This document shows, in pieces, positions 1-64,000 of a stretch of DNA of 64,000 bases. The DNA lies in the IMG/VR virus record IMGVR_UViG_3300025141_000016, positions 233,105-297,104 of that record; one strand, given 5' to 3'. Position numbers and translations under genes: made by a program. Below the pieces are notes generated by a model. That model had not been told where the DNA came from, did not search any database, and worked only from the letters and a program-made list of their open reading frames with translations. Each line of letters opens with the position of its first letter. The stretch's first letter is position 1.

Positions 1-2
1 TG

Positions 3-2144
3 ATTCCGGGGCGTTCTGACACATTACTGGAACTGATTGAGGGGGCGGGGTTCCAAGGACGCGCAGCACAGCGTTACGCCGACCGATTCCGTGAAACCCT
101 CGCTCAACAAAGCCGAGAGGTTGCCGCCAGCGCAAGTCGAGTCGCTGCCCGCTACCTCGTCGCAGACTGCAATCTGCGGCTTCCCTCTCATTCATGGATT
201 GACCCCAAGGGGAAGGTTCATTTGGTTCCCCTTATGCACGATGTCTGGGCCGAGGAAAAGATACGATCTACGCCCTCGATGCTGCGTTCGTTTGTGAAAC
301 GCTACAGGGAATACTATCCCGATGAACTCTATGAGATCGACCATCCGTGGACCAGTTTTCTGGTTGACCAAGGTTGGGTGAGGGTGGCGAACTTTCTGAA
401 CTTTGAGGGGAGAGATCACCTTGTTTCCCCGCACGCTTGGGAGTCAGCCGCAGACCTCATCATCAACTGTGTGGTCAAGAAGCAGCTTGACCCCGAGACT
501 ACTGTCGTGACGGTCGCTGGATATGGGAAGCAGCGATACTCGGTGTCCCAGATCGTCAGGGAATGGGGTGGGCGCAAGGCCGAGGATCGGTTGTTTGGGG
601 CACTCATGGCCCGCACCGCTGCCCGACTTTGGTATCACGGGACTGAAAAGCGTTTTGAAGAGTTCAAGACCTTTGAGAGCCACACGTTTGGGTCTGACCC
701 CTCCGAAGTGCCTCTGTTCTTCTCGCCCTCCAAGTCCTTTGCAAAGATGCACGCCCAAGGACCGAAGGGGGTCATCTACACGGCGCGGCTGAAGTGGCGC
801 AAGGTGTTTGATAGCGCCAACTTGTATCGGGAATCTCGGTACTGGCCCCCCGAACGTGACGCTCTGACCCAAGAGGGGAAGGCCCTGTACGACGACCTCG
901 TAGGGGGCAAGGTGTTTCCCGGCATTGATGAAGACGATCTGCTTGACGGGTATCCGAGTCTTTGGTCGCAGGTGCTCCGTATGGATTACGATGTGATTGA
1001 AACGACGGAGTTCAAGCGGTGGCTCAAAAAGAACGGTTACGACGCGGCTTATGTCACGGGAGATGGTGAGCAGAACGTGTTTGTCTTCTCCCCGAGACAG
1101 GTCGAGGTTGTGGGCGTGCAAAGGGCCTCCGCATCCGTTTCTGCTTCCCGTGTCGCTGCTCGCCATCCCGTCGTGGACATTGACCCCAGCAAAGTAAAGT
1201 TCAAGATCCGATCCAGTAGCGATGCTGTGGCTGTGGAAATGCGGTATGGCGGTAAGCGCATTGGCGGCATGAACGCCCACAAGGTCCGTTATCCAGAAGA
1301 GAAGGACTGCCCTCGGGACGTTACCGCGTTGGCTGAACGCTTCCCCGAGTTGGTGACGGGAGAATGGAAGCGCAGCGATGGTGAGGTGTGGCGATACATC
1401 ACCGCGCTGGCCGTCTTCAAAGCGTTCATCACCGAGGAGGAGTTTCGGGGGTATGGGCTCGGCAAGAAGATGTATAAGGCACTGATGGGGGCTTGGTTCA
1501 AGAAGGTCGGACCATTTCTTTTCATGCCCTATAAGTGTGACGGGGGTTCGGGCACGTCACCAGACGCGATGCGGGTTTGGCACTCTTTAGCCAAGGAGTT
1601 TCCATCAAGTGGCGACGTGGTTGCGGTGATGAAGAATCCGCGTGTGGCTCGGGGGCAGTTACCCCAGTACCGAAAGAGGGCACACACCCCCGACTCCAGC
1701 GAGGAGGTCGAGAACTGGGTGGATGACTTTGGGCGGGAAAACAACTACACGCCTGGAACCTGTGACCTCAACCGTGGCGACTGCGACATGATGTCAAACG
1801 TCTTCGCGGACTGGTTTGAGGACCAGACTGGCGTGGGGCTTCAGATATGGGCCGGTCAGGGGTTCATCCCTCCTCTCGGGAAGGATGCCAATGACCTCTG
1901 GGTCATGCTTTCGGGGGACAAAGCCCACAAGAAAGGCGAGAAACCCCTCTCCCATGTGGTCGTCGTCTGGGGGGATTGGGTCATTGACCTTACAGGTCGT
2001 CAGTTCGGTTCCAAGTACAAGGCCCCTGTGTACTCTCTTTCGGAGTTCAAGAAGCGGTGGGCCACCGTTGGGAAGGCCCGTCGGGCTGACCGAGGGATCA
2101 ACAACCTCCGACGGATGATGCTCCAGAACTCCAGCGATTGGTAG
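3..2144 (+). CDS. Tag-B polyprotein, 5'-truncated: unknown domain + ART-like + GNAT + transglutaminase/papain-like domain
   Basis: Frame of ORF 222..2144 is open back to the window start and includes ASASRVAARYL (129-158). ART-like: WYHGT..FFSPS..GYDA..VFSPRQV. GNAT: EFRGYGLGKKMY. C-H-D triad: GDCDMMS..SHVVV..IDLTGRQF. Confidence 0.75.
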   Translation: MPGRSDTLLELIEGAGFQGRAAQRYADRFRETLAQQSREVAASASRVAARYLVADCNLRLPSHSWIDPKGKVHLVPLMHDVWAEEKIRSTPSMLRSFVKRYREYYPDELYEIDHPWTSFLVDQGWVRVANFLNFEGRDHLVSPHAWESAADLIINCVVKKQLDPETTVVTVAGYGKQRYSVSQIVREWGGRKAEDRLFGALMARTAARLWYHGTEKRFEEFKTFESHTFGSDPSEVPLFFSPSKSFAKMHAQGPKGVIYTARLKWRKVFDSANLYRESRYWPPERDALTQEGKALYDDLVGGKVFPGIDEDDLLDGYPSLWSQVLRMDYDVIETTEFKRWLKKNGYDAAYVTGDGEQNVFVFSPRQVEVVGVQRASASVSASRVAARHPVVDIDPSKVKFKIRSSSDAVAVEMRYGGKRIGGMNAHKVRYPEEKDCPRDVTALAERFPELVTGEWKRSDGEVWRYITALAVFKAFITEEEFRGYGLGKKMYKALMGAWFKKVGPFLFMPYKCDGGSGTSPDAMRVWHSLAKEFPSSGDVVAVMKNPRVARGQLPQYRKRAHTPDSSEEVENWVDDFGRENNYTPGTCDLNRGDCDMMSNVFADWFEDQTGVGLQIWAGQGFIPPLGKDANDLWVMLSGDKAHKKGEKPLSHVVVVWGDWVIDLTGRQFGSKYKAPVYSLSEFKKRWATVGKARRADRGINNLRRMMLQNSSDW

Positions 2145-2366
2145 CTACCGTTTGAGGAAGGCGGCGGCGACACCCCATCCCTTCGACGTGAGCCGACGGG
2201 GCTCTTTCTTGGTGATCCAGCCCTTTGTCAGTGCATGGTGGTGGTAGGGGCAAGGCCCCGAAACCGGGATGGAACCCAGAGGGTTTTTCAAGCAGTGGTC
2301 GGCCCACTTGATCATCACCTTCCGAGTCATCTGGTTGATGAACGCCTCTTCGCCTTTCGATCTCAT
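2145..2366 (-). CDS. Small hypothetical protein
   Basis: ATG at 2366 preceded by AGGAG; stop abuts the stop of the convergent gene. Confidence 0.55.
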   Translation of the reverse strand: MRSKGEEAFINQMTRKVMIKWADHCLKNPLGSIPVSGPCPYHHHALTKGWITKKEPRRLTSKGWGVAAAFLKR

Positions 2367-2416
2367 AGGTATCTCCTGCCCCACTATACCGAGGGGGTGC
2401 GCTTCATCTGTACCCC

Positions 2417-2431
2417 CGGTACTCATGCTAT
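2417..2431 (+). promoter_or_regulatory. Class I (late-type) motif, variant
   Basis: CGGTAC-tcatg-CTAT, before ATG 2461. Confidence 0.6.
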
Positions 2432-2460
2432 GGGCACACGAGAATGAGAGAGCACCGCCT

Positions 2461-3474
2461 ATGTCCGAACTTCACCTGTATGACTTCGACGGAACACTGT
2501 TCCGAAGTCCCCATGAGCCTGCGGTGTGGGATGGTCAGTGGTGGAACGACGTGCGCTCCCTGATCCCCCCGTGTGTCCCACAGAAGCCGGGGGCTGATTG
2601 GTGGGTCAACCAAACTGTCAGCAGTGCCAAGCAGTCGATCTCCGACCCAGACGTGTTTGCCATGATGATCACAGGGAGGAATGCAAACTCGGGTCTTCGG
2701 TTCCGGGTGCCAGAACTCCTCAAACAGCGAGGGCTCAACTTCGATGAGGTCCATCTGACCCCCGTTAGCAGCACCCTGGGGTACAAGAAGAAGCTGCTGG
2801 GGAATACGTTGGGGCGGTATCCCCTCATCGACACCGTGCGGATGTGGGACGACAGACCCTCACACCTCCGAGCCTTCGCGCAGGTTGCGGAGAAGATGGG
2901 GATTGACCCCGAAAACATCCATGCCACCCAGGTCCGGGCCAAGTCCAAAGACCCCGAGTGCGAAGAAGACAGCCCAGCAGGGGGTGGTTTCCTGTCAGAC
3001 CCCCCTCCAATCGGAGACGTGTGCCGATATGTAGGGGTTTTTCTTGATGCTTCTTCCAAGGCAGCCCTGTCACATGCGTTCCCTTTTGCCCACAACAAGA
3101 TCAAGAACGACCATGTGACCCTCTGCCTTGGCCCCGCTCTTGGGGGAAACATAGCGGAGGGTGCCCTCGATCTCCTGGGAACGAAGGTACGCATGAAGGT
3201 GATTGGCTACGCCGAGGATGAGGATGGGCAAGCAGTAGTGGTTTCTGTTCCCCCCGGACTCATCTCGGACGCTTCCAGAATCCCTCATGTCACCTTGTCC
3301 ATCTCGGACTCGGTGCAGTCCAAGTACAGCAACACTCTCCTCCGCAAAGGGTGGGAGCGTGTTCGCGGCCCCGCCATCAGTGGGGTGATTGATATGTTTC
3401 CGCGCTCCATGCGAAGGCAAGCAAGTGCAGTTCGGGTAGCCTTCCTGCATTCTCGCTTGGGCCGTAGCGGGTAG
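2461..3474 (+). CDS. HAD-family (Swiss-army-knife type) phosphatase fused to 2H phosphoesterase; RNA end-healing enzyme; C-terminal tag B
   Basis: YDFDGTLF..ITGR..WDDR (HAD) and two HVTL motifs (2H). Start moved to ATG 2461, 30 nt after a class I motif. Confidence 0.8.
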   Translation: MSELHLYDFDGTLFRSPHEPAVWDGQWWNDVRSLIPPCVPQKPGADWWVNQTVSSAKQSISDPDVFAMMITGRNANSGLRFRVPELLKQRGLNFDEVHLTPVSSTLGYKKKLLGNTLGRYPLIDTVRMWDDRPSHLRAFAQVAEKMGIDPENIHATQVRAKSKDPECEEDSPAGGGFLSDPPPIGDVCRYVGVFLDASSKAALSHAFPFAHNKIKNDHVTLCLGPALGGNIAEGALDLLGTKVRMKVIGYAEDEDGQAVVVSVPPGLISDASRIPHVTLSISDSVQSKYSNTLLRKGWERVRGPAISGVIDMFPRSMRRQASAVRVAFLHSRLGRSG

Positions 3475-3483
3475 CCTCTCTAT
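3469..3483 (+). promoter_or_regulatory. Class I motif
   Basis: GGGTAG-cctct-CTAT, before 3513. Confidence 0.7.
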
Positions 3484-3512
3484 CAAGGCTCCCACCGTAG
3501 AGGTATTCGTTT

Positions 3513-4838
3513 ATGGCCCATGACGACGATGCAAAGAAAACCAGTGAGACTCCGTTTTCTCTGACGCAGAACCCCGCTCCGAACCCTGTGACGGGGTTGG
3601 CGTACAAGACCCAGAAACGGGATCTTGTAGAGAAGATCCTGGCGACGTTCCGGTCTGTGCTGCCGAGCAACTATGTCGCACAGGTCAATGGCCCCTGGTA
3701 CTCGTTGCAGTTTCAGGCGATGGCCGAGCAGTTGGCCGAGATCCAAATCTTGGGGACCGAGGTCTACAAAGACTCTGATTGGGACTTCACGCGCACAGAC
3801 TTCTTGTGGCAAGTGCTGGGGTCACTCGTTTTTCCAGGGGCGACTGACCGCTCGGGCATCCCGGCCATCGACGGGGACACCGCCTATCGGCAGTTCCTAC
3901 ATAAGATGGTGTTGTTTCTGTTGGACGGAGCCACCAAAGCCAGCCTGGAAAGAGGGTTAGAGGCCCTTGATCCCGATGTGGTGGCCACCATCACCGAGAG
4001 GTATCTGGAGTCCCCCCCTCGTGATGAAGATGGGGCCTTCACCATTGATGACCAGTTCGTCATCGACGTTTTCATCGAGGGGGCAGCACCCAACACCTTC
4101 CCTGCTGACCCCTTCGTTCTCCAGCAGAACGCGGAACTGGTGCTGGCAGCCTTGAAGCCAGCGCACGTCATCTATTCGTACTCCTACTTGTTCCGCGATG
4201 CCTTCGACAAGATCGCGGATGACAGTGGGGGCCTTTCCCTTGATCTCGACTCCTATTACTACGCCGACCTGCGGAAGTGGTGTCTGGGTGCCCAGCGCAT
4301 CACCGGATCCGGGGACACCCTCACCAACCGGATGCACTTTTCGGACCCCACCAAGTCCTTCCAGAACGTCCGGGCTGGGGCAATCCTCACCTTATCCGCT
4401 GGTGCTAACAAGGGTCGCTATCGGGTGGTGTCAAAGAGGGTTCTCCTGGGGGGCATCGACCCAACATCAGTGACCTACACCCTCTCCACGTCCCTTGTTC
4501 TCACAGGGACTCTGACCGCTCCTGGCGTGGATACGGTGACATTGAGCGCGGCCCCTGATTGGAGCCTCATCCCAGTGGACACCACCATCACCATTGGAAG
4601 TGGGATCAACGCTGGGACGTATCGCTTGGACACAGTGCTGGGGCCAACGGGAGGACCAGTGGGAACTGTTGGGATCAGTGGCGCACAGGTGCGCCTGTCC
4701 CCCAGCATCCTTCAGGTGGAACGCCGAATGTTGAGCACGTTGAATGCTCAAGCCTATGAGGTCGGTGTGGATCGACTCGGGGTACAACTCCCCCACGTTG
4801 TTGCTGGTGAGAACGTCTCCACCCAGTTCCTTTTGTGA
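3513..4838 (+). CDS. Probable baseplate wedge / tail-formation protein
   Basis: DTAYRQFL..GATKASLE..ALKPAHV pattern typical of baseplate protein I-like proteins; beta-rich C-terminus; class I promoter. Confidence 0.6.
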   Translation: MAHDDDAKKTSETPFSLTQNPAPNPVTGLAYKTQKRDLVEKILATFRSVLPSNYVAQVNGPWYSLQFQAMAEQLAEIQILGTEVYKDSDWDFTRTDFLWQVLGSLVFPGATDRSGIPAIDGDTAYRQFLHKMVLFLLDGATKASLERGLEALDPDVVATITERYLESPPRDEDGAFTIDDQFVIDVFIEGAAPNTFPADPFVLQQNAELVLAALKPAHVIYSYSYLFRDAFDKIADDSGGLSLDLDSYYYADLRKWCLGAQRITGSGDTLTNRMHFSDPTKSFQNVRAGAILTLSAGANKGRYRVVSKRVLLGGIDPTSVTYTLSTSLVLTGTLTAPGVDTVTLSAAPDWSLIPVDTTITIGSGINAGTYRLDTVLGPTGGPVGTVGISGAQVRLSPSILQVERRMLSTLNAQAYEVGVDRLGVQLPHVVAGENVSTQFLL

Positions 4839-4845
4839 GGCGGCG

Positions 4846-5667
4846 ATGACCCCTTCAAGCCAACGTGTAGCTTCCCGGTGGGCGAAGTCCCAAGCCAACT
4901 GGACGCTGCCCTATCTGGAAAAACTCATCAAGGCAGCCGAGGGTGACCCCACAGGGTGGGGGGAGAGTAGTCCTGCCGCCCGCGTCCTGCGGCAGATGAT
5001 CAAGTCCTCCGGGTTCGGGAACCTTGACCCGTTCCCAGTAGGTGAACTGTGGGACTACTTGACCTCATACGATGTGGACTCCGACGAGATCGCGGTGTTG
5101 AAGAAAGTTCGACCCCCCCGAGCACGGAAAAGGAAGGTAGGTCCGACATTCTACGAAGCACTACGCGCCTTTGAGCAGGCAACGGGGAAACACACGACCA
5201 CATCCCGCATTGACTGGGACAACGACCACCACTTGGCCCCGGCATTGTTGGCGATCACCAAAGCCGTCTCCAAGTTGCCCAAGCGGGCTGCCCGCCTCTG
5301 GCAGTCGGAAGTCAAGGAGGTGATGCTGGTCGGGCGCAACAAGAGCACCGAGGATGCCTCTTGGCGGGCCGGTGGCGTGATGCGTTTAGTGCTCGGAAAG
5401 AGTGGTTTCCACTCTGTGTCCCAAAGCGTTCCCCCCTGGCGCTCCCACATTGTCCATGAACTCGGGCACGCACTGGAGGACAAGTTGAATCTGGTGGTGA
5501 CCGCTTGGTCCTCGGACCCCTACGGCCATGAACCATACATTTCGGCATACGCGGACACGAACGCCTCGGAGGACTTTGCCGAGACGTTTCAGGCTTTGGA
5601 GATGGAGCCGAGCCGCCTACGACGAGTAGCCCCTGCCAAGTATGAGGACATGAAGGCTCGCTTTTGA
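4846..5667 (+). CDS. Tag-B protein with zincin metallopeptidase domain
   Basis: HELGH followed by SAYADTNASEDFAE; N-terminal SSQRVASRW; start moved to ATG 4846. Confidence 0.75.
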   Translation: MTPSSQRVASRWAKSQANWTLPYLEKLIKAAEGDPTGWGESSPAARVLRQMIKSSGFGNLDPFPVGELWDYLTSYDVDSDEIAVLKKVRPPRARKRKVGPTFYEALRAFEQATGKHTTTSRIDWDNDHHLAPALLAITKAVSKLPKRAARLWQSEVKEVMLVGRNKSTEDASWRAGGVMRLVLGKSGFHSVSQSVPPWRSHIVHELGHALEDKLNLVVTAWSSDPYGHEPYISAYADTNASEDFAETFQALEMEPSRLRRVAPAKYEDMKARF

Positions 5668-5673
5668 GGGGTG

Positions 5674-5688
5674 CGGTAAGTCCTCTAT
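5674..5688 (+). promoter_or_regulatory. Class I motif
   Basis: CGGTAA-gtcct-CTAT, before 5720. Confidence 0.75.
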
Positions 5689-5719
5689 TGATTGGTGTGG
5701 CGTAGAGGAGACTTCTCGT

Positions 5720-6097
5720 ATGTCTGACCAACCCAGTACCCGGCGAGTGGCCCGTGCGTTCCAAGCGGCACGAAACACCCGCCGCCTCAAAGAAGCCCTG
5801 GAGGCATACCTCCACTCCATCCAAATCGAATCCGAGCAGATGATGGATGACCCCAAGTGGGGGAAGGGGGGCAAGTATGACCCCGTAGCGGATGCCGGTG
5901 TTTGGATCGGGGACCGGGCCAAGGACGAAGCGGGGGCCGATGTGGTGCTCCACTTTGATGGGGCTGGGTATGACTATTTCTACTACGGGTCACGCATGGC
6001 TGAACCTCACCGCAAGGCGGTGAGGGCCATCGCCAAGAAGCTGGGCTACGAGATGGAAGACAACACCAACTGGAACATCGGCTTCTACCCGAGATAA
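5720..6097 (+). CDS. Tag-B hypothetical protein
   Basis: N-terminal STRRVARAF; RBS and class I motif upstream. Confidence 0.7.
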   Translation: MSDQPSTRRVARAFQAARNTRRLKEALEAYLHSIQIESEQMMDDPKWGKGGKYDPVADAGVWIGDRAKDEAGADVVLHFDGAGYDYFYYGSRMAEPHRKAVRAIAKKLGYEMEDNTNWNIGFYPR

Positions 6098-6134
6098 CCG
6101 CTAAAGGAGAGGCCAATGCCCACCAACGACGGAC

Positions 6135-6527
6135 CTACGCCGAGTCAGATACAGCGGGGGTAGCCAGCGCACCCACCCGAACCAGAACTTCCTCACACGC
6201 CGCATCTATGAAGGTGTCGGTCATCCGAAGTAGTCGTAGTCGGACTCGTTCGGCCAAGTCCTTCCGGTCCAGGGGCTCTGCGGATCCATTCTCCCGCTCG
6301 GAAATCGTGACGAGAGCCAAGAGATAGGCTTCATGCCGAAGCATCTCCACGAACAGAGAATGACCTGCTTGGGCCAGACCCCCAGAGGGCCACCCCCCCA
6401 TCACTTCTGCATCAGTGTCCGAGGCTGGGCGATGTGAGGTCTGGAGGGAACCGTCGTTGAGGTTGTGCCTCATCTCCAAGATGAGACGCACGACTTCCAC
6501 ATCAGCTTCGGGGGTTTTGTTTTCCAT
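6135..6527 (-). CDS. Hypothetical protein
   Basis: ORF; start moved to ATG 6527, just downstream of a class II motif. Confidence 0.65.
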   Translation of the reverse strand: MENKTPEADVEVVRLILEMRHNLNDGSLQTSHRPASDTDAEVMGGWPSGGLAQAGHSLFVEMLRHEAYLLALVTISERENGSAEPLDRKDLAERVRLRLLRMTDTFIDAACEEVLVRVGALATPAVSDSA

Positions 6528-6536
6528 GCTGCACCT

Positions 6537-6564
6537 TACCCGGAGGGGTCGCCTTTCAGACCCC
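6537..6564 (-). promoter_or_regulatory. Class II (early/middle-type) motif
   Basis: GGGGT-N18-GGGTA, before ATG 6527. Confidence 0.6.
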
Positions 6565-6600
6565 TGTGGCCGCTCGCGCAATCATCACGGACACCGCTGT

Positions 6601-8631
6601 TTAGGGGGTGCTGGCGTGGGCATCGAAGTCAATCTCGCAGGAACCCCCCATGCAAGCAAGGGTCTGTGCGCCCTGGCCCATGTCCTCTGTCTCGTAGCGG
6701 GAGAGGAGTCCGTAATCGACGGTGGGAAAGTCCTCACTCAACCGTAGGTATTCTTCCTCGGTGATCTTCGTGTAGGGGGCGAGTTCGTAGTTGCCCCCAT
6801 CGTAGGGGAGAAACGAGAGGCCGGTCACTTCATCGAAGTGCGTGTAGAGCCAGTTCCCTACCTCGTCCCACTCATGGTCACGAACGTAGACGGTGGCACT
6901 CTGGTTGTGGCCGCGCCGAGAGCACCACGTCTGCATGATGTGAAGGTAGCGTCCAAGCTGTTCCAAAGCAGTCTCATCGTCGCGGGTCATGCACCCCTTG
7001 GGGGCCTTCACGGGGAACTCGACCACCCATGTAGGACATTCATCATCAGGTCCGTCCTTGTATTTCACGTCCTTGTGGACAGGAGCACCCGAGTCGCGAA
7101 TGAGGTGGAAGAGAGGATCGGTGGCACTGACCCGCACGCGACGGATGTAGAACGGTGACCACCGTGTGTGGAACCCGCTCGCACAATCCACAGCCTGTGA
7201 ACTGTTGCCACTCGGCTTCCCACAGGCCACCGAAGCGGGCATCGGAATGTTGAGGTGAGCCGAGGCTGCGGCAGCAGTTTCCAGGGCCACGCGGTTGAAG
7301 TAGGTCATGGCCTTGGGGTCATTGGACAGGGTGGGGTTGTCACAGTGCCCGGTAATGTCCACTCCCAGGAGCCGGTCCTCATCACAGTGCTTCTTCCAAG
7401 CCGGACGGAGGTACGGGAAGTGGGTGAAGGACGCTTGAATCGCGCCGATCCAAGTAGCCACCTTGACCTTTTCAGCGAAGGAATGAACAGTGTCGTCGGC
7501 TCGCATGACAGCAGCCGAGAGATTGCAGAACTGGCCTCCACCCCCTTCGCCGGTCCAGGGGTCTTCCGCTACCGCGTAGCGGAGTAGGATCTCCCCACAC
7601 GGGTTGGAGCGCATGTCTCCACGGCGTTCTCGACGCTTGGCGCTCGGGATCATGTAAAACCCACGCTCACCGCTGCCGCTGTTCCGTAGGGCGGCCCACT
7701 CTGCATCGAAGGTCTGACGGTCAGGCTTATCGCTCCAGAATGCAGACAGGTTCGCCATGTATCGGTGCTCGGGAAACTTGCCTCGGCTCCAGTCTTTCGC
7801 GTGGCGCATCTCCTCGTCGTCAGGGTCAGAGAAGCAGATGAGAGCAGCACGACGCACACCCCCTGCCTTGACGATCTCTCCGATCATGCAGCAAATGTCG
7901 CTGACCTCCAACGAGGTCAGGTGTCGGCCCGAGGCCCCGTCGATGACCTCCTGGCAGAACTCCAAGAGAAGACGTAGAGGTTTTGGCCCGGAAGCCCTGC
8001 CCCCTTTCGTCATGCACCGTGAACCTTCAAGTCGGATCAGGGAGTAGTCGAACTCGACCGTATAGCCCTTCCACATGGAGGTGAGTCCGTGGAACACCGC
8101 GTCGGCCCAACCCTCCGTTGAGTCTGGGATCAGGTACGAGACTGTCTTCCCGTTACGGGGGGCAACCAACGGTAGATTGCTGACGAACTTCCGTTCGACG
8201 GAGTAGCCAACGCCAGTGCCCATCATCAAGATGTAGAGCATCTCCGCGAAGGCCCGCAGGTTGTCCATCGGCAGGAAGGAGCAGTTGTAGATCATCGTGT
8301 TGTCGCGCTCTGCCGCAGGACCAGCCGACCACAATGCCCGCATCGACGGCAGCGTCCCCATCTCCAGCATCCCCTCACGCACTGACTTCAACACCGCTGA
8401 TGGAATGTCCCGATTCCGGTCGATGAAATCCACATATCGGTCCACCGCTTCGGGGTAGACCTCACGCCGAGAGTCCTCTTCCCGCCATCGCAGGTAGGAG
8501 CGTGTGATCACGAACTGGGAGAGGGGGTTGGCGAAGGAGAAGGTAGGTTTGAGGTCCGCATGGAAAACCGTCCCCGGAAGCGTCTGTAGGCCATCTGTAT
8601 TGTGTGCGGCGGGGGGGCGTGGTTGGTCCAT
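6601..8631 (-). CDS. nrdJ: Class II (adenosylcobalamin-dependent) ribonucleotide reductase
   Basis: PSMR..YNC, GGVRRAA, NPCGEI, FCNL, KPSG motifs; C-terminal CxxxxC pair. Confidence 0.92.
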   Translation of the reverse strand: MDQPRPPAAHNTDGLQTLPGTVFHADLKPTFSFANPLSQFVITRSYLRWREEDSRREVYPEAVDRYVDFIDRNRDIPSAVLKSVREGMLEMGTLPSMRALWSAGPAAERDNTMIYNCSFLPMDNLRAFAEMLYILMMGTGVGYSVERKFVSNLPLVAPRNGKTVSYLIPDSTEGWADAVFHGLTSMWKGYTVEFDYSLIRLEGSRCMTKGGRASGPKPLRLLLEFCQEVIDGASGRHLTSLEVSDICCMIGEIVKAGGVRRAALICFSDPDDEEMRHAKDWSRGKFPEHRYMANLSAFWSDKPDRQTFDAEWAALRNSGSGERGFYMIPSAKRRERRGDMRSNPCGEILLRYAVAEDPWTGEGGGGQFCNLSAAVMRADDTVHSFAEKVKVATWIGAIQASFTHFPYLRPAWKKHCDEDRLLGVDITGHCDNPTLSNDPKAMTYFNRVALETAAAASAHLNIPMPASVACGKPSGNSSQAVDCASGFHTRWSPFYIRRVRVSATDPLFHLIRDSGAPVHKDVKYKDGPDDECPTWVVEFPVKAPKGCMTRDDETALEQLGRYLHIMQTWCSRRGHNQSATVYVRDHEWDEVGNWLYTHFDEVTGLSFLPYDGGNYELAPYTKITEEEYLRLSEDFPTVDYGLLSRYETEDMGQGAQTLACMGGSCEIDFDAHASTP

Positions 8632-8688
8632 GTGGTTCCTCTCGGCAGAGCGTGGAGATGATAGGGATTCAGTGCATAAGGGTAAGGG

Positions 8689-9690
8689 CTATCGACCCGT
8701 TACCGAACGGCAACCTTGAAGGAGAGAGGCTACACAAGCCACCCATGGGGCAGGGATGCCTTTGAGTAGCCCTCGGTCGGTGAAGGCAAGATTTCTTACG
8801 AGTTGCTGGAGGGATTTTACCCCCCATTTTCTCGCAGCGGGGATGTGGTCACGACGAACGGCCCATTCGGGCACACCAATGCCGGAGGCGATCCTTTGCC
8901 CATCCCAACCTCGGGCCAGGAGCAGGGACACGCGGAGCCATTGATAAGCCAGATCAGCGGGGCCACCCCGAGCCCGCAATAGGAGCATCGTGGGGTCAGT
9001 GACACTCTTTGCTCGGATCTTGGCGAGGGCTTTCGCAACCCTTACCTCGTCTGCGTTGGCCAATGCTTCCCGTAAGGGTTGCATGTCGGCATCGGGGGAT
9101 CCCCGAACGGTAGCGCGTACATGCTCCACTGTGATGGTGGGTGTTCCCTCTGACCTTGCCAGTGCAGATGCCTTGGCCACTTCAAACGCCAACGTCCCGA
9201 GATCGGTGCCCACCGCTTCGACCCAGCGTTCCCCGAGACGTGGATCGATAGCGTTCTTCTGGCCCATCAGACGTGCCGATTCGGCCACCATAAAACGACC
9301 TGCCAACTTACGTTGGTCCTTACGTTGGGTGGGCCATTTGAAGATGGTCTGGTAAGCCCCGTGGATGGGGGCTGTGGCGGGAAGTTTCTTCTCATCCACG
9401 GCCCCCCTTGCGGTGAGGAGCAAGCATGTCTGGGAAGGCTTCCCCTCGACTTGGACTTTGACCGTCTCGGGGTTCGCGTTCTTGGCCTCGGCTACGACAA
9501 AGGTGGGGAGTCCAAAGGTTGCCCCCATGGAGAGCGCAGCACAGATTTCATCGTCGTCAGCGGCATGAACCACCTCAAACCCGGCGACATGCGCTCCGAG
9601 TATCGCCTCGCGAACCCAGCGCCGTCGCACAAAAGCATTGTCCCCTCCCACAACCATGGCTGCGGGAGGCTTGGCCCAAGACAGCTTCAC
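8689..9690 (-). CDS. holA: DNA polymerase III delta (HolA)-like clamp-loader subunit
   Basis: VVGGDNAF N-terminus, VGTDLGTLAFEVAK, ITVEHV, DRGLLKG; adjacent to a delta-prime-like gene. Confidence 0.65.
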   Translation of the reverse strand: MKLSWAKPPAAMVVGGDNAFVRRRWVREAILGAHVAGFEVVHAADDDEICAALSMGATFGLPTFVVAEAKNANPETVKVQVEGKPSQTCLLLTARGAVDEKKLPATAPIHGAYQTIFKWPTQRKDQRKLAGRFMVAESARLMGQKNAIDPRLGERWVEAVGTDLGTLAFEVAKASALARSEGTPTITVEHVRATVRGSPDADMQPLREALANADEVRVAKALAKIRAKSVTDPTMLLLRARGGPADLAYQWLRVSLLLARGWDGQRIASGIGVPEWAVRRDHIPAARKWGVKSLQQLVRNLAFTDRGLLKGIPAPWVACVASLLQGCRSVTGR

Positions 9691-10301
9691 GGCATGGCCT
9701 CCATCAACGCGGAGGCTGCCACCAAGTGTGATCCCTTGCCGTCGAGGAGAGGGCGGATTGCAACCCAGGCACGCACCATCGCAGCATCTTCCGTGCCTCG
9801 TCTGGCCATGACCTCACTGAACCCCACCAAGAGGCCACCCCACTCTTTCTTGCGGTCATGCAGGATTTCCAGACAAGTAGCTGCGTCCCCTGCTTGGAAC
9901 GCATCGAACAATCGCTCGGCGTGCTCATCGAGGAAGGGTGAAGCCCACTTTGCGTCTGGGGGGCACCATCGAGGGAGGGTGCGGGATTGGATGGTGCCCG
10001 TGACCCCGCCCAGGTAGTCAGCCCAGAGAATGACCCCCAGAGGTCCGTCTGCCAGATCCTCCAGGGTCTTCAAGAGAGCGTCGGAAGCCTCGGGGGTGGC
10101 ACGGTCGATGGGACCAAGCACTACTACGGGAGGTCGGTCCCCAACCCCAGAGTTCCCAGCCAGTTCCACAACCCGTCGGGAGTCATCCACTTTGAGCCCA
10201 TCGTCTCCGATGGGGTCGAGGATCATCCGTCCTGTCTCCCGTGCATGGGAGATGGCGAGCCCTCTGGCGAGGGGTCCATGAAACAAGATCGGAGTGCTCA
10301 T
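9687..10301 (-). CDS. holB: Degenerate DNA polymerase III delta-prime (HolB)-like subunit
   Basis: ILFHGP, LKVDDSR, EASDALLKTLED, TIQSR motifs; Walker A lysine absent. Confidence 0.7.
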   Translation of the reverse strand: MSTPILFHGPLARGLAISHARETGRMILDPIGDDGLKVDDSRRVVELAGNSGVGDRPPVVVLGPIDRATPEASDALLKTLEDLADGPLGVILWADYLGGVTGTIQSRTLPRWCPPDAKWASPFLDEHAERLFDAFQAGDAATCLEILHDRKKEWGGLLVGFSEVMARRGTEDAAMVRAWVAIRPLLDGKGSHLVAASALMEAMP

Positions 10302-10483
10302 CAGAACACAATCTGGAAGAGGCGCTTACACGTCAAGCACCGATAGCGGAGGGTCATCGGATTGATGCCCTTGGGGGGCTTGAAGACTTGGATGAGTTCT
10401 GATTGTCGGCCTTCACACGCTGCAACCGCTCGACAAGCGATCCATTCCACCTTGCCTACTACTGGTCCTTTGCGCTGTGCCAT
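10301..10483 (-). CDS. Small zinc-ribbon protein
   Basis: CxxxxxC..CLTC; RBS and class II motif upstream. Confidence 0.6.
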   Translation of the reverse strand: MAQRKGPVVGKVEWIACRAVAACEGRQSELIQVFKPPKGINPMTLRYRCLTCKRLFQIVF

Positions 10484-10505
10484 TTGCCATCCTCGTGAGC
10501 ACTAC

Positions 10506-10532
10506 TACCCAGATGCGGTGCGGGCCAACCCC
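10506..10532 (-). promoter_or_regulatory. Class II motif
   Basis: GGGGT-N17-GGGTA, heading the Zn-ribbon/holB/holA operon. Confidence 0.7.
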
Positions 10533-10534
10533 CC

Positions 10535-11071
10535 TCAATAGCCCGCGTTTTCAGCTACGACCTGAATGATGCCAGCCATCGCCTCGATGTACTCTTTTGA
10601 TGCGTACAAGGGGGATGGCAGTTGGCGGGAGACGCGGGCCATTCCTGCATCGTCTCCCTCGGAGTAGACAACCTCTCCGTCAGGACCGACCACATCATTG
10701 GGGAGAGGCAACGGCTGACCCCATCCGCCGTCAGGTGAACTCACAACCACCCCATCGGTGACAGTGCGGGGAGAGAACTGCTTTGCCCACTGGAGAGTCC
10801 TCGCGTCAGACATGATGGGAACAACGACGTTCTCCCACTGGGTCCAGTGGACCCATATCGGGAGTGCCGACTCCAACGACTGTAGGGCTGGGGGCAGTTC
10901 CGCCAAAGGGATGACCTTCACCGCCAAGGAAGGAGCAGGTCGCCCGTTATTGGGAAACAACGGGCCAGCAAGACCTGTGGCTAACAGGTAGATGGTTCCA
11001 GGGAGGAGTTCTGCCAGTTCTGTGGCAGAACGGATCGGAGCCCTGCCCTTACGGTAGTCAGCCCTGCCCAT
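10535..11071 (-). CDS. Hypothetical protein
   Basis: ORF with strong AGGAGG RBS. Confidence 0.65.
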   Translation of the reverse strand: MGRADYRKGRAPIRSATELAELLPGTIYLLATGLAGPLFPNNGRPAPSLAVKVIPLAELPPALQSLESALPIWVHWTQWENVVVPIMSDARTLQWAKQFSPRTVTDGVVVSSPDGGWGQPLPLPNDVVGPDGEVVYSEGDDAGMARVSRQLPSPLYASKEYIEAMAGIIQVVAENAGY

Positions 11072-11719
11072 GGTGAACCTCCTTTACAGGAGGGGACGAT
11101 AGACGATCTACGGAACGAAGGCGCAGTTGGACCCGGACAGCGAGTCCGTGATCGGAAAAGCGGAGTGGGATGGATAGGTGTAGGTGTATGGGTGGTGTTG
11201 CTACTACTACGGGAAGGAGTCTTTTGATGAAGGATCGGAGGATCATTATTGAGTGTCTGATTTATTTTGAATCGGTCAACCTAACGGTTTCCCTCTCCTA
11301 AACAGAGTCTATTGAGTCTGTCGTCCCCCTCCTGCGCCAGTGAGGGGGTAGAGGATGCCGAAGGTGAAGGATCCGATTTCCGAGCAGCACGCCTTTTGAC
11401 TCCCTCTCTCCTTTCCCGAGGTGAGAGGGGTGGTGTCAAAAGGGCCGAGCGAAGACTGATCCCGAGAACCCGTCCCCTTTACAGGGGGGTGGGTCAACCC
11501 TTGAAGTTCCGAATGGGAAAGAGCGAGCAAGCGGGGGTGTTCCTTACCCCTCGGGTTTCCCCGATCAAACAACCCAAAGATTCAGTCAAGCACCGATCTG
11601 GCGACCGGCCTAAATGTCCCGTGAGTTTCTGACACCCCCTCCGAAGAGGGGGACTTACCGGGTAGGGTCTACTCGGATCGGGGGGTCTTCGCAACCCCCC
11701 TTCTCCGGGGAGGGGCGCT

Positions 11720-12031
11720 GTGTACCGATTATGGATTGTGGACCGGGATCTGAAACCGACCGTGCTGAGTGCGGCTTACCTGACCGTCCATGAGGCGATG
11801 GGGTCGGCAGCGCGTTTGATGAAGGGGTTTGGTGCCCCGGCGTTGGATGCCAGGAACATTCTGATGTGGGCAGGGAAGCCCAGCCTTGTGGTCTTTGACC
11901 CCACCTTTTCGGTCGTTGTGTCGGCGGTCATCGAGGGAGGTCAACTGGTGTCGAGTGGTGACGATCCTGTCCCCCTTGATCCTGACGACAACGTGGGTCC
12001 ATGCCAGACGACCCCTTCAATCTCCGAGTAG
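11720..12031 (+). CDS. Hypothetical protein
   Basis: GTG start with GGAGG RBS. Confidence 0.5.
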   Translation: MYRLWIVDRDLKPTVLSAAYLTVHEAMGSAARLMKGFGAPALDARNILMWAGKPSLVVFDPTFSVVVSAVIEGGQLVSSGDDPVPLDPDDNVGPCQTTPSISE

Positions 12032-12046
12032 CGGTAGGAGCCCTAT
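12032..12046 (+). promoter_or_regulatory. Class I motif
   Basis: CGGTAG-gagcc-CTAT, before 12075. Confidence 0.75.
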
Positions 12047-12074
12047 AGGTTCCGAGGGGTCAGGAGCCCTCATC

Positions 12075-13097
12075 GTGAATCACCCGGACCCCAAACGAGT
12101 TGCTATCGCTGTGTCTCCGCAGCATCAGGCGGCTCGGGTAGCGGCTCGCTACGCCTCCTCCCCTCTGATAAAGGAGTTGGAGGAAGACTACCATTCCCTC
12201 TGGCATGACAAGCATGAAAGGGAGGACGGAAAGCCTCGGCTGTGCCCACTGAAAGCTGGGGTGCCCGATTGTGAGAAGATGACCCTCAAAGAGTTCGTTG
12301 CCAAGTGGAAGAGGCACGGGCTGAAGGCGGTAAAGGTCCAACGGCTTCCTACCACCTACTCCTACTATGACTGTGGGAGCCACGCCACGCTGCGGACGGA
12401 ACAGATCCATGGCAGCCGACTTTACCCCCAAGGCGACATCACGGTTGACTTGAACACCCCCATTCCTTGGAGCAAGGCGAAGAAAGGCGACTGGGTTCAA
12501 TGGCCATGGCACCACGGAGTGGTGATTGATCCCAAGCGCAAGATTGTGGAGAGTTGTTGGGGGGTAGACGGATGGGTGTTTCAACACCCCGTAGACCTTT
12601 CTACTTATGGGGCGAAGCCTACGGTTCATTCCGTGCATCCAAAAGAGAAGACCAAGACCGCCAGTTCTGATGGTCAGTGTATCGTCGGAGGCCAGTGCTT
12701 CCGCTACGCTGTCATGTGGGATGGCAAAGGCCCAGGATCATCCCCTGACGACATTGTTGTTCACGGGAACGTGCATGGCTTGGTCGGTCCTCACGCCTGG
12801 GTCGAGCGGAAGGACGGTCGCGTATTTGACTGGCAGACGGTTGAGGGGATCTGGGAGACGCTTGGCCGTCAACCTGACCCCAGCTACACCAAGCGCGGCT
12901 GGCCGAAGCGTGAGTTCTACGCGGAGTTCAAGCCGCGCAAGATGAAGCGGTACACCGCCGAAGACGCGCTGATCAACGGGATACGGAACCGGCACTACGG
13001 TCCCTGGGACGCGGATGAGGAGTACCGTCCTCCAATCCGATCAGCATCGCGGGTTGCCGCTCGCTACTTGATGGCTTCTCGGCGGCAACGCCGGTAG
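12075..13097 (+). CDS. Tag-B polyprotein: NlpC/P60-papain-like domain + transglutaminase-like domain
   Basis: YDC..HHGVV..ESCWG..HP..YG domain; KTAS linker; QCFRYA..HAWVE..FDWQ domain; tag B at both ends. Start GTG 12075 after AGGAG. Confidence 0.7.
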   Translation: MNHPDPKRVAIAVSPQHQAARVAARYASSPLIKELEEDYHSLWHDKHEREDGKPRLCPLKAGVPDCEKMTLKEFVAKWKRHGLKAVKVQRLPTTYSYYDCGSHATLRTEQIHGSRLYPQGDITVDLNTPIPWSKAKKGDWVQWPWHHGVVIDPKRKIVESCWGVDGWVFQHPVDLSTYGAKPTVHSVHPKEKTKTASSDGQCIVGGQCFRYAVMWDGKGPGSSPDDIVVHGNVHGLVGPHAWVERKDGRVFDWQTVEGIWETLGRQPDPSYTKRGWPKREFYAEFKPRKMKRYTAEDALINGIRNRHYGPWDADEEYRPPIRSASRVAARYLMASRRQRR

Positions 13098-13106
13098 CTT
13101 CTTTAT
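13092..13106 (+). promoter_or_regulatory. Class I motif, variant
   Basis: CGGTAG-cttct-TTAT, before 13140. Confidence 0.65.
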
Positions 13107-13139
13107 CTCTCCGATAAGGTCAAGTACCGGAGACAACCC

Positions 13140-13589
13140 ATGTCCAAGACCCTTACTGGATCTGACCGTAAACGCCTCATCCGCCTTGCTTCTACCCTCC
13201 CCACGGGGTCAGATGAGCGGAAGGCTATCCTTGCTGGGCTTCACCATGTCGCCGTCCACAAGACCGCCTCCAAGAAGACCACCCTCTCGGCAGATTTGAA
13301 GTTGAAGGACGGGACCGTGTACGCGAAGGGATCGCGTGCAGAGGTGTTCTTCTCGGAGCGCAACCCCTCCATGTCCGAGGTGGAGATTGAGGGTAGGAAG
13401 ATCAAACTCCGCACGGTCAGTCTCCACAAGTACCTCCGTGGTTTTCCAAAGCCCCCCTCCACGAGAGCCTTGCAGAAGATGGACAGTGAGGCTTCCGGGC
13501 CAACGGTCAGTGGGGTACGCAACGTCGAGATGGACGGCTATGGTCCCGATGGGTCACCCTCGTGGATGCTGGCCATGGGGCTCATCTGA
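13140..13589 (+). CDS. Tag-A protein, unknown cargo domain
   Basis: N-terminal LIRLASTLPTGSDERKAILAGL, then KTAS. Confidence 0.75.
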   Translation: MSKTLTGSDRKRLIRLASTLPTGSDERKAILAGLHHVAVHKTASKKTTLSADLKLKDGTVYAKGSRAEVFFSERNPSMSEVEIEGRKIKLRTVSLHKYLRGFPKPPSTRALQKMDSEASGPTVSGVRNVEMDGYGPDGSPSWMLAMGLI

Positions 13590-13621
13590 CCCTGTGCGCC
13601 TCGGTGGTCGCTCCGTGAAGG

Positions 13622-13636
13622 GGGTCAACCACCTAC
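13622..13636 (+). promoter_or_regulatory. Class I motif, degenerate
   Basis: GGGTCA-accac-CTAC, before 13670. Confidence 0.35.
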
Positions 13637-13669
13637 CGAATGTCCGTAGAGGGCACAACGGAGAATGGT

Positions 13670-14125
13670 ATGAGCGCATCCCCCCAGAAAGTAGCCGAGC
13701 GGTGGGCCTCCGAAGCCAAGTTCTTCCGTGGCCTCCACAGTCGCAACAAGGGCATCTTCTTTCGTGGGGCCAAGAACCCCGGTGCCGGTGGCGGGGCTGG
13801 CTTTGGTGCTCTGGGACGTGGCCTTTATCTCGCGTGGGACAAGGGGATCGCCCAGTTCTTTGCTGACCGAGCCGGGGGTCAGGTATACGCCTACAAGATT
13901 CCGTCCAGCCTCAAACTGCTCGATGCCCAGAGCAGCGAGATGGCGACGATCAAGGAAGGGATGGGATTCAAGCCCTGGCAGTATTCAGACGATCCCATGT
14001 ACGCCGCTGTCGTCACAGCCGAGGTAAAAGACCTTGGATACGACGGGGTGATCTCCGACAAAGCGGCAGATGGCCTTGTCTTGTTCGATCCCCGTAAAGC
14101 GAAGCTGGTGGACCTACCGGAGTGA
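13670..14125 (+). CDS. Tag-B protein with ADP-ribosyltransferase-like domain
   Basis: FFRG..LGRGLYLA..AQFFA..GYDGVI..VLFDP; N-terminal SPQKVAERW. Confidence 0.65.
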   Translation: MSASPQKVAERWASEAKFFRGLHSRNKGIFFRGAKNPGAGGGAGFGALGRGLYLAWDKGIAQFFADRAGGQVYAYKIPSSLKLLDAQSSEMATIKEGMGFKPWQYSDDPMYAAVVTAEVKDLGYDGVISDKAADGLVLFDPRKAKLVDLPE

Positions 14126-15280
14126 TGCAGCGACGGCGTAGGACTCGCCGGGAGCCTCGTCCAGAAGCCCCTGCTCACAGAGGTATGCGATTGCGCGGCG
14201 GGTGTCGGCAGCGTCGAGCCGGAGGTCTGACTGGATTTCCTCGCGGGTTGACCATGGCTCATCGGCCACGAGCCGCAGGATGCGTTCGGCGTTTCCAACG
14301 GTGACTGGACCGTCACGAAGAGACTTGCGAACTCGTCCGGCAAGGTGGGCTGCTCGGAGGGTGGAGACACCTTCGCTGGCAGCGATCTCATCGCGGGTAG
14401 CCCCAGCGATCAAAGCGTCGTAGACCCGCTGATAACGCTCGGCGGCTCCTCGGTGGGCAGCACGGACGAGAGCACGACCGCCTGTGGTCTGGATTGTGTC
14501 TTCGTCGGTGAGGATGAGCATATCTTCCGGGCTCGGGCTCCGAGAGATGATCACCTCATGGAGATCATCCTCGTCTCCCTCGTAGGCGACTTCCCACTCG
14601 GTCCCCTGGTTGGCCCGCTGGCAAACGTACTCGGGGGATTCTGTCTCGACGCGAACTCGGATCTCGTGCTGGGTCCGTGCCCCACGCATCCGAGCGAGGG
14701 GTTCTGCGCCTCGGACGAAGACGCTGGAGAAGTGCTTGCGCTTCAGAAACTTGTAGAGCGTGGAGAGCGATACGGTGCCTTTCTCGGCCAGTGCCTTGTC
14801 GAAGGTGCCACCTGCGGCCCATTTGGCGATCCAGAGCCCCGTCAACGAGAGACATTCGGCGTAGTCTTCGGAGGGGTAGTCGCGGGAGAGCAGCGCGGCG
14901 AGTCGGCGGTCCAGGGCGCGGTCGCGCAGTTGGGCTTCCAGCCATTCTGATGAGGTCAGCGGTGCGGCTTCATCGACCAGGGAGGAGAGGTGGGTCGTCA
15001 CCGTCTCGTGGTCGTCTGACCGGAGGTGGGAGAGCAGCCCAGCCGCGTCACCCTGGAGAGCAGACCAGAGGTCAGCGCAGAGGAGGGCTTGTGAGCCGGT
15101 GCCCCGGTAGCCGTTCTGGTTCACGGAGTCGCGTCGAACGATACTCCGTTTGCGGGCCGTGGCTTTGGCGAGGTCGGTGATCCCGGCTGCGACCAGCGAT
15201 TCAACTTCGCTGGGAGTCTGGGGGGAAGCACCGTGGATGAGATCGAGCAGGGAGAGCAGGTATGAGAGTCGTCGGGTCAT
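14114..15280 (-). CDS. Sigma-like / HTH transcription factor with C-terminal winged helix
   Basis: SPEDML..GATRDEIAASEGVS..RVRKSLR (region 4-like), then RILRLV..TREEI..LCEQGLL (wHTH). Confidence 0.55.
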   Translation of the reverse strand: MTRRLSYLLSLLDLIHGASPQTPSEVESLVAAGITDLAKATARKRSIVRRDSVNQNGYRGTGSQALLCADLWSALQGDAAGLLSHLRSDDHETVTTHLSSLVDEAAPLTSSEWLEAQLRDRALDRRLAALLSRDYPSEDYAECLSLTGLWIAKWAAGGTFDKALAEKGTVSLSTLYKFLKRKHFSSVFVRGAEPLARMRGARTQHEIRVRVETESPEYVCQRANQGTEWEVAYEGDEDDLHEVIISRSPSPEDMLILTDEDTIQTTGGRALVRAAHRGAAERYQRVYDALIAGATRDEIAASEGVSTLRAAHLAGRVRKSLRDGPVTVGNAERILRLVADEPWSTREEIQSDLRLDAADTRRAIAYLCEQGLLDEAPGESYAVAASLR

Positions 15281-15521
15281 GGGATTCCTTGGAGTTCCGA
15301 TGCCAGCAAGCTGGACAGGATGGGTGAGTGGTTTTTGGTCGAGGACGGGGACGGTGCTCTTACCGAGCGGGTCAAGGTCTGCGACTTCTCAACATCCTAT
15401 CCGCCGTGACCCTATGGGTCAACCCCACCTTGGCCATCAAGTGGATCGAAGTGGGCCAGATGCGGCCCCGTGCCCCATGCTTATTTTTTGGCGGGGGGAT
15501 CACCCCTGATCAGGGTGGTGT

Positions 15522-15536
15522 CGGTAGGTCGTCTAT
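15522..15536 (+). promoter_or_regulatory. Class I motif
   Basis: CGGTAG-gtcgt-CTAT, before 15581. Confidence 0.75.
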
Positions 15537-15580
15537 CTGGGTAGTGGGGGTAGAAGAGAAGTCCCTTTGGAGAGATCCCC

Positions 15581-17017
15581 ATGAATCGCTACGCTGCCGC
15601 TTTGGTTCGTTTGGCGGTATCCCTGCCGTCAGGGAGCCGTGACCGCCGAGTGATCCTTGCTTTGATCAAAGAGGCGGGAGCCCGTGAGGATTTTCTGGCT
15701 CGCTACGAGTTCCTTGGGGGGCTCACCGGCAAGTCGGGTGATCGGGTCAAGAGTGATCTGAAGCAGGGCGACTACGAGCCGTATGTGAAGGCACTTGCCG
15801 CTAATGGCTGGGACGAGGGCACCGCACAGCGCCCCGGAGAGGCCCTTACGTTCGTTGACCCCACGGCCAACATGGGGCTGTGGACGGCTTTGGTGAGGGG
15901 CGGAAACTCGGCCTTGGGCCGTGCCGTGGACGAGGTGGCCAAGTGGCAACCTGCCCTGTCAGGAATCTCTGGTGAGGATGTTGCCCAGGTACTCTCACAC
16001 GGGGGTCAACACTGGCCTGGGATGCGCTTCGACTCTCGCGTGAAGAATGAGAAAGGTGGCTTTGGTGATTATGTCGAGCGCGTGAGCGGCGAGGAGCCCT
16101 ACGCGACTGGAGACAACATCTTCCGGTCTGTCGGGAAGGAACTGAAGTCCAAGAAGTTCAACCTCGCTTTCATTATCAAGAGGTTGATGGGGATTGCCCG
16201 CAACAAGACGAAGGATTGGGTCCGCTCGGTGGATGCCGGGAAGTGGGAGGGACCATTCCCCGAAACCGAGGAAGGCCAGCAGATTGTCCCGAGGGGATAC
16301 ACACCCCCGGACCCTGCTGACATGCTCACCAAGGAGTTGTATCTGAAAGCCATCGATCCCGTGATGAAGCGGGTGTTGGCTGATGCCCCTGCACAGGCTC
16401 GGATTTGGGAGGCTCTGTTGGCTTCCGTCCAGGCCAACAAGAACTTTCTTGGGGTATCCGCGAGAGGAAAGGGGGAGGGTGATGTGACCCTGGAGGGCAC
16501 GAAGTTCCGTCCCTTCATGGAGAAGTATTTTGAGGGGCAGACGGATGAAGACGACAACCCCATCCGAATCCCCACCACCCAGAAGATCGCCGCAAACTTC
16601 CAGAAACTCCTGAAGAAGATGAGGGCTGCGTTGGCGGGTCTTTCCGACGCAGAGTTGGCCAAGGGGCTCCCGAGACAAGACCGTGAGATCCTGAAAGACC
16701 GTGACATAGCGAGTGTCTACTGGTCGGAGGTCCATCGTCGCCGTCGGGCTTTGCTCATTCGTATGGCTTCCACGTTCCCCGTGGGGTCAGAACACCGCAA
16801 GGTGTTGCTCCGGCAGGCATCGGATGTGGGGGCGAAGGACGTGTTGACCGAGAAATCGCTCATCAAGTATTTGAAGGCGACGGGGGATACTGTCTCGGCT
16901 TCAACGCTGGCCTACGGCTTTGGGGGCAACCCCCAGCAACACACGAAGTTCCTTCAGCGGCTTGTGGCCAAGGGTGTGCTTGATAAGGACGGCAAAGAGT
17001 ACAGCCTCGCCCTCTGA
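15581..17017 (+). CDS. Tag-A polyprotein: ECF-sigma-like domain + winged-helix domain
   Basis: Two tag-A copies; GEDVAQ and LMGIARNKTKDWVR resemble ECF region 2; C-terminal wHTH LQRLVAKGVL..YSL. Confidence 0.5.
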   Translation: MNRYAAALVRLAVSLPSGSRDRRVILALIKEAGAREDFLARYEFLGGLTGKSGDRVKSDLKQGDYEPYVKALAANGWDEGTAQRPGEALTFVDPTANMGLWTALVRGGNSALGRAVDEVAKWQPALSGISGEDVAQVLSHGGQHWPGMRFDSRVKNEKGGFGDYVERVSGEEPYATGDNIFRSVGKELKSKKFNLAFIIKRLMGIARNKTKDWVRSVDAGKWEGPFPETEEGQQIVPRGYTPPDPADMLTKELYLKAIDPVMKRVLADAPAQARIWEALLASVQANKNFLGVSARGKGEGDVTLEGTKFRPFMEKYFEGQTDEDDNPIRIPTTQKIAANFQKLLKKMRAALAGLSDAELAKGLPRQDREILKDRDIASVYWSEVHRRRRALLIRMASTFPVGSEHRKVLLRQASDVGAKDVLTEKSLIKYLKATGDTVSASTLAYGFGGNPQQHTKFLQRLVAKGVLDKDGKEYSLAL

Positions 17018-17057
17018 CCTTCCCGTGGGTAGGGTGGGGGAGCCAGGAGCCCTGTGT

Positions 17058-17438
17058 ATGCCCACCTACGAATACCGCTGCGATGCCTGTGAGGAGCACT
17101 TTGAAAAGCTGCTCCCGATAGCACGCTACCGAGAACCCCAAGATTGTCCGGCGTGTGGGCACACCCCCGCTACGAAGTTGGTTTCGGGAGGATCAGGATT
17201 TATCCTGCGGGGTGATGGATGGGCTGGGAAGAACAACCGGGTCCGGGGTCAGATGAGAGCGAAGAATCGTCGTCTGGATGCGGCCCAAGCTGAACGAGGC
17301 CAAGACGCGGGGGGCAAGCTGGCCCCGAATGTTGAGGGCGAGAGGGTGGGGTCATGGAGCGAGGCAACCAAACTGGCGAGGTCCAAGGGCAAGGACACCT
17401 CTGGCTACGAGGCGCGGGCGCGGAAGGAAAAGAAGTGA
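17058..17438 (+). CDS. FmdB-family zinc-ribbon protein
   Basis: MPTYEYRCDAC..CPACG..FILRGDGW. Confidence 0.85.
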   Translation: MPTYEYRCDACEEHFEKLLPIARYREPQDCPACGHTPATKLVSGGSGFILRGDGWAGKNNRVRGQMRAKNRRLDAAQAERGQDAGGKLAPNVEGERVGSWSEATKLARSKGKDTSGYEARARKEKK

Positions 17439-17650
17439 AACGCCTGCCTCCTCCCGATGAGGAGCAGCCGCTCTCCGCGCAGTTCGCAGGCAACTTTCAG
17501 AGGGCGTTCACGTTTACCTTCGTGCTGACCGTTACGACGCTCGCTGTGCTCGGGGTCGTTTTCGTCCGGGCGGCACGGCGATTGCGTCTCCAGAAAGAGC
17601 GAGGGAAGAACATCATCGACGTAGAGGTAGTGGAAGTGGACCCTCAATAG
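17435..17650 (+). CDS. Small single-pass membrane protein
   Basis: GTGA overlap with the upstream stop; hydrophobic segment followed by basic residues. Confidence 0.55.
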   Translation: MKRLPPPDEEQPLSAQFAGNFQRAFTFTFVLTVTTLAVLGVVFVRAARRLRLQKERGKNIIDVEVVEVDPQ

Positions 17651-17659
17651 GTCGCCTAT
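17645..17659 (+). promoter_or_regulatory. Class I motif, variant
   Basis: CAATAG-gtcgc-CTAT, before 17687. Confidence 0.6.
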
Positions 17660-17686
17660 CGGCAGCGCCCCGGTAGGAGAACAAGC

Positions 17687-18370
17687 ATGGTCATTCCGAA
17701 TCTGATTGGACGATCTCGCGGGCTGATTGATTTCAGCCTTCGGTCTGATCCCTTGGTCGCGGCATACCAGTTCCGTGCTGCCATGACGCTAACGGCAGCC
17801 TTCGCTGGAGGGACCACCGCGTTCACGGTTGGCAGGGGCCGCACCCTGGAGTCTCCGACTATCCAGCGGACGGGTCGAGGACGAGATGAGTCTTCCCTCC
17901 GTGGGCTGACCCGAGTGTCCATTGATCTCAATGACTACTCCAACGCCACCATCCCTGGTGATGCGGCTATGTCCTTTTGGCGTATCCGAGAGATAGACGC
18001 GGCAGGGACAGTCTTACCGGCAGGTCCGGTGCTGGTTGTTCCCCCCACACAGACCGAAGGGTTCCTTACTCTGTCGGGTGCGGCTCCCGCCGTGGCTGCC
18101 ACGGCCACCGGGCTCCCCCCACTCGGGGCAGTGGCGATTGCTTTTCCCCGTGAGGTCACCTCTCTGACGATCCACAACGATAGCGGTGCTGACCCTATGG
18201 GGATCAGCACCTCGGCAGGTGACCCCGAAATGCTGATCCCGCCGTCAGTGGCGGGACAGTCTTCTCTGACTTTCGATCCCACCTCTCTGTCCCTGCTTTA
18301 TCTGCATGGGATCGGTGGAGCAGTCCCTTTCCGCATCACGGCGTTCATGCCGGGTGGACCACCTCGATAA
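17687..18370 (+). CDS. Probable virion structural protein
   Basis: Beta/Pro-rich composition; class I motif upstream. Confidence 0.55.
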   Translation: MVIPNLIGRSRGLIDFSLRSDPLVAAYQFRAAMTLTAAFAGGTTAFTVGRGRTLESPTIQRTGRGRDESSLRGLTRVSIDLNDYSNATIPGDAAMSFWRIREIDAAGTVLPAGPVLVVPPTQTEGFLTLSGAAPAVAATATGLPPLGAVAIAFPREVTSLTIHNDSGADPMGISTSAGDPEMLIPPSVAGQSSLTFDPTSLSLLYLHGIGGAVPFRITAFMPGGPPR

Positions 18371-18379
18371 TCATTCAAT
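18365..18379 (+). promoter_or_regulatory. Class I motif, variant
   Basis: CGATAA-tcatt-CAAT, before 18434. Confidence 0.5.
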
Positions 18380-18433
18380 ACCCACATCTTATGTGCAGGG
18401 TCCACCCCGCTCATCACTCTCGGAGAAACGAAC

Positions 18434-19132
18434 ATGGCTAACGAAGCATACGTCTACCGTATCCGCACTGACCTGGGCGCAGGTGCCCATCAGATCACGG
18501 ATCTACTCCCCAACACCTCCCGTCGTGCCTTTTCCTATCAGGCATACCCCCAGAGCGGGTATATCCCGGCTTACCGGGAGAACGACACCATCGTGGGCAA
18601 TACCGCTGCCAACGTGACTACCGCTGCCCTGTCGGGCCTCGGTCCTTACATCGGTGCCGTGACCAACGACGAGGCTTCTGGAAACCAGATTTCCGAGGCC
18701 AACGCAGACGCGGCTGCTCTTGCGATCATCGCTCTGCTGGATGCTGGCGCGGCGGTTACCGAAACTGCCCTCAACAACATCCTCGTGACCACGCTCGGCA
18801 TGGGCGCAAACACGATGCCATTCCCGACGAATGTGTTGGGAAGTGTGGCGGGTCAGGCTTCCATCGGAACGCAGGCCAATCTTATGAAGGTTGCGACGGG
18901 TGGTTCTTACACCCTTCCTGCTGGCTCAACCTACAACACCGCAGCCCCCATCGCTGCGGACAACGGCTCTTTTGACGATGACGGTTGGCGACAGATGTAC
19001 CAGAGCGGTTCCTTCACCATCTCGGCCACCGTGGGCGACATCGCTCACTACGCCGCTGCCACCTACACCTACGTCGCCGTGACTGGCGCAGCCGTAGCCG
19101 CTTACAACGTGGACGGAAGCGTCGTCAGTTGA
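18434..19132 (+). CDS. Probable virion structural (decoration-type) protein
   Basis: Ala/Thr/Gly-rich; class I variant upstream; hairpin downstream. Confidence 0.55.
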   Translation: MANEAYVYRIRTDLGAGAHQITDLLPNTSRRAFSYQAYPQSGYIPAYRENDTIVGNTAANVTTAALSGLGPYIGAVTNDEASGNQISEANADAAALAIIALLDAGAAVTETALNNILVTTLGMGANTMPFPTNVLGSVAGQASIGTQANLMKVATGGSYTLPAGSTYNTAAPIAADNGSFDDDGWRQMYQSGSFTISATVGDIAHYAAATYTYVAVTGAAVAAYNVDGSVVS

Positions 19133-19162
19133 TGGGTGATGTGGGGTAGTGGACCCCTCCTT

Positions 19163-19203
19163 CAACAGCCTCGGGTAGAGTCCCCTCTACTCCGAGGCTG
19201 TTG
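19163..19203 (+). terminator. Long stem-loop after the structural gene
   Basis: CAACAGCCTCGG-GTAGAG / CTCTAC-T-CCGAGGCTGTTG inverted repeat; no clear U-tract. Confidence 0.5.
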
Positions 19204-19217
19204 TGCGTGGGGATGAA

Positions 19218-19460
19218 GTGGAAGACAATCTGTATCGGACCAGCGACCTGTATTTCGCCAGCTATCTCCGGGTGGCTGGGGTCACCCTTGTAGGTACGGA
19301 GCGGGAGCGGGGCCGGGTTGTCTTCCTCTTTGAGTCCGGTGGGGTCGCAGTGATGCGTGACCTCAAGCGAGATTACTTCACGGATCGGGCGAAAGTGGCC
19401 GCCCTCTCCTTTGTCCAGATGATTCGCACGATGAAGACGCTCACCCACAAGACGGAGTAG
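19218..19460 (+). CDS. Small phage protein (DUF5659-like)
   Basis: YRTSDLYFASYL..VVFLF pattern. Confidence 0.6.
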   Translation: MEDNLYRTSDLYFASYLRVAGVTLVGTERERGRVVFLFESGGVAVMRDLKRDYFTDRAKVAALSFVQMIRTMKTLTHKTE

Positions 19461-19487
19461 GGGGTTCGCGCCCCCTCCGAGCGGGTA
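19461..19487 (+). promoter_or_regulatory. Class II motif
   Basis: GGGGT-N17-GGGTA, before 19497 and recD2. Confidence 0.7.
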
Positions 19488-19496
19488 AGGGGGGTT

Positions 19497-19976
19497 ATGT
19501 CTTCCCCCATCCTGATCTTGGAAGGGATTTTCGTCCCGGCAACGTCCTCCGGGGACTCCCTGGTCGTGTCACGGCTTGGGGATCCCGATGCGGATCTCGA
19601 TGAGATCCTTTCTGAGTACGTCGGCAGTGCCGTGGAGGTAAGTCTTCACCACTACCCTGAATCTGTGGACAAGACGCAGCCGGGAGGGGGCTCGTGTCTG
19701 TGGGGTGGCTTTTGCCCGCACGGGCACCGTGAGAACCCAGGGTGGTTGTTCCACCAGAGGCTCACCGGAGAACTGTCCCAGGAGAGTTCGGGGTGGTCCG
19801 TGGGTGGCACGGCGCTTGGGTTCTCCAAGATGCCGGGGCATCGGGGTCGGCTCGTCATCATGGACGTGCAAGCCCTTGAGAGTCCGGCCCCCGATGCTTC
19901 TCCAGACGACCTTATCTGTGAGGCAGGCGACCTTGCGGATCTGCTCACCGAACTTCAGAAGGTGGTGAAACCATGA
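19497..19976 (+). CDS. Hypothetical protein
   Basis: ORF coupled (ATGA) to recD2; class II motif upstream. Confidence 0.65.
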   Translation: MSSPILILEGIFVPATSSGDSLVVSRLGDPDADLDEILSEYVGSAVEVSLHHYPESVDKTQPGGGSCLWGGFCPHGHRENPGWLFHQRLTGELSQESSGWSVGGTALGFSKMPGHRGRLVIMDVQALESPAPDASPDDLICEAGDLADLLTELQKVVKP

Positions 19977-22228
19977 GTGAACAGACATATAGTGGTCGGG
20001 TTTCCTCGGTCATGTTCCAGCGTGAAGATTTCCGCATCGCCAAAATCCTCCTCGATGATGACAACCCCCTCCCGGTAACGGTTGCAGGACACTTCCCCGC
20101 CCAGGCTGTGGACGTGGGGTCATGGGTGTCCTTCGCAGGGAAGTGGGTGAGACACCCCCAGTATGGCAAGCAGTTGAAGGTGACGCGGAGCCCAATCTCC
20201 GTCAACTGGACCGAGGACCGGGTTCTGTCGGCGCTTGCGGCTAACGATGTTGGCCCTCGTCTCCGGCGCAACCTGCTTGATCTCGCCGCAGAAAAAGGAA
20301 CGGAACTCGCAGACCTGTTGGACGGAGGATCCCTCGATGGCCTTGCGGGGTCCGACGAGATCACTCGCCTGTACGTCATCCAACGGTGGCGGGCTTTGCG
20401 TACACAGTTGGATGCAGCCAAGTTTCTCTCGGAGGCTGGGGTTCCCGCACGGGTAATCGGCAAGGTGTGGGGAGCCCTCGGGGATGAACTGGAGGAGAAG
20501 ATCACCGAAGACCCCTGGATTCTGGTCCGTGTAGGGGGGATTTCCTTCAAGGAAGCGGATGAGGTAGCGATGAAGCTGGGGGTTTCCCTCGACAACCCCG
20601 GACGAATCAATGGCGCGGTCCTGACGGCGGTTCAAGAGGTGGCTTCCGACGGGCATGTCTATGCTTCCACGGGGCAGGTCGTGAGAGCGGTTTCACGCTT
20701 GATCCCTGGCCCTGATGTGTCCCCTGAAAAGGTAGCCTCCGCGATTGGAACCCTTGTCACCCACAAGCAGTTGGTTGTGGAGCGTGGGTTTCGCGGTGGG
20801 TTGGTGGCTCTCTACGAGCCCTGGTCGGCCTCCATGGAAAAGGGGTGTGCCGACTTGCTCCACGTTCGACAGACCGAAGCGGTGATGGGCCTTGACCCAG
20901 ATGAAGCGAAGACGGAACTGGAGAAGTGGGCCATCGGCCACAAGGTCACCCTCACCCCTACCCAGATGGATGCCGCTCTCCGCGTGTTGACGGAACCGAT
21001 CTCGGTGCTCACCGGGCTTCCGGGGACCGGGAAGACCACCACCCTACAAGCGGCGGTGGCAATCTTGCGGGAGATGGCGGTCCCCTTTCTCTTGGTGGCT
21101 CCTACGGGGATCGCTGCCAAGCGTTTGTCCACCGTCACCGGAACCAAGGCTGCGACGGTTCATCGGGCTTTCTCGGCCAAGGGGTTTGAGACTCGGGAAC
21201 GTGAAGCTACCTATGTGGGGGTGGTGGGAGACACCGCTGCCAAGGGCAGCACGAATACGAAGGGGGAGGATTGGGGCTATGGCCCGGAGAACCCCCATCC
21301 CGCGCAGGTGGTGATCGTGGATGAGTCCTCGATGCTCGACCTCCACATGCTCTACCGGGTGTTGGGCGGGACGCTGGAAACGTGTCGTCTCGTCTTTGTG
21401 GGTGACCCCTACCAGTTGCCGTCGGTGGGAGCCGGAGATGTTTTGCGTGATCTCGTGTCTTCGGGACGCTTCCCCCACACCCACCTCACCCAGATTTTCC
21501 GTCAGGAAGACACTTCCAGCATCATCACCGCAGCCCACGCTGTTCATGCAGGGAAAACCCCAGACATGGAAGACAGAGATTTCTTGCTAATCCCCGCTGA
21601 TACCGAGGATGAGGCAGCGTTCACCATTCGCGGTATCGCCCAACGCCTCTACGCCAAGCGGGCAAACTTCCAAGTGCTCTCCCCCAGGCATAAGGGTGGT
21701 GCTGGGGTCACGGCTCTGAATGAGTTGCTGCGGATGGCGCTCAACCCCCCTACCCCTGGACTTGCCGAGCGCAGGATCATGGGGGATGTGATTCGGGAAG
21801 GGGACCGCATCATGGTCGTCAGGAACGACTATGAGCATGGGGTGTTCAACGGGGACATAGGGAAGATTAGCCGCATCGACCACCGAGCCAAAGAGTTGGA
21901 GATCAAGGTGTTTGGTGGGGAGATGGACAGGATGGTGCGCTACAACGTGGCGAAGCACACACCTCCGATTCGGTTGGCATACTGTCAGACCATCCACAAG
22001 TCGCAGGGGCAGGAGTACGACGTGATCGTCGTTCCTATGTTCCCGTCATTCGGAAGGCAGCTTCAACGGAACCTGCTCTACACCGCAATCACCCGAGCGA
22101 AGAAGCGGGTGTTCATCGTTGGGTCTGCCGCTGCCGTGAGTAAGGCAGTCGCCAATGATAGGGCTGACCGGCGTAATACTCTCCTGGCTGATCGTATCGG
22201 GGCTCTCTGTGGTGCTTCCGAGGAGTGA
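19973..22228 (+). CDS. recD2: RecD2-type SF1B helicase
   Basis: N-terminal OB fold (HPQYGKQ), HhH, GLPGTGKTT, APTGIAA, VDESSM, GDPYQLPSVG, TIHKSQG, YTAITRA. Confidence 0.95.
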   Translation: MSEQTYSGRVSSVMFQREDFRIAKILLDDDNPLPVTVAGHFPAQAVDVGSWVSFAGKWVRHPQYGKQLKVTRSPISVNWTEDRVLSALAANDVGPRLRRNLLDLAAEKGTELADLLDGGSLDGLAGSDEITRLYVIQRWRALRTQLDAAKFLSEAGVPARVIGKVWGALGDELEEKITEDPWILVRVGGISFKEADEVAMKLGVSLDNPGRINGAVLTAVQEVASDGHVYASTGQVVRAVSRLIPGPDVSPEKVASAIGTLVTHKQLVVERGFRGGLVALYEPWSASMEKGCADLLHVRQTEAVMGLDPDEAKTELEKWAIGHKVTLTPTQMDAALRVLTEPISVLTGLPGTGKTTTLQAAVAILREMAVPFLLVAPTGIAAKRLSTVTGTKAATVHRAFSAKGFETREREATYVGVVGDTAAKGSTNTKGEDWGYGPENPHPAQVVIVDESSMLDLHMLYRVLGGTLETCRLVFVGDPYQLPSVGAGDVLRDLVSSGRFPHTHLTQIFRQEDTSSIITAAHAVHAGKTPDMEDRDFLLIPADTEDEAAFTIRGIAQRLYAKRANFQVLSPRHKGGAGVTALNELLRMALNPPTPGLAERRIMGDVIREGDRIMVVRNDYEHGVFNGDIGKISRIDHRAKELEIKVFGGEMDRMVRYNVAKHTPPIRLAYCQTIHKSQGQEYDVIVVPMFPSFGRQLQRNLLYTAITRAKKRVFIVGSAAAVSKAVANDRADRRNTLLADRIGALCGASEE

Positions 22229-22230
22229 GG

Positions 22231-22257
22231 GGGGTTCCCTCTGTTCCTGGGTGGGTA
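22231..22257 (+). promoter_or_regulatory. Class II motif
   Basis: GGGGT-N17-GGGTA, before 22277. Confidence 0.7.
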
Positions 22258-22276
22258 TGAGCGGGGGGAGGTTCCT

Positions 22277-22684
22277 ATGGACCGAAAGACACTCGACAGA
22301 ATCCGAGTGGCCGTCAAGGAGACACGGAGTCGGCTCCGAGTCACCAAGGTCGTGGCTACTCGGGCGGTCAAGACCTCTCGCGGCGAGTTCTTCTGTGGCA
22401 TGTCCGCAGCCTGGGACTCCGTTCAGACCGATGCGGCTGGAGCAACCGACCTTGATCTTGTCCTGGGGACCGCCGAGGAGGCAGCCTCGGGCATGACCAT
22501 CGAGGAAGCGCGGGTTTCGTACCTCCTCCTTTCACTGGAAGCCAGTATCGGAGCGTGGCGGGCCGCTTTGAGTGAGGGGGCGATCACTCCCGAGCAGTTT
22601 GAGGCGAGGGTGCGTGACCTCAAACGCAACACTGTGGCCCATCTGGAGCGCATCTTGCCCCCCGAAACCGATCCCGAGGAATAG
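22277..22684 (+). CDS. Hypothetical protein
   Basis: ORF with RBS and class II motif. Confidence 0.7.
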   Translation: MDRKTLDRIRVAVKETRSRLRVTKVVATRAVKTSRGEFFCGMSAAWDSVQTDAAGATDLDLVLGTAEEAASGMTIEEARVSYLLLSLEASIGAWRAALSEGAITPEQFEARVRDLKRNTVAHLERILPPETDPEE

Positions 22685-22692
22685 GAGCCCGT

Positions 22693-23577
22693 ATGTCGGA
22701 GACTGCACCCGAGTTGCCCCAGGTCAATGCCGAAGCCATTGATGCCGTTTTCGCTACGTTGACGCGCATGGAGGTCGAACTGGACGACGACCCGCTCCAG
22801 TTTGGACCCAAGCGTCTTCAAGGAAAGGTAGCCCAGACGCGGCGGATGCTCACCGAGTGTGAGGGTCTGTTCCTACGGGTCAGCCATTGGCTCCAGAAAT
22901 ACCGGGCTGCACACCGCACCTTGGACGTGGAACTGGACTTGGAGAAGAAAGACCTCTTTGCCAATGATCCCGAGGTCAGGGCTGGTCGGAATGTGGCAGA
23001 CCGGGAAGCCCTGGCGACGATGAAGTTGCGGGAGAAAGCCCAAGCCCTCGCCAAAGTTGCCCAGTCCCAAGCGGATTTGGAGGCGATGCTCATTGTCATC
23101 AAGGCCAAGCGTAGTGATCTCAAAGACGTTCAAGGTCGCATCAGGGACCAGATGAAGCTGTGCAACGAGGAGATCGGCCTCGGAGGATTCTGGGGGAGCA
23201 AGCCTGCCCCTGGGTCGCAGGCTCCTGACCTTGAAGCCTCGCCCGACGTGGACCGCAAGACCTTGCGTGATCTCCATGAGATGTTCACCGGGACAGGGGT
23301 GGAAGAACCGGACCTTGCCGCTGTCGCACCGCTCATTGACCCCGAGCCCGAGCCCGAGCCCGAGCCGGAGAGTTCCACGGGGGACACCCCTGCCGAGAGC
23401 GTGGGTGATCTCCTTGCTGATCCCGAGACGGAGGAAGACCCCTTTACGGTAGAGTCCCTTGGTCCTACAGGCTCGGACGAGGAGTCCGACGAGTTCCTGT
23501 CGGCCATCGGCGGGGAAGATGAGGTGGCCTTGAAGCCCCGTTCAATCGAATCTTTGCTCGATGACCTCGACATTTAG
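22693..23577 (+). CDS. Coiled-coil protein with acidic tail (possible recombination mediator)
   Basis: Helical N-terminal half, (PE)5 repeat, acidic end; precedes ssb-ruvC-recA. Confidence 0.55.
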   Translation: MSETAPELPQVNAEAIDAVFATLTRMEVELDDDPLQFGPKRLQGKVAQTRRMLTECEGLFLRVSHWLQKYRAAHRTLDVELDLEKKDLFANDPEVRAGRNVADREALATMKLREKAQALAKVAQSQADLEAMLIVIKAKRSDLKDVQGRIRDQMKLCNEEIGLGGFWGSKPAPGSQAPDLEASPDVDRKTLRDLHEMFTGTGVEEPDLAAVAPLIDPEPEPEPEPESSTGDTPAESVGDLLADPETEEDPFTVESLGPTGSDEESDEFLSAIGGEDEVALKPRSIESLLDDLDI

Positions 23578-23586
23578 TGGGGAGGG

Positions 23587-23612
23587 GGGGTGTTTCCTAT
23601 CCCCGTCGGGTA
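23587..23612 (+). promoter_or_regulatory. Class II motif
   Basis: GGGGT-N16-GGGTA, before ssb. Confidence 0.65.
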
Positions 23613-23689
23613 AGACCTCTTGGCGCACAACACCAAACACCGCCGAAACGGCATTGAAATGAACGCGCCTTCACACACTGGAGACTGAC

Positions 23690-24409
23690 ATGACAGACGG
23701 ATTTATGGACTTCACCGTTGGGTCTGGCGATGAGAACATCGGCCAGACCAGCAAGCGATTCAAGGGAGAGACGGGGCGCACCTATCGCGTTTCCTTCCCC
23801 TGGCTCACCGGACTCGATGGCGACGGGCATCCTACGGATGATTCCGCCCCTCGCTTCACTGGCTGTGAGCGGATCTACAAGCAGGGGTTGGGCTACGTCC
23901 TGATCACTGATAGCAACCGCAGTGCGGTGCTCAACTACCTTGGTGCGACCCCCAAGCAGGCGATTGCCACGGTGGTCGTCGTTTGGCCGACCAACAAGGA
24001 CGGCGAACTCGACGTGGAGTCGTTCAAGGCTGGCAAGGGCTGGTCGGTGCAGCCGTGGGTCTTTGATCCCGGCAAGTACCGCGAGATTGGTCGTAGCCAC
24101 AAGCGGTTCCCTCTCGGGAAGCACGACCTCTCGATGGCTTGCTCTGATGGGCAGTTCCAGAAGATGAGTTTCACCCCCGAGGGTGACAACCTGCTTCGCA
24201 AGCTGCTTGGGGCCAAGTCCGAGGCACTTCGGGAGGTGGGGGCACAGATCCTCCAGAAAGCCGAGCGTGTGGCCGAGGGCATCCGTCGTGATCTCGCTCG
24301 GGAACTCACCCTGGATGAGATGCGCGAAAAGCTGGGCGACGAGGTTGCCAGCCCGACTGGTAACCACTCCGCGAAGAACGTGGACGACCTGCTCGATGAC
24401 GTGATTTGA
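23690..24409 (+). CDS. Probable single-stranded DNA-binding protein (gp32-like)
   Basis: Size, aromatic-rich core, acidic C-terminus (VDDLLDDVI), context. Confidence 0.6.
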   Translation: MTDGFMDFTVGSGDENIGQTSKRFKGETGRTYRVSFPWLTGLDGDGHPTDDSAPRFTGCERIYKQGLGYVLITDSNRSAVLNYLGATPKQAIATVVVVWPTNKDGELDVESFKAGKGWSVQPWVFDPGKYREIGRSHKRFPLGKHDLSMACSDGQFQKMSFTPEGDNLLRKLLGAKSEALREVGAQILQKAERVAEGIRRDLARELTLDEMREKLGDEVASPTGNHSAKNVDDLLDDVI

Positions 24410-24412
24410 CTC

Positions 24413-25075
24413 GTGTTGGTGCTTGGCCTTGATCCGTCGCTGACGAACTACGGCTGGGCACTTCACGATACAAACGCCCCCGTCGGTGATGCCTCTCGGT
24501 GTCCCGCTCGGGGGCGTTTTCGTACATCTGCGAAGGAGGAGTTCGTCACCCGCTACATGGCCCAGCGGGAGTCCTTGCGGGCCGTGATCCGCGAGCACCG
24601 TCCAGACAGGGTGGGGATTGAGTTCCCCATCTTCGACCAAATGTGGTCCGAGGGCATGTACGGCCTGTTCCTCTATTCTTGCGAGGCTTTGAGGGCCGAG
24701 TGTATGGACGTGGTGTTCTGGTCGCCCCTCCAAGCGAAAGCACATGCTCGCGACACCCTCGACCGCCCGAAGGGGTGGAAGATGGACAAAGTGGACATGT
24801 GCGAAGCCGCGAAGCAGGACGTAGGTGGGGGACGCAACTGGAATCACAACGAAGCCGATGCGTACCTTGTGGGGGTGCTGGCCGGTCGCTTCTGGGACTT
24901 CTTTGATGGGAGGCTGGGGGAGGGGGGTCTGACCCCTACCGAGAGTCGGTACTTCACCAAGGTCCACACATTCAAGCGTGGGCGGAAGGCTGGTCGGACG
25001 GTCAAGAAAGGCGTGATCCACCGGGAACAAGACAGATTTTTCAGATGGTCCCGACTACGGGAGGAGGGTGAATAA
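24413..25075 (+). CDS. ruvC: RuvC-like Holliday junction resolvase
   Basis: VLGLDPSLTNYGWA, GIE, K..DK, HNEADA. Confidence 0.85.
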   Translation: MLVLGLDPSLTNYGWALHDTNAPVGDASRCPARGRFRTSAKEEFVTRYMAQRESLRAVIREHRPDRVGIEFPIFDQMWSEGMYGLFLYSCEALRAECMDVVFWSPLQAKAHARDTLDRPKGWKMDKVDMCEAAKQDVGGGRNWNHNEADAYLVGVLAGRFWDFFDGRLGEGGLTPTESRYFTKVHTFKRGRKAGRTVKKGVIHREQDRFFRWSRLREEGE

Positions 25076-26291
25076 GATGCCGAGAGCAAAGAAGCCGAAA
25101 TCAAGTGGAGGTGGGGTTGACCTCACGAGCCTGGGGAGTGATCCCTTGTCCAAGGTACGGGATTACCTCGTGCGGAAGAAAGGCAAGGAGTACACGAACA
25201 TCCGCGTACCTCTCGATGATGCTGCTATCCGGCGTTCTCTCCCACACATCCCAACGGGATCTGATGTGGTGGACTACCTCATCGGCGGGGAGCCGAACAG
25301 CTTTGGGGTTGCTCCGTGTCCTGGGTTCCCCCGAGGTCGAGTCACCCAGATTTGGGGCCATGAAAGTTCGGGCAAGACGACCCTGTGTCTGGAAGCAGCA
25401 TCCAAGGTCTGCCAAGCAGGAGGGTCGTGCGTTTACATCGACTGGGAAAACGACATTGTTCCCGACTACGCCGCTGCTCTTGGCGTTCCGGTCACTGACC
25501 CCACCCGGTTTGAACTGCTCCAGCCCGAGACGTTGGAGGATGGCATCAAGTACGCGATGGCTTACGCCACCGCTGGGGTTGACCTCATCATCTTCGACTC
25601 GGTGGGCGCGGGCGTTCCCCGTCGGCTTGCCGAACGCGATGCTCTCGATGTAGCGGAGCAAGGCAAGGTAGCCGAACTCCAGTCTGTGTGGAGCCAGGAA
25701 CTCCCCAACATCAAGAAGACCATCGCCCGAAGCGGCTCTGCTGTCGTGGGGATCAGTCAGGTCCGGGCCAACATGAACACTGGTCCGGGGGCCAAGAGCA
25801 AGCCGCAGGGAGGCAACGCCTGGAAGTTCTACGCATCGGCACGGTTGGAACTTCGGCGGGTGCAGAATGAAAAGGCCCGAGAGCACAATGTTCTGACCCA
25901 CAAGACCGACGAGAGGGTCGTGGGCGGGATCATCAAGGTCAAGGCTGTGAAGTGCAAGCTGTCTCGGTCGCAGGGCCGTGAGGAAATCTTCTACATCCGA
26001 TGGGGGGAGGGTATTGACAACCACCGCACCATGATGGAGATCGCCAGCGCACACGGCATCATCAAGAAAGGGGGGTCATGGCTGACCTGGGAGGGTGCCC
26101 CCAGCGGTCCCGTGAAGTTTCAGGGATCGGAGAAGATGCGGAAACACCTCTTGGACAATGATGCTGACTACCAAGCCCTTCGTGAGCGGGTGCTCCCTCT
26201 CCTTGGATCTGGAGCAGCCTCCAACTTCGTGGATGAAACAGATGAGGATGAGGTGGGTGTGGCGATGAAAGCCGCAGGCATTGACGTGTAG
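25068..26291 (+). CDS. recA: RecA recombinase
   Basis: IPTGS, GHESSGKTT, IIFDSV, ISQVR, GGNAWKFYAS, KKGGSW. Confidence 0.95.
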   Translation: MNKMPRAKKPKSSGGGVDLTSLGSDPLSKVRDYLVRKKGKEYTNIRVPLDDAAIRRSLPHIPTGSDVVDYLIGGEPNSFGVAPCPGFPRGRVTQIWGHESSGKTTLCLEAASKVCQAGGSCVYIDWENDIVPDYAAALGVPVTDPTRFELLQPETLEDGIKYAMAYATAGVDLIIFDSVGAGVPRRLAERDALDVAEQGKVAELQSVWSQELPNIKKTIARSGSAVVGISQVRANMNTGPGAKSKPQGGNAWKFYASARLELRRVQNEKAREHNVLTHKTDERVVGGIIKVKAVKCKLSRSQGREEIFYIRWGEGIDNHRTMMEIASAHGIIKKGGSWLTWEGAPSGPVKFQGSEKMRKHLLDNDADYQALRERVLPLLGSGAASNFVDETDEDEVGVAMKAAGIDV

Positions 26292-26292
26292 G

Positions 26293-26319
26293 GGGGTGGA
26301 GTTCTCTCCCTTTCCGGTA
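26293..26319 (+). promoter_or_regulatory. Class II motif
   Basis: GGGGT-N17-CGGTA, before the SbcC N-half. Confidence 0.65.
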
Positions 26320-26332
26320 GGGGGAGAGGGAG

Positions 26333-27574
26333 GTGGCGATGGCTGTCCGGGTCCGAGTCCAGAACTTTCAGTCCATTGAAGATGCCGAGGTCATTATCGA
26401 CGGCATGACCGTCGTGACTGGTCCTAACAACAGTGGCAAGACGGCTTTCATGCGGGCCATCCGAGGCGTGTTTACCAACGCCCCTGGTGGTCCGCTGGTG
26501 CGTCATGGCACCGCTCACCTGACGGTCACACTGACTTTCGATGATGGCACCGAGATCATCTGGCAGAAAGGATCGGAGAAGCCCAACGGGAAGGGCAAGA
26601 AAGTCAATCGCTACTCCATCAATGGGGTGGGGATCTCCAATGTCGGACGAGGGGTTCCACCCGAGGTCGAGGCATTGGGGGTGCGGGAGATCAGCGCGGC
26701 TTCGGATCGTCTCTGGCCCCAGATTGCCCAACAGTTCGATGGGACGTTGTTCCTCGTCAACCGTCCAGGGTCCGCTGTGGCAGAAGCCCTCTCGGATGTG
26801 GAACGAGTGGGCAAGCTGACCTCTGCTCTCAAAGCCTCGGAGAAAGACCGGCGCACCGTGACCTCGGAGTTGAAGGTCCGTCGTAAAGACGTAGATGCCC
26901 GCAAGGTTGAGGTCGCCAAGTACGACGGCCTCGACGGTGTTGTGGGCCAAGCCCGCGCACTTCAAGGGGATCAGGATGCCCTCGCTCAAACACAGGAAGA
27001 AGCGAGGGTGGTGGAGTCTTTTCTCGCTCGGCTTTCCACGGTGCGGGGTCGCGTAGAAGCCCTTGATGGTTTCGACCCTGATGGGGTTCCTGACGGAACC
27101 AGGGTGGAGAAACTGTCGGTGGGGGTGGAACGTGTCTCTGGATACCGAGATCGGTTGGTCGAGGCCCAGGGGGTATCTGATGCCCTCCGGGGGTTCCAAG
27201 AGCCTACCTTCCCTGACCCCTCCTCGATGGGGGAACTCCGAGAGCAGATTCGGGAGGCAGGGGGGCTGGCTTCTCGCCTCCGCACAGCACGGGACACCGC
27301 CCAGACGTATGCAGAGATCCCATCATTGAACCTCCCTGACCCCACTCGCACCCAGCGGACTCAAAAGGCGATTGCAACAGTCACCGCTCTCCAAGACCGC
27401 TACGCCGAAGCACATGCTGGGGTCAATAAGCTGGTCGAGGAACAGGAGCGTCTGGACAGAGAGGTGGCTGAGGCCGAAGTTGAAGTCACCAGACTGCTCG
27501 GAGATCGTGGGGTCTGCCCCACCTGCAACACTGTCCATGAAGGAGAGAGACATGGCATCGCCATCAACCATTGA
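26333..27574 (+). CDS. SbcC/Rad50 N-terminal half (Walker A, coiled coil, Zn hook)
   Basis: VQNFQS, GPNNSGKT, Q-loop, ends with CPTC; no Walker B. Confidence 0.85.
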   Translation: MAMAVRVRVQNFQSIEDAEVIIDGMTVVTGPNNSGKTAFMRAIRGVFTNAPGGPLVRHGTAHLTVTLTFDDGTEIIWQKGSEKPNGKGKKVNRYSINGVGISNVGRGVPPEVEALGVREISAASDRLWPQIAQQFDGTLFLVNRPGSAVAEALSDVERVGKLTSALKASEKDRRTVTSELKVRRKDVDARKVEVAKYDGLDGVVGQARALQGDQDALAQTQEEARVVESFLARLSTVRGRVEALDGFDPDGVPDGTRVEKLSVGVERVSGYRDRLVEAQGVSDALRGFQEPTFPDPSSMGELREQIREAGGLASRLRTARDTAQTYAEIPSLNLPDPTRTQRTQKAIATVTALQDRYAEAHAGVNKLVEEQERLDREVAEAEVEVTRLLGDRGVCPTCNTVHEGERHGIAINH

Positions 27575-27860
27575 GTGCCGCTTCTGTGGAAGGACTAACG
27601 GCAAACACGGTGATGATTGCCCCGACTGCGGGTGCCCGAAGTGCGGGTTCCCTGGAGGTTGCCATATTGGGTCTGATGGGATCGTGAGGGGGTTTTGCCC
27701 CGACTGCGGGTGGGAAGTTGCCCCCGGTGCTTACGCAGCGTGGAAGGCGAAGCAGCCCAAGCTGACGACGCACCAGATGTACCGAAAGATGATGGGGATG
27801 CTGGGAGCAGACCTGCCACCCGATGACGAGGTGGGTGCGCCCATCGTGGAGGAACTGTGA
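27552..27860 (+). CDS. Small Cys-rich zinc-binding protein
   Basis: CRFC, CPDC, CPKC, CPDC; RBS upstream; overlaps both neighbours. Confidence 0.55.
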   Translation: MASPSTIECRFCGRTNGKHGDDCPDCGCPKCGFPGGCHIGSDGIVRGFCPDCGWEVAPGAYAAWKAKQPKLTTHQMYRKMMGMLGADLPPDDEVGAPIVEEL

Positions 27861-28822
27861 GCATCAATCTTGTCTGGCGTACCGACGTTCACCTGTCCGA
27901 TAGGGCACCTGCATCCCGTACCGATGATTGGGCCGACACCGTGTTCGACAAGCTGGGTCAGGTCCGTGACCTTGCCCGTGAGGTCAACGCTGCCGCTATC
28001 CTCGATGGCGGCGACTTCTTTCATGTGAAGTCCCCAGGTCGGAACTCTCATGCTCTGGTCAACCGCACGGCAGAGCACCACAGCACCTATCCGTGTCCGG
28101 TCTACTGCACTCCGGGGAATCACGACGCGGTGTACGGAGACTATGCCTTCCTGCCCCAGCAACCTCTTGGAGTCCTGTTTTCTACGGGGGTCTACCACCG
28201 GCTCTACGATGAGCACGAGGTGGTGTTCACCCAGGATGGGGTCACCGTCCGTGTGGTGGGTATTCCTTACCATGGCACCACTTACGATATGGATCGGTTC
28301 ACCAGCATCGTGAAAGGCGACGAGGACATTCTCATCTGCGTAGCCCACGTTCTCGCCTCCAAGAAAGGCGGGACGATGTTTGAGGGGGAGGACATTGTGA
28401 AGTACAAAGACCTCCTCGATACGGCTCCCGATCTGTTCCTGTTCGGGCACTGGCACAAGGACCAGGGGGTCGCGAGCATGGGCGGCAAGCAGTTCGTGAA
28501 CATCGGATCCTTGACCCGAGGATCACTCTCCCAGGACGAGGTGGAGCGAGAACCCGCTGCGGCTGTTCTGCGGTGTTCCTCGGAAGGGGTCAAGGTCGAA
28601 GTCCATCGCATCAAGGTCAAGCCTCCAAAGGAAGTCTTCGACGTTGAGGGCCGAGCCCGTCAGGTCAAGCGACAGGTCGAGATGGATGCCTTCGTTACCA
28701 ACATCCGAGATGCCCTCCAGCCAAAGGCTGATGATGAGACGTTGGAGGATGCCTTGAAGGGGATTGAGGGGGTGCCAACGGAAGTCCGTGAACGAGCCCT
28801 CGCCTATTTGGAGGGCGCATGA
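27857..28822 (+). CDS. sbcD: SbcD/Mre11 metallophosphoesterase nuclease
   Basis: TDVH, GGDFFH, GNHD, GHWH, NIGSL. Confidence 0.9.
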   Translation: MSINLVWRTDVHLSDRAPASRTDDWADTVFDKLGQVRDLAREVNAAAILDGGDFFHVKSPGRNSHALVNRTAEHHSTYPCPVYCTPGNHDAVYGDYAFLPQQPLGVLFSTGVYHRLYDEHEVVFTQDGVTVRVVGIPYHGTTYDMDRFTSIVKGDEDILICVAHVLASKKGGTMFEGEDIVKYKDLLDTAPDLFLFGHWHKDQGVASMGGKQFVNIGSLTRGSLSQDEVEREPAAAVLRCSSEGVKVEVHRIKVKPPKEVFDVEGRARQVKRQVEMDAFVTNIRDALQPKADDETLEDALKGIEGVPTEVRERALAYLEGA

Positions 28823-29763
28823 ACCGGCAATCGACGCTCTACTGGAGCCACTTGAAGGCGTATGAGGAGTGCCCCCAACAGTTTCTTTGGTTGAAGGGAT
28901 GGGATGGGGTTGACTGTGGGAATGGTCCTGGCAATCCCAAGCCGCGCCCTCCCCAGAGATCACGGCACCATGCCGTGATGGGGATCGCTATCCAGTTCGC
29001 CATCGAGAAGATGTACAACGATGAACTCTACCGTGACCCCAAGAACCTCTCACGGGTTCTGCTCGACCTCGTGGAGCGGGAGTTCGACCGGCTGGCATCC
29101 AAGCCCCGGAACAAGATCGACTACTCCGAGGCACGGATGACCCGAGCCGACATGATCGAGGTCTGCCGTGAGGGAGTGGCCGGATACCTCCAGACGATGA
29201 AGGAGCACCGTCTCCTTGGTCCTTACGCCAAGGCGGAAGTTGACCTCCTGGGCTGGATCGACAAATGGAACCCTATCGGCGGCAGGGCTGACACCATCGT
29301 TCGTCGGGACGACACTGGGGTCACCATCATTGATGGCAAGAACACCAAGCACAAGATGAGGTTCACCGACCCGGACCAGTTGCGCTGGTACGCGCTCCTG
29401 TTCAAGCTGGCCTACAAGGTTCTCCCCGCCCGGTTGGCCTACGTCTGGTATCGCTTCCCCGCAGGGAAGGTGACCCATGACGAGAGTGGGGGTGAGGTCA
29501 TCGAGACAGGGGTGGAGTGGATCGAGTTCGATGAGGAAGACCTACGGGGTCTGGCCCAACGAGCCCTTGATGCCAAGAAAGCGATGTGGAAAGAAAAGTT
29601 CGCCCCGACCCCGACCCCTCCCGTTTGTAAGTTCTGCGCCTTTGAGGATGTGTGCGAGGAACGGAAGGTCCAGAGACAGGCCAACGCAGCGAAGCGGGGA
29701 AAGAAGACCAAAGTACAAGAGATCACCGATGCGGCTAACGGCTTCGCGGACTTCACCCTTTGA
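28819..29763 (+). CDS. PD-(D/E)XK Cas4/AddB-like exonuclease
   Basis: ECP..GRAD..IIDGK..QLRWY..CKFCAFEDVC. Confidence 0.85.
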   Translation: MNRQSTLYWSHLKAYEECPQQFLWLKGWDGVDCGNGPGNPKPRPPQRSRHHAVMGIAIQFAIEKMYNDELYRDPKNLSRVLLDLVEREFDRLASKPRNKIDYSEARMTRADMIEVCREGVAGYLQTMKEHRLLGPYAKAEVDLLGWIDKWNPIGGRADTIVRRDDTGVTIIDGKNTKHKMRFTDPDQLRWYALLFKLAYKVLPARLAYVWYRFPAGKVTHDESGGEVIETGVEWIEFDEEDLRGLAQRALDAKKAMWKEKFAPTPTPPVCKFCAFEDVCEERKVQRQANAAKRGKKTKVQEITDAANGFADFTL

Positions 29764-29766
29764 GGG

Positions 29767-29793
29767 GGGGTCAGCGACCCCTCTGGTCGGGTA
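29767..29793 (+). promoter_or_regulatory. Class II motif
   Basis: GGGGT-N17-GGGTA, before 29816 and dnaN. Confidence 0.7.
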
Positions 29794-29815
29794 CAGACCC
29801 CAACAGGAGAGTTCT

Positions 29816-30088
29816 ATGAGTAGTGGACTGGATACCCGGCTGAAGACTGCCGTGGCCTTGCGTGACCGTCTGTCTGCGGAGTCGCAGAGAATCGCTGGAC
29901 GGAAGGAGGCCGCCGAAAAGGCTCTTGCTGATGTGGAAAAGGAGATCCGAGGAAAGAAACTCGACCCGGACACCCTCGACCAGACCCTTGATACGCTCAA
30001 CGCTGCATACGAGCAGGCAGTCGAATCGTTTGAGCAAGCCCTCGATGCTGCTCGTGAAGCCCTCGCCCCCTACATGGAGAACCCCTGA
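29816..30088 (+). CDS. Small coiled-coil protein
   Basis: ATG 29816 with AGGAG RBS and class II motif. Confidence 0.7.
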   Translation: MSSGLDTRLKTAVALRDRLSAESQRIAGRKEAAEKALADVEKEIRGKKLDPDTLDQTLDTLNAAYEQAVESFEQALDAAREALAPYMENP

Positions 30089-31242
30089 TGAAGATCGAAA
30101 TCGCCAAGGACGACCTTTGTGCCGCCCTCAAAGTAGCCTCCCTCACCGTCGGCAGCGGATCAGACCTGTCGAGTCATTACCTCTTTCGCGCCCTGCCTGA
30201 TGACGGGCCGTCATTTGAGGTCTTGTCCTACGACATGCGGGTGTTCTCTCGTGCTCCTCTTGGGGGGGCCTCGGGCGACGTTCTCCCAGAGTCCCGTAAT
30301 GCCTTTACCGTAGAGGCGTGGCGGCTGGACAAGTGGGTGTCCTCGGTGGGCGATGGGGTTCTGACCTTGGCGAGTGACGGCAACGGAAGTGTGGTGGCCA
30401 AAGGGCCTCGGAGCAAGATCAAGTTGCGTTCGTTGGACCCCTCCAAGTTCCCCTATTGGGACGGGCTCCTGGGAAATGCCCAGGAAGTGGGGGCAGTAGA
30501 CCCGGACCTGTTGTCGCGTGCCCTCAATCTCTCCCAGTATTTCGTCAGCACGGACGACACGAGCCGCCCGGAAATCTGTCAGACGGAGGCTACCGAAGGG
30601 GTGCTTCAGGCTACCAACCGTCGGGCGGTGTCCTCCATCAAGGTCCGTGCGCTGCCCGCACTCAACCTCCGCATCTCGGGGAAGGATCTCCCGGCTGTGC
30701 TTCGGTTCCTCGGGGACAAGAACACCCAGGGTTCCGAGGTTGTCGTCCAAGAGGCATCGCGTTCGGAGGGGGCAGGTTCCTGCTCCATCTTCCTACGACC
30801 CGATGGCTCCTACATTGGGGTAAGCCGTCCGACTGCGACGATGCCCAAACTCGATGTGGAGCCGGAGGAGACTCCCAGCAACATCGTGCTCAACGTAGAT
30901 GAGTTCAGCGGGGCGATTGATGTGTTGCTGGCTTCTGCCCCCAAGGGCCATCAAGCTGTGACCTTCCAGGCGCAGGATGGCGCTTTGGTGCTGTCGATGC
31001 CCTCGGAAGCGGGGGGTGACGACATGTACCCCTTGGTCCAGTCCACCGAGACAGAACTCGGAGACACCTCGTTTTCCTTTGACTACGGGTACGTCCGGTC
31101 TATTGCGGACCTGTTTGACCTCGACTCCGTGACCTTTGGGGTCCATCCCCGCAAGCGTGGGGGATACGTTTCGTTCTCCCATGAGGACGCAGAGGAGAAT
31201 GACGGGAACCAGTATTACACTGTGATCGTGTGGCGAACTTGA
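30088..31242 (+). CDS. dnaN: DNA polymerase III beta sliding-clamp-like protein
   Basis: MKIEIAKDDL..ALK start, DPSKFP, VSTDDTSRPEI, ATN; about 380 aa. Confidence 0.75.
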   Translation: MKIEIAKDDLCAALKVASLTVGSGSDLSSHYLFRALPDDGPSFEVLSYDMRVFSRAPLGGASGDVLPESRNAFTVEAWRLDKWVSSVGDGVLTLASDGNGSVVAKGPRSKIKLRSLDPSKFPYWDGLLGNAQEVGAVDPDLLSRALNLSQYFVSTDDTSRPEICQTEATEGVLQATNRRAVSSIKVRALPALNLRISGKDLPAVLRFLGDKNTQGSEVVVQEASRSEGAGSCSIFLRPDGSYIGVSRPTATMPKLDVEPEETPSNIVLNVDEFSGAIDVLLASAPKGHQAVTFQAQDGALVLSMPSEAGGDDMYPLVQSTETELGDTSFSFDYGYVRSIADLFDLDSVTFGVHPRKRGGYVSFSHEDAEENDGNQYYTVIVWRT

Positions 31243-31871
31243 CCGCTTTTGAGTCCCTGTGCAGGGACGTGGACCGAACCGAAGCCCTACGGGATGCGGC
31301 GGTGCGGTCCCTCTCCGTTGTGGAGAGGCAGGTGTCATCCCTGGAGGTTGAGGGTGAGGTGTTGAGCCGGGTGGCTGACCTCTTTCGTACCCTCATCGAC
31401 CGTGAGGTGGTGGACAACGCCAAGGCGGTTGAAGCCTTGCTCACGGAAGGGCTCCAGGCCATCTTCGATGATCTGGACCTCTCTGTCAGGACCGAGATTG
31501 ATGTGCAGCGGGGTAAGGTGGCCGTGGACCTGCTCACAGTACAGAAACAGGAGGATGGGACCGTGACTGAAGGGTCCAGCACAGACGCATACGGAGGTTC
31601 AGTGTCCACAGTCCAGTCAGTGCTGCTCCGTATTGTGGTCCTCAATCGACGCGGGCTGCGGCCCCTGCTCTTGCTGGACGAGAGCCTGGGAGCCGTTGCG
31701 GAACACTATGTCCCTCGCGTGGGGCAGTTCCTTTCGCTTCTTTGCAAGCGCATGGGGCTTGACGTGCTGGCTGTGACCCACAACCCTGCTGTGGTGGAAG
31801 CCGCGCAGACGGTCTACCGACTCAAAAAGAAAGACGGGAAGGCCACCTTCCGTAAGGTGGCTGTGAAGTGA
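31230..31871 (+). CDS. SbcC/Rad50 C-terminal half (signature, Walker B, H-loop)
   Basis: Coiled coil, then YGGS, LLLLDESLG, VTH. Confidence 0.8.
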   Translation: MANLTAFESLCRDVDRTEALRDAAVRSLSVVERQVSSLEVEGEVLSRVADLFRTLIDREVVDNAKAVEALLTEGLQAIFDDLDLSVRTEIDVQRGKVAVDLLTVQKQEDGTVTEGSSTDAYGGSVSTVQSVLLRIVVLNRRGLRPLLLLDESLGAVAEHYVPRVGQFLSLLCKRMGLDVLAVTHNPAVVEAAQTVYRLKKKDGKATFRKVAVK

Positions 31872-32308
31872 GGTCCGCGAGCGCCATTCACCACAAAATC
31901 CGACAGGCGCAGTACCGTCATGTCAAGCGGGCACTACGGGCTCGGTTCCCCAAAGGGGAGGATTGGGACAAGGGTGAAGTGGCCCAGGTCAAGGCAGAGT
32001 TTCGTGAGTTCTTTGGCAAGGCCCCTCTCCATGAGATCGCTCGTGATTGCCCTGACGTGGCAGCGTTGCTCTGGGTGAGTGGAAGCCGCCAAGAGAACTT
32101 GGTGCCTGGAGGCACTTTGGTCGGGAAGATGGGAGGGGTCTTGCTGTGGGCTGACACTCCCGAGGGAGCAGACCGGGCGCGGGAGATGATTGATCTGTTG
32201 GCCGATGCGAGCAAGTCCTCCGATGAGGAGGACGCATCGCTCCCCGACAATGGGGCTGGGGTTCCCACGGCCCCCCGACAGTCGTGGTGGCAGAGGATTT
32301 TCCGATGA
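31868..32308 (+). CDS. Hypothetical protein
   Basis: Translationally coupled ORF. Confidence 0.6.
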   Translation: MRSASAIHHKIRQAQYRHVKRALRARFPKGEDWDKGEVAQVKAEFREFFGKAPLHEIARDCPDVAALLWVSGSRQENLVPGGTLVGKMGGVLLWADTPEGADRAREMIDLLADASKSSDEEDASLPDNGAGVPTAPRQSWWQRIFR

Positions 32309-32838
32309 ACGCCCACCTGCTGGGGCATGTTGAGTGTCCGGTCAAAAAAAGACCCCTGATGATCGACAATGTGCCCGCATCAACCGATCCCGATGCAGGC
32401 CCATTCTTGATCACATCGAGCAAGAGTCTGATGTGGGTGGAGCGAGCCTTTGAAACAGGGTTCCTACGGGTGGCTGTTCGTAAGGACACCCTTGACCAAC
32501 TCTACCGAGGCATTGTCGAGGAGATCGCCACAGAGGGTGTTTCCCGAGAGTGGGGAAATGTCCATCCGGGGACCAAGGATGGAGTGCTTGCTTGCATGGC
32601 GCACCTGTCGTATTACGGGCTCCCTGACCCCGTGCTTCTGTACGGCGAGGAGTTCGACATTGGGCTGGCCCCGGCTATCCAGCGTGTTCCTGCTGACTGG
32701 CTACCCCCTACCTGGGGAGTGGTCATTCCTGACGACCGTTCGTTCGTCGGGACGGCGTATGTGTTTGGTGGGGGCCACCTTGGGGCGGTGGTCCACAACT
32801 CTTCGCGGGGATTGTGCGTGATTCGGGGTGGGGCCTAA
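32305..32838 (+). CDS. Hypothetical protein
   Basis: ATGA-coupled ORF. Confidence 0.6.
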   Translation: MNAHLLGHVECPVKKRPLMIDNVPASTDPDAGPFLITSSKSLMWVERAFETGFLRVAVRKDTLDQLYRGIVEEIATEGVSREWGNVHPGTKDGVLACMAHLSYYGLPDPVLLYGEEFDIGLAPAIQRVPADWLPPTWGVVIPDDRSFVGTAYVFGGGHLGAVVHNSSRGLCVIRGGA

Positions 32839-32894
32839 ACCACCTCGGGTTTTCGCGGTTCTCACTTGTCACCTTCCCTCATGTGGGGTGGAAA

Positions 32895-33302
32895 ATGTCT
32901 CGACCGTTGATCCCGTGTGCGAAGTGCGCGTCCCTCACTACGGACCTGTACCGGGACCGCGACTTCTCTGGACAGGGCTTTCCGCGTGATGCGGTACTTC
33001 ACTGTCGGTGTTGCGGCTACCGGTTGCATGGGGCGATAGCGATTGCGTACACCGAGCGCGTTTTGAAAGAGAAGGAGAAGGCTGCAAAGGAACTTCGCTT
33101 GGGGCAACGCCGTAAGGCTGCGGAGGAGGCACGGCGCAAGGAGGAGCAGCGTCAGTTGGAGCAGTTGCAGCGATCCTGTGAGTCTCTATGTGCATGGGAA
33201 GGTTGCGAGAAGGAGGCCCGGTCCACATCGAAGTATTGTTCGCGCTCATGCTCCAACAAGAACGCTCGGGCTCGCCACAGGAAGCGGCTTCGTTGTGCGT
33301 GA
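32895..33302 (+). CDS. Zinc-finger protein (CGNR-like C-terminus)
   Basis: CAKC..CRCC; CAWEGC..KYCSRSCSNK..RHRKR. Confidence 0.65.
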   Translation: MSRPLIPCAKCASLTTDLYRDRDFSGQGFPRDAVLHCRCCGYRLHGAIAIAYTERVLKEKEKAAKELRLGQRRKAAEEARRKEEQRQLEQLQRSCESLCAWEGCEKEARSTSKYCSRSCSNKNARARHRKRLRCA

Positions 33303-33305
33303 GGG

Positions 33306-33320
33306 AGGTAATCAGTCTAT
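33306..33320 (+). promoter_or_regulatory. Class I motif
   Basis: AGGTAA-tcagt-CTAT, before 33365. Confidence 0.7.
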
Positions 33321-33364
33321 TGGATGACCTATGGGTGTAGAGGCCCCCATAGGAAGACGCGACG

Positions 33365-33772
33365 ATGACTGATGCCCTGATTTCCCAACTATTCGACTTT
33401 GGCAGTCTCGGGCTGTTTGCTGCGTTCCTTGTCTATCAGCATCTCGGGATGCAGAGGCGGCTCGATGGGCTGACCTCTGGTTTCCAGGCCCAGTTGAAAG
33501 AGATCGAGAAAGCCCATGAGGGTCGTATCGAGATCATGCGTGGTCGATATGATGTGGTGATGGATCGGGTGAGGGCAGAGGGGGCGGCGGCTCTCCAGCA
33601 CTGTATGGCCCAGCGAGATGAACTCATCGCCAAACTCGGGGAGCAGGTTGATGGGGTCGCCAAGAAGATGGATGCCTCGATGTTCAAGCAAGAGGTGGCC
33701 CTCGCAAAGATCGAGGAGGCATTGGACGAGATTCGGCGCGAGCGGGAGCGGCGTTGCTTCAGAGATCGGTAG
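33365..33772 (+). CDS. Holin-like membrane protein (N-terminal TM + coiled coil)
   Basis: FGSLGLFAAFLVY TM segment, then coiled coil; class I promoter. Confidence 0.5.
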   Translation: MTDALISQLFDFGSLGLFAAFLVYQHLGMQRRLDGLTSGFQAQLKEIEKAHEGRIEIMRGRYDVVMDRVRAEGAAALQHCMAQRDELIAKLGEQVDGVAKKMDASMFKQEVALAKIEEALDEIRRERERRCFRDR

Positions 33773-33781
33773 TTCCCCTAT
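33767..33781 (+). promoter_or_regulatory. Class I motif
   Basis: CGGTAG-ttccc-CTAT, before 33819. Confidence 0.75.
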
Positions 33782-33818
33782 GCACCAGAGAGGGTAAGTA
33801 CCCCCGTGGAGATTTCGC

Positions 33819-35057
33819 ATGGCTACCCCTACTGACCGACAACTCCTCATCCGTGTGGCCTCCACTCTCCCTGTGGGGTCAGAAGCACGTCGCGTGATCC
33901 TGGCTGGGTGCGAGAAGCTGAAGGTTCCCGCGATGCGCGAGAACTGCGAGAAGTCCAAAGAGGACGGTGTTCAACCCGGTAAGGGCAAGTCGAAGTCAAA
34001 GTCGAAGGGTGACGACAAGATGCCAGCCGAGTTGCTGGAGAAGTTCAAGGCCAAGAAGAAGGCCAAGACCGCTCGGCTGATGAAGCGGCAAGAGAAGATC
34101 CTTCGCCAGTACCTCGACTCCGCATCGAGTCCAGCGATGGACTACGACGGCCTACCCCCGCAGGTTCAGAGTGCTTTGAGGCGCGTCAAGAACCAAGAAA
34201 CCCTGCACAGTGACGTGGAACGCTGGCTCGGGGACAACGCCCAACGCTCGATGTGGGCTTCCAACCGACCAGCTTTGATTCGCCTCGCTTCCAGTCTTCC
34301 TGCTGGGTCAGATGAGCGTAGGGTCATCCTCGCAAGGATCCAGAAAGAGGCCCGAGGTGGATGGGATGAGGTCATTTCCGGTGACCTCATGCGTGCTCGC
34401 TTCGGTGGTCAGAGGGTGATGATCGAGGAGATGCCGGGGAAACCCGTCAAGCGCAAGGTCCGTCGCATCACATTTTCGACGGAGTGGGTGATGCGTGGTG
34501 GGTGGTTCCGCCCCGACGGCCCTTTCCTGATGAGCAACATCTGGAATGATGCCGGTATCACCAAGAACATGACCTATGACCGAGCAGTGGCGGCGATGAG
34601 AGGGGCTATCGAGGAGGTGGGCACCAAGGCACTGAAAGAGGCAGCCAAACTCTCCAAGAAGTATCCGGGCAACTACATGACCCCTGCCGAGATGCAGGCG
34701 CAGTTGGATAAGGTCAAGTGGCCCAAAAACTTCCTCGGGAACGAGGAAGTTGTGTCGTTCTTGGAGGTCGAGCCGCAAGACTATTCCCCGATTTCTTTCA
34801 AGGGAAAGGACTTCGCGGGAACATCGAGATGGGATGAGTTCACGTTCTACGACGAGGCAGACAAGGACGACTACATGGCCCAGATGGAAGGGATGCGGGC
34901 GTTCTACAAGTCTACGTCGAAGGGTGCCGCCCGTAAGCTGTTCAAGCTGCTGAAGGCTGACCCCGACGTGGTTCGGAACATGGACAACGGGGACTTCCTG
35001 TTGTGGCTCGGCAAGAACAAGGTCAGCCACCGATACGTCCCCACCGTCTGGCGCTGA
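33819..35057 (+). CDS. Tag-A polyprotein (two tags, unknown cargo domains)
   Basis: LIRVASTLPVGSEARRVILAG and LIRLASSLPAGSDERRVILAR; KTAR and KEAR linkers. Confidence 0.75.
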   Translation: MATPTDRQLLIRVASTLPVGSEARRVILAGCEKLKVPAMRENCEKSKEDGVQPGKGKSKSKSKGDDKMPAELLEKFKAKKKAKTARLMKRQEKILRQYLDSASSPAMDYDGLPPQVQSALRRVKNQETLHSDVERWLGDNAQRSMWASNRPALIRLASSLPAGSDERRVILARIQKEARGGWDEVISGDLMRARFGGQRVMIEEMPGKPVKRKVRRITFSTEWVMRGGWFRPDGPFLMSNIWNDAGITKNMTYDRAVAAMRGAIEEVGTKALKEAAKLSKKYPGNYMTPAEMQAQLDKVKWPKNFLGNEEVVSFLEVEPQDYSPISFKGKDFAGTSRWDEFTFYDEADKDDYMAQMEGMRAFYKSTSKGAARKLFKLLKADPDVVRNMDNGDFLLWLGKNKVSHRYVPTVWR

Positions 35058-35061
35058 CAGG

Positions 35062-35088
35062 GGGGTCTGACCCCAGCCCGAATGGGTA
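35062..35088 (+). promoter_or_regulatory. Class II motif
   Basis: GGGGT-N17-GGGTA, before the primase. Confidence 0.7.
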
Positions 35089-35097
35089 GGCCCCTCC

Positions 35098-35820
35098 ATG
35101 AGAGAGTGGTTGACCGAAGCACTGTTGTCCTCTGCCGAGGACACCCCCCAGGAAGCCGAGGGCTATGTCCTCGGTCGTGGCCTGCCGTCCAGGCTGATGG
35201 AGGAGATGCGTGTCGGTCTGTGGCGGTGTCCATCGACGCGGGCTCCAGATGGGGCCTTCGTTGATCGACACGGATCATCGGGTCACCGGGTGGACCACTG
35301 GCTTGCCATCCCCCTCTGGTCCCCTCGGGGTCGAGTTGTCGGTGTGGAGTTCCGCACCTGGGAGGGGGAGAAGAACGTCAGCAAGTACCACCTGCCCGAG
35401 TCGGCTTGGGCACCTGTGTTCGTCGGGTTGACCCCATCACACCTCGACCGCATCTGGGCCGGGGGAGATGTGTGGCTTGTTGAAGGGGTCTTTGACCTTG
35501 CCCTGGCTCATGTGACTCCCGAGCGGGATGCGGTGCTGTCTACCGGAGGGGCGAAGATCACGCCCAGGCAGGTTGCCTTCCTTCAACGGTTCATGGTTCC
35601 AAACGCTATGGTCCATGTGGTTTTCGACATGGATGAGACAGGACAGAAGATGGTCCATGGTTACACTCACCCCGAGTCAGGCCGGGAGGTCTGGGGTGTC
35701 CTTCAACGTCTGGAGAGGGCTCGCGTTCAGTGCCGCCCCGTCCAGTATCGGGGGAAAGACCCCAGCGCGGTTTGGGCAGTGGGGGGAGAGCGACACCTTC
35801 GTTCTGTCTTCGGGTTGTGA
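35098..35820 (+). CDS. DNA primase (TOPRIM domain, no N-terminal Zn finger)
   Basis: AIPL..GRVVG..R, VWLVEGVFD, FDMDETG, KDP. Confidence 0.8.
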   Translation: MREWLTEALLSSAEDTPQEAEGYVLGRGLPSRLMEEMRVGLWRCPSTRAPDGAFVDRHGSSGHRVDHWLAIPLWSPRGRVVGVEFRTWEGEKNVSKYHLPESAWAPVFVGLTPSHLDRIWAGGDVWLVEGVFDLALAHVTPERDAVLSTGGAKITPRQVAFLQRFMVPNAMVHVVFDMDETGQKMVHGYTHPESGREVWGVLQRLERARVQCRPVQYRGKDPSAVWAVGGERHLRSVFGL

Positions 35821-35823
35821 AGG

Positions 35824-35850
35824 GGGGTGCTCCCCACCCCCCGATGGGTA
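35824..35850 (+). promoter_or_regulatory. Class II motif
   Basis: GGGGT-N17-GGGTA, heading the dnaX-nusG-sigma operon. Confidence 0.7.
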
Positions 35851-35887
35851 TGGATAGGTGTTTACCACACTGAAAAGGAGAACCCTC

Positions 35888-36358
35888 ATGCCTGTGGAAA
35901 TCTGGAAAGCGAGTGACGACGTACACACTACCGTTCGTACCCTCGTCGCCAACAACCATCCCGACCTTGCCCTGGTCGTGGACGAGATCGTCGTAGTCTT
36001 CCGTGAAAGGGCCGGGAAGTCAGGGGGTCAGGTCATTCTGGGCTCCAGCAAGAAAGTCCAAGCCCTCGCCAACGCCATCGGCAACACGACCTACAAGTTC
36101 GTGGTGGAGGTGGCTGCCGACCAGTGGGAGAACGAACTCGGCTCCAAGCAGCGCGAGGCGTTGCTTGACCACCTGCTCACCGCCTGCCGGTGCGAGGAAG
36201 ACCCCAAGACGGGCGACATGAAATGCACCGTCGCCAAGCCCGACATTATGGCGTTCCGCGAGAACGTCGAGCGGTACGGGATGTGGTTCCCCCGTGATGA
36301 TCCTGATGAGTCGAGCGCACCCTCGCCTGTCGAGGAAATGTTCGGCTCCGACGAGTAG
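35888..36358 (+). CDS. Phage metallopeptidase-like protein with degenerate HExxH
   Basis: W..L..QREALLDHLLTAC..KPDI..F..VERYG pattern. Confidence 0.6.
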   Translation: MPVEIWKASDDVHTTVRTLVANNHPDLALVVDEIVVVFRERAGKSGGQVILGSSKKVQALANAIGNTTYKFVVEVAADQWENELGSKQREALLDHLLTACRCEEDPKTGDMKCTVAKPDIMAFRENVERYGMWFPRDDPDESSAPSPVEEMFGSDE

Positions 36359-36367
36359 GGGGGAGTC

Positions 36368-36724
36368 ATGTGGGGACTGGATATGATCCGCCATATCAAT
36401 GAGGAAGCCGCTACCAAGGCTCGTGGGGAGGGGGCTGTCCCTTATCGGATGGACTCTCCTGACGAACTGGGGGAGTGGCCTCCCTTCCCGTTCCCGCACA
36501 TCGGCTATGCCTGCGAGGAGGTTGATGAGACGCATGAGCGTCTGGACACCCTCTTTGTGGACTCATCGGGCTTTGGTGGGGAGGAGGAGCCAGCGTTGAC
36601 CCTGCGTGCTTTCAAGGCTCGACTGGTGGCCCTTCATAGGGAGCACGGTTCCCTCTTCCTCGCCATCGAGGAGGTAGGCCAGTTCCAAGTCTATGTCGCT
36701 ATCTGGAAGGCTGATGGCGCTTGA
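36368..36724 (+). CDS. Hypothetical protein
   Basis: ORF with GGAG RBS. Confidence 0.6.
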   Translation: MWGLDMIRHINEEAATKARGEGAVPYRMDSPDELGEWPPFPFPHIGYACEEVDETHERLDTLFVDSSGFGGEEEPALTLRAFKARLVALHREHGSLFLAIEEVGQFQVYVAIWKADGA

Positions 36725-38126
36725 TACCAAGTATCGGCCCCGGACCTATGGGGATGTGCTGGGCCAGGATGCCACCGTGGCTGTCCTTCGCCAGTTCGTG
36801 AAGGAGGGAAGGGGGCTTCACCAGTCCTACGTCTTCTGTGGGCAGCACGGATCGGGGAAGACAACCCTCGGTCGTCTTCTTGCTCGGTCGTTGCTGTGTG
36901 AGGCTCCGGTTGAGGGGGCCTCTTGCGACTCCTGTGGGTCGTGCCGGGTGCTTCTCGATGGGGGCACCCACGAGTGTTTTGAGGAACTGGATGCGGCTAC
37001 GAAGTCGGGGAAGGCAGACCTCGCCCGAATCGTTGAAGACGTGACCTACTCCACCTATTCGGGAAAGCGCAGGATCTACCTTTTCGATGAGTCCCATCGC
37101 CTGTCCAAACAGGCCCTCGACGTGCTCTTGAAGCCGATGGAGGACAACGTGTTGGGGTCAGAGGAAAAGCGGCTCGTGTGCATCTTCTGTACCACCGAGC
37201 CAGCCAAGATGGCGAGCACCATCTTCTCGCGCTGTGCCCCGGCCTTCGTGATCCGCCCCGCACCTCTCCCCGAGATTGTGGAACGGTTGACCCATGTTTG
37301 TGGGCAGGAAGGGATTGAGTACGAAGGGGATGCTCTCACTCTCCTCGTGGAGCAGAGTGAGAGCCATATCCGAGATGCCTTGAAGATGGTCGAGGGGGTT
37401 TCGATGCTCGGGGGCATCACCCGGACTAATGCAGCAGCTTACTTGCATCTGGAGGCGAACGAGGAGGTTCTGGGGCTTCTGGAGGCCCTTGGGTCGGACC
37501 TCAACCGTGTGGTGAGCGTTGCCACCTCACTCTCCGAGAGGATGAGCCCGTCGGGGGCCTATGAGCGAGTAGCGGAAGCAGCGATGCTTGTCTACCGGGT
37601 TTACTTGGGGGTTGCCTCAATCCCTACCAAGTGGGATGGTGGTCGGGTGAAGGCCCTGGCAGAGTCGGGGCCGTCTCTTCTCACCGTCGCTTCCCGTTTT
37701 GCTGCCCCACCCCACCGTCCTACGCGGCAGACCTTGATCCTTGACTCGGTTGCCTCCCATCACCTCTACGGGTCCGATGTGGGGGTTTCTGTCGGAGCCC
37801 AGATCGTTGTATCTGCCCCCGCGCCCCCCGTTGCTGCTCCCCCCACCCCCCCACTTGTTTCGGGGGCTTGCTCGGCACTTTCGGAAGGCTCGTCTCCTGA
37901 CCTTGATCCTGTGGGTAATGTCGGTCATGGATCAGACACGCCAACAGCATCAACAACCGCCAACGGGATATGGGTGGACTCCCGAGCGGTGGGTCATGGC
38001 CCTGTTTCGCGGACTGACAAGTCCCAACCCACATCCGATAAAGAATCTCTCTCGTCACCTGTTTTTCGTGAACTGGTACGTCACCATCTCCGAAGGATGA
38101 TGGGTGACCATGGACGTTCGGGATGA
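36714..38126 (+). CDS. dnaX: DNA polymerase III gamma/tau clamp-loader ATPase
   Basis: KYRP..DVLGQ, GQHGSGKTT, C-x-CxxCxxC, ELDAA, FDESH, CTTE, SRC, RDAL. Confidence 0.93.
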   Translation: MALDTKYRPRTYGDVLGQDATVAVLRQFVKEGRGLHQSYVFCGQHGSGKTTLGRLLARSLLCEAPVEGASCDSCGSCRVLLDGGTHECFEELDAATKSGKADLARIVEDVTYSTYSGKRRIYLFDESHRLSKQALDVLLKPMEDNVLGSEEKRLVCIFCTTEPAKMASTIFSRCAPAFVIRPAPLPEIVERLTHVCGQEGIEYEGDALTLLVEQSESHIRDALKMVEGVSMLGGITRTNAAAYLHLEANEEVLGLLEALGSDLNRVVSVATSLSERMSPSGAYERVAEAAMLVYRVYLGVASIPTKWDGGRVKALAESGPSLLTVASRFAAPPHRPTRQTLILDSVASHHLYGSDVGVSVGAQIVVSAPAPPVAAPPTPPLVSGACSALSEGSSPDLDPVGNVGHGSDTPTASTTANGIWVDSRAVGHGPVSRTDKSQPTSDKESLSSPVFRELVRHHLRRMMGDHGRSG

Positions 38127-38652
38127 AATCACATGGGCAGTTTTGGAACTCTCTCCACACGGAGAGCGAGTAGCCGAGGCGGGTCTGTTGGAGGAGATCC
38201 TTCGTGACTACTCCGACATGCCGGAGGGGCATCCGGTTTTCGTCCCTTATCTCACCCTCACTTACAGTGGAACGCAGTCACTCTTCTCGGTAATGGAGGG
38301 GTACGCCTTCGTGGGTTCTGGGCTTCCAGATCACTCCTACCGAGGTTTACTCAACACCCCTTATGTGCGGGGACTCCTATCGAGGGGAGGGAATGGGCAG
38401 TCGTGGGTTTTGGACACGGTGCCGGACGCATCTGTGCGCGAACTGCGCCAACGGTTGAATGAACTCGTAGCCGTTGAGATACAAGTGGATATGAAAGTTA
38501 CGGTCATTGAGGGCTCTTACTCGGGCCTGGAGGGTAAGGTAGTCAGCGTTGGGCCAAAACATGCGATGGTTTTGGTCGAGCTTCGCTCCCTACGGGCGCT
38601 GAAAAAGATGCCGCGCTTCATCCTTCGCCCCTGGGAAGAACCTAATGAGTAA
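38110..38652 (+). CDS. NusG/RfaH-like transcription elongation factor
   Basis: NGN-like (VFVP..MEGYAFV) plus KOW (VTVIEGSYSGLEGKV). Confidence 0.75.
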   Translation: MDVRDEITWAVLELSPHGERVAEAGLLEEILRDYSDMPEGHPVFVPYLTLTYSGTQSLFSVMEGYAFVGSGLPDHSYRGLLNTPYVRGLLSRGGNGQSWVLDTVPDASVRELRQRLNELVAVEIQVDMKVTVIEGSYSGLEGKVVSVGPKHAMVLVELRSLRALKKMPRFILRPWEEPNE

Positions 38653-39253
38653 CTATTGGTGCAGTCATATCGTTCTGGATCCCTCCGACATGGAGAGGAT
38701 TTTTTCAACCGAGGACACCCTCTCCAACTACCCCAGCATCTCCGAGGAGATGTCGGATGAAAGCAAGGAGGAGTTAGACCAAGTGAAGGGGGTTCTGGAG
38801 CAGATCCCCCCGCGTGAGGCTGACTTCGTGGAGTTGTACTTCTTTCAGAAACTCCGGCAGACCACCATTGCGGAGATGTTCAACATCAGCCAGCCGACGG
38901 TGTGCTACCGACTTCAACGAGCCGCAGCCAGGATCCGCTATCTCATCGACATGCCGACTTACAACGTCTGGCTGATGGAGCAGGATCTCCGAGGGGTGCT
39001 CACTGATCCCCGAGACATTGAGATCATGTTGGGGATGGTTGAGACAACCTGTCAGTCGGAAGTGGCGAAGCGGATGGGGGTGACACAGGGTTTTGTGCGG
39101 CACCGCTTCTTCCGCACTATCGACCGCCTGAAGAAGATGAGCGGCATGGATACCTATGTGCAGGTGTACGAACATGTGGCCGGGAACCTCAACATCCTCA
39201 AAGAGACACAGCGATCTCAATGGTCCGAGCCGGTGATCTACGTCGTGAACTGA
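38645..39253 (+). CDS. Sigma-70 region 4-like double-HTH protein
   Basis: IPPREADFVELYF..QTTIAEMFNISQPTV..RLQRA; second HTH QSEVAKRMGVTQGFV. Confidence 0.7.
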   Translation: MSNYWCSHIVLDPSDMERIFSTEDTLSNYPSISEEMSDESKEELDQVKGVLEQIPPREADFVELYFFQKLRQTTIAEMFNISQPTVCYRLQRAAARIRYLIDMPTYNVWLMEQDLRGVLTDPRDIEIMLGMVETTCQSEVAKRMGVTQGFVRHRFFRTIDRLKKMSGMDTYVQVYEHVAGNLNILKETQRSQWSEPVIYVVN

Positions 39254-39259
39254 TAGGGT

Positions 39260-39274
39260 CGGTAGTGCGTCTAT
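39260..39274 (+). promoter_or_regulatory. Class I motif
   Basis: CGGTAG-tgcgt-CTAT, before 39310. Confidence 0.75.
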
Positions 39275-39309
39275 CGCGAGACTTTGGTTGAGTCTTGGAG
39301 GCGCTCCCC

Positions 39310-39630
39310 ATGAAAGACCATAAGCAACTATCCGTCCGTCGGGTTGTCATGGCAAAGCGAGTTGCGACAAAGTGGCTCGCGGAACGTGCTGTGCCCGAGT
39401 ATCGCCTGCGCGTCTACCATGGCTTCGGGCGTGAGTCCCGCAACCTTCCAGGGTTGCTCCGCTCTTTCCGCGACGGAAAGGTGAAGATTGTGACCGCCAC
39501 AAGCATCCCTGACCTTGGAATCAAGCCGGGGTTCGATCATATCGACGTATGGTCCAAGGATCGCGTAGCCCTCCAAGACCTTGATGTAGCCTTGCAAAAG
39601 CTGGGCTGCGAAACAACAGGGGTGTGGTGA
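39310..39630 (+). CDS. Tag-B hypothetical protein
   Basis: MAKRVATKWL; class I motif upstream. Confidence 0.65.
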   Translation: MKDHKQLSVRRVVMAKRVATKWLAERAVPEYRLRVYHGFGRESRNLPGLLRSFRDGKVKIVTATSIPDLGIKPGFDHIDVWSKDRVALQDLDVALQKLGCETTGVW

Positions 39631-40058
39631 TGGCCGCCTCCCTCGCCCAATCGGAGTTCATTTACCGGTCTGGCACCTCGCCGGACATCTACACGTTTAC
39701 GATTGCCGTGAACTCCCAGGGCATCATCAGTGTGCAGGACATTCAAGACCCCTACGGATTCGTCCTGTCCCCTTACACCCAGATCCCGCAGAGCGTGACG
39801 ACCGACATTTCTTCTGCGATGACAACCGTGGAGACAATCTTGGCACTCACATCCGCCGTCAACGGCACCCTTACATTCACCGCATCCACTCACGAGGATG
39901 TGACCTTCGCAGAAGCGTTCTCCGACACCAACTACCGTGTCCAGATCACTGGCGACATTTTTGCCCCCTTCCGTATCACCAACAAGACCACGCTGGGATT
40001 CACCGTCCAAGCGGGGGCTACCGTCACCGGCTCGGTCGGGTACGACGTATTCGCGTAG
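39630..40058 (+). CDS. Probable virion protein (fibre/lectin-type C-terminal domain)
   Basis: VTFAEAFSDTNYRV..NKTTLGFTV pattern. Confidence 0.55.
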   Translation: MAASLAQSEFIYRSGTSPDIYTFTIAVNSQGIISVQDIQDPYGFVLSPYTQIPQSVTTDISSAMTTVETILALTSAVNGTLTFTASTHEDVTFAEAFSDTNYRVQITGDIFAPFRITNKTTLGFTVQAGATVTGSVGYDVFA

Positions 40059-40060
40059 CC

Positions 40061-40075
40061 CGGTAGCTCCTCTAT
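40061..40075 (+). promoter_or_regulatory. Class I motif
   Basis: CGGTAG-ctcct-CTAT, before 40107. Confidence 0.75.
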
Positions 40076-40106
40076 GGAGGGGGACTGGGCGACAGGAGAT
40101 TTCACC

Positions 40107-41819
40107 ATGGCTCTACTACCTATTGAACTTGCTTCCCGCACCGCCTTTGGTGAGAAGATGCAGTCGGCTACGGAGCGTGAGTACAACGCCGCCCTCGGTA
40201 ATGCCCCTCGTGCTCGTAAGGAACACATCGAGGGGGGTCCGCGCACGATGGATGTGGAGTGGAAGGACAGGGGTACTCTCGTAGCCAAGAAGACCATCCT
40301 CTATACGAGGGGCAAGGTCAGCCAGGAACTCTACATGGTCAACCCCGAATACTTGCCGGGTGGGTCGATGGCCCGACGGGCCAAGTTCCCCGAGGGGAAG
40401 AAGATGACCGTCGAGGAAGTAGCGGCTGTCGTTGGACCCGAGTTCAAGGAAATGCACGACAATCCTCCCGATTCCGTCAAGAAGATGCGGAAGGAGATGG
40501 AGGAAGCCATGGAGGCTGACCTCCTTCCGGTCGAGCGGGCATCCACACCGGGCTCGCCCTGCGGGATGAGATCAGCAGGAAGCGCCTCGGCCCCCAAGAA
40601 GTTGGAGATGCTGTCCAAGTCGAAGGCACTTGATGGATTCAAGTCCTTCATCAAGAAAGAGCGCATGAAGGCCACCTCCCCGAAAGAGATGGCTGCGGCA
40701 CTCCAGGCTTACTTTGAGTCGTTGGGGGTGTCGGACGACGACGCTGCCAAGGCTGTCGGAGGCTACTCACGCGGGGATCTCGCAGACGTGATGGGGATGG
40801 CGAAGGCCGCTTCCCAAGATGATCTTCTGCCCATCGAGCGGTACGCCTGTGGGGGCAACTGCTCCTGTGGGGGCAACTGTGAAGGGCGGTGTCAGACTGT
40901 CGGATCTCCCCCGGTTGAAAAGGCGGCGGCCTCTTGGTTCGACATGTTCTTCAAGGAGAAGAACATCCCGTCGAAGGTGTTTGAGGTCACCGACCGGCAG
41001 GGGGTCACACACAGTATCCCCAACGAGGTGGTGATCGAAGCCATCAAACAGACCCGTGGCAGCGAGAAGGCGAAGATCGAAGAAACCCTCCGCATGATCG
41101 ACTTCAAGAACGGGGACGTGAACCATTACCTCGCCCATCTGGCGAAGGGGCTGGCCGAGCAGTACAGCGGTGCTCTCCGGTTCGCTTCCGAGCAGGAAGC
41201 CGAAAAGTTGCAGGCCGAGGCCGAAGCCAACGAACAGCAAGCCGAGGCTGATCGAGCCAAGGCACAGGCAGCCCAGATGAGGGAAGGTCGGACTCGACTG
41301 ACCGGGAAGCAGAAACTCCCCGAGGAGTTGAAGAAGCACCAGTTCACCGAGGAAGACAACCCGAACCCCAAGGGCAACGATAAGGACGGCGACGGCGAGA
41401 CTAACGAGAAGAAGCCCTTTGGGGAGGAATCCAAGAAGAAGTCCTCTGGTCGGCTGGCTCTCCAGCGCAAGTGGCCCTGGTCAGTTGCGGGCTCCCTCGA
41501 TGAGTTCAACGATACGCTCGTGAAGATGGCTTTCGTTCCCGACACCCCGGATGGCGTGTTGGAGTGGGAGCAGCCTCGGGCCAAGCAGGCGGGCCGCCCG
41601 CTGCATCTGATTGCCCGTGAGATCAAATCGGACTGGGGTTCCAAGGTCAACTACGCGGCCAAGCCTTACCTCGATGCGATGCTCTCCCTGAACCGCATGA
41701 GCGATATGTACGGGCACGACAGCGCCGACATGATCGTGCGGTACTTCCTCACCAACGCCCGTTCCTGGCGGGGGCCGGTTGCCAAGGCGATCAAGGCCGA
41801 ACTGAAGCGGATGCTCTGA
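40107..41819 (+). CDS. Multi-module polyprotein with LLP[IV]E repeats
   Basis: Short modules separated by RTA/ERAS/KAAS/RFAS/KQAG; start ATG 40107 after AGGAG. Confidence 0.7.
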   Translation: MALLPIELASRTAFGEKMQSATEREYNAALGNAPRARKEHIEGGPRTMDVEWKDRGTLVAKKTILYTRGKVSQELYMVNPEYLPGGSMARRAKFPEGKKMTVEEVAAVVGPEFKEMHDNPPDSVKKMRKEMEEAMEADLLPVERASTPGSPCGMRSAGSASAPKKLEMLSKSKALDGFKSFIKKERMKATSPKEMAAALQAYFESLGVSDDDAAKAVGGYSRGDLADVMGMAKAASQDDLLPIERYACGGNCSCGGNCEGRCQTVGSPPVEKAAASWFDMFFKEKNIPSKVFEVTDRQGVTHSIPNEVVIEAIKQTRGSEKAKIEETLRMIDFKNGDVNHYLAHLAKGLAEQYSGALRFASEQEAEKLQAEAEANEQQAEADRAKAQAAQMREGRTRLTGKQKLPEELKKHQFTEEDNPNPKGNDKDGDGETNEKKPFGEESKKKSSGRLALQRKWPWSVAGSLDEFNDTLVKMAFVPDTPDGVLEWEQPRAKQAGRPLHLIAREIKSDWGSKVNYAAKPYLDAMLSLNRMSDMYGHDSADMIVRYFLTNARSWRGPVAKAIKAELKRML

Positions 41820-42244
41820 TGACCTACCGTTATTCGTGAAGCGAGGGAGAGGAGCGGTCGCTCCCCCATGAACATCCCCATCCTCCGGGCTTTGACGAGG
41901 AAGACATTGTGGTTGACGAAGAACTGAAAAAGGAAGCCTCCCAAGATCGCCGGATCCTCATCCGTCTCGCCTCCACTCTCCCTGCGGGAGATGGGATGCG
42001 CCGAGCCATCCTGGCTGGGCTCCGACGGAGAGCCGCCAAGGAACCTTGGAAGCACTGGGGGAAGACGCAAAAGGAGATGCTTGGGATAGCCAAGGCCGAG
42101 ATGAAGCGGCTCAATGTCAGGAGCCCAGATGATCTCCGCAAGGCGCGAAAGAAGCATAAGCCCAGTCTCCCGTCCGATGGGTCCAGCGGTCAATATGACG
42201 CTTGGACCGAAACGCTCGCACAGGTCTTGGAGATGGAGGAATGA
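41819..42244 (+). pseudogene. Tag-A gene interrupted by an in-frame TGA at codon 7 (or starting at GTG 41909)
   Basis: TGATG-coupled ATG 41819 is in frame with ORF 41909..42244; single TGA at 41837-41839. Confidence 0.5.
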
Positions 42245-43386
42245 ACCAGCACGAACGAGACAAGAAAGCGTACCTCACCGCGACCCCGATGCAGCGGGAC
42301 GTTGTGCGGCGGCTCTTGACCGACGTGCTTGCCTGTCTCCGTGCCCAATACCTCTCCTACCAGACGAGTCATTGGCAGGTCGTGGGGGGATCGTTCTACG
42401 GAAACCATCTGCTCTTTGATCGGCTGTATCAGTCGGTGCAGGAGCAGGTAGATCAGTTGGCCGAGAAGATCGCCGGATACCTCGGCGGGGATGCCCTTGA
42501 CCTCAACCGTCAAGTGGAGGCCATCTACAACTTTACCCTGGATTGGGGTCGGATCTCTTGCCACCACAAGCGCGGGATTCGTTCGGAGGAGGATCTTCAA
42601 GAAGCAATCAGGGTCGCCTACGAGGGGATCAAGGGTGCCAGGGCTATGACCTTGGGCCTCGATGACTGGCTCATGGCGACTGCGAACTCCCACGAGGAGA
42701 ACACCTACCTGCTTCAACAGACCCTCACGGAACCCCTCACCCAAAAGCAGGCAGGGGATCACCCGATGGTGTCCCATAAAGAGGCCCAGAAGATCGCCAA
42801 AGACCTACTGTCTCGTATCGAGGCCGTGGGGTACTTGGAAGCCTCCATCGCTGCGAAGAAGATGCGAGTGGGAGGGTTTGAGTTCGGGGATCATCGGAGC
42901 GCGATGAAGACCCTAAAGTTTCACGCGAAGGGCACCCTTCCTTTTGGGGTTGAGTCGGCTGCCGAACCACTCCACTGGATCGCCCAGGACGAACTGCAAG
43001 ATTATCAGCGGGTGTTGCGTGTGGCGGAAGGCGCGGCTCGCAAGAAGCGGAAGCGGGGGTCGGGCGCACCGACCGCCGAGGATGCCTTCTACGATGACCC
43101 CGAAAAGAAGGAAGTGCTGGAGTTCTCGCAGTCGAACGCCATCAGCAACAATCCCGAGATTGCCGAGAAAGCGTCGGAACAAGACAACATGGACGTGTCG
43201 GAAGCCAAGGCCGTAGCGGAAGCCGACGAGGCACCCCCTACCCCTGACGAGATCAAGGATGAGCCCGGTGGGGCAGCGTTCTCCACCCTCAACCGGTACG
43301 TCATTCAGACCGAAGTGCCGGGGGAAAAGAAAGTGGTCCAGATGAACAAGGACCGCATGGCACGGTGGTCCGAGGAGTTGCTCTGA
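42241..43386 (+). CDS. Dps/ferritin-like domain fused to further modules
   Basis: HWQVVGGSFYGNHLLFDRLY..DQLAEK Dps motif; KQAG linker. Confidence 0.8.
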   Translation: MNQHERDKKAYLTATPMQRDVVRRLLTDVLACLRAQYLSYQTSHWQVVGGSFYGNHLLFDRLYQSVQEQVDQLAEKIAGYLGGDALDLNRQVEAIYNFTLDWGRISCHHKRGIRSEEDLQEAIRVAYEGIKGARAMTLGLDDWLMATANSHEENTYLLQQTLTEPLTQKQAGDHPMVSHKEAQKIAKDLLSRIEAVGYLEASIAAKKMRVGGFEFGDHRSAMKTLKFHAKGTLPFGVESAAEPLHWIAQDELQDYQRVLRVAEGAARKKRKRGSGAPTAEDAFYDDPEKKEVLEFSQSNAISNNPEIAEKASEQDNMDVSEAKAVAEADEAPPTPDEIKDEPGGAAFSTLNRYVIQTEVPGEKKVVQMNKDRMARWSEELL

Positions 43387-43401
43387 CGGTAGGCCGCCTA
43401 T
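43387..43401 (+). promoter_or_regulatory. Class I motif
   Basis: CGGTAG-gccgc-CTAT, before 43448. Confidence 0.75.
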
Positions 43402-43447
43402 GAGCCAACCCCGGTAGGGTATCCTGACCCCTCCCGTCGGAGGACGC

Positions 43448-44677
43448 TTGTACGCAAATCTTACCGAGGCTTTGAAACGCCGTATGATCCAAGAGATCAG
43501 GTACTTGTGGTCGAAAGACCCGAAGTACCGGGACTCCTTGGTGCCTAACATCCAGGGGCGGTTCTCATTTCGGGAGCGCCCCCAGGAAGCCATCATCCTG
43601 AAAAGCCAGAGTGCGAGCCCCTTTCAACTGGCGGCAGATCACTTTCAGGGCACCATCATCGCGTACTGCTTCCTGACCAAAGTGTATGGGCAGAATGGAA
43701 CGAGCATCGAGTGGGTGCGTGAGAACGGTGCTGCGATCCGTGCCAATAACGGGGTCTTCCCGTCTCCCCCTGGGGTCTACTACATCGAGGTCCGCGAAGA
43801 GGTCATCACCTATCGGGGCGAGCAGACGGAAAGGCTTGTCTTCTATGTGGACCCGTTGCTGGATGTGATTGACGAGACGGCGACGATGCTTGGCCCTCGT
43901 CTATATGAGGTCGGCGCAGGGGCTTTCCACCCCGGAAGCCTTCAAGTCTACGAGATGCCGGGAAACATTCTCTTGTATGAGGGGGTCAACTACACGGCGG
44001 ATGCCACCACAGGGCAAATCACTTTGGCGGCCCCCCTCCCTTCCAACACGTCAATGTCGGTGGATTACCGCTACGCCGGGACCAGCACTGGCCCGTTCCC
44101 CCTCCCCGAGAACGGCGCTGATGTGGATGCTATCCCCGGAGTGGTTCTCGCCTTTGGGCGCAGGGCCTATGACGGGGACATTATGGCGGTGGTTGTCACG
44201 GAACGACGGGAAGATGTGGCCAAGGAGTTCGGCGGCAGGTGGGAGATGAGCATGGACATGGACATTATGGCCCGTGACGTGTACGCCCAAGGGGAGATCA
44301 CTGACCGCACCCTCATGTACCTCCACACGGAGGCACGGGAGAGGCTTTCCACCGAGGGAATCGAGATCACGTCCGTCAGCATGGGTGGTGAGGCCGAAGA
44401 AATCTACGACGAGAATGGCGACGATTACTTCTACACGGCTTCCCTATCGTTGAGCGTTATGACTGACTGGGCCATCCACGTTCCGCTCGGGAGGACCGTG
44501 ATGCGCGTGATCCCCGCCACTGTCGGACAGGAGAAGATGGCGGCAGGCTTGGACGACGCACAACTGATCGAGATGGGGTCACCTACGCGCCTCATCGCCA
44601 CAGACAACTTGGGCCTCGTGTCGATCTCGGACCCGTGGTTCCGTGATCGCACCCGCAACTACGAGGTCATTCGGTAG
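43448..44677 (+). CDS. Probable neck / tail-completion protein
   Basis: Class I promoter; DATTGQITL..VDYRY beta module also seen in the sheath. Confidence 0.5.
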   Translation: MYANLTEALKRRMIQEIRYLWSKDPKYRDSLVPNIQGRFSFRERPQEAIILKSQSASPFQLAADHFQGTIIAYCFLTKVYGQNGTSIEWVRENGAAIRANNGVFPSPPGVYYIEVREEVITYRGEQTERLVFYVDPLLDVIDETATMLGPRLYEVGAGAFHPGSLQVYEMPGNILLYEGVNYTADATTGQITLAAPLPSNTSMSVDYRYAGTSTGPFPLPENGADVDAIPGVVLAFGRRAYDGDIMAVVVTERREDVAKEFGGRWEMSMDMDIMARDVYAQGEITDRTLMYLHTEARERLSTEGIEITSVSMGGEAEEIYDENGDDYFYTASLSLSVMTDWAIHVPLGRTVMRVIPATVGQEKMAAGLDDAQLIEMGSPTRLIATDNLGLVSISDPWFRDRTRNYEVIR

Positions 44678-44686
44678 CAATCCTAT
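44672..44686 (+). promoter_or_regulatory. Class I motif
   Basis: CGGTAG-caatc-CTAT, before 44719. Confidence 0.75.
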
Positions 44687-44718
44687 GCGGAAGCCTCGAT
44701 AAAAGAAGAGAGAACCAG

Positions 44719-45543
44719 ATGCCATCTACTATCCGAAAAGGGTCCAGAGGGGCCGACGTAACGACTTGCCAAGAGAGCCTGACGAAGCACGGCTTTGACT
44801 GTGCCGCCGACGGAATCTTCGGGTCAGGGACGGAAGCCAAGGTCAAGGCGTTCCAGTCAGCCAACGGGTTGGTTTCAGATGGGATTGTGGGGCAAGCCAC
44901 CTGGGGCAAGTTGCTCTCCGATGACCCCGCGAACGCAGGAGTGGCGGCTCCGAGCCCAGTACCTCCTGTGATTCGGCAAGCCCAAGAGTTGGGCTACAAG
45001 ACGTGGGGTGATCCCTGGCGGCTCTTTCTCTTTGGGGTTCGTGCCCCGAACCGAAGTGCCAATACCTACGACGACATGTTGGGTTGCGCCTACGTCAATG
45101 ACGATGGGCTGTGGGAGGCCCATTATTGGCCCGGAACGACGGACCCAGGCACCTACTACTTGGTCAACCCGATGAACTCGGCTGGCTGCGCCGTGCTCGT
45201 GGCGGGGCAGTACCTCGACACTTGGAAGATCGATATGCACGGGGGCAAATACTTGGCTTTGTGCCAAAGGGCAGGCGAGGTGTCTGTCTATCGGGATGAT
45301 TCGGGCGACGACAAGTTGGACCTTGACCCCAGCACTATCGCGACGGGCTACTTTGGGATCAACCTCCATGCCAGCACCCGCACCCCTGACGGGGTTTCCA
45401 AGTACGTCAACAAATACAGCGCCGGATGCCAAGTCCATGCTTCGGCGGATGGATTCGCCAAGATGATGGAGTTGGCAAACGCCCAAAAGGACAAGACGGG
45501 CCGCGACACCTTCAGTTACACCCTCCTCGATCAGTGGTGGTAG
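44719..45543 (+). CDS. Endolysin-like: peptidoglycan-binding domain + L,D-transpeptidase-like domain
   Basis: PG_binding_1 (DGIFG..T..VKAFQ..GL..DGIVG..TW); GINLH..SAGCQV. Confidence 0.85.
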   Translation: MPSTIRKGSRGADVTTCQESLTKHGFDCAADGIFGSGTEAKVKAFQSANGLVSDGIVGQATWGKLLSDDPANAGVAAPSPVPPVIRQAQELGYKTWGDPWRLFLFGVRAPNRSANTYDDMLGCAYVNDDGLWEAHYWPGTTDPGTYYLVNPMNSAGCAVLVAGQYLDTWKIDMHGGKYLALCQRAGEVSVYRDDSGDDKLDLDPSTIATGYFGINLHASTRTPDGVSKYVNKYSAGCQVHASADGFAKMMELANAQKDKTGRDTFSYTLLDQWW

Positions 45544-45545
45544 AG

Positions 45546-45866
45546 ATGGACCTTCCCCTCACCACGAGGGTCGCGTTGCGGCATCAGGTCGTTCGCGATC
45601 TCCCCGTGAGTAAGGGGAAGAAGCCTCATTATGTGAGGTTGAACGTCAACATAGACCTCCCTGGCAGAGATCCTTACTTGCAGAAGATTCAGGGACTCGC
45701 TGCTCGCCAGACGAGCACCATCCCCATCATCAAGCGGGTTTCTCCCGTCACGGTCACTCTGGACCTCCCCATCGCGTTGGAGGAACGACGTGGAGTGGTT
45801 GATGCGATCCAGAAGCTACCCTTCGTGAAGGGGGTGCTCATTACGACTGGTCCACCGATTCGGTGA
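45546..45866 (+). CDS. Small tag-B-like hypothetical protein
   Basis: MDLPLTTRVALRH start immediately after the lysin stop. Confidence 0.55.
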   Translation: MDLPLTTRVALRHQVVRDLPVSKGKKPHYVRLNVNIDLPGRDPYLQKIQGLAARQTSTIPIIKRVSPVTVTLDLPIALEERRGVVDAIQKLPFVKGVLITTGPPIR

Positions 45867-46086
45867 CCTCGGCTTCCTCACCCTTGTCTTTAGGGAGGGT
45901 GCAGTGCCCGCACTCGATGAAGTGCATCGCGGTTCTTCCGAACCAGCCTTGTAGGCTCCAGGCCATGCCATTGTCGATCAAGGTCTGCCATGCAGCGAAG
46001 TAGGCGGCTTCCTTTTCTTCGTCGGTGTCGCCAGGGGGTACTTGCTCGCCCTCGCAGATGAGGACGGTATTGAGGAGAGCGGACAT
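45841..46086 (-). CDS. Small phage hypothetical protein
   Basis: WQTLIDNGMAWSLQGWFGRTA motif; RBS and class II motif upstream. Confidence 0.65.
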   Translation of the reverse strand: MSALLNTVLICEGEQVPPGDTDEEKEAAYFAAWQTLIDNGMAWSLQGWFGRTAMHFIECGHCTLPKDKGEEAEVTESVDQS

Positions 46087-46121
46087 AGGATGCTCCGTGA
46101 GGGGGTGTTCGGGGTATCTAT

Positions 46122-46148
46122 TACCGGAAGGTCTTGAAATCGTACCCC
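46122..46148 (-). promoter_or_regulatory. Class II motif
   Basis: GGGGT-N17-CGGTA, before 46086. Confidence 0.65.
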
Positions 46149-46160
46149 CTTGGGATGTCT

Positions 46161-46619
46161 ATGCCGATCTATGAGTACACCTGCCTGTCCTGTGGGGACC
46201 GCTTTGAGCATTTGTTTCGGCGCATGGTGGAAGACTCCGACACGCACCCGTGCCCCGAGTGCGGAGGGGAGGGAAAGAAGCGGGTGTCGGCCACCAACTT
46301 TGCCTTCGCCCATCCTCAAAGCCAGTTGAGAGGGGCTGCTCCCCCCAACACGGGCACCTCCGATGACTGGAACTACGACAAAGCAATCGGGCGGGATGCA
46401 GAAGCCCGTTGGGGGAAGATCCACGAGAACCGAGCCAAGAAAGCCGAGATCGTCCGCAATGAGGCCAAGAAAGGTCGTGGGATCACCATGGACCATCTCG
46501 TGAAAGAGCGAGATGGGGGATACCGCGTGGTCGAGGAAGGTGAGCGCAAGGCCATCAACCAACACCGGCAGGCGGCATTCGACATAGCCAACGCGACCAA
46601 GAAGAAGTCTGATGAGTGA
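46161..46619 (+). CDS. FmdB-family zinc-ribbon protein
   Basis: MPIYEYTCLSCG..CPECG. Confidence 0.85.
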   Translation: MPIYEYTCLSCGDRFEHLFRRMVEDSDTHPCPECGGEGKKRVSATNFAFAHPQSQLRGAAPPNTGTSDDWNYDKAIGRDAEARWGKIHENRAKKAEIVRNEAKKGRGITMDHLVKERDGGYRVVEEGERKAINQHRQAAFDIANATKKKSDE

Positions 46620-46623
46620 GGGC

Positions 46624-46638
46624 CGGTAAGTCTCCTAT
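46624..46638 (+). promoter_or_regulatory. Class I motif
   Basis: CGGTAA-gtctc-CTAT, before 46680. Confidence 0.75.
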
Positions 46639-46679
46639 CGGGAGGTTACGGGGAGAAACCCTTTTCGGAGGCAAAGACC

Positions 46680-47000
46680 ATGACTGAACCTACTCGCCGG
46701 ATGCTGATCCGATTTGCGTCCACCCTTCCTGTGGGATCAGACGAACGTCGGACCATCCTCGCTGGACTGGACAAGCAGGGTTCCGTGGAGTCCTTTGAGA
46801 AGGAACTCGCCATACAGTTACGTTTGCATACGGGCTTGGGTCCAAAGGATCAGATGGGCCTGAAGGGTCGCACCGTGTGGCTTGCCGATGGAAAGGGTGA
46901 GGTACTGATCTACGATACGACTGCCCGTGGGACGGTGCTCAACTACAAGGGCAAGGAATACAAGTCGGTAAGGGACTTGATGAAGTCCCTTTCTCGGTAG
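46680..47000 (+). CDS. Small tag-A protein
   Basis: LIRFASTLPVGSDERRTILAGL, then KQGS. Confidence 0.75.
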   Translation: MTEPTRRMLIRFASTLPVGSDERRTILAGLDKQGSVESFEKELAIQLRLHTGLGPKDQMGLKGRTVWLADGKGEVLIYDTTARGTVLNYKGKEYKSVRDLMKSLSR

Positions 47001-47009
47001 GCCGCCTAT
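46995..47009 (+). promoter_or_regulatory. Class I motif
   Basis: CGGTAG-gccgc-CTAT, before the sheath gene at 47117. Confidence 0.75.
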
Positions 47010-47116
47010 ACGACAGGGCATGATGTAAAACTCCTGCTTGTCAGGGCACCATCTCCGCGCTTGAACTACTCACGGGTAGCCCCGGTTTCCCGCTGACAAA
47101 ATAGAGGACTTCCCCC

Positions 47117-50100
47117 ATGGCTTTTCCCGGCTCCGTTTACGCACCTCCCGGTGTCTACACCCAGACTCTTTACGAAGACCCCATCCAGGGCCTCGCCGCC
47201 TCCGTTCGGCTACCCCTCATCATCGGTACAGGTTCCGAGGAACTGTTCCAGACTGCCCTGGAGTTGATCCGAGGCTCCTCCTCCTCTGTTGACCAGCGCG
47301 TCGTACAGGAAGATGAGACGGGTCGCGCAGTTGTCAGCGTCAGCGACACAGGTGTCGTGACCCTGGGCAACTTCGACGGTGACCTCACACGGTTGCAGGT
47401 GAAGAACTACCCCATCGTGAGCGGGCAGGGCACTGGCACTACCGCGACCGACGCGGCTTCGGTCAACGTGACCCTCAATGGAGCCCCGATTGTGGTCCTC
47501 GCCATTGACGGAGCCACTGGCATCTTGACCCTCTCCGTGACCCCAGAGTCCACGGACGAAGTGAAGGTGACCTACTACTTCAACAGGACCGACACCCTCA
47601 TCACCGACACCCTGTCGGACCAGATCAGCCCAGATGCCCCCGAAATCTTCGGTGCCTTGGGCGAGAACTATGTCGTCACCGCAGACGTGAATGACACCCT
47701 GGAGTTCACGGTTGACTCCGAGGACACCGTGAGTGTCACCATCACCGCTTCCCCGGTCACTGGTTGGACGGCGGCACAGGTGGCGACGTTCATCAATGCA
47801 GAGGCAACGGGCACGACCCTCATCGCTTCGACTACCGTTGACAACTTCGGCAACACTGTCCTCCACCTCACCGCAGATCGCGACATTGTGGTTGAGGACG
47901 GCACTTGCAACACCACTCTGGGCCTCACGTCTGCCTACGACACCGCTCGCAACAAGGTCTTCTACACCTTCCAGAGCCCCATCGTAGATGGAAGCGACGG
48001 CGGCGTGACCACAACTGACCCCGCTGATGTGACGGTCAAGGTCGGTGGTACGCAGGTCATCCCGACGGCTGTTGACGGCCAGACGGGTGCTATCACCCTT
48101 CCCTTCGCCCCTGAAACCGGGACAACGGTCACCTGCCAGTATTACTTCAACTCCTGGCAGGACACCTTCGATTATCTCGCGCATCGCGGGATCACCGACA
48201 TTACGCTCTGCGGCCTCACCCCTGACCGTAGCGACTACATCGACGGTGCAGACTTCATCCTGAAGGACGACAAGATCCTGTGGGGCACGAGCACCCTGAC
48301 GGCAGCGGGAACCAACACCGCTGGGTCTACCTACTTTGACGACACCCAGATCAGCACATCGCTGGTGGACACGCGGCAGTATCTCGCAGCGTGCGCGGCT
48401 GTCGTAGACACTTCGGTCACCCCTCCGGTCGAGAACCGCAAGGACTTCACCCTTCCGCTCCAGCCCACTACGGGTAACGGTCGCGACACCCCGCTTGGGG
48501 CCTCGACCTATGCCGAGGTGGCCAACGGTCGTCTGGACCTCCCGACGGATCGTCCTGACCTCGTGTACGCCTACTGGGGATACACCGTCGAGGATGCTCT
48601 CAACCGAGGGCGCGTCGAGGTGACCAAGGTGGATTCGGCCACGAGCCAGATCACCCTGCGTGAGTCGGTTCCTGTGGGAGCCAGCGTCTACGCGACGTTC
48701 TATTACAACACCCTTGTAGACGGGGACTACACCCTGACCAGCGTCACCGCTGGTGCGAGTGGTGTGGGAACCTACTCCATCATGGACGAGAACAGCGTTT
48801 CTCTCCTGACCCCCCAGTTCGGAGCCAAGTCGGCTCTCCTGGCTACGGTCACCGTGGAGTTCCCTTCCGGTTCGGAGCGCACTCCTGATTGCCGCTTTGA
48901 GCCTCCGTTCACGACCACTTCCTTCACAGGTGCGGTCGAGGAGGACGTGACCATCGAGTTCGCGGTGCAGGACGCAACCCTCGCCAAGTACGCGGTGGCA
49001 TCGGCTGGACCGTACTACCCAGTCACCGGAGCGAGCGACAACCTCCTCATCACCCTCGACGGGACTGATCGGACCATCGATCTCAACAACCCGGCACGCA
49101 CGGGGGCAACGCCAGCGTTCGCCAATCCCAAGGGCTTCCGGGCTTCCGTTGTCGGAGACGAGATCGTCTACGACGCGGCGGGCTTCGCCACGGGCACCAT
49201 CACGGTTGGCGGTACTCCCGTAGCGACTACCGCTACCCTGCTCATTGATGGTGTTACGCTCACCGAGCAAGGTGCCACTGGATGGGTCAACGACGCCACC
49301 GTTGACCTAACCGCCACAGCTATTGCTACGGCTATCAATACCTTCGTGACCACAGTGAGTGCGGTCGCCATCGGAAGTGTTGTACACATCACGGCAGCTA
49401 CGGCGGGTACGGCAGGCAACGCCATCGCCACCTCGTCACCGTCTGGTGATCCGGCATTTACGTTCTCGGCTGCCACCCTGGCTGGCGGGACCGTTCTCGG
49501 AACGGCGCTGGCGATCACTGCGGCTACCAATGCCATCGACATGGAACTTGACGGTGGTCTGGGGTCAGCGAAGCTGGTCCAGGCACAGGTCAACGCGGGT
49601 GCAGGCCAGAAAGCCGAGCACATCGTCGCGGCCATCAACCGTGCTGCCCATGGTGAGTTCGGAGCAGCCCTCGGTGGAGGAGCCGCGACCATCATCCTGG
49701 CGGCAGATGCCTCGGACGTAGACGACTACTACGTCGATTGGGAAATCAAGGTCACGGCTGGTCTTGCCGCTGGTGAGAAGAACACCATTACTGCCTACAA
49801 CGGTACGACGAAGGTTGCGACCGTTACAGCTTGGGCTGGTGGTGCCCCGGTCATCACTGACACCTACTATGTCTACGATCCCGACACCTGCCCGAGCATG
49901 ACGGGTGCGACTCGGTTCCTCAATGCCGTTACCATTGGTACGGGCGGCTTTGACGACATTATCCTGTCGTATGTGGGTGCAATCTCTGGTGTGACTGCCA
50001 TCACTACGGCTGCTGTGCCTATCGCGGCGGCTACCTACAACACGGTGGCTGATCTCGTTACCGCTGCCCAGACTGCCATGGACGCAGCCATCACGGCAGC

Positions 50101-52606
50101 GGGCTTCGCAGCGGACACCCTGGAGATCGACGTAAGTGCGGACACCAGTGGTCGGCTTGTCCTGACCATGAAACAGGCACCAGTTGATACCACAGGTGCC
50201 ACGCTGGAAGTCGTGAACAACGCGACTCCCGCCGATGACTTCATGGTTCTGGCGGGTTTCGATGCTGATGCAGTAGGAAACGACCAGACGATTCTGGTGA
50301 GTGGTCCTATCGCTACGGAGATCACCAACCTCACGGCAACCACGACGGGCGTGACCCCATACGACCGGATCTGGATCAGGAACCGTATCTGTCCGGGCAA
50401 CGCCCAGACGGCGACTCACCTGACCGATTCCGAGTTCTGTTTGAGTCAGTGTCAGTTGAAGATGCTGGGCGGAACCGGTGCTGGATTCGCGGGCCTGACG
50501 GCCAACGAGCAGGGCTACGCTGGGATCACCGGCACCATGCAGGCACCCACCCTCTTTGGTGAGGTTGGTCTGGCTGGTGGGCAGGACGCATCTGATGATG
50601 TGGTGGTCGAGTTGTTCGCGGACGGTGGAACGACCGATCAGAACAACATCTTCAAGATGACCTTTGAGGGTGAGCCCATCACCATCGAGTTCACTGACGG
50701 CGCTGGAGCGGCGATTGCTGCTGGCGGTTCGGCTGATGTTCCTCTGGGACCGCTCACTGACGCGAACAGTATCCTCGGCCAGATCGACGCTGCCATGACG
50801 ACTGCGGGAGTCACTGGCACCGTTGCCCAGGAAGGGTGCGGTATCCGTTTCCGTGGTGGGAGCACGGCTGCTGCCGCTTCCATCGTGATCGGAGATGCGA
50901 ACGCCAACGACGTTCTCGGATTCACCGAGGGCGATGTGGCCTACCGGACTGTTGTTGAGACTGAAGTGGTCGTATCCGCCATGATGGCGGCTTTCGACAA
51001 CTGGACGAACGTCGGTGGTATCGCCAAGACGGTCAACGACGAGGCCAACGCCAAGTACCTGTTCATCGAGAGCATGGGTACGGCAGGGCTCGGGACGCTT
51101 TCCTCTGTGGCCTTTGACGACGCGGCTACGGATTCCGCACTCCGTCCGGGTGTTGGGCTCGGTGTGGCTGTGGGAGACGGTAACGCGGGAGAGGCGGCCA
51201 TCGACGGCTTCTTCGTCACTTCGACGGATACCGTCAATGGTTCGGGAACGGCGAACACCTCCATTCTCAACGCTGGCACGGGCCAGGATGGAAATGTGGG
51301 TGAAACCTACCGTGATCTCGTCACTGGGTTCACAGTCTCCGTCCTTCCACGGGCTGGTGGCGGCTCCTACCCCACTGGTGGAACCATCACCTTCACGGTC
51401 AGGGAGAATGTGACCACCGACAGCAACCTGCCGGTGAACACGATTCCTGGCCTGGAACTGACGGTCAGCAACACGTCCGGGGTTGTCGCCGGAGATACGG
51501 CGGTTGTCTCTACCTACGAAAAGGGTGGAAATCAGCCGAGCGTTGGGGATGTGTACTACGTCTCCTACGACTACGCGAAGCAGGATTTCAGTGCTGCGCT
51601 GTTCACCAAGTTGTCCTCCATTCAGGCGGCCTACGGGGCGAACAGTCCGAATAACCCTGTCTCGTTGGCATCGTACTTTGCGGTCCTCAACGGTGCTGTT
51701 CTCCTCTCGGTCAAGCAGGTCCAGAAGGACACTGACTCGACGGGAGATGGGGCTTACGACACAGCCAGTGAAACCGCCTTCATCGCGGCCATTGACGACG
51801 TGGAAGGAACGCTTCCGGGCGGTCTGTACCCCGACATGTTGGTGCCCTTGAAGGGAGATAGCCTGACTCTGTTCCAGTATGTCGCCATGCACTGTGACAT
51901 TCAGTCGAGCATCCGCTACCGCGCAGAGCGTACCGCTATCTGCGGATACGGTGCCGGTACGCAGCCTCGGGACGCGGGAACCATCGCGCAGGCGGTGGGT
52001 CGTTCTCGGTTGCGCCTCATGTACCCGGACATCGCCACGTTGAGCCTTTCTCGGGCTGACGGGACGACCGACTCCTACCTTGTGGATGGCACCTACCTCG
52101 CCGCTGCATGGTCTGGAAATCGGGCTTCCCCGAACATCGACGTTGCTACTCCGTGGACGCGGGGACGCATCTTCGGGTTCGATGAACTCGCTCGGACGCT
52201 CGATGCGGTTCAGCAGAATCAGGTCGCTGTGCGCGGTGTGACGATCTTTGGCCAGCGCCAGAGCATCATCGAGTGCCGTCATGGTCTGACCACTGACATG
52301 ACCAACGTGTTGACGAAGACCCCGACCGTGGTGACCATCGCGGATGAGGTTCAGCGTCAGGCGCGGGCGACTCTCGACAAGTTCATTGGAACGAAGTTCC
52401 TGCCGAGTGTCACGGGTCAGATCGAGGGGCAGTTGGCCAACACCTTGAAGAAGCTGGTCCAGGCATCCATCATCAACGCCTTCACGGGAGTTTCTGCGGC
52501 AGTGTCAGCAGATGACCCCACGGTGGCGGAAGTGGAAGCCTACTACCAGCCCATCTTCCCGCTGCTCTACATCGTCGTGACCTTCAATCTGCGAAGCACA
52601 CTGTAG
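47117..52606 (+). CDS. Contractile tail sheath protein with large insertions
   Basis: N-terminal YAPPGVY; C-terminal sheath domain ending YQPIFPLLYIVVTF; 1829 aa. Confidence 0.88.
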   Translation: MAFPGSVYAPPGVYTQTLYEDPIQGLAASVRLPLIIGTGSEELFQTALELIRGSSSSVDQRVVQEDETGRAVVSVSDTGVVTLGNFDGDLTRLQVKNYPIVSGQGTGTTATDAASVNVTLNGAPIVVLAIDGATGILTLSVTPESTDEVKVTYYFNRTDTLITDTLSDQISPDAPEIFGALGENYVVTADVNDTLEFTVDSEDTVSVTITASPVTGWTAAQVATFINAEATGTTLIASTTVDNFGNTVLHLTADRDIVVEDGTCNTTLGLTSAYDTARNKVFYTFQSPIVDGSDGGVTTTDPADVTVKVGGTQVIPTAVDGQTGAITLPFAPETGTTVTCQYYFNSWQDTFDYLAHRGITDITLCGLTPDRSDYIDGADFILKDDKILWGTSTLTAAGTNTAGSTYFDDTQISTSLVDTRQYLAACAAVVDTSVTPPVENRKDFTLPLQPTTGNGRDTPLGASTYAEVANGRLDLPTDRPDLVYAYWGYTVEDALNRGRVEVTKVDSATSQITLRESVPVGASVYATFYYNTLVDGDYTLTSVTAGASGVGTYSIMDENSVSLLTPQFGAKSALLATVTVEFPSGSERTPDCRFEPPFTTTSFTGAVEEDVTIEFAVQDATLAKYAVASAGPYYPVTGASDNLLITLDGTDRTIDLNNPARTGATPAFANPKGFRASVVGDEIVYDAAGFATGTITVGGTPVATTATLLIDGVTLTEQGATGWVNDATVDLTATAIATAINTFVTTVSAVAIGSVVHITAATAGTAGNAIATSSPSGDPAFTFSAATLAGGTVLGTALAITAATNAIDMELDGGLGSAKLVQAQVNAGAGQKAEHIVAAINRAAHGEFGAALGGGAATIILAADASDVDDYYVDWEIKVTAGLAAGEKNTITAYNGTTKVATVTAWAGGAPVITDTYYVYDPDTCPSMTGATRFLNAVTIGTGGFDDIILSYVGAISGVTAITTAAVPIAAATYNTVADLVTAAQTAMDAAITAAGFAADTLEIDVSADTSGRLVLTMKQAPVDTTGATLEVVNNATPADDFMVLAGFDADAVGNDQTILVSGPIATEITNLTATTTGVTPYDRIWIRNRICPGNAQTATHLTDSEFCLSQCQLKMLGGTGAGFAGLTANEQGYAGITGTMQAPTLFGEVGLAGGQDASDDVVVELFADGGTTDQNNIFKMTFEGEPITIEFTDGAGAAIAAGGSADVPLGPLTDANSILGQIDAAMTTAGVTGTVAQEGCGIRFRGGSTAAAASIVIGDANANDVLGFTEGDVAYRTVVETEVVVSAMMAAFDNWTNVGGIAKTVNDEANAKYLFIESMGTAGLGTLSSVAFDDAATDSALRPGVGLGVAVGDGNAGEAAIDGFFVTSTDTVNGSGTANTSILNAGTGQDGNVGETYRDLVTGFTVSVLPRAGGGSYPTGGTITFTVRENVTTDSNLPVNTIPGLELTVSNTSGVVAGDTAVVSTYEKGGNQPSVGDVYYVSYDYAKQDFSAALFTKLSSIQAAYGANSPNNPVSLASYFAVLNGAVLLSVKQVQKDTDSTGDGAYDTASETAFIAAIDDVEGTLPGGLYPDMLVPLKGDSLTLFQYVAMHCDIQSSIRYRAERTAICGYGAGTQPRDAGTIAQAVGRSRLRLMYPDIATLSLSRADGTTDSYLVDGTYLAAAWSGNRASPNIDVATPWTRGRIFGFDELARTLDAVQQNQVAVRGVTIFGQRQSIIECRHGLTTDMTNVLTKTPTVVTIADEVQRQARATLDKFIGTKFLPSVTGQIEGQLANTLKKLVQASIINAFTGVSAAVSADDPTVAEVEAYYQPIFPLLYIVVTFNLRSTL

Positions 52607-52625
52607 GGTCAACCCAGCAGGCAAA

Positions 52626-52666
52626 CCGAGTGCCCCTTCCCGTAAGTGTCGGGAAGGGGCTCTCGG
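52626..52666 (+). terminator. GC-rich stem-loop after the sheath gene
   Basis: CCGAG-T-GCCCCTTCCCG / CGGGAAGGGGC-T-CTCGG; no U-tract. Confidence 0.55.
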
Positions 52667-52678
52667 TAGGTCGCCTAT
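52664..52678 (+). promoter_or_regulatory. Class I motif
   Basis: CGGTAG-gtcgc-CTAT, before 52720. Confidence 0.75.
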
Positions 52679-52719
52679 CTACCGCCCGTAGGTGACACAC
52701 CTTTGGCCGGAGACTCTAT

Positions 52720-54150
52720 ATGCCTACCTTCACCTCTGATGATCGCAAGATTCTGGTCCGGTACGCCTCGACGCTGCCCTCCGGGTCGCCGGAGCGGAAG
52801 GCTGTTTTGGCGGGTCTTTCCCTGACTGGTTCCGGTTCCGGTGCTGCAAACGCGAAGTATCTGGACAGCCTGCCCTCTGGCACGAAGGCCAAGATTCTGA
52901 AGAACGTGGCCAAGCATTATGGTGTCTCCGTCTCCGAGATCGAGGACGAACTGACAGATCGGGATGCAGAAGCCCTGTATGAGTACATCGCAAACGACAA
53001 TGCCTTGCGGATGCAGGTTTACCGCGACTTCAAGCAGCAGCGGTTGGCTGCAAGCAAGAACGCTGCCGGATACGCCCGTAAGTCCATGCGTGGGGGAGAC
53101 TACGGAGGGGCTGGGAGCAGCAAGCAGTTGGTGAAGGACATGATTGCCAACATGCGACGGGTGAAGACCAACGCTGAACGAAGCCATGCCGTTGAGCAGG
53201 TGCAGCACGCGGAAGCTGCGAAGTCCATCACCTCCCAACAGGCCAAAGAGGTCATGGGAGCCATTGGTAAGACCGCATCGGCCCGTACCGCCGAGGACTG
53301 GATGGAAGACGCGGTGAAGCGCCCTGGTCGCCTTCACAAGTTCTTCGGTATCCCCGAGGACGAGACGATCCCCATGTCGAAGATCGACGGTGAGATCGCC
53401 AAGTTGAAGAAGAAAGACGACCGCACGAAGGACGAGGAGTCCCTGCTCGATGCCCTCAACCTGGGCAAGACCTTCAAGGAAATGAAGAAGTCGGCTGCGG
53501 GAGAGGAACACTACATCGGGGACGAGGAAGCGGGGGTGTACTGGAGCGTCGATGAAACCCCTCGCGGATGGTTCGTCCAGGCTTGGGTGGATGGTGGTCA
53601 CTTCACACATGACTTCCCGAAGGATGGTCCTTACCCCACCGAAGGGGAAGCCATGGAAGCTGGATGGTCACAAGGGCTTGAATGGGTGGTGACCAACGAT
53701 GTGAGCCTTGCGGGCGAACCCAAGACCTTCCCCGCCTGGGCTCGCAGGAACAGATGGCAGCCTCGCACAGCCTCCTCCGATGATCGCATCGCTCTCATCC
53801 GCTACGCCTCTACCCTTCCTGTGGGGTCAGATGAGCGCAAAGCCATCCTGTCGGGGTTGAAGACTGCTGCCCTTGATTCCGTGTCTCTCGGTGAGATGAT
53901 GGTGTCGGCGGCAGCCCAGGCTCGGCTGTTCTATCGCCTTGACATGAAGCGGTTTGTGGGTGTGTACGAGGAAGTGGGTCAGAATCTTATCCGAATCGGG
54001 CATACCTCTGACCCCGATGACCGTGCGTTCCTTGTCAGCGAGGTCGATAAGGGGCTGGCCGATTTGAAGAAGCACAACATCACCGCTATGTCGGAGGCGT
54101 TGGAGCACATGACCCGTGCCTACGCACTCGTTTCCAAAGCGTATCGCTGA
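52720..54150 (+). CDS. Tag-A polyprotein with about five small modules
   Basis: Two tag-A copies; RLAA, KTAS-ARTA, KSAA, RTAS, KTAA linkers. Confidence 0.75.
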   Translation: MPTFTSDDRKILVRYASTLPSGSPERKAVLAGLSLTGSGSGAANAKYLDSLPSGTKAKILKNVAKHYGVSVSEIEDELTDRDAEALYEYIANDNALRMQVYRDFKQQRLAASKNAAGYARKSMRGGDYGGAGSSKQLVKDMIANMRRVKTNAERSHAVEQVQHAEAAKSITSQQAKEVMGAIGKTASARTAEDWMEDAVKRPGRLHKFFGIPEDETIPMSKIDGEIAKLKKKDDRTKDEESLLDALNLGKTFKEMKKSAAGEEHYIGDEEAGVYWSVDETPRGWFVQAWVDGGHFTHDFPKDGPYPTEGEAMEAGWSQGLEWVVTNDVSLAGEPKTFPAWARRNRWQPRTASSDDRIALIRYASTLPVGSDERKAILSGLKTAALDSVSLGEMMVSAAAQARLFYRLDMKRFVGVYEEVGQNLIRIGHTSDPDDRAFLVSEVDKGLADLKKHNITAMSEALEHMTRAYALVSKAYR

Positions 54151-55403
54151 TGGCTCGACGTACTGCCAAGGCTGATGTGACCCCGGTTCGACAGCGGACC
54201 CAGTACACCTGCATGAGCACCTCCCTGATGATGTGCCTCCAGGCCCTTGGGTACGACGTTGACGAGGATGAGGTCAACAAGGTCATGGGCGCACGTCCCA
54301 TGAAGGGTGCAGCGTGGGAGCAGGCTCTTGCCGCTGCCCAGCACTTCGGAGTCCGAGGAACACTCGTGACCCCTTCGACTGTGCGGCAGTTGAAGGAATG
54401 GACCGACGCGGGCAAGCCCGTGATGATCGCCTGGAATCCCGAGGGTCGAGAGTGGTCACACGCCAGCGTCGTCTTCGACGTGACCCCGTGCAAGGAACAT
54501 GGGTTCGACGTTCATGTCGCTGACCCCAACATCCCTGACCCCGACGAGACAGTCCGGGTCATGCCCAAGTCCGAGTTCTACAAGAAGTGGTACGAGAAGT
54601 GGCCGAACTACTTGGTTCGCCGTCCCGCTCTCATGCTGGACCGGGAGATCACTCCTGATGGTCGTCAGGTGATGGCCTTCAAGAAAGCATCCTCTCGTGG
54701 CTGGGAGAAAACCATCGCTTCTTGGAGCAAGGAGTACAAGACCCCAGAGGGGAAGGTTTTAGGGACCGTGGTTATCGACCGGGGCAAGGTCAACTGGAGG
54801 CCGAACCAGTTGATTGAGGGTTTCGTTCGTCCGCAGGTCATCAGTCGTTCCCGAAGTGGGGAAGAAATCCCCAGTAACGAGAAACTGACCTCTGTGGCAG
54901 ATGCCTGGGTGCGGAAGAACCATGGGAGACAAGTCATGGCTTCCGGTTCCGCTGACCCCAGCCGGGTGGCGGCCAGATATGCCTCGCGCTGTGCCAGTGG
55001 GGATAAAGCCCTCTGGGCGGGTCGGCGCAAGCCCACTTCCGGGGAAGTGGAATGGGCGAAGAATGCCAAGTGGCAGGATTGGGAGCCGCACCCACTCCCC
55101 GATGACCTCACCAAGTTTTTCAAGCGCACCCCAGATACGATTGAGGTGGGTCTTTCCGAGATCACCCCAATCCGGGCTCGGGAGAAAGGCATCGCTAACG
55201 CCAACCGATTCATGTGGTTGGCGTACTGGGGGAAGATGCCCCGGCGAAAGCCCATTTCGTTGAGAGAAAACGATGACGGCACCTACACCATCCTTGATGG
55301 GAACTCGACCTATGCCAACGCCAAGATGAGTGGGTGGAGACACATGTGGGGTCGAGTTGAAGAGTCCCCCTCTACAACGCGGCTATCGCGGAGGATCCCA
55401 TGA
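54150..55403 (+). CDS. Tag-B polyprotein: C39-like peptidase + unknown + ParB/Srx-like domain
   Basis: RQRTQYTC..SHASVV..VADP; KPI..YTILDGNSTY..GW; ADPSRVAARY. Confidence 0.72.
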   Translation: MARRTAKADVTPVRQRTQYTCMSTSLMMCLQALGYDVDEDEVNKVMGARPMKGAAWEQALAAAQHFGVRGTLVTPSTVRQLKEWTDAGKPVMIAWNPEGREWSHASVVFDVTPCKEHGFDVHVADPNIPDPDETVRVMPKSEFYKKWYEKWPNYLVRRPALMLDREITPDGRQVMAFKKASSRGWEKTIASWSKEYKTPEGKVLGTVVIDRGKVNWRPNQLIEGFVRPQVISRSRSGEEIPSNEKLTSVADAWVRKNHGRQVMASGSADPSRVAARYASRCASGDKALWAGRRKPTSGEVEWAKNAKWQDWEPHPLPDDLTKFFKRTPDTIEVGLSEITPIRAREKGIANANRFMWLAYWGKMPRRKPISLRENDDGTYTILDGNSTYANAKMSGWRHMWGRVEESPSTTRLSRRIP

Positions 55404-56911
55404 ACTTTACTGCCTCTACCTTACGTCTTGCGTCCCTGCGGGTTGCCTTTCACCACCTCAATGCTGAATGGCACCGCATCGCGAAGCCCAAATACTTGAA
55501 GACGCTTGATTGGATGCTGGGGTTGATCCGGTCCTTCGACAAGGACGGCTACCAGATTTCTGCCGACCTCTCCAATAGGAACATGCTGCGCCGGGTCATT
55601 CGTATGAGGCAAGCGGTTCAGGATGGGTTCGATCTTGCCCTGCTCATCGAAAATGACGAGATCATGGAGGGGGCTGGAGCCAAGGCTATGGGGCGGCTCC
55701 AGAAAGCTGTGAAGGAGCAGGCTCAACTCCAGCCCACCGATACCGATCTTGCTGCGTTTGTGAAGACCTACGCAGACAAGGAGGACGGTGCGCGGCGTAC
55801 CCAAGGGGAGTTTTTCAAGAAGCTGATTGCCAAAGAACTGGAACTTGGGAAAGAGGAAGTCGCCAACATGGATACGCTCGTGATGAGCGACAGGCCATTC
55901 TTTGATGCGTGCTTCAATGTCGTCAACCAGTACGTCAATGCACGGAAGAACAGGGTGGCTTCAGCCCTGTCGTCGGCTCCCGGTGAGTTCAAGATGCGGG
56001 ACAAGGCAAACACCTCAACGTGGAACAAGAGTCGGAGGGGGAAGAAACCACGCGCTTTCTACTATCTGGGTGACCTCTTGGGGTGTATGTCCGTCACCAC
56101 TTCTATCCCTGACATGGCTCATGCGTGTGAGGTGGCACAGTCTTCCATCAAGATCATCGCCAAGGACAATAAGTACCTCGATACGCAGGGTGGCTACAAC
56201 GCCGTCCACTACGCGCTCCTCGTTGACAAACTCGTCGTGGAGTATCAGGTGAAGGCGAAGGTGAGTGCCATGGAGGCTGCTATCTCCCATGATCTTGTCC
56301 ATGACGACGACAAGTTCCGGGCGAAGTTCAAGCCTACAACGAGCGCCCCCGAGGGTCGTATCCCTCTGTCTTCCGCCGAGAAAGACATGGTAAAGCGTGT
56401 GATAGACATTTCCACGCAACTCACCATGCGGGACTTTGAGCAGGCGTTTGACCTCGGGCTGATGACAGGGGGGCAGCCTATTGACCCCACCGATCTCCTT
56501 TATGGTGAAGGCTTGTCTCCCGAAGAACTCAAAGAGCGCATCCACATGGCCAGCCTCCGCATGGCTCGGTACTACCGTTTCTGGGAACCCCGGTTCGGTG
56601 GGGCCAAGGTGGGCGGCCATGACCCCTACGAGTTCTACGAGGGGATCTCTCCGCAACACCCGCCCCCAGGTGGCTGGGCGAAGTGGGAGGCCGAGGAGAA
56701 ACGGGAGGCCGAGCGGAAGGAGAAGAAGCTGCACAAGGACGTGGCCCAGTGGATGCGTCGGAACGCGAGGGGCAAGAACATCTACGAACTCATCGACGCA
56801 GCGGTCATGCACTTCGGCCTCCGTCGGCCCGATGGCTATGCCTACGATGGCGGCGAAGGCCCGAGGTGGGTCCACGTCCTGGCCGACAAATACCACAGAC
56901 CCTACGACTGA
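55400..56911 (+). CDS. RelA/SpoT-like nucleotidyltransferase (small alarmone synthetase-like) with tag-B-like leader
   Basis: RDKANTSTWNK (RxKxxxSxxxK), DLLG, GYNAVH, EYQVK, AAISH. Confidence 0.7.
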   Translation: MNFTASTLRLASLRVAFHHLNAEWHRIAKPKYLKTLDWMLGLIRSFDKDGYQISADLSNRNMLRRVIRMRQAVQDGFDLALLIENDEIMEGAGAKAMGRLQKAVKEQAQLQPTDTDLAAFVKTYADKEDGARRTQGEFFKKLIAKELELGKEEVANMDTLVMSDRPFFDACFNVVNQYVNARKNRVASALSSAPGEFKMRDKANTSTWNKSRRGKKPRAFYYLGDLLGCMSVTTSIPDMAHACEVAQSSIKIIAKDNKYLDTQGGYNAVHYALLVDKLVVEYQVKAKVSAMEAAISHDLVHDDDKFRAKFKPTTSAPEGRIPLSSAEKDMVKRVIDISTQLTMRDFEQAFDLGLMTGGQPIDPTDLLYGEGLSPEELKERIHMASLRMARYYRFWEPRFGGAKVGGHDPYEFYEGISPQHPPPGGWAKWEAEEKREAERKEKKLHKDVAQWMRRNARGKNIYELIDAAVMHFGLRRPDGYAYDGGEGPRWVHVLADKYHRPYD

Positions 56912-56936
56912 CTTGAAGACCCCCGTAGGGTTAGGT

Positions 56937-56951
56937 CGGTAGGGAGGCTAT
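56937..56951 (+). promoter_or_regulatory. Class I motif
   Basis: CGGTAG-ggagg-CTAT, before 56977. Confidence 0.75.
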
Positions 56952-56976
56952 GATCTCACAGGGATAGAGGTGTTGT

Positions 56977-57558
56977 ATGTCCAAAGTCGTTTCAGCCCAG
57001 GCCCCCTTCACGATGATTGTGGCCACTCTCACGCAGGGTAGCGACCCTTCATTGGGGCCTGCGGGCAACCCGAATGTCTCCCGGCAGACTGTCACCATGC
57101 AGTATTTCCCCGAGATCCCTGTCCCTGGTGGTCCGAACACCAACAACATCCCGTCTGCGAAGGGGGTCACTACCCATCTGGGGAACCTTGCGTACCCTGG
57201 TGCTGGGGGTGCTGTCCGAGCAACGGGAACGATTACGGTTGCGAGTGCCACCTTTCAGGGGCCGACCTCGATTCTCTTGGGGGAGTACATCATCACCTCG
57301 GATGAGCACTACACGGTTGATCCTGTCAGCGTGAACAACACGGCCACTGCGCTTGCCGCAGCCATCGACGCACTCCCAGAATACGCGGCTACCCCAGCGG
57401 GAGCCGTTGTGTCGATCAGTGGGCTTATCGGACCCCAGGGGAACATGGAAGTCTTCCGGTCAGTTGGTGTGAGTCCTGCCAACTTCACCCTGGCTCCGAC
57501 GGGTGGGGTCATGTCTGGAGCCGAGCCGGTTATCGGACCTATCACTTCAACGCCGTAG
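56977..57558 (+). CDS. Probable virion protein sharing a module with the tail sheath
   Basis: ATGTITV..TATALAAAI..GAVVSI matches a sheath insert; class I promoter. Confidence 0.6.
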   Translation: MSKVVSAQAPFTMIVATLTQGSDPSLGPAGNPNVSRQTVTMQYFPEIPVPGGPNTNNIPSAKGVTTHLGNLAYPGAGGAVRATGTITVASATFQGPTSILLGEYIITSDEHYTVDPVSVNNTATALAAAIDALPEYAATPAGAVVSISGLIGPQGNMEVFRSVGVSPANFTLAPTGGVMSGAEPVIGPITSTP

Positions 57559-57566
57559 GGGGGACC

Positions 57567-58256
57567 ATGGGAGCGAAGATGCGCCAGAGCAGGGCCGACC
57601 GTGAGTATATCCTTGGCGCTCTCCCCTCTGGGGTTCGGCGGGTTCAGGTTATCGACGGGTCGGGAAAGCAGGTTTACAAGCGGCCTGATGACGTGGACCT
57701 CATGGCTGATGAGATCGTCCTTTCCAATGACGGCTCCCCCATCGTCATGCGAGGCAAGCCAGGACGGAAGCCCAAGTCACAGTTGGTTCCTGTGAGCCCA
57801 CAGGTTGCGGAAGTGAGCAAGGCTCGGGGCGAACACATCGACCATGACCTCCTGCGTCGTGAGGCCGAGAAAGACGCGGAAGGCGATGGGGTCATCAACC
57901 GTTTGATCCTGGCGATGGCCGAGGAAGCGGCTGCCATCGAGTTTGAGCGAGAGGAAGCTGGTCGTCATGGCCAGGACACCACGAACCACTCCGCGAAAAG
58001 GGCTCGTATCCTCAAAGGGATGGCAGACACTTGGTTGAAGCGCAAGCAAACCATGGAAGGGGGTATTGTCGATCTGGACAGCCCTGCTTTCCAGGGCTTG
58101 TTCTCCTTCATCTTGGAGACATTCAAGGAAGCGATGACCGAGGTTGGCTCGCGTCCCGAGTTCGTTGAGACAGTTTTTACGAAGTTGGTCGTTGTGCTGG
58201 CAGATGATCCCTGGAAACAGGAGGCCAAGGCCCGGATGCGGGATAAACTCCGGTGA
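57567..58256 (+). CDS. Hypothetical helical protein
   Basis: ORF in the late operon. Confidence 0.65.
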   Translation: MGAKMRQSRADREYILGALPSGVRRVQVIDGSGKQVYKRPDDVDLMADEIVLSNDGSPIVMRGKPGRKPKSQLVPVSPQVAEVSKARGEHIDHDLLRREAEKDAEGDGVINRLILAMAEEAAAIEFEREEAGRHGQDTTNHSAKRARILKGMADTWLKRKQTMEGGIVDLDSPAFQGLFSFILETFKEAMTEVGSRPEFVETVFTKLVVVLADDPWKQEAKARMRDKLR

Positions 58257-58264
58257 GGTGAACG

Positions 58265-59671
58265 GTGCCAACCAATGTAGTCAAGACACCAGCCGATGAG
58301 AAGAAGTGGGAGAAGGCCAAGGCCCGTGCGAAAGAGCAGGGGAAGGCCGAGAACTATGCCTACATCATGGGCATCTACAAGCAGATGAACCCCGAGAGGT
58401 TCAAGTCAGCCCAGCGGGTCACCGCCCGGTTTCGCGATGAGGACTATGTAGACCTGCTCCAGAGGAAAATCTCCCTAAAGGAGTTCCTCAAAAAGCACCC
58501 CAAGATCAAAGCAGTTGACACCCAACGACTCGATGCCCTGCCGGAAAGCGGATTGTCCAGAGGGTACGACTACGATTGCTTTGTCCATGCAGAACTGCGA
58601 GCCGTCCAGTTGAGCGAAGCCAAATCCTACCGAGAGGTAGACTGGGAACCCATCGGACTCGACGGTGCCGGGGCCAACCCACCCAGAGGAGCCGGGATCC
58701 CGTGGAGTGAGGCCAAGAAAGGGGACTGGGTTCGGTGGCCCGGACTCGGAGGCCATCACGGCGTGGTCATTGACCCCAACCGGAAGATTGTAGAGAGTTG
58801 TTGGGGCTACAAAGGCACCGTGTTCCAGCACCCGGTTGACTACCATCCCTACGGAGGCGGTGGTGAGGTTTTCCCCGTGCGCCCCAAAGTATCAGCCCAG
58901 CGGGTCGCCGCCAGATACGCAGCACAGCTTCCTTTGATGGACCCCCTCTACAACCTGCGGGAAGCCGCCAAGGAACTGCTCTTGCTGGAGGACCATCTGG
59001 GTCATGCCCAGAAGCACTGTCCTGACTGCATCCGTAAACATCTGCTCACCACGGAGGCACTGCTTGAAGAAGCAGTGCGCCTCGACACAGAAGGGGAGAT
59101 GTTGGGGTTGCTCTCACCGCTTCCGGCACAGGTACGGGAACTGTGGACAGCCTATCAAGATGGTCGCCCGGAGCATGAGATCGGGCAAGCCGCCCGTGTT
59201 TTGCGTAAGGGACTCGTAGAGGCTTCCGCCGATGTTCGTGTGGCTGCCCAGGCTGCAAAGCAGGGGAAGTATGCCTACATCATGGGGATCTACAAGGGCA
59301 TGAACCCCAAGGCTTCTGCTTCTAAGGTTGCTGTACGGTACTTGACGGCTCGGATGTCTTCAAAGATACGAAGAGCCATAGCGAAGTGGTACAAGAAAGA
59401 GAAATACACTTCGGAGCTTTATCCTGGATCCTACAAGCACAAGTGGAACAAGGAAAACCACCCGGATGTCTTGGAGAAGCGATTCAACAAGATGTATCGG
59501 GGTTTCGGAGGGGACCAGAGAGAACACTTCGCAACCAAGGTGTTGGACTACTACGAACACCCAAGCTGGGCTCGGGGGTACGAAATCTTGGCGCAAGCGT
59601 GGGAAGATACGGATCGCTACTTCAACGAACCGGTGGAAGATCCAGACCCTTACGACGAGGAGGACTACTAA
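58265..59671 (+). CDS. Tag-B polyprotein including an NlpC/P60-papain-like domain
   Basis: Three tag-B copies, duplicated YAYIMGIYKxMNP, domain paralogous to 12075..13097. Confidence 0.75.
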   Translation: MPTNVVKTPADEKKWEKAKARAKEQGKAENYAYIMGIYKQMNPERFKSAQRVTARFRDEDYVDLLQRKISLKEFLKKHPKIKAVDTQRLDALPESGLSRGYDYDCFVHAELRAVQLSEAKSYREVDWEPIGLDGAGANPPRGAGIPWSEAKKGDWVRWPGLGGHHGVVIDPNRKIVESCWGYKGTVFQHPVDYHPYGGGGEVFPVRPKVSAQRVAARYAAQLPLMDPLYNLREAAKELLLLEDHLGHAQKHCPDCIRKHLLTTEALLEEAVRLDTEGEMLGLLSPLPAQVRELWTAYQDGRPEHEIGQAARVLRKGLVEASADVRVAAQAAKQGKYAYIMGIYKGMNPKASASKVAVRYLTARMSSKIRRAIAKWYKKEKYTSELYPGSYKHKWNKENHPDVLEKRFNKMYRGFGGDQREHFATKVLDYYEHPSWARGYEILAQAWEDTDRYFNEPVEDPDPYDEEDY

Positions 59672-60033
59672 TGGCTGCAACCCCCTATGCCTACAACGCC
59701 TATGTCGTATCGGTTTACGATGGTGACACCATCACCGTCATTCTCGATATGGGAATGGGGGTGCAGAAGAAAGCCAAATGTCGAATGTACGGCATCGACA
59801 CCCCGGAAATCCGTGGCAAGACGGTTCGAGAAAAGACCGCAGCCAAAGTCGCCAGGGATCGCTTGCGAGAGCTCGTCAACGAGAAGACGGTACTCATCCA
59901 GTCCCTTACCAAGCCCGACAAGTACGGAAGGCTGCTGGTAAAAGTGTGGATCGATGACACCTACATCAACGACCTTCTAATCGAAGAAGGGTTGGCGAGA
60001 GCCTACGATGGTGGAAAGAAGAGTCCTTGGTAG
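59671..60033 (+). CDS. Thermonuclease (SNase-like)
   Basis: VYDGDTI, RMYGIDTPE, DKYGRLL, EGLA; TAATG-coupled start. Confidence 0.9.
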   Translation: MAATPYAYNAYVVSVYDGDTITVILDMGMGVQKKAKCRMYGIDTPEIRGKTVREKTAAKVARDRLRELVNEKTVLIQSLTKPDKYGRLLVKVWIDDTYINDLLIEEGLARAYDGGKKSPW

Positions 60034-60326
60034 ACCCTAATGGATACCTGGAACTCGAATCCAAAAGCGCGGATGTGCAACCAGTGCAACCCACAATCCT
60101 TCGGGAATAGTCGCGCCGCGACCAAGTGCGATTAAGACGGACAAGTAAGTAAACGCCTCATCTTCATCGAGCCTGAGGTTCCGTTTTTCCATCCATGTTT
60201 GAGCGGTAGAATCCATGAGAAGGCAAGCCCCTCCCATAAATCTAACACAAAACCCCCCTGTTTGCGAAACAGTTTCCTGTTCGCACAAACTAAGGGGCAA
60301 AGTTTCCCCCAAAAGGGGCAAAAGTT

Positions 60327-60509
60327 TTAGCTGTTTCGGGCTTCCAAAACACCTTTCCGTACACCGTCCATCGACTTCTTGATGGTCATGGCGACTTTAC
60401 GGATACGTGTGCCGGGAGCTCCGGCCATACCCTTGTCCACCTTTTCGGCATCGGCCTTCAATGCTTGAAGGGCTTCGATGGCAGCCTCGATTTGTTCTGA
60501 AACATTCAT
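60327..60509 (-). CDS. Histone H1/Hc1-like small nucleoid protein
   Basis: DAEK..KG..A.GTRIRK pattern; GGAGGAG RBS; class II motif upstream. Confidence 0.6.
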   Translation of the reverse strand: MNVSEQIEAAIEALQALKADAEKVDKGMAGAPGTRIRKVAMTIKKSMDGVRKGVLEARNS

Positions 60510-60550
60510 GTCTATTCTCCTCCCCAATGGGGTTTGGTTATGGTTGATAA

Positions 60551-60577
60551 TACCGAACGATGAAGCATAGGAACCCC
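60551..60577 (-). promoter_or_regulatory. Class II motif
   Basis: GGGGT-N17-CGGTA, before 60509. Confidence 0.65.
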
Positions 60578-60871
60578 CTATGCTTCCCCAATGGCTTCTT
60601 CGTTAAGAACACACCCGATAAAGGTGTCCAACAATTCTCGGAGTCGAACCATCTCGGTCAAGGGCATCCGTCGGAGATCATGCACCGTATTTTCGGGCAA
60701 GACCAAGAAGTGAACCCCAGCTTCATCTGCGTTTTCTTCCAGGACATGTTGAAGAAATGCACGTCGCTCATCGGAAAGTCCTTCACACACCTCAACAAGC
60801 ACCAAATCTCCTTCCTGAACCTTGACAGGAAGAATGTTGGATACCTCATTGACTCGTGTGGGTGGGCTCAT
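60578..60871 (-). CDS. Hypothetical protein
   Basis: ATGA-coupled to the actin-like gene. Confidence 0.6.
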   Translation of the reverse strand: MSPPTRVNEVSNILPVKVQEGDLVLVEVCEGLSDERRAFLQHVLEENADEAGVHFLVLPENTVHDLRRMPLTEMVRLRELLDTFIGCVLNEEAIGEA

Positions 60872-61872
60872 TCTTCGTACTCTTGAACAGCTTGAATGAG
60901 CAATCCTTGAGCAACCGCGTTCAATGGATCACCCGCTTGACGGATTTCTGAGATCTCAAATGGGAACTTCCGCTTCTTCTTAGCGAAGACCTTCTCAAAG
61001 AACGGTAGGAAGTTTCCAGCCATCGAAGTGCCGCCACTCACAATAATCGGGATTGGTTTGGGGAGGGCGAAACGATCCTTGATCTTGATGAATTCCTTGG
61101 CCACCTGATCAATACAGTATTCAACCAAGCTCTTGTAATAGAGCACCAGTGCTTCTTCTTCCCGATTCTGAGGGTCTATAAGGTCAATGCCTTTTTCCTT
61201 CGTAGCGCACATGCGGCTCTTTGTTGAACCCATTGCTTTAGCAGCCCCAGCATCGATCCAATCCCCACCCCGAGCCACCGAAAAGGACATACCTTCCACT
61301 CCGGAAACACTCAGGGCGATGTTGCACATACCCGAACCGAAGCTGATACCCAGACCGGAAAAGCCTTCGGCGGCTGTTTCTGAATAGATGATGGCCATCG
61401 CTTCGTTGGAAGGGTAAGCCTCATAGCCGCACTCTTCTACAATTCGTTCGAAGACCCCTTGATGGTAAACCACATCCCGATCCGCATCCACAGGAGCGGC
61501 AGGCACGCTGAAGAAGCAAATCTCGTTCGCTTCTGCCGGTTCCCCCAAAACATTCTTTACCAGGACACCAAGTACGGAAAGAGCATCCATCTCGCCGGCT
61601 GCCACCAAACCTTGTGACAGGGGGCGGCGCGCTTCACGACCGAACACATTCGCCATTTCCATAGCGGCATCGCCTACGACGATGATTCCATCATCGCCAT
61701 GGTCAATGAACTGAACCCCGCTAAGCTTCAGCATCTTTTTCGCTCCGGAGTCCAAATCCAGAAAAGCATCCCGAATACGGGAAGTTTCGACTTTGGTTCC
61801 CTTACGGCGCGCCGAAACCAAATTCATAGTTCCGACATCCAAACCTACACCTAATGTCTTTTTACCAGCCAT
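60868..61872 (-). CDS. Actin-like ATPase (MreB/MamK superfamily)
   Basis: GLDVGT (phosphate 1), NEAMA, SFGSG (phosphate 2), IIVSGGTS (adenosine), PLNAVAQG. Confidence 0.85.
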   Translation of the reverse strand: MAGKKTLGVGLDVGTMNLVSARRKGTKVETSRIRDAFLDLDSGAKKMLKLSGVQFIDHGDDGIIVVGDAAMEMANVFGREARRPLSQGLVAAGEMDALSVLGVLVKNVLGEPAEANEICFFSVPAAPVDADRDVVYHQGVFERIVEECGYEAYPSNEAMAIIYSETAAEGFSGLGISFGSGMCNIALSVSGVEGMSFSVARGGDWIDAGAAKAMGSTKSRMCATKEKGIDLIDPQNREEEALVLYYKSLVEYCIDQVAKEFIKIKDRFALPKPIPIIVSGGTSMAGNFLPFFEKVFAKKKRKFPFEISEIRQAGDPLNAVAQGLLIQAVQEYEE

Positions 61873-61882
61873 ATTGACACCC

Positions 61883-62521
61883 CTATTTCTTGGAAGACTT
61901 GCGCAACGCCTTCAAAGCTTTGGCCGCTTCATCCAAGCCTCCCGAAGAAGAAGTGGAGGAATTGATGTCCAATTCCGAAGCGTCGTCTTGAACAATACCC
62001 GTAGGAATAAAGACAGGTTCTTCCGGTCCTGCTGAAGCAAAATTGGTTCCCCCCATCCCTTGTGAAGACAATGCGGCTGCGACTGCTCGCTGAATCTTCG
62101 TTTCCAAGTCCTCCTGGGGTGCTGCGGGTGCGACTTGTTGAAGCACTTGTTGAACAACCGTGTCTGCGACCAAGGCGGCCGCCTTGGTCGCAGCTTGTGC
62201 AGCCAAGGCTTCTGCTTCTTGCGGTGACATACCACCAGCTTGGGGCTTTGGTGCCGCTTGGTTGTTGCCGAAGGGCTTTTGCATCCCTCCTTTGTTGGGG
62301 CGGCTCAAACGACCAGCCCGATAGGGAACTCTGGGGGGATCTTTAGACATGGCACACCTCTTTCCAGTTGAAACCTTCAGCTTCCCGATACGAACCAACT
62401 GTGCAAGGCACATAGATTTGCGTGCTACATCCATTTCCACCCAAGTAGGGGTGCCTGGGATAACTCTAATTTTCAGGTCTTCGATGAAGATGGGTTCGGT
62501 TGATTCAATTCTCGTTTTCAT
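61883..62521 (-). CDS. Hypothetical protein
   Basis: Coupled ORF with a low-complexity middle. Confidence 0.65.
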   Translation of the reverse strand: MKTRIESTEPIFIEDLKIRVIPGTPTWVEMDVARKSMCLAQLVRIGKLKVSTGKRCAMSKDPPRVPYRAGRLSRPNKGGMQKPFGNNQAAPKPQAGGMSPQEAEALAAQAATKAAALVADTVVQQVLQQVAPAAPQEDLETKIQRAVAAALSSQGMGGTNFASAGPEEPVFIPTGIVQDDASELDINSSTSSSGGLDEAAKALKALRKSSKK

Positions 62522-63060
62522 AAAGGACTGGTCTCCTTCAGCATCGGCAAAACAATCTCATTACGAATGATTGCGGCTGCGTTCTCACGCCCTCTTTTCA
62601 CCCCTTTAGAGAGGAAGTTGTACTTCGCAAACCCTGGGTGGATCCACGCATCTTCCGTTTGAAGGGGGGCTGTACGGAGAATGGTTTCCCCGGAAGAAGT
62701 GATGATCGGAACTATTTTTACCTTGGGCTGTTTCAACCAGGTCATTTCGTAGGGGGCTTTCCCTTCCTCAAAAGCCTTTGCGAAAGGCCAGTCGGTTTCA
62801 ATTTCCACCGTTCGTGCCCCTCGAATTTTGAACTGAAAGGACTCTATAAATTCCGGGGAAACGGGCAAAGACCTGGGACTCCCCCGACCTTTCATAGAAG
62901 CGGCAAGGGCGATTGACCGACGAATCTCGTATCGGACACCTTCCAATACGGCAACACCGAGCTTTTGCATTATCGCAGGGGTAATCTCTATCTTCTTGCC
63001 CGCTAACTTAGACCAAGGAGTTGCATACACCCCGCGCACTCGAACATATTCATCACCCAT
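62518..63060 (-). CDS. Probable neck/tail-completion-type protein
   Basis: FEEGKAPYEM..RTAP..WIHPG..FL pattern; context. Confidence 0.5.
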   Translation of the reverse strand: MGDEYVRVRGVYATPWSKLAGKKIEITPAIMQKLGVAVLEGVRYEIRRSIALAASMKGRGSPRSLPVSPEFIESFQFKIRGARTVEIETDWPFAKAFEEGKAPYEMTWLKQPKVKIVPIITSSGETILRTAPLQTEDAWIHPGFAKYNFLSKGVKRGRENAAAIIRNEIVLPMLKETSPL

Positions 63061-63400
63061 AGATCACCTCTATCGCAAACTTGATCAGGGTGACTGTGAT
63101 GCCTGTAATAGACAACCCAAGTCCTATGTTGGCTCTCGTTTGTGCTTGATCTGCCCGTTCCCCAGCAGCTTTGGCCTTTTCGAAAGCTTCCCCCAGGTTG
63201 TCCCTTTTGATCTTGTAATCAAAGTGGTCCATCGAGTGCATACCAGGAATCCGTTCAAAGAAATCCCCACACTCCCGCTCTTCCCAGACATCGGTATCTA
63301 TCAACCGAATCTGATACCAGATGCACACCCCTGCGTACTTCTTTTCATGGTGCCCATCCGGATACTGGTTCCACAACCCACAACGCCCACATCTCGCCAT
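63053..63400 (-). CDS. Small Cys-rich protein with C-terminal TM helix
   Basis: Start ATG 63400 (TAATG overlap); CGRC..C..C; hydrophobic end. Confidence 0.6.
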   Translation of the reverse strand: MARCGRCGLWNQYPDGHHEKKYAGVCIWYQIRLIDTDVWEERECGDFFERIPGMHSMDHFDYKIKRDNLGEAFEKAKAAGERADQAQTRANIGLGLSITGITVTLIKFAIEVIYG

Positions 63401-63999
63401 TAGCCGCTCCCCGTTCCGGGACCCTTCCCTCCGTACATGATGTTGGCCCATACCGGAGTGCGACCCCGCTGTTCCCTTCCTTCCGGAATCTTAGGAACTT
63501 CGGTGCCCATAGGGGTGGCCTGGTAATCAAAGCCTACGGGATGTGGGTCTGACTCCACACAAGGGGAATCTTCCGGGCGCGTATAACGGGTCTCGGGCCA
63601 CGCCAAGCTTTCCAGGTTGCCCAAAGGAACCTGATACCGAATGTCCTGTGAATCCAAGTAGCCGATTTGGAAGGCTTGTTGGAGTGTCACCCCTCGCACT
63701 CCCGTTCTACGAACCGGGCCAATGGAATACCGTTCCCCATTCTGCTTCACAATGAAGTCTCGTTGGCTGAGCATAGGGCTGGGACTGGTCCACACTTCAT
63801 AGGTGTGCTCCAACCTCCGGCCGTTAACCGTCTGGGCAACCCTGCGTTCTGCATCATCCGGACCAACGATCAAGTCAATCGGACCCTCGTAGCCCCCAAG
63901 GAAACCAGTACCGAAACAAGACACACACTGGTTCACAGGCTGCTTGGTGTAGGTCAACAACCGTTCATCCCAAGAACAGTTGCACACCGTTCCCGTTAC
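63400..63999 (-). CDS. Probable head-closure/neck protein, 5'-truncated
   Basis: Frame open to the window end; CNC..CVSCFGTGF.GGY..P..SQRDFIV..RY pattern. Confidence 0.55.
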   Translation of the reverse strand, partial: VTGTVCNCSWDERLLTYTKQPVNQCVSCFGTGFLGGYEGPIDLIVGPDDAERRVAQTVNGRRLEHTYEVWTSPSPMLSQRDFIVKQNGERYSIGPVRRTGVRGVTLQQAFQIGYLDSQDIRYQVPLGNLESLAWPETRYTRPEDSPCVESDPHPVGFDYQATPMGTEVPKIPEGREQRGRTPVWANIMYGGKGPGTGSG

Positions 64000-64000
64000 T

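What the first reader, a model, noticed from the sequence alone, without database searches (positions are those of the whole stretch)
2417..56951. Conserved late-type promoter motif CGGTAR-N5-CTAT
14 exact GGTAR-N5-CTAT sites plus 5 variants, all on + and upstream of a gene. Most lie about 28-55 nt before a start codon of a structural, lysis or tagged gene (107 nt for the sheath). A rough estimate at about 62% GC gives under one chance hit per window. Several sites have a further RTAR 12-13 nt downstream (after 3483, 5688, 15536, 17659, 33781, 43401, 44686, 56951). In seven cases the TAR doubles as the upstream stop codon, but in the others it does not. The 5-nt spacing is unlike sigma-70 -35/-10 or the T4 TATAAATA late promoter.
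Basis: partly seen in the sequence, partly recalled or inferred. Interest (0 to 1): 0.8.

Follow-up and report, generated by a model that had tools for sequence, protein, structure and literature searches.

The report
Late-gene promoter motif of a huge marine phage
The repeated GGTAR-N5-CTAT signal is real and is most likely the upstream half of a late-gene promoter in an uncultured 297-kb marine phage; the same signal is kept across a whole clade of related huge phages and starts right after a gene for an unusual double "sigma region 4" DNA-binding protein that may read it.

Summary
The window has 14 exact GGTAR-N5-CTAT copies, all on +, against 0.16 expected. The window is the last 64 kb of a 297-kb marine phage contig. 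Across 157.5 kb of that contig there are 19 exact copies against 0.32 expected. Each lies 25-107 nt upstream of a start codon on its own strand, and the three minus-strand copies precede minus-strand genes. Related phages, whose sigma-4 proteins are 46-81% identical to the window's, keep the motif at matching positions while the flanks diverge.

About half the sites carry a second block, sGTAGAG, at a fixed 11-13 nt after CTAT. The same GGGTAD-type block is the downstream half of a second promoter class, GGGGGGTK-N15-16-GGGTAD, found in front of replication genes. In seven phages that block sits 8-9 nt before a start codon with no ribosome-binding site. This fits a -10-like element and would put the 14-bp motif at about -40 to -26, where a -35 element sits.

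In 23 relatives the promoter type switches at the gene for a 202-aa tandem sigma-70 region-4 protein: 27/0 middle-type versus 5/42 late-type sites (p = 2e-15). That protein is the leading candidate reader.

No transcript data exist, so start sites, timing and the polymerase are inferred. I rate it a new variant of a known kind.

The parts
3470..3500 (+). Late site: GGTAGCCTCTCTAT (3470-3483) plus downstream block CCGTAG (3495-3500). ATG at 3513 (441 aa, function unknown). The TAG is the stop codon of gene 2461-3474.
5675..5705 (+). Late site: GGTAAGTCCTCTAT plus block GCGTAG (5700-5705). ATG at 5720 (125 aa).
12033..12046 (+). Late site: GGTAGGAGCCCTAT. Downstream block is degenerate (GGGTCA). 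Probable GTG start at 12075 (340 aa); the start codon is uncertain.
15523..15553 (+). Late site: GGTAGGTCGTCTAT plus block GGGTAG (15548-15553). ATG at 15581 (478 aa).
33307..33340 (+). Late site: GGTAATCAGTCTAT plus block GTGTAG (33335-33340, 3 nt further away than usual). ATG at 33365 (135 aa).
33768..33797 (+). Late site: GGTAGTTCCCCTAT plus block GGGTAA (33792-33797). ATG at 33819 (412 aa). The TAG is the upstream stop codon.
39261..39274 (+). Late site: GGTAGTGCGTCTAT, 8 nt after the stop of the tandem sigma-4 gene. ATG at 39310 (106 aa). This site is conserved in nearly all relatives.
40062..40075 (+). Late site: GGTAGCTCCTCTAT. ATG at 40107 (570 aa). The matching site is exact in relatives whose sigma-4 protein is only 54-57% identical.
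43388..43417 (+). Late site: GGTAGGCCGCCTAT plus block CGGTAG (43412-43417). TTG at 43448 (409 aa; the atlas search points to a tail terminator or sheath stabiliser, a lead only). Relatives have cacGGTAGAGTG at the same offset.
44673..44702 (+). Late site: GGTAGCAATCCTAT plus block CGATAA. ATG at 44719 (endolysin with a peptidoglycan-binding domain). The TAG is the upstream stop codon.
46625..46638 (+). Late site: GGTAAGTCTCCTAT. ATG at 46680 (106 aa).
46996..47009 (+). Late site: GGTAGGCCGCCTAT, 107 nt before ATG 47117 of the 1829-aa tail sheath. A further GGGTAG lies at 47074. The TAG is the upstream stop codon.
52665..52678 (+). Late site: GGTAGGTCGCCTAT, directly after a strong stem-loop that follows the sheath gene (-30.6 kcal/mol, z = -5.6). 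ATG at 52720 (476 aa).
56938..56967 (+). Late site: GGTAGGGAGGCTAT plus block GGATAG (56962-56967), 9 nt before ATG 56977 (193 aa). This is the shortest CTAT-to-start distance seen (25 nt).
2418..2431 (+). Variant site: GGTACTCATGCTAT, 29 nt before the called start at 2461 (337 aa, HAD domain of RNA-repair proteins).
13093..13106 (+). Variant site: GGTAGCTTCTTTAT (TTAT, as in many relatives). ATG at 13140 (149 aa).
17646..17676 (+). Variant site: AATAGGTCGCCTAT plus block CGGTAG (17671-17676), 10 nt before ATG 17687 (227 aa).
11099..11112 (-). Minus-strand variant: CCGTAGATCGTCTAT, 27 nt before the ATG (11071) of minus-strand gene 10535-11071.
38645..39253 (+). Candidate reader: a 202-aa protein with two sigma-70 region-4-like helix-turn-helix repeats (about residues 38-101 and 108-163) and no sigma region 2.
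38104..38652 (+). NusG-like protein (weak NGN and KOW matches; PHROG 'transcription antiterminator'). Its gene overlaps the start of the sigma-4 gene.
35060..35089 (+). Comparison class ('middle' promoter): GGGGGGTC-N16-GGGTAG, 8 nt before ATG 35098 of the Toprim gene, with no ribosome-binding site. This fixes the register of the GGGTAD block. Other copies: 19460-19488, 22229-22258, 23584-23613, 26291-26320 and 35822-35851 on +; 10505-10534, 46121-46149 and 60550-60578 on -.

Best explanation
The 14-bp element cGGTAR-N5-YTAT is the class-specific upstream part of the late promoters of this phage clade. It lies in the short spacer after one gene and before the next, always in the direction of the gene it serves.

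About 11-13 nt after it, roughly half the sites carry an sGGTAD/sGTAGAG block. This is the same kind of block that forms the downstream half of a second, 'middle' promoter class, GGGGGGTK-N15-16-GGGTAD, in front of replication genes. It resembles the -10 hexamer of SigB/SigF-type sigma factors.

If transcription starts about 9 nt after that block, the late motif spans roughly -40 to -26. That is where the middle class has its -35-like block.

Inferred, not shown: a bacterial-type RNA polymerase, probably the host's, opens the DNA at the GGTAD block. The phage's tandem sigma-region-4 protein, made from the middle operon, supplies late specificity. Its two helix-turn-helix units would read GGTAR and YTAT in successive major grooves, taking the place of the usual -35 contact.

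My sub-probabilities: promoter element 0.8; this register 0.55; the tandem sigma-4 protein as reader 0.45.
For: Enrichment and direction:
- There are 14 exact copies in the window (0.16 expected) and 19 in 157.5 kb (0.32 expected).
- All point the same way as the next gene and lie 25-107 nt before its start.
- Three exact minus-strand copies precede minus-strand genes. One pair is back-to-back, 9 nt apart, in a 108-nt divergent spacer where transcripts must begin.
- Of 31 matrix hits, about 28 lie upstream of a gene on the same strand.

Gene classes: none stands before the helicase, RecA, SbcCD, nuclease, primase, clamp-loader, RNR, TK or methylase genes. They do stand before the sheath, the endolysin, a tail-terminator-like protein and polyvalent proteins.

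Conservation: 22 exact copies on + and 0 on - in relatives. The site after the sigma-4 gene is kept as c-G[GT]TA[AG]-N5-YTAT in relatives whose sigma-4 protein is as little as about 46% identical, with unconserved flanks. With a relaxed pattern, 60 sites are on + and 8 on -; 47 of the + sites are followed by an ORF start.

Fixed second block: A at offset 16 in 42 of 62 sites, and GTA peaks at offsets 13-14.

Register:
- The middle class has 11 distinct copies in 157.5 kb. The shuffle control, which counts overlapping matches, gave a mean of 1.4 against 21 raw matches observed.
- In the window and six relatives the Toprim ATG lies 8-9 nt after GGGTAD with no ribosome-binding site.
- No confirmed late site has a start codon closer than 9 nt to its own block, or closer than 25 nt to CTAT. 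One possible exception in a distant relative is listed in the Against line.
- In Streptomyces, SigB-type -10 hexamers are GGGTAT or GGGTAG, with starts 8-10 nt downstream (PMC8346170).

Link to the factor:
- Pfam Sigma70_r4 matches at E = 6e-15 in two stretches, and SigF region 4 is the best PDB match.
- The AlphaFold2 model shows two four-helix repeats, and the top Foldseek matches are sigma-4 domains and ECF sigmas.
- Both recognition helices are nearly invariant across the clade.
- In 23 relatives, middle-type sites number 27 upstream and 0 downstream of this gene, and late-type sites 5 upstream and 42 downstream (Fisher p = 1.7e-15).
Against: - No RNA run could be listed, so no start site, timing or dependence on any factor is shown.
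- About half the late sites lack a clear TA-containing block at the expected offset.
- In this register many late transcripts would start within 0-8 nt of the start codon, which would leave well-placed GGAG/GAGG ribosome-binding sites outside the transcript. That is awkward unless those sites serve read-through transcripts.
- The upstream half-site CGGTAR is indistinguishable from hexamers used as the -10-like block in the middle class. It could therefore itself be a -10 element (first rival).
- No sigma region 2 protein or polymerase gene was found in the 157.5 kb examined. What melts the DNA is therefore unknown, and 139.5 kb of the genome remains unseen.
- The second sigma-4 repeat scores just below Pfam's threshold when scanned alone (22.2 bits against 24.1).
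- A UvrD-like helicase and an RNA-repair-type HAD protein are also preceded by the motif, so 'late' does not simply mean 'structural'.
- A possible TTG start 23 nt after the motif in distant relative L051, if real, would break the 25-nt lower bound.
Confidence: 0.68

Rival explanations
1. Different register. The cGGTAR half is itself the -10-like hexamer, the same kind as in the middle class. Late promoters would then have no -35 element, and the invariant CTAT would sit at or next to the start site, 7-9 nt after the hexamer. The second GGTAG block about 13 nt further on would lie in the early transcript. There it could cause a sigma-dependent promoter-proximal pause, as at lambda PR', which might load the NusG-like or sigma-4 (Q-like) protein.
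For: - CGGTAA and CGGTAG serve as the downstream hexamer of several middle-class sites.
- All ribosome-binding sites would lie inside the transcript.
- The sigma-4 protein has weak matches to Q-like antiterminators: PHROG 79 at 8.7e-5 and Pfam Phage_antitermQ at 0.08.
- A NusG-like gene lies next to it.
Against: - In this tightly packed genome, CTAT is never confirmed closer than 25 nt to a start codon. If transcription began at CTAT, 12-24 nt would be enough.
- CTAT is conserved as strictly as a protein-binding half-site, which is unusual for a start-site context in sigma-70-family promoters (established knowledge).
- There is no purine preference just after CTAT.
- This model gives no role to a -35-type DNA-binding module.
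Confidence: 0.15
2. Not a promoter but a loading site within transcripts, like E. coli ops. The non-template-strand CGGTAG would recruit the phage NusG-like protein to the elongating polymerase, to suppress termination or couple translation at each late gene.
For: - The hexamer CGGTAG equals positions 3-8 of the E. coli ops element GGCGGTAGnnTG (recalled from memory, not tested here).
- cacGGTAGAGTG upstream of the 409-aa gene in five relatives matches ops positions 3-12.
- A NusG-like gene lies beside the sigma-4 gene.
- The signal is strictly strand-specific.
Against: - The back-to-back divergent pair leaves only about 50 nt for an upstream promoter on either strand, and no other conserved element is there.
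- Sites recur every 0.4-4 kb, which recruitment does not need.
- The composite is about 30 bp long with fixed spacing, longer than a transcription bubble.
- The same GGTAD block has promoter-like two-block geometry in the middle class.
- The ops T11 and G12 positions are not conserved after the upstream copy.
Confidence: 0.07
3. A binding site (operator) for some other phage DNA-binding protein, such as a repressor or a nucleoid or packaging factor, that happens to lie between genes and does not itself direct initiation.
For: TAG-N5-CTA is a short imperfect inverted repeat. Some sites are partly palindromic, for example ATAGGTCGCCTAT at 17646.
Against: - The motif is asymmetric: CGG on one side only, and G rather than A before TAG.
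- Its orientation follows gene direction in all 19 exact copies and in 22 more in relatives.
- It keeps a fixed distance to a -10-like block and a minimum distance to start codons.
Confidence: 0.05
4. An RNA-level signal, such as a processing site, a structured leader or a translational coupling signal linked to the stop codon.
For: It always lies on the coding strand, and the TAR is the upstream stop codon at 6 of 17 window sites.
Against: - There is no covariation. Position 4 is A in 3 sites opposite an invariant C10, and positions 5 and 9 pair in only half the sites.
- There are no Rfam matches.
- At 11 of 17 sites the TAR is not the stop codon.
- The divergent pair cannot be reached by upstream transcripts.
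Confidence: 0.03

Closest known systems
SigB/SigF-type (group 3 sigma) promoters, GTTTAA-N12-14-GGG(A/T)A(A/T)
   Same: The downstream block of both phage classes (GGGTAD or sGGTAG) matches the SigB-type -10 hexamer (GGGTAT, GGGTAG, GGTAAG), which has an almost invariant GGG and an A at position 5. Starts lie 8-10 nt downstream (PMC8346170). That fits the 8-9 nt to the Toprim ATG, which has no ribosome-binding site. The best solved-structure match of the first sigma-4 repeat is SigF region 4.
   Different: The -35 part is GGGGGGTK in the middle class and the 14-bp GGTAR-N5-YTAT in the late class, not GTTTAA. The sigma that reads the hexamer has not been identified.
T4 middle promoters (MotA box at -30 plus a sigma-70 -10 element; sigma appropriation by MotA and AsiA)
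   Same: The logic is the same: a phage-specific duplex element at the -35 position replaces the normal -35 contact while a shared -10-type element is kept, and a phage protein made in the previous phase reads it (PMC2988021 appeared in the search list but was not read; the rest is established knowledge).
   Different: Different sequence and a longer, two-part site. No MotA or AsiA homologue was seen. The candidate reader here is built from sigma region 4 modules.
Sigma-54 promoters, TGGCAC-N5-TTGC (-24/-12)
   Same: Identical 5 + 5 + 4 layout with a leading GG. Sigma-54 also reads its two blocks, one helical turn apart, with two DNA-binding modules on one chain (established knowledge).
   Different: The second block is CTAT, not TTGC. 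The inferred start is about 26 nt, not about 12 nt, after it. No sigma-54 or enhancer-binding-protein domain appears in the gene tables. The candidate protein matches sigma-70 region 4.
T4 late promoters (TATAAATA; gp55, gp33 and the sliding clamp) and 'minimal sigma' factors of jumbo phages that lack their own RNA polymerase
   Same: A short class-specific signal sits before nearly every late gene. The sigma function is split or reduced. The factor gene lies next to a clamp-loader gene. Jumbo phages without a polymerase are reported to carry minimal single-HTH sigmas and gp33-like proteins (PMC7824862).
   Different: There is no TATAAATA. The factor has two region-4-like units rather than a region-2-like gp55 or a non-DNA-binding gp33.
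Promoters of the non-virion RNA polymerases of jumbo phages (AR9 AACA-N6-TW; phiKZ TATG)
   Same: A short two-part, phage-specific consensus in a jumbo phage (papers listed).
   Different: Those lie at -11 to +1 and need phage-encoded split beta/beta' subunits. None was seen in 157.5 kb here. A sigma-70 region-4 homologue points instead to a bacterial-type holoenzyme.
RfaH ops element GGCGGTAGnnTG
   Same: It shares the core CGGTAG, and a NusG-like gene lies nearby.
   Different: See the rival explanation: the layout, the frequency of sites and the divergent pair all argue for initiation sites.

Membership tests
Sigma-70 housekeeping promoter (-35 TTGACA / -10 TATAAT) | Two hexamers resembling TTGACA and TATAAT, 16-18 bp apart | tested here: not met
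   A consensus scan of window 1-20000 found 2 sites against 4.6 expected, and none at a motif site. The motif sequence and its spacing differ.
SigB/SigF-type (group 3) promoter | -10 hexamer GGG(T/A)A(T/A) with the start 8-10 nt downstream | tested here: inconclusive
   An sGGTAD block is present at fixed distance in about half the late sites and in all middle-class sites. The start position is inferred only from the conserved 8-9 nt distance to a start codon that has no ribosome-binding site. Reference consensus from PMC8346170.
SigB/SigF-type (group 3) promoter | -35 element GTTTAA / GNNT, 12-16 bp upstream | tested here: not met
   Late sites have GGTAR-N5-YTAT at that position, and middle sites have GGGGGGTK.
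Sigma-54 (-24/-12) promoter | GG and GC doublets exactly 10 bp apart (TGGCAC-N5-TTGC) | tested here: not met
   The GG is present, but the second block is invariant CTAT with TA in place of GC.
Sigma-54 (-24/-12) promoter | Sigma-54 and an AAA+ enhancer-binding activator are available | tested here: inconclusive
   No Sigma54 or bEBP family appears in the Pfam results for 157.5 kb. Only an AAA_5/VWA pair was seen. The host is unknown.
T4 late promoter | TATAAATA at -10 and gp55/gp33 homologues | tested here: not met
   The motif differs, and no gp55 or gp33 family hit appeared in the Pfam/PHROG scans of window proteins.
Jumbo-phage non-virion RNA polymerase promoter | Phage-encoded split beta/beta'-like polymerase subunits | tested here: inconclusive
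   None is seen in the 157.5 kb covered by Pfam/PHROG results, but 139.5 kb of the contig was not examined, and about 20 kb of the covered part (L073/L075) was scanned only for the motif and ORFs.
RfaH ops site | 12-nt GGCGGTAGnnTG in a transcribed leader downstream of a separate promoter | tested here: not met
   Only CGGTAG is shared. T11 and G12 are not conserved after the upstream copy. The divergent pair leaves no room for separate promoters. The ops consensus is recalled from memory.
Sigma-70 family sigma factor (for protein 38645-39253) | Region 4 helix-turn-helix (-35 recognition, beta-flap binding) | tested here: met
   Pfam Sigma70_r4 at E = 6e-15 and Sigma70_r4_2 at 7e-10. PDB SigF region 4 at 5e-5. 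Foldseek TM-score 0.8 against isolated region-4 domains.
Sigma-70 family sigma factor (for protein 38645-39253) | Region 2 (core binding, -10 recognition and DNA melting) | tested here: not met
   There is no Sigma70_r2 hit. The model shows two region-4-like four-helix repeats, one extra helix and disordered ends. So it is not a canonical sigma.

The most novel reading that the evidence does not exclude
A sigma-2-less protein made of two sigma-70 region-4 modules acts as a late 'half-sigma' or -35 adaptor. It would read a 14-bp two-part element (GGTAR-N5-YTAT) with its two helix-turn-helix units. It would thereby redirect a polymerase that still uses a SigB-like GGGTA -10 element from middle (GGGGGGTK) to late promoters. 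This would be a previously undescribed way of switching promoter class, shared by a large clade of uncultured huge phages (more than 1,100 homologues; contigs up to 536 kb). Many late and middle messages would be leaderless or nearly so.
Probability: 0.35. Interest if true: 0.75.

Novelty: new variant of a known kind. Interest (0 to 1): 0.62.

Why it matters
Phage-specific promoter classes are well known. For the huge uncultured phages found in metagenomes, however, almost nothing is known about how their gene expression programme is organised, because they have no hosts in culture.

Sequence alone here gives a two-class promoter grammar, middle GGGGGGTK-N15-16-GGGTAD and late GGTAR-N5-YTAT-N11-13-GGTAG. 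It also gives a conserved switch point and a concrete candidate factor. This has three practical uses:
- It allows operon and timing annotation across a clade with more than a thousand members.
- It predicts leaderless translation of specific genes.
- It offers a small (202-aa), testable DNA-binding protein with a defined 14-bp target. If that protein works as proposed, it would be a new way of building promoter specificity from sigma region-4 modules, and possibly a useful orthogonal part for synthetic biology.

Tried and rejected
- RNA evidence: no RNA run could be listed for 43380-47400. Only marine DNA metagenomes hold the sequence.
- Laying contigs of four DNA runs on 41400-47399 showed strain variants. 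None of the 40 listed variant positions (of 126) falls in the four motif copies, but this is too incomplete to count as evidence.
- No near-identical phage record was found by megablast. The only relative in the phage collection is an unannotated 485-kb uncultured phage, LR745208.1.
- A collection-wide scan for CGGTAGGYCGCCTAT found only the four known copies in this genome plus 22 singletons elsewhere, which are chance hits. It gave no new sites.
- Hairpin or N4-like promoter idea: some spacers allow TAGG-NNN-CCTA, but most do not, and there is no covariation.
- Terminator-plus-promoter modules: only the site after the sheath gene has a significant upstream stem-loop. The general terminator scan showed no enrichment.
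- Rfam and tRNA scans of the window were empty.
- Host inference from genome collections gave only a Verrucomicrobiota MAG contig at 39% identity and a Bacilli MAG fragment, which is not informative.
- The sigma-54-like reading was set aside because of the sequence of the second block and the inferred start distance.
- I first took the A at offset 16 to be the start site, because ribosome-binding sites would then be kept in the transcript. I dropped this after finding the middle class with its conserved geometry lacking a ribosome-binding site and the 25-nt lower bound.
- Two exact-protein look-ups failed because my start codons differed from the called genes.
- A literature search for tandem region-4 phage factors found nothing specific.

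Full report
**What the window is.** The 64-kb window has 59% GC. It is the last 64 kb of IMG/VR contig IMGVR_UViG_3300025141_000016, which is 297,104 bp long. The same phage occurs as a 150-kb contig from a second sample and in ENA and Logan assemblies. It is held by many marine and hydrothermal DNA metagenomes. No near relative exists among deposited phage genomes.

Recognisable genes on the + strand:
- A replication and recombination block at about 19.5-33 kb and 35-38 kb: Dda/RecD-like helicase, RecA, SbcC/SbcD-like proteins, a PD-(D/E)XK nuclease, a Toprim protein and a DnaX-type clamp loader.
- An endolysin at 44719-45543.
- A 1829-aa protein whose C-terminus is a tail sheath, at 47117-52606.

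On the minus strand there is an RNR-like gene at 6601-8631. Most other proteins have no family match.

**The observation.** GGTAR-N5-CTAT occurs 14 times, always on +, against 0.16 expected. The consensus is C-GGTAG-(G)N(C)SY-CTAT. Every copy lies in a short spacer between two + genes, 25-46 nt before the next start codon, or 107 nt for the sheath gene. At six of the 17 exact-plus-variant sites the TAG or TAA also serves as the previous gene's stop codon. Three one-mismatch variants, at 2418, 13093 and 17646, have the same context. A fourth, on the minus strand at 11099-11112, precedes a minus-strand gene.

**Wider genome scan.** I walked leftwards from the window through overlapping loci. This produced a composite of 157,510 bp, contig positions 139,519-297,104.
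- It holds 19 exact copies against 0.32 expected: 16 on + and 3 on -.
- Each minus-strand copy lies 27-41 nt upstream of the start codon of a minus-strand gene.
- Two copies sit back-to-back, 9 nt apart, in a 108-nt spacer between divergent genes. Transcription of both genes must begin in that spacer.
- With a position weight matrix, about 28 of 31 hits lie upstream of a gene on the same strand.
- None stands before the nucleotide-metabolism and small-gene regions, or inside the long operon of giant genes at 139-171 kb.
- Genes preceded by the motif outside the window include a UvrD-like helicase followed by polyvalent ART proteins, and a 1518/1519-aa protein with a ParB-like N-terminal domain.

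**Relatives.** Gene 38645-39253, just upstream of site 39261, encodes a 202-aa protein with a sigma-70 region-4 match (E = 6e-15, two stretches). It has more than 1,100 homologues, many on 100-280-kb contigs. An alignment of them retrieved 29 viral loci whose sigma-4 proteins are 100% to 39% identical to the window's, from contigs up to 536 kb.
- Outside this phage's own contigs, these loci plus L036 carry 22 exact motif copies on the strand of the gene and none on the other strand.
- The site right after the gene's stop codon is kept as c-G[GT]TA[AG]-N5-[CT]TAT in almost all relatives whose sigma-4 protein is at least about 46% identical, while the flanks are not conserved.
- The site before the 570-aa gene is exact in relatives whose sigma-4 protein is only 54-57% identical.

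This conservation shows that the element is functional.

**A second block and a second promoter class.** Aligning 62 non-redundant sites on YTAT shows a sharply placed downstream element. G is enriched at offsets 11-13, T at offsets 14-15, and A stands at offset 16 in 42 of 62 sites with G in 15 more. The consensus is sGTAGAG.

The spacers in front of the replication genes lack the late motif. They carry instead GGGGGGT[CGT]-N15-16-[GC]GGTA[AGT]. There are 11 distinct copies in the composite: 8 on + and 3 on -, and each of those I checked against a gene model points the same way as the next gene. The shuffle control, which counts overlapping matches, gave a mean of 1.4 against 21 raw matches observed. 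A separate scan of the window found one more minus-strand copy, at 46121-46149. This class is conserved at matching places in relatives.

In the window and in six relatives the ATG of the Toprim gene lies 8-9 nt after the GGGTAD hexamer. The protein N-terminus (M-R/K/N-E/Q/D-W-L) is conserved from that ATG, and no ribosome-binding site lies in between. The simplest reading is a two-block promoter whose GGGTAD block acts like a -10 element, with a start about 9 nt later that gives a leaderless message.

The hexamer matches the SigB-type -10 consensus: GGG almost invariant, A at position 5, examples GGGTAT and GGGTAG, and starts 8-10 nt downstream (PMC8346170).

Applying the same register to the late sites puts GGTAR at about -40 to -36 and YTAT at about -30 to -26 (give or take 1-2 nt between sites). 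This overlaps the position of the middle class's GGGGGGTK block, at about -38 to -31. Two further facts fit this register:
- No confirmed late site has its start codon closer than 25 nt to CTAT, or closer than 9 nt to its own hexamer, although the genome is otherwise tightly packed.
- The divergent pair then has its two upstream elements back-to-back and its polymerases facing outwards.

**The candidate reader.**
- The 202-aa protein has two consecutive four-helix, region-4-like repeats at about residues 38-101 and 108-163. After them come one more helix and a disordered but conserved tail (AlphaFold2 model, mean pLDDT 75).
- Foldseek's best matches are ECF sigmas and isolated region-4 domains.
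- The first repeat resembles SigF region 4. The second repeat scanned alone still matches Sigma70_r4 (E = 1e-4, just under the curated cut-off).
- There is no region 2.
- Both putative recognition helices are almost invariant across the clade, in line with the conserved DNA motif.
- The gene is the last of a middle-type operon (clamp loader, NusG-like protein, sigma-4 protein), and late-type sites begin 8 nt after its stop codon.
- Across 23 non-redundant relatives, middle-type sites number 27 upstream and 0 downstream of the gene. Late-type sites number 5 upstream and 42 downstream (Fisher p = 1.7e-15).

A protein with two -35-type DNA-binding units is a natural reader for two conserved blocks one helical turn apart at the -35 position. 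This link is circumstantial.

**What is not shown.** No transcript data could be found. Start sites, timing and factor dependence are therefore all inferred.
- About half of the late sites lack a clear TA-containing block.
- In the preferred register many late messages would have leaders of 0-8 nt, which leaves good GGAG/GAGG sites upstream of the start.
- The upstream half-site CGGTAR looks just like a middle-class -10 hexamer, so a rival register cannot be excluded. In that register CGGTAR is the -10 element, CTAT sits at the start site, and the second block acts as a pause or loading site.
- The neighbouring NusG-like gene and the identity of CGGTAG with the core of the E. coli ops element (from memory) keep an antitermination-loading reading alive. 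The divergent pair, the frequency of sites and the two-block geometry argue against it.
- No sigma region-2 protein and no polymerase gene was seen in the parts of the 157.5 kb that have Pfam or PHROG results. The 139.5 kb not examined may hold them.

**Comparison and novelty.** The element is not a sigma-70 housekeeping promoter, a T4 late promoter, a sigma-54 promoter or a promoter of a jumbo-phage non-virion polymerase. It shares its 5 + 5 + 4 layout with sigma-54 sites. It shares its logic, a phage-specific element replacing the -35 contact above a shared -10-type element, with T4 middle promoters. A literature search found no description of this motif or of a tandem region-4 phage factor. 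I rate it a new variant of a known kind: a phage class-specific promoter with an unusual architecture, a plausible new type of specificity factor, and clade-wide conservation.

Noticed in passing
window 19460-19488, 22229-22258, 23584-23613, 26291-26320, 35060-35089, 35822-35851 (+); 10505-10534, 46121-46149, 60550-60578 (-): A second conserved two-block signal, GGGGGGT[CGT]-N15-16-[GC]GGTA[AGT], lies in front of replication and other non-late genes and points the same way as them. It is conserved in relatives and is probably a 'middle' promoter class with a SigB-like -10 hexamer.
   Followed up: yes
window 35084-35100, and the matching sites in L040, L041, L042, L043, L045 and L048: The ATG of the Toprim (primase-like) gene lies 8-9 nt after the GGGTAD hexamer with no ribosome-binding site, in seven phages. 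This predicts a leaderless message. Genes 19497 and 35858 have the same layout.
   Followed up: partly
window 38645-39253 (+): A 202-aa protein with two sigma-70 region-4-like repeats, no region 2 and a conserved W-x-[ED]-P-V-I-Y C-terminal tail. It has more than 1,100 homologues in metagenomes, on contigs up to 536 kb. JGI names some of them 'sigma24 family'.
   Followed up: yes
window 38104-38652 (+): A NusG-like protein with weak NGN and KOW matches and a PHROG 'transcription antiterminator' hit. Its gene overlaps the start of the sigma-4 gene by 8 nt and follows the clamp-loader gene.
   Followed up: partly
window 60868-61872 (-): A 334-aa protein gives a full-length match to Pfam Volactin (E = 1.7e-76), an actin-like family. 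It lies in a lower-GC (50-53%) minus-strand block at 60-64 kb, so this may be a phage-encoded actin homologue.
   Followed up: no
window 47117-52606 (+): The tail sheath is 1829 aa long. Only the last roughly 350 residues match a sheath family, so about 1,470 residues of unexplained N-terminal extension remain.
   Followed up: no
window 52624-52664 (+): A strong stem-loop (11-bp G+C-rich stem, -30.6 kcal/mol, z = -5.6) lies directly after the sheath gene and just before late site 52665. It has no T-run, so it may be a terminator or an RNA stabiliser.
   Followed up: partly
window 1-2144 (part of a 1247-aa ORF, L004 8180-11923); L068 2326-8219: Large 'polyvalent' proteins carry ART-PolyVal and ParB-like N-terminal domains. 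With a 1193-aa UvrD-like helicase, they lie downstream of late-type sites, which suggests they are packaged into virions.
   Followed up: partly
L073 5744-17200 (contig about 155-166.6 kb): A 3818-aa ORF lies within an operon of very large genes (1344, 818, 218, 3818, 75, 842, 265 and 850 aa). It has no exact late motif and only degenerate variants (CGGTAATGTGGCTGTAT, CGGTAGGTAGTCGAT).
   Followed up: partly
window 42202-43386 (+); 54150-55403 (+); 2461-3474 (+); 46134-46619 (+): Unexpected domains among genes in the late region: a ferritin-like domain (394 aa), a peptidase C39-like domain (417 aa), an RNA-repair-type HAD domain (337 aa) and a Zn-ribbon protein (161 aa).
   Followed up: no
L070 13924-15000; L070 11929-13350: The phage encodes a glutamine synthetase-like protein (Gln-synt_N and Gln-synt_C) and an AcrVA2-like protein, according to the precomputed Pfam tables.
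   Followed up: no
window 46969 (runs X4 and X5): Contigs from other samples diverge from the window after position 46969, near the end of the 106-aa gene and just before late site 46996. This points to strain-level replacement at that junction.
   Followed up: no

What the first reader, a model, noticed from the sequence alone, without database searches (positions are those of the whole stretch)
2461..3474. Tagged HAD + 2H RNA end-healing fusion
A 3'-phosphatase-type HAD fused to a 2H cyclic phosphodiesterase is the healing half of RNA repair used against anticodon nucleases (T4 Pnkp/Rnl1 is the precedent). Here it has a late motif and a C-terminal RQASAVRVAF tag, which suggests a pre-packaged counter-defence. 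The 2H domain could instead degrade cyclic oligonucleotide signals, as Acb1-type 2H enzymes do. No RNA ligase or kinase is seen in the window.
Basis: partly seen in the sequence, partly recalled or inferred. Interest (0 to 1): 0.65.

Follow-up and report, generated by a model that had tools for sequence, protein, structure and literature searches.

The report
Phage RNA-end healing enzyme, tagged
A huge marine phage encodes one protein that joins a cyclic-phosphate-opening domain to a phosphate-removing domain, most likely to clean damaged RNA (tRNA) 3' ends, and it ends in a short peptide motif that about two dozen other proteins of the same phage also carry.

Summary
Window 2461-3474 (+) is a real 337-aa gene. 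Residues 1-162 form a HAD phosphatase of Pfam family HAD_SAK_1, and the fold is closest to the T4 Pnkp 3'-phosphatase (Z 14.4). Residues 182-316 form a 2H phosphoesterase closest to CNPase and the tRNA-ligase CPD domain (Z 13.9). All catalytic motifs are present and conserved in about 90 metagenomic homologues.

The C-terminal "tag" is also real. It is a diverged copy of the peptide [PA]-S-x-S-R-V-A-x-R-[YF]. This peptide occurs 28 times in the 297-kb phage record, against 2.5 expected. It lies at protein termini or domain junctions, including those of ART-PolyVal polyvalent proteins.

The "late motif" is a variant of an abundant promoter-like element, GGTAN-N5-CTAT. That element also precedes a helicase gene, so late timing is not shown.

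No RNA ligase was found in the record, which is 67% complete. In related huge phages the HAD+2H pair is fused to CCA-adding/poly(A)-type nucleotidyltransferases, to a kinase, or to topoisomerase IB.

My best reading is two-step 3'-end healing of RNA (cyclic phosphate to monophosphate to OH) that supplies a nucleotidyltransferase or a ligase. Packaging into the virion is plausible but untested. The gene is a new variant of a known kind and of moderate interest.

The parts
2418..2431 (+). Promoter-like motif GGTACTCATGCTAT, a variant of GGTAG-N5-CTAT, 29 nt upstream of the start codon
   Evidence: The pattern GGTAN-N5-CTAT occurs 41 times in the record against about 5 expected. 32 of 41 copies lie in the 5.9% of sequence that is intergenic, usually 25-46 nt before a same-strand start. 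The same motif precedes the endolysin and sheath-domain genes, but also a UvrD helicase gene.
2461..3474 (+). Coding sequence of the HAD-2H protein (P0001, 337 aa, stop included)
   Evidence: About 90 full-length homologues at 34-79% identity. An identical copy lies on a second IMG/VR contig (L028).
2461..2946 (+). HAD phosphatase domain (residues 1-162), family HAD_SAK_1. Motif I is D8-F-D10-G-T12 (2482-2496), motif II T71, motif III K109, motif IV D130-D131. A conserved Trp/Pro/Cys-rich insert after motif I spans residues 17-48.
   Evidence: Pfam E 6e-22. Invariant columns in the alignment. Fold match to T4 Pnkp phosphatase 5uj0 (Z 14.4) and Pnkp1 4xrp (Z 13.9).
2947..3003 (+). Disordered acidic/Gly-Pro linker (residues 163-181)
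   Evidence: pLDDT is below 50 for residues 171-181. This region varies in length in the alignment.
3004..3408 (+). 2H phosphoesterase domain (residues 182-316), CNPase/tRNA-ligase-CPD type. HxT motifs are H218-V-T220 (3112-3120) and H276-V-T278 (3286-3294).
   Evidence: CNPase match Z 13.9, rmsd 2.2, 132 residues. PF08302 scores 17-18.7 bits, below the cut-off of 23. phrog_36523, E 4e-7. The nearest ESM Atlas clusters are PF08302-type. Motif conservation.
3415..3444 (+). C-terminal tag RQASAVRVAF (residues 319-328), a diverged copy of the recurrent peptide [PA]-S-x-S-R-V-A-x-R-[YF]. The model shows it as a low-confidence helix (323-335).
   Evidence: 24 genes carry it. (19 of 37 homologues). 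(relatives L009, L010). (it lies at domain junctions in related multidomain proteins). (helix, pLDDT 54-63).

Best explanation
P0001 is a two-step healing enzyme for RNA 3' ends. Metal-independent ribonucleases, the usual chemistry of anticodon nucleases, HEPN effectors and many toxins, leave a 2',3'-cyclic phosphate.

Step 1 (inferred from homology): the C-terminal 2H domain, of the CNPase / tRNA-ligase CPD type, opens the cyclic phosphate to a 2'-phosphomonoester. That is the product of the CNPase and Trl1-CPD clade.

Step 2 (inferred from homology): the N-terminal HAD domain, of the DxDxT acyl-phosphatase type with the T4 Pnkp phosphatase fold, removes the monophosphate and leaves a 2',3'-diol.

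Step 3 (inferred from domain fusions in relatives): the clean 3'-OH end is used by a class-II CCA-adding/poly(A)-polymerase-type nucleotidyltransferase. The phage encodes a tagged one at G000 11563-14280. This would rebuild a damaged tRNA 3' end without any ligase. Alternatively, a ligase could use the end after 5' phosphorylation. The phage has a 161-aa Pnk-like P-loop kinase at G000 about 96 kb, and no RNA ligase was found.

Shown here: gene, domains, catalytic residues, folds, the fusion partners in relatives, and the recurrence of the tag.

Inferred: substrates, product chemistry, the partner enzymes, the counter-defence role, and any role of the tag in delivering the enzyme into the virion.
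For: Family and residues: HAD_SAK_1 E 6e-22. All four HAD motifs and both HxT motifs are conserved.

Folds: T4 Pnkp phosphatase Z 14.4, Pnkp1 of the Pnkp1/Rnl/Hen1 RNA repair complex Z 13.9, CNPase Z 13.9. The best viral match is a Pandoravirus 'Swiss Army Knife RNA repair protein HAD domain' protein, E 1e-13.

Domain fusions in relatives:
- L041 carries 2H + class-II nucleotidyltransferase + HAD in one 1550-aa protein.
- L091/L092 carry nucleotidyltransferase + HAD + a different (LigT-type) 2H in one 919-aa protein.
- L071 carries HAD + AAA_33 kinase.
- ESM Atlas clusters fuse this 2H type to PolyA_pol, to AAA_33 or to HAD_SAK_1, mostly in tailed phages, and fungal SAK proteins also combine the two domains.
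- The HAD/2H pair occurs in both orders: HAD-2H here, 2H-HAD in L035.

Own genome: a tagged 905-aa class-II nucleotidyltransferase lies next to the second HAD_SAK_1 gene, and there is a Pnk-like kinase.

Literature: jumbo phages are described as using 2H enzymes to clear cyclic ends and SAK-family HADs as the linear phosphatases (PMC7824862). The E. coli CCA-adding enzyme carries its own cyclic phosphodiesterase/phosphatase domain (Yakunin 2004, listed as reference 37 in PMC2190708; the content is from my own knowledge).
Against: - No biochemical data exist for this protein. As far as I know none exist for any HAD_SAK_1 member either.
- No Rnl1, Rnl2 or RtcB ligase and no Tpt1 were found in the record, although the record is only 67% complete.
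- The record has no tRNA genes.
- No repair gene is a conserved neighbour in 51 groups of related loci.
- The nucleotidyltransferase cannot be told apart from a poly(A) polymerase, because all NCBIfam scores are below the equivalog cut-offs.
- Iyer et al. 2017 argue that phage 2H domains never linked to ligases may be RNases or degraders of signalling nucleotides (PMC5512222).
- The most frequent fusion partner of this HAD is topoisomerase IB, which points to DNA or DNA/RNA ends.
- PF08302 does not reach its curated cut-off.
Confidence: 0.55

Rival explanations
1. Signal eraser. The 2H domain cleaves immune second messengers (cyclic di-, tri- or oligo-nucleotides, or 2'-5' oligoadenylate), as Acb1 and viral 2'-5' phosphodiesterases do. 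The HAD domain dephosphorylates the linear products so they cannot be reused or sensed.
For: Acb1 is a 2H-type enzyme and appears among the viral fold matches (rank 31, E 3.6e-4, TM 0.49 by target). Iyer et al. 2017 propose this role for phage 2H domains that lack ligase partners. No ligase was found here.
Against: - The nearest 2H relatives by fold and by language-model features are CNPase/tRNA-ligase CPD types, not Acb1.
- The fused partners are polynucleotide-end enzymes: a Pnkp-type phosphatase, CCA/PAP nucleotidyltransferases and a Pnk-like kinase.
- No Acb1 family hit appeared in Pfam even at E 10.
Confidence: 0.15
2. End cleaning at DNA or mixed DNA/RNA breaks, working with the phage topoisomerase IB. 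Type IB enzymes form 3'-phospho intermediates and, at embedded ribonucleotides, leave 2',3'-cyclic phosphate nicks. The 2H and HAD domains would clear those blocked 3' ends for repair or replication.
For: HAD_SAK_1 is fused to Topoisom_I in the same genome (1255 aa) and in L037, L045, L047 and L055. L035 carries TopoIB + 2H + HAD in one chain. T4 Pnkp phosphatase also acts on DNA 3'-phosphates (established knowledge; structures with ssDNA appear).
Against: P0001 itself has no topoisomerase domain, and its gene lies about 220 kb from the topoisomerase gene. The fusions to CCA/PAP nucleotidyltransferases and the CPD-type 2H argue for RNA. That topoisomerase IB makes cyclic phosphate ends at ribonucleotides is recalled from the literature and was not tested here.
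Confidence: 0.12
3. Nucleotide salvage. The enzyme converts 2',3'-cyclic NMPs and 2'/3'-NMPs released by RNA breakdown into nucleosides for the phage nucleotide pool. It would have no role in repair or defence.
For: CNPase-type 2H enzymes and many HAD enzymes act on mononucleotides (CNPase structures with 2',3'-cAMP and 2'-AMP appear). A ribonucleotide reductase gene lies 3 kb away (6601-8631).
Against: The HAD fold is closest to polynucleotide 3'-phosphatases. The fusions to nucleotidyltransferase, kinase and topoisomerase and the shared tag with polyvalent-type proteins do not fit simple metabolism.
Confidence: 0.08

Closest known systems
Bacteriophage T4 polynucleotide kinase-phosphatase (Pnkp), phosphatase domain
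   Same: A DxDxT HAD acyl-phosphatase fold (Z 14.4, rmsd 2.6, 133 residues), encoded by a phage, with a presumed role in healing RNA 3' ends after nuclease attack.
   Different: P0001 has no kinase domain. The cyclic phosphate would be opened by a separate 2H domain rather than by the HAD itself. Sequence identity is only 13-14%. No Rnl1 partner was found. P0001 has a Trp/Pro/Cys-rich insert after motif I.
Fungal/plant tRNA ligase (Trl1) CPD domain and vertebrate CNPase (2H phosphoesterases)
   Same: Two HxT motifs, the same fold (Z 13.9), a weak PF08302 match, and nearest clusters of the PF08302 type.
   Different: The domain is much more compact: about 135 residues against about 210, with 58 residues between the motif histidines. 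It is fused to a phosphatase that would remove the 2'-phosphate, which Trl1 keeps as a mark for ligation. It is not joined to a ligase or kinase.
'Swiss Army Knife' (SAK) RNA repair proteins, Pfam HAD_SAK_1 (Burroughs & Aravind 2016)
   Same: The Pfam family assignment is well above cut-off. Fungal SAK proteins of about 526 aa also combine HAD_SAK_1 with a structurally matching 2H domain. The best viral fold hit is a Pandoravirus SAK HAD protein.
   Different: This is a short two-domain phage version with a terminal tag. The jumbo-phage survey describes the SAK HAD as mostly standalone in phages (PMC7824862). The 2016 paper could not be read here.
E. coli multifunctional CCA-adding enzyme (nucleotidyltransferase + HD domain with cyclic phosphodiesterase, 2'-nucleotidase and phosphatase activities)
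   Same: The same logic: open the cyclic phosphate, remove the phosphate, then rebuild the tRNA 3' end. Relatives of P0001 put 2H, HAD and a class-II nucleotidyltransferase in one chain.
   Different: The healing chemistry comes from unrelated folds (2H + HAD instead of HD). In this genome the nucleotidyltransferase is a separate gene about 220 kb away. The E. coli activities are from my own knowledge of Yakunin 2004 (reference seen).
Acb1 anti-CBASS phosphodiesterase
   Same: A phage 2H-type enzyme, with a weak fold match.
   Different: It is not the nearest 2H clade. Acb1 is a single domain with no phosphatase, and there is no sequence-family match.
Polyvalent proteins of phages and conjugative elements (Iyer et al. 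2017) and the T4 capsid targeting sequence
   Same: Several effector-type enzyme domains appear in one chain. The gene sits next to an ART-PolyVal protein. A short terminal peptide is shared with such proteins, which recalls the T4 internal-protein targeting peptide (literature).
   Different: P0001 has only two domains and no MuF, portal or MPTase module. The ART-PolyVal neighbour is not conserved in the closest relative. The motif sequence is unrelated to the T4 signal, and its function is untested.

Membership tests
HAD superfamily phosphatase (DxDxT type) | Motif I DxDx(T/V) with the nucleophile Asp and the Asp+2 acid/base residue | tested here: met
   D8-F-D10-G-T12. D8, D10 and T12 are invariant in 37 homologues.
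HAD superfamily phosphatase (DxDxT type) | Motif II (T/S), motif III (K/R) and motif IV (acidic pair) | tested here: met
   T71 37/37, K109 37/37, D130 32/37 (E in the rest), D131 37/37.
HAD superfamily phosphatase (DxDxT type) | Rossmann-like HAD fold | tested here: met
   AF2 domain pLDDT is mostly above 90. T4 Pnkp phosphatase Z 14.4, Pnkp1 Z 13.9, Lem4 HAD Z 11.6.
Pfam PF10307 HAD_SAK_1 | Score above the curated gathering cut-off | tested here: met
   78.8 bits against 25.6, residues 22-158.
2H phosphoesterase superfamily | Two H-x-T/S-x motifs | tested here: met
   H218-V-T220-L and H276-V-T278-L, conserved in 33/37, 32/37, 37/37 and 32/37 homologues. One subclade (P0083-P0088) has lost the first His.
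2H phosphoesterase superfamily | 2H fold with the two motifs on paired lobes | tested here: met
   CNPase catalytic domain Z 13.9, rmsd 2.2, 132 of about 135 residues. P. horikoshii LigT-like 1vdx appears in Foldseek. The juxtaposition of the two His residues in the model was not measured.
Pfam PF08302 tRNA_lig_CPD | Score above the curated cut-off of 23 bits | tested here: not met
   17.0 bits for the whole protein and 18.7 for the domain alone, matching only the second HxT region. Some homologues do carry a precomputed PF08302 hit, and the nearest Atlas clusters are PF08302-type. P0001 is therefore a distant relative, not a scored member.
T4 Pnkp-type bifunctional kinase-phosphatase | P-loop 5'-kinase domain in the same chain | tested here: not met
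   No kinase family hit in P0001. A separate 161-aa AAA_33 kinase lies at G000 about 96 kb.
T4-type RNA repair pathway (Pnkp + Rnl1/Rnl2 or RtcB) | An RNA ligase encoded by the same genome | tested here: not met
   The PF09414 hit is an NAD-dependent DNA ligase. No RtcB. No PF09511 hit, but the control genomes were silent too. The record is 67% complete.
Acb1 anti-CBASS family | Sequence or close fold membership | tested here: inconclusive
   No Pfam hit at E up to 10. The fold match is only at rank 31, TM 0.23/0.49. All 2H enzymes share the core fold.
Polyvalent proteins (Iyer et al. 2017) | Multiple effector domains in one chain, linked to virion or transfer genes or to MuF/portal/MPTase modules | tested here: inconclusive
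   P0001 has two catalytic domains only. The upstream gene is an ART-PolyVal protein, but it is absent at that position in L009. Relatives embed HAD+2H in proteins of 919-1550 aa.
Virion-packaged (ejected) proteins | Presence in purified virions | not testable with these tools
   This is an uncultured marine phage. Only DNA runs hold it.
RNA 2',3'-cyclic phosphodiesterase / 3'-phosphatase activity | Enzymatic conversion of RNA>p to RNA-OH | not testable with these tools
   This needs biochemistry.

The most novel reading that the evidence does not exclude
The peptide [PA]-S-x-S-R-V-A-x-R-[YF] is a targeting and/or processing signal. It would mark a cargo of about two dozen enzymes for loading into the capsid and delivery with the DNA. 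The cargo would include ADP-ribosyltransferases, a NUDIX protein, a zincin, HAD-topoisomerase IB, a CCA/poly(A)-type nucleotidyltransferase and this HAD-2H protein. The phage would then inject a ready-made, ligase-independent tRNA 3'-end repair kit (2H + HAD + nucleotidyltransferase) that acts before any phage gene is expressed.
Probability: 0.2. Interest if true: 0.8.

Novelty: new variant of a known kind. Interest (0 to 1): 0.45.

Why it matters
RNA-cleaving defences and toxins are widespread, yet the only well-understood phage counter-measure is the T4 Pnkp/Rnl1 pathway. This family pairs a cyclic phosphodiesterase with a Pnkp-like phosphatase and, in relatives, with a CCA/poly(A)-type nucleotidyltransferase. 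That points to a second repair route that needs no ligase. It also offers the first easily testable member of the uncharacterised HAD_SAK_1 family.

The shared peptide motif at termini and domain junctions could separately give a sequence-based way to list the cargo or processed proteins of uncultured huge phages.

Tried and rejected
- A sequence search of PDB with the whole protein found nothing, even at E 10. Only fold comparison worked.
- The genome-wide search with PF08302 did not see even the gene itself. I used a profile built from the homologues' 2H domains instead, and it found a single copy.
- The PF09414 'RNA ligase' hit turned out to be an NAD-dependent DNA ligase.
- The PF09511 search was silent in all control genomes, so it says little.
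- The sigma-70 promoter scan found nothing upstream. One terminator-like hairpin at 2190-2204 is within chance.
- The most enriched intergenic words of the whole record (GAGTTGAACCCCCC and CGAGGAACCTGCTCCCGAGGAA) are not near this gene and are not enriched in the window.
- Neighbour clustering over 51 groups of HAD_SAK_1 loci gave EF-hand, adenylosuccinate-synthetase-like, chaperonin and unknown families. No repair gene appeared.
- The phage database gave matches only to the HAD half, in unannotated huge phages.
- Burroughs & Aravind 2016 could not be opened. What I say about SAK proteins rests on the Pfam name, and memory.
- Sequencing-run search: only marine DNA runs hold the stretch, and no RNA run does. 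I therefore did not lay reads and have no evidence on expression timing.
- A possible different N-terminal tag (L-K-x-A-G-L...) in the homologues that lack the C-terminal tag gave only one suggestive match and was dropped.
- No complex prediction was run, because I do not claim a specific binding pair.
- No alternative genetic code was used.
Full report
**Setting.** The window is the last 64 kb (G000:C1:233105-297104) of a 297,104-bp linear IMG/VR virus record that CheckV rates 67% complete. It carries a tail-sheath-domain gene and an endolysin, a class II ribonucleotide reductase and a UvrD-like helicase. Its few matches in the phage database are to unannotated huge phages of 485-642 kb. Marine metagenomes hold the stretch, and an identical copy of the gene lies on a second IMG/VR contig (L028). 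The host is unknown.

**The gene.** The ORF runs from ATG 2461 to TAG 3472-3474 and encodes 337 aa (P0001). A longer reading from ATG 2269 exists but is unlikely for two reasons.
- All 36 aligned homologues begin at the position of M1.
- A small divergent gene on the minus strand occupies 2145-2366. It is 83% identical to a 75-aa gene at the same position in the closest relative.

**N-terminal domain (residues 1-162).**
- Pfam places it in HAD_SAK_1 (PF10307) with E 6e-22 and 78.8 bits, against a cut-off of 25.6.
- PHROGs gives phrog_415, 'polynucleotide kinase'.
- The four HAD motifs are D8-x-D10-G-T12, T71-G-R73, K109 and D130-D131. They are invariant or nearly so in 37 sequences that go down to 33% identity.
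- An insert rich in Trp, Pro and Cys follows motif I. P17, P20, W27, S33, P37, V39, P40, P43, W47 and W48 are invariant.
- In the AF2 model (mean pLDDT 87.7) this domain aligns best with the T4 Pnkp 3'-phosphatase (5uj0, Z 14.4, rmsd 2.6, 133 residues). The next best is Pnkp1 of the Pnkp1/Rnl/Hen1 RNA repair complex (4xrp, Z 13.9).

**C-terminal domain (residues 182-316).**
- It has two H-x-T motifs, H218-V-T220 and H276-V-T278, conserved in 33, 32, 37 and 32 of 37 homologues.
- It aligns with the mouse CNPase catalytic domain at Z 13.9, rmsd 2.2, over 132 residues.
- Pfam's tRNA-ligase CPD model matches only weakly, at 17-18.7 bits against a cut-off of 23. PHROGs matches phrog_36523, of unknown function.
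- The ESM Atlas places the domain among PF08302-type 2H clusters that are mostly from tailed phages.
- A profile built from this domain finds only one copy in the record.
- One subclade of homologues (P0083-P0088) has lost the first histidine and both threonines. The 2H activity is therefore not kept everywhere.

**What the domain partners say.** Gene neighbourhoods were not informative.
- The closest relative keeps the helicase, the 443-aa downstream gene and the reductase, but not the upstream polyvalent protein.
- More distant loci share nothing recognisable.
- Clustering of neighbours over 51 groups of HAD_SAK_1 loci gave no repair genes.

Domain fusions were informative.
- L041 (1550 aa): CPD-type 2H, then a class-II CCA-adding/poly(A)-polymerase-type nucleotidyltransferase, then HAD_SAK_1.
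- L091/L092 (919 aa): the nucleotidyltransferase with its RNA-binding domain, then HAD_SAK_1, then a LigT-type 2H. This is a different 2H family in the same role.
- L035: topoisomerase IB, then 2H, then HAD, so the pair is in reverse order.
- L071 and P0076: HAD joined to an AAA_33 Pnk-type kinase.
- ESM Atlas clusters join this 2H type to PolyA_pol, to AAA_33 or to HAD_SAK_1. The last cluster has 78 members and is 96% viral. Fungal SAK proteins combine the two domains as well.
- In the present genome the second HAD_SAK_1 copy is fused to topoisomerase IB (1255 aa, G000 14816-18583). It lies directly after a 905-aa nucleotidyltransferase of the same class.

Repeated, independent joining of a cyclic phosphodiesterase, a Pnkp-like phosphatase and a 3'-end nucleotidyltransferase is best explained by a shared substrate: a blocked RNA 3' end.

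**Mechanism proposed.**
1. The 2H domain opens the 2',3'-cyclic phosphate left by metal-independent RNases. In the CNPase/Trl1-CPD clade the product is a 2'-phosphate (established knowledge).
2. The HAD domain removes the monophosphate. T4 Pnkp's phosphatase handles 2'- and 3'-phosphates (my recollection of Shuman-lab work; not checked here).
3. The resulting 2',3'-diol can be extended by the nucleotidyltransferase or sealed by a ligase after 5' phosphorylation.

The jumbo-phage survey by Iyer et al. describes this division of labour: 2H for cyclic ends and HAD of the PKN or 'Swiss-army-knife' families for linear phosphates. It notes that the SAK family tends to be standalone in phages (PMC7824862). 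The E. coli CCA-adding enzyme carries an HD domain with cyclic phosphodiesterase, 2'-nucleotidase and phosphatase activities (Yakunin 2004, cited in PMC2190708). That is a precedent for healing coupled to CCA repair without a ligase. All substrate and product statements for P0001 are inferences.

**The missing ligase.** These results weaken a T4-style heal-and-seal reading and favour the nucleotidyltransferase route, but the record is incomplete and a host ligase could serve.
- The only PF09414 hit is an NAD-dependent DNA ligase with OB, HhH and BRCT domains.
- RtcB and Tpt1 are absent.
- The Rnl1 model found nothing, though it also found nothing in the control genomes.
- A 161-aa AAA_33 kinase exists about 140 kb away.
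- The record has no tRNA genes.

**The tag.** RQASAVRVAF (residues 319-328) lies after the last element of the 2H domain, in a low-confidence helix.
- It is a diverged copy of [PA]-S-[AP]-S-R-V-A-[AS]-R-[YF].
- A pattern for this peptide matches 28 times in long open frames of the record, against 2.5 on average (maximum 11) in 200 residue shuffles. 26 of the 28 matches are on the plus strand.
- Synonymous codons vary freely, so selection is on the peptide and not on a DNA repeat.
- With a slightly looser pattern, 24 of about 276 genes carry it. It lies at the extreme N-terminus (residues 5-9 in six proteins), at the extreme C-terminus (five proteins), or inside large proteins (up to four copies in a 1519-aa protein).

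Tagged proteins with a recognisable domain are:
- two ART-PolyVal ADP-ribosyltransferases, one of them the 1247-aa gene just upstream of P0001;
- the 905-aa nucleotidyltransferase;
- HAD-topoisomerase IB;
- a weak NUDIX match;
- a protein with an HExxH zincin signature (seen in the translation; no Pfam hit);
- P0001 itself.

The helicase, DNA ligase, reductase, sheath-domain and endolysin genes are not tagged.

19 of 37 homologues of P0001 have the tag, and the others stop right after the 2H domain. The motif recurs in relatives. In multidomain proteins of other huge phages it falls exactly between domains:
- HAD | tag | topoisomerase in L055 and L037;
- 2H | tag | nucleotidyltransferase in L041;
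- tag | HAD in L091.

A motif that is kept at the free end of single-module proteins and at each junction of multi-module proteins looks like a per-module docking or processing signal. Precedents are the T4 capsid targeting sequence and the protease-processed ejection proteins of giant phages (papers listed), and the predicted packaging of polyvalent proteins (PMC5512222).

**The upstream motif.** GGTACTCATGCTAT (2418-2431) lies 29 nt before the ATG.
- The pattern GGTAN-N5-CTAT occurs 41 times against about 5 expected from composition.
- 32 of the 41 copies fall in the 5.9% of the record that is intergenic, typically 25-46 nt before a start.
- It precedes the endolysin and the sheath-domain gene. 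It also precedes the UvrD helicase and the HAD-topoisomerase gene.
- The copy before P0001 is atypical (C at position 5). It is further degraded in L009 (GATAC...TTAT) and is GGTAG...ATAT in L010.

It is a promoter-like element of this phage. Calling it 'late' is not justified by the data. No RNA data exist.

**Rivals.**
- Signal degradation of the Acb1 type is possible for any 2H enzyme and is favoured in the literature for ligase-less phage 2H domains. Against it, Acb1 is a distant fold match and the fusion partners are polynucleotide-end enzymes.
- A role at DNA or mixed ends with topoisomerase IB is suggested by the frequent HAD-topoisomerase fusion.
- Mononucleotide salvage is the least supported.

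**Verdict.** The protein is a compact phage version of the SAK-type HAD + 2H healing module, with a terminal peptide shared by a set of effector-like proteins. It is a new variant of a known kind. The enzyme itself is of moderate interest. The recurrent junction/terminal motif and the implied ligase-independent repair kit are the parts most worth an experiment.

No reads were laid and no alternative genetic code was used.

Noticed in passing
Whole record G000. In the window: about 129-155 and 1140-1166 (1247-aa ORF ending at 2144), 3424-3450 (P0001), 4855-4881, 5735-5761, 13041-13067, 58892-58918: The peptide motif [PA]-S-[AP]-S-R-V-A-[AS]-R-[YF] recurs in 24 genes. A stricter pattern gives 28 matches against 2.5 expected. 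It lies at extreme N-termini, extreme C-termini or domain junctions. Codons vary at synonymous sites. It is conserved in related huge phages and sits between domains of their multidomain proteins. Its function is unknown: a targeting, docking or protease site.
   Followed up: partly
Window 2418-2431, 3470-3483, 5675-5688, 15523-15536, 33307-33320, 33768-33781, 43388-43401, 44673-44686, 46625-46638, 46996-47009, 52665-52678, 56938-56951, and elsewhere in G000: A promoter-like element GGTAG-N5-CTAT occurs 41 times against about 5 expected, 32 of them intergenic, 25-46 nt before starts. It is often followed by a second GTAGAGG/GGTAGG box. In two cases the GGTAG includes the TAG stop codon of the preceding gene (P0001 at 3472-3474; the 1255-aa gene at G000 18581-18583). 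It may mark the promoters of a phage-specific transcription system.
   Followed up: partly
G000:C1:14816-18583 (L004:5817-9584), and L035, L037, L045, L047, L055: HAD_SAK_1 phosphatase is repeatedly fused to a eukaryotic/poxvirus-type topoisomerase IB catalytic core in huge phages, usually with the tag between the two domains. One version (L035) also carries the 2H domain. The purpose of coupling a 3'-phosphatase to a type IB topoisomerase is unexplained.
   Followed up: partly
L041:89-4741 and L091/L092:8429-11188 (IMG/VR contigs): Single polypeptides combine a 2H phosphoesterase (CPD-type in one, LigT-type in the other), a class-II CCA-adding/poly(A)-polymerase-type nucleotidyltransferase and HAD_SAK_1. 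These are candidate all-in-one tRNA 3'-end repair proteins.
   Followed up: partly
Window 1-2144 (gene starts at G000 231505; L003:9506-13249): A 1247-aa polyvalent-type protein with an ART-PolyVal ADP-ribosyltransferase domain (residues 745-901) and two internal tags. It is absent from the same position in the closest relative L009, where a 172-aa gene stands instead.
   Followed up: partly
Window 2145-2366 (-): A small conserved gene of about 73 aa, transcribed divergently from P0001 and 83% identical to its counterpart in L009. Its sequence is rich in His, Cys and Lys (…SGPCPYHHHALTKGWITKKEPRRL…). No function was assigned.
   Followed up: no
Window 4744-5667 (+), probable true start near 4849: A protein with an HELGH zincin-type metallopeptidase signature and the tag at its very N-terminus (MTPSSQRVASRW). 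It has no Pfam hit. It is conserved next to the 441/443-aa gene in L009. A candidate processing protease for the tagged proteins, untested.
   Followed up: no
Window 47117-52606 (+): An unusually long (1829-aa) protein whose C-terminal 350 residues match a tail sheath family (phrog_2839).
   Followed up: no
Homologues P0055, P0079, P0082-P0088 (alignment A1, columns 1-46); L031:6866-7471: HAD-2H homologues that lack the C-terminal tag carry a conserved N-terminal extension (…L-K-x-A-G-L-x-x-E-A…). One neighbouring protein in L031 has a similar N-terminal stretch. This may be a different tag used by another phage clade.
   Followed up: partly
L071:8548-9672 and relatives (IMG/VR): An adenylosuccinate-synthetase-like gene lies just upstream of HAD_SAK_1-kinase genes in several phage contigs. 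It may be a PurZ-type enzyme of modified-base synthesis. Not examined.
   Followed up: no
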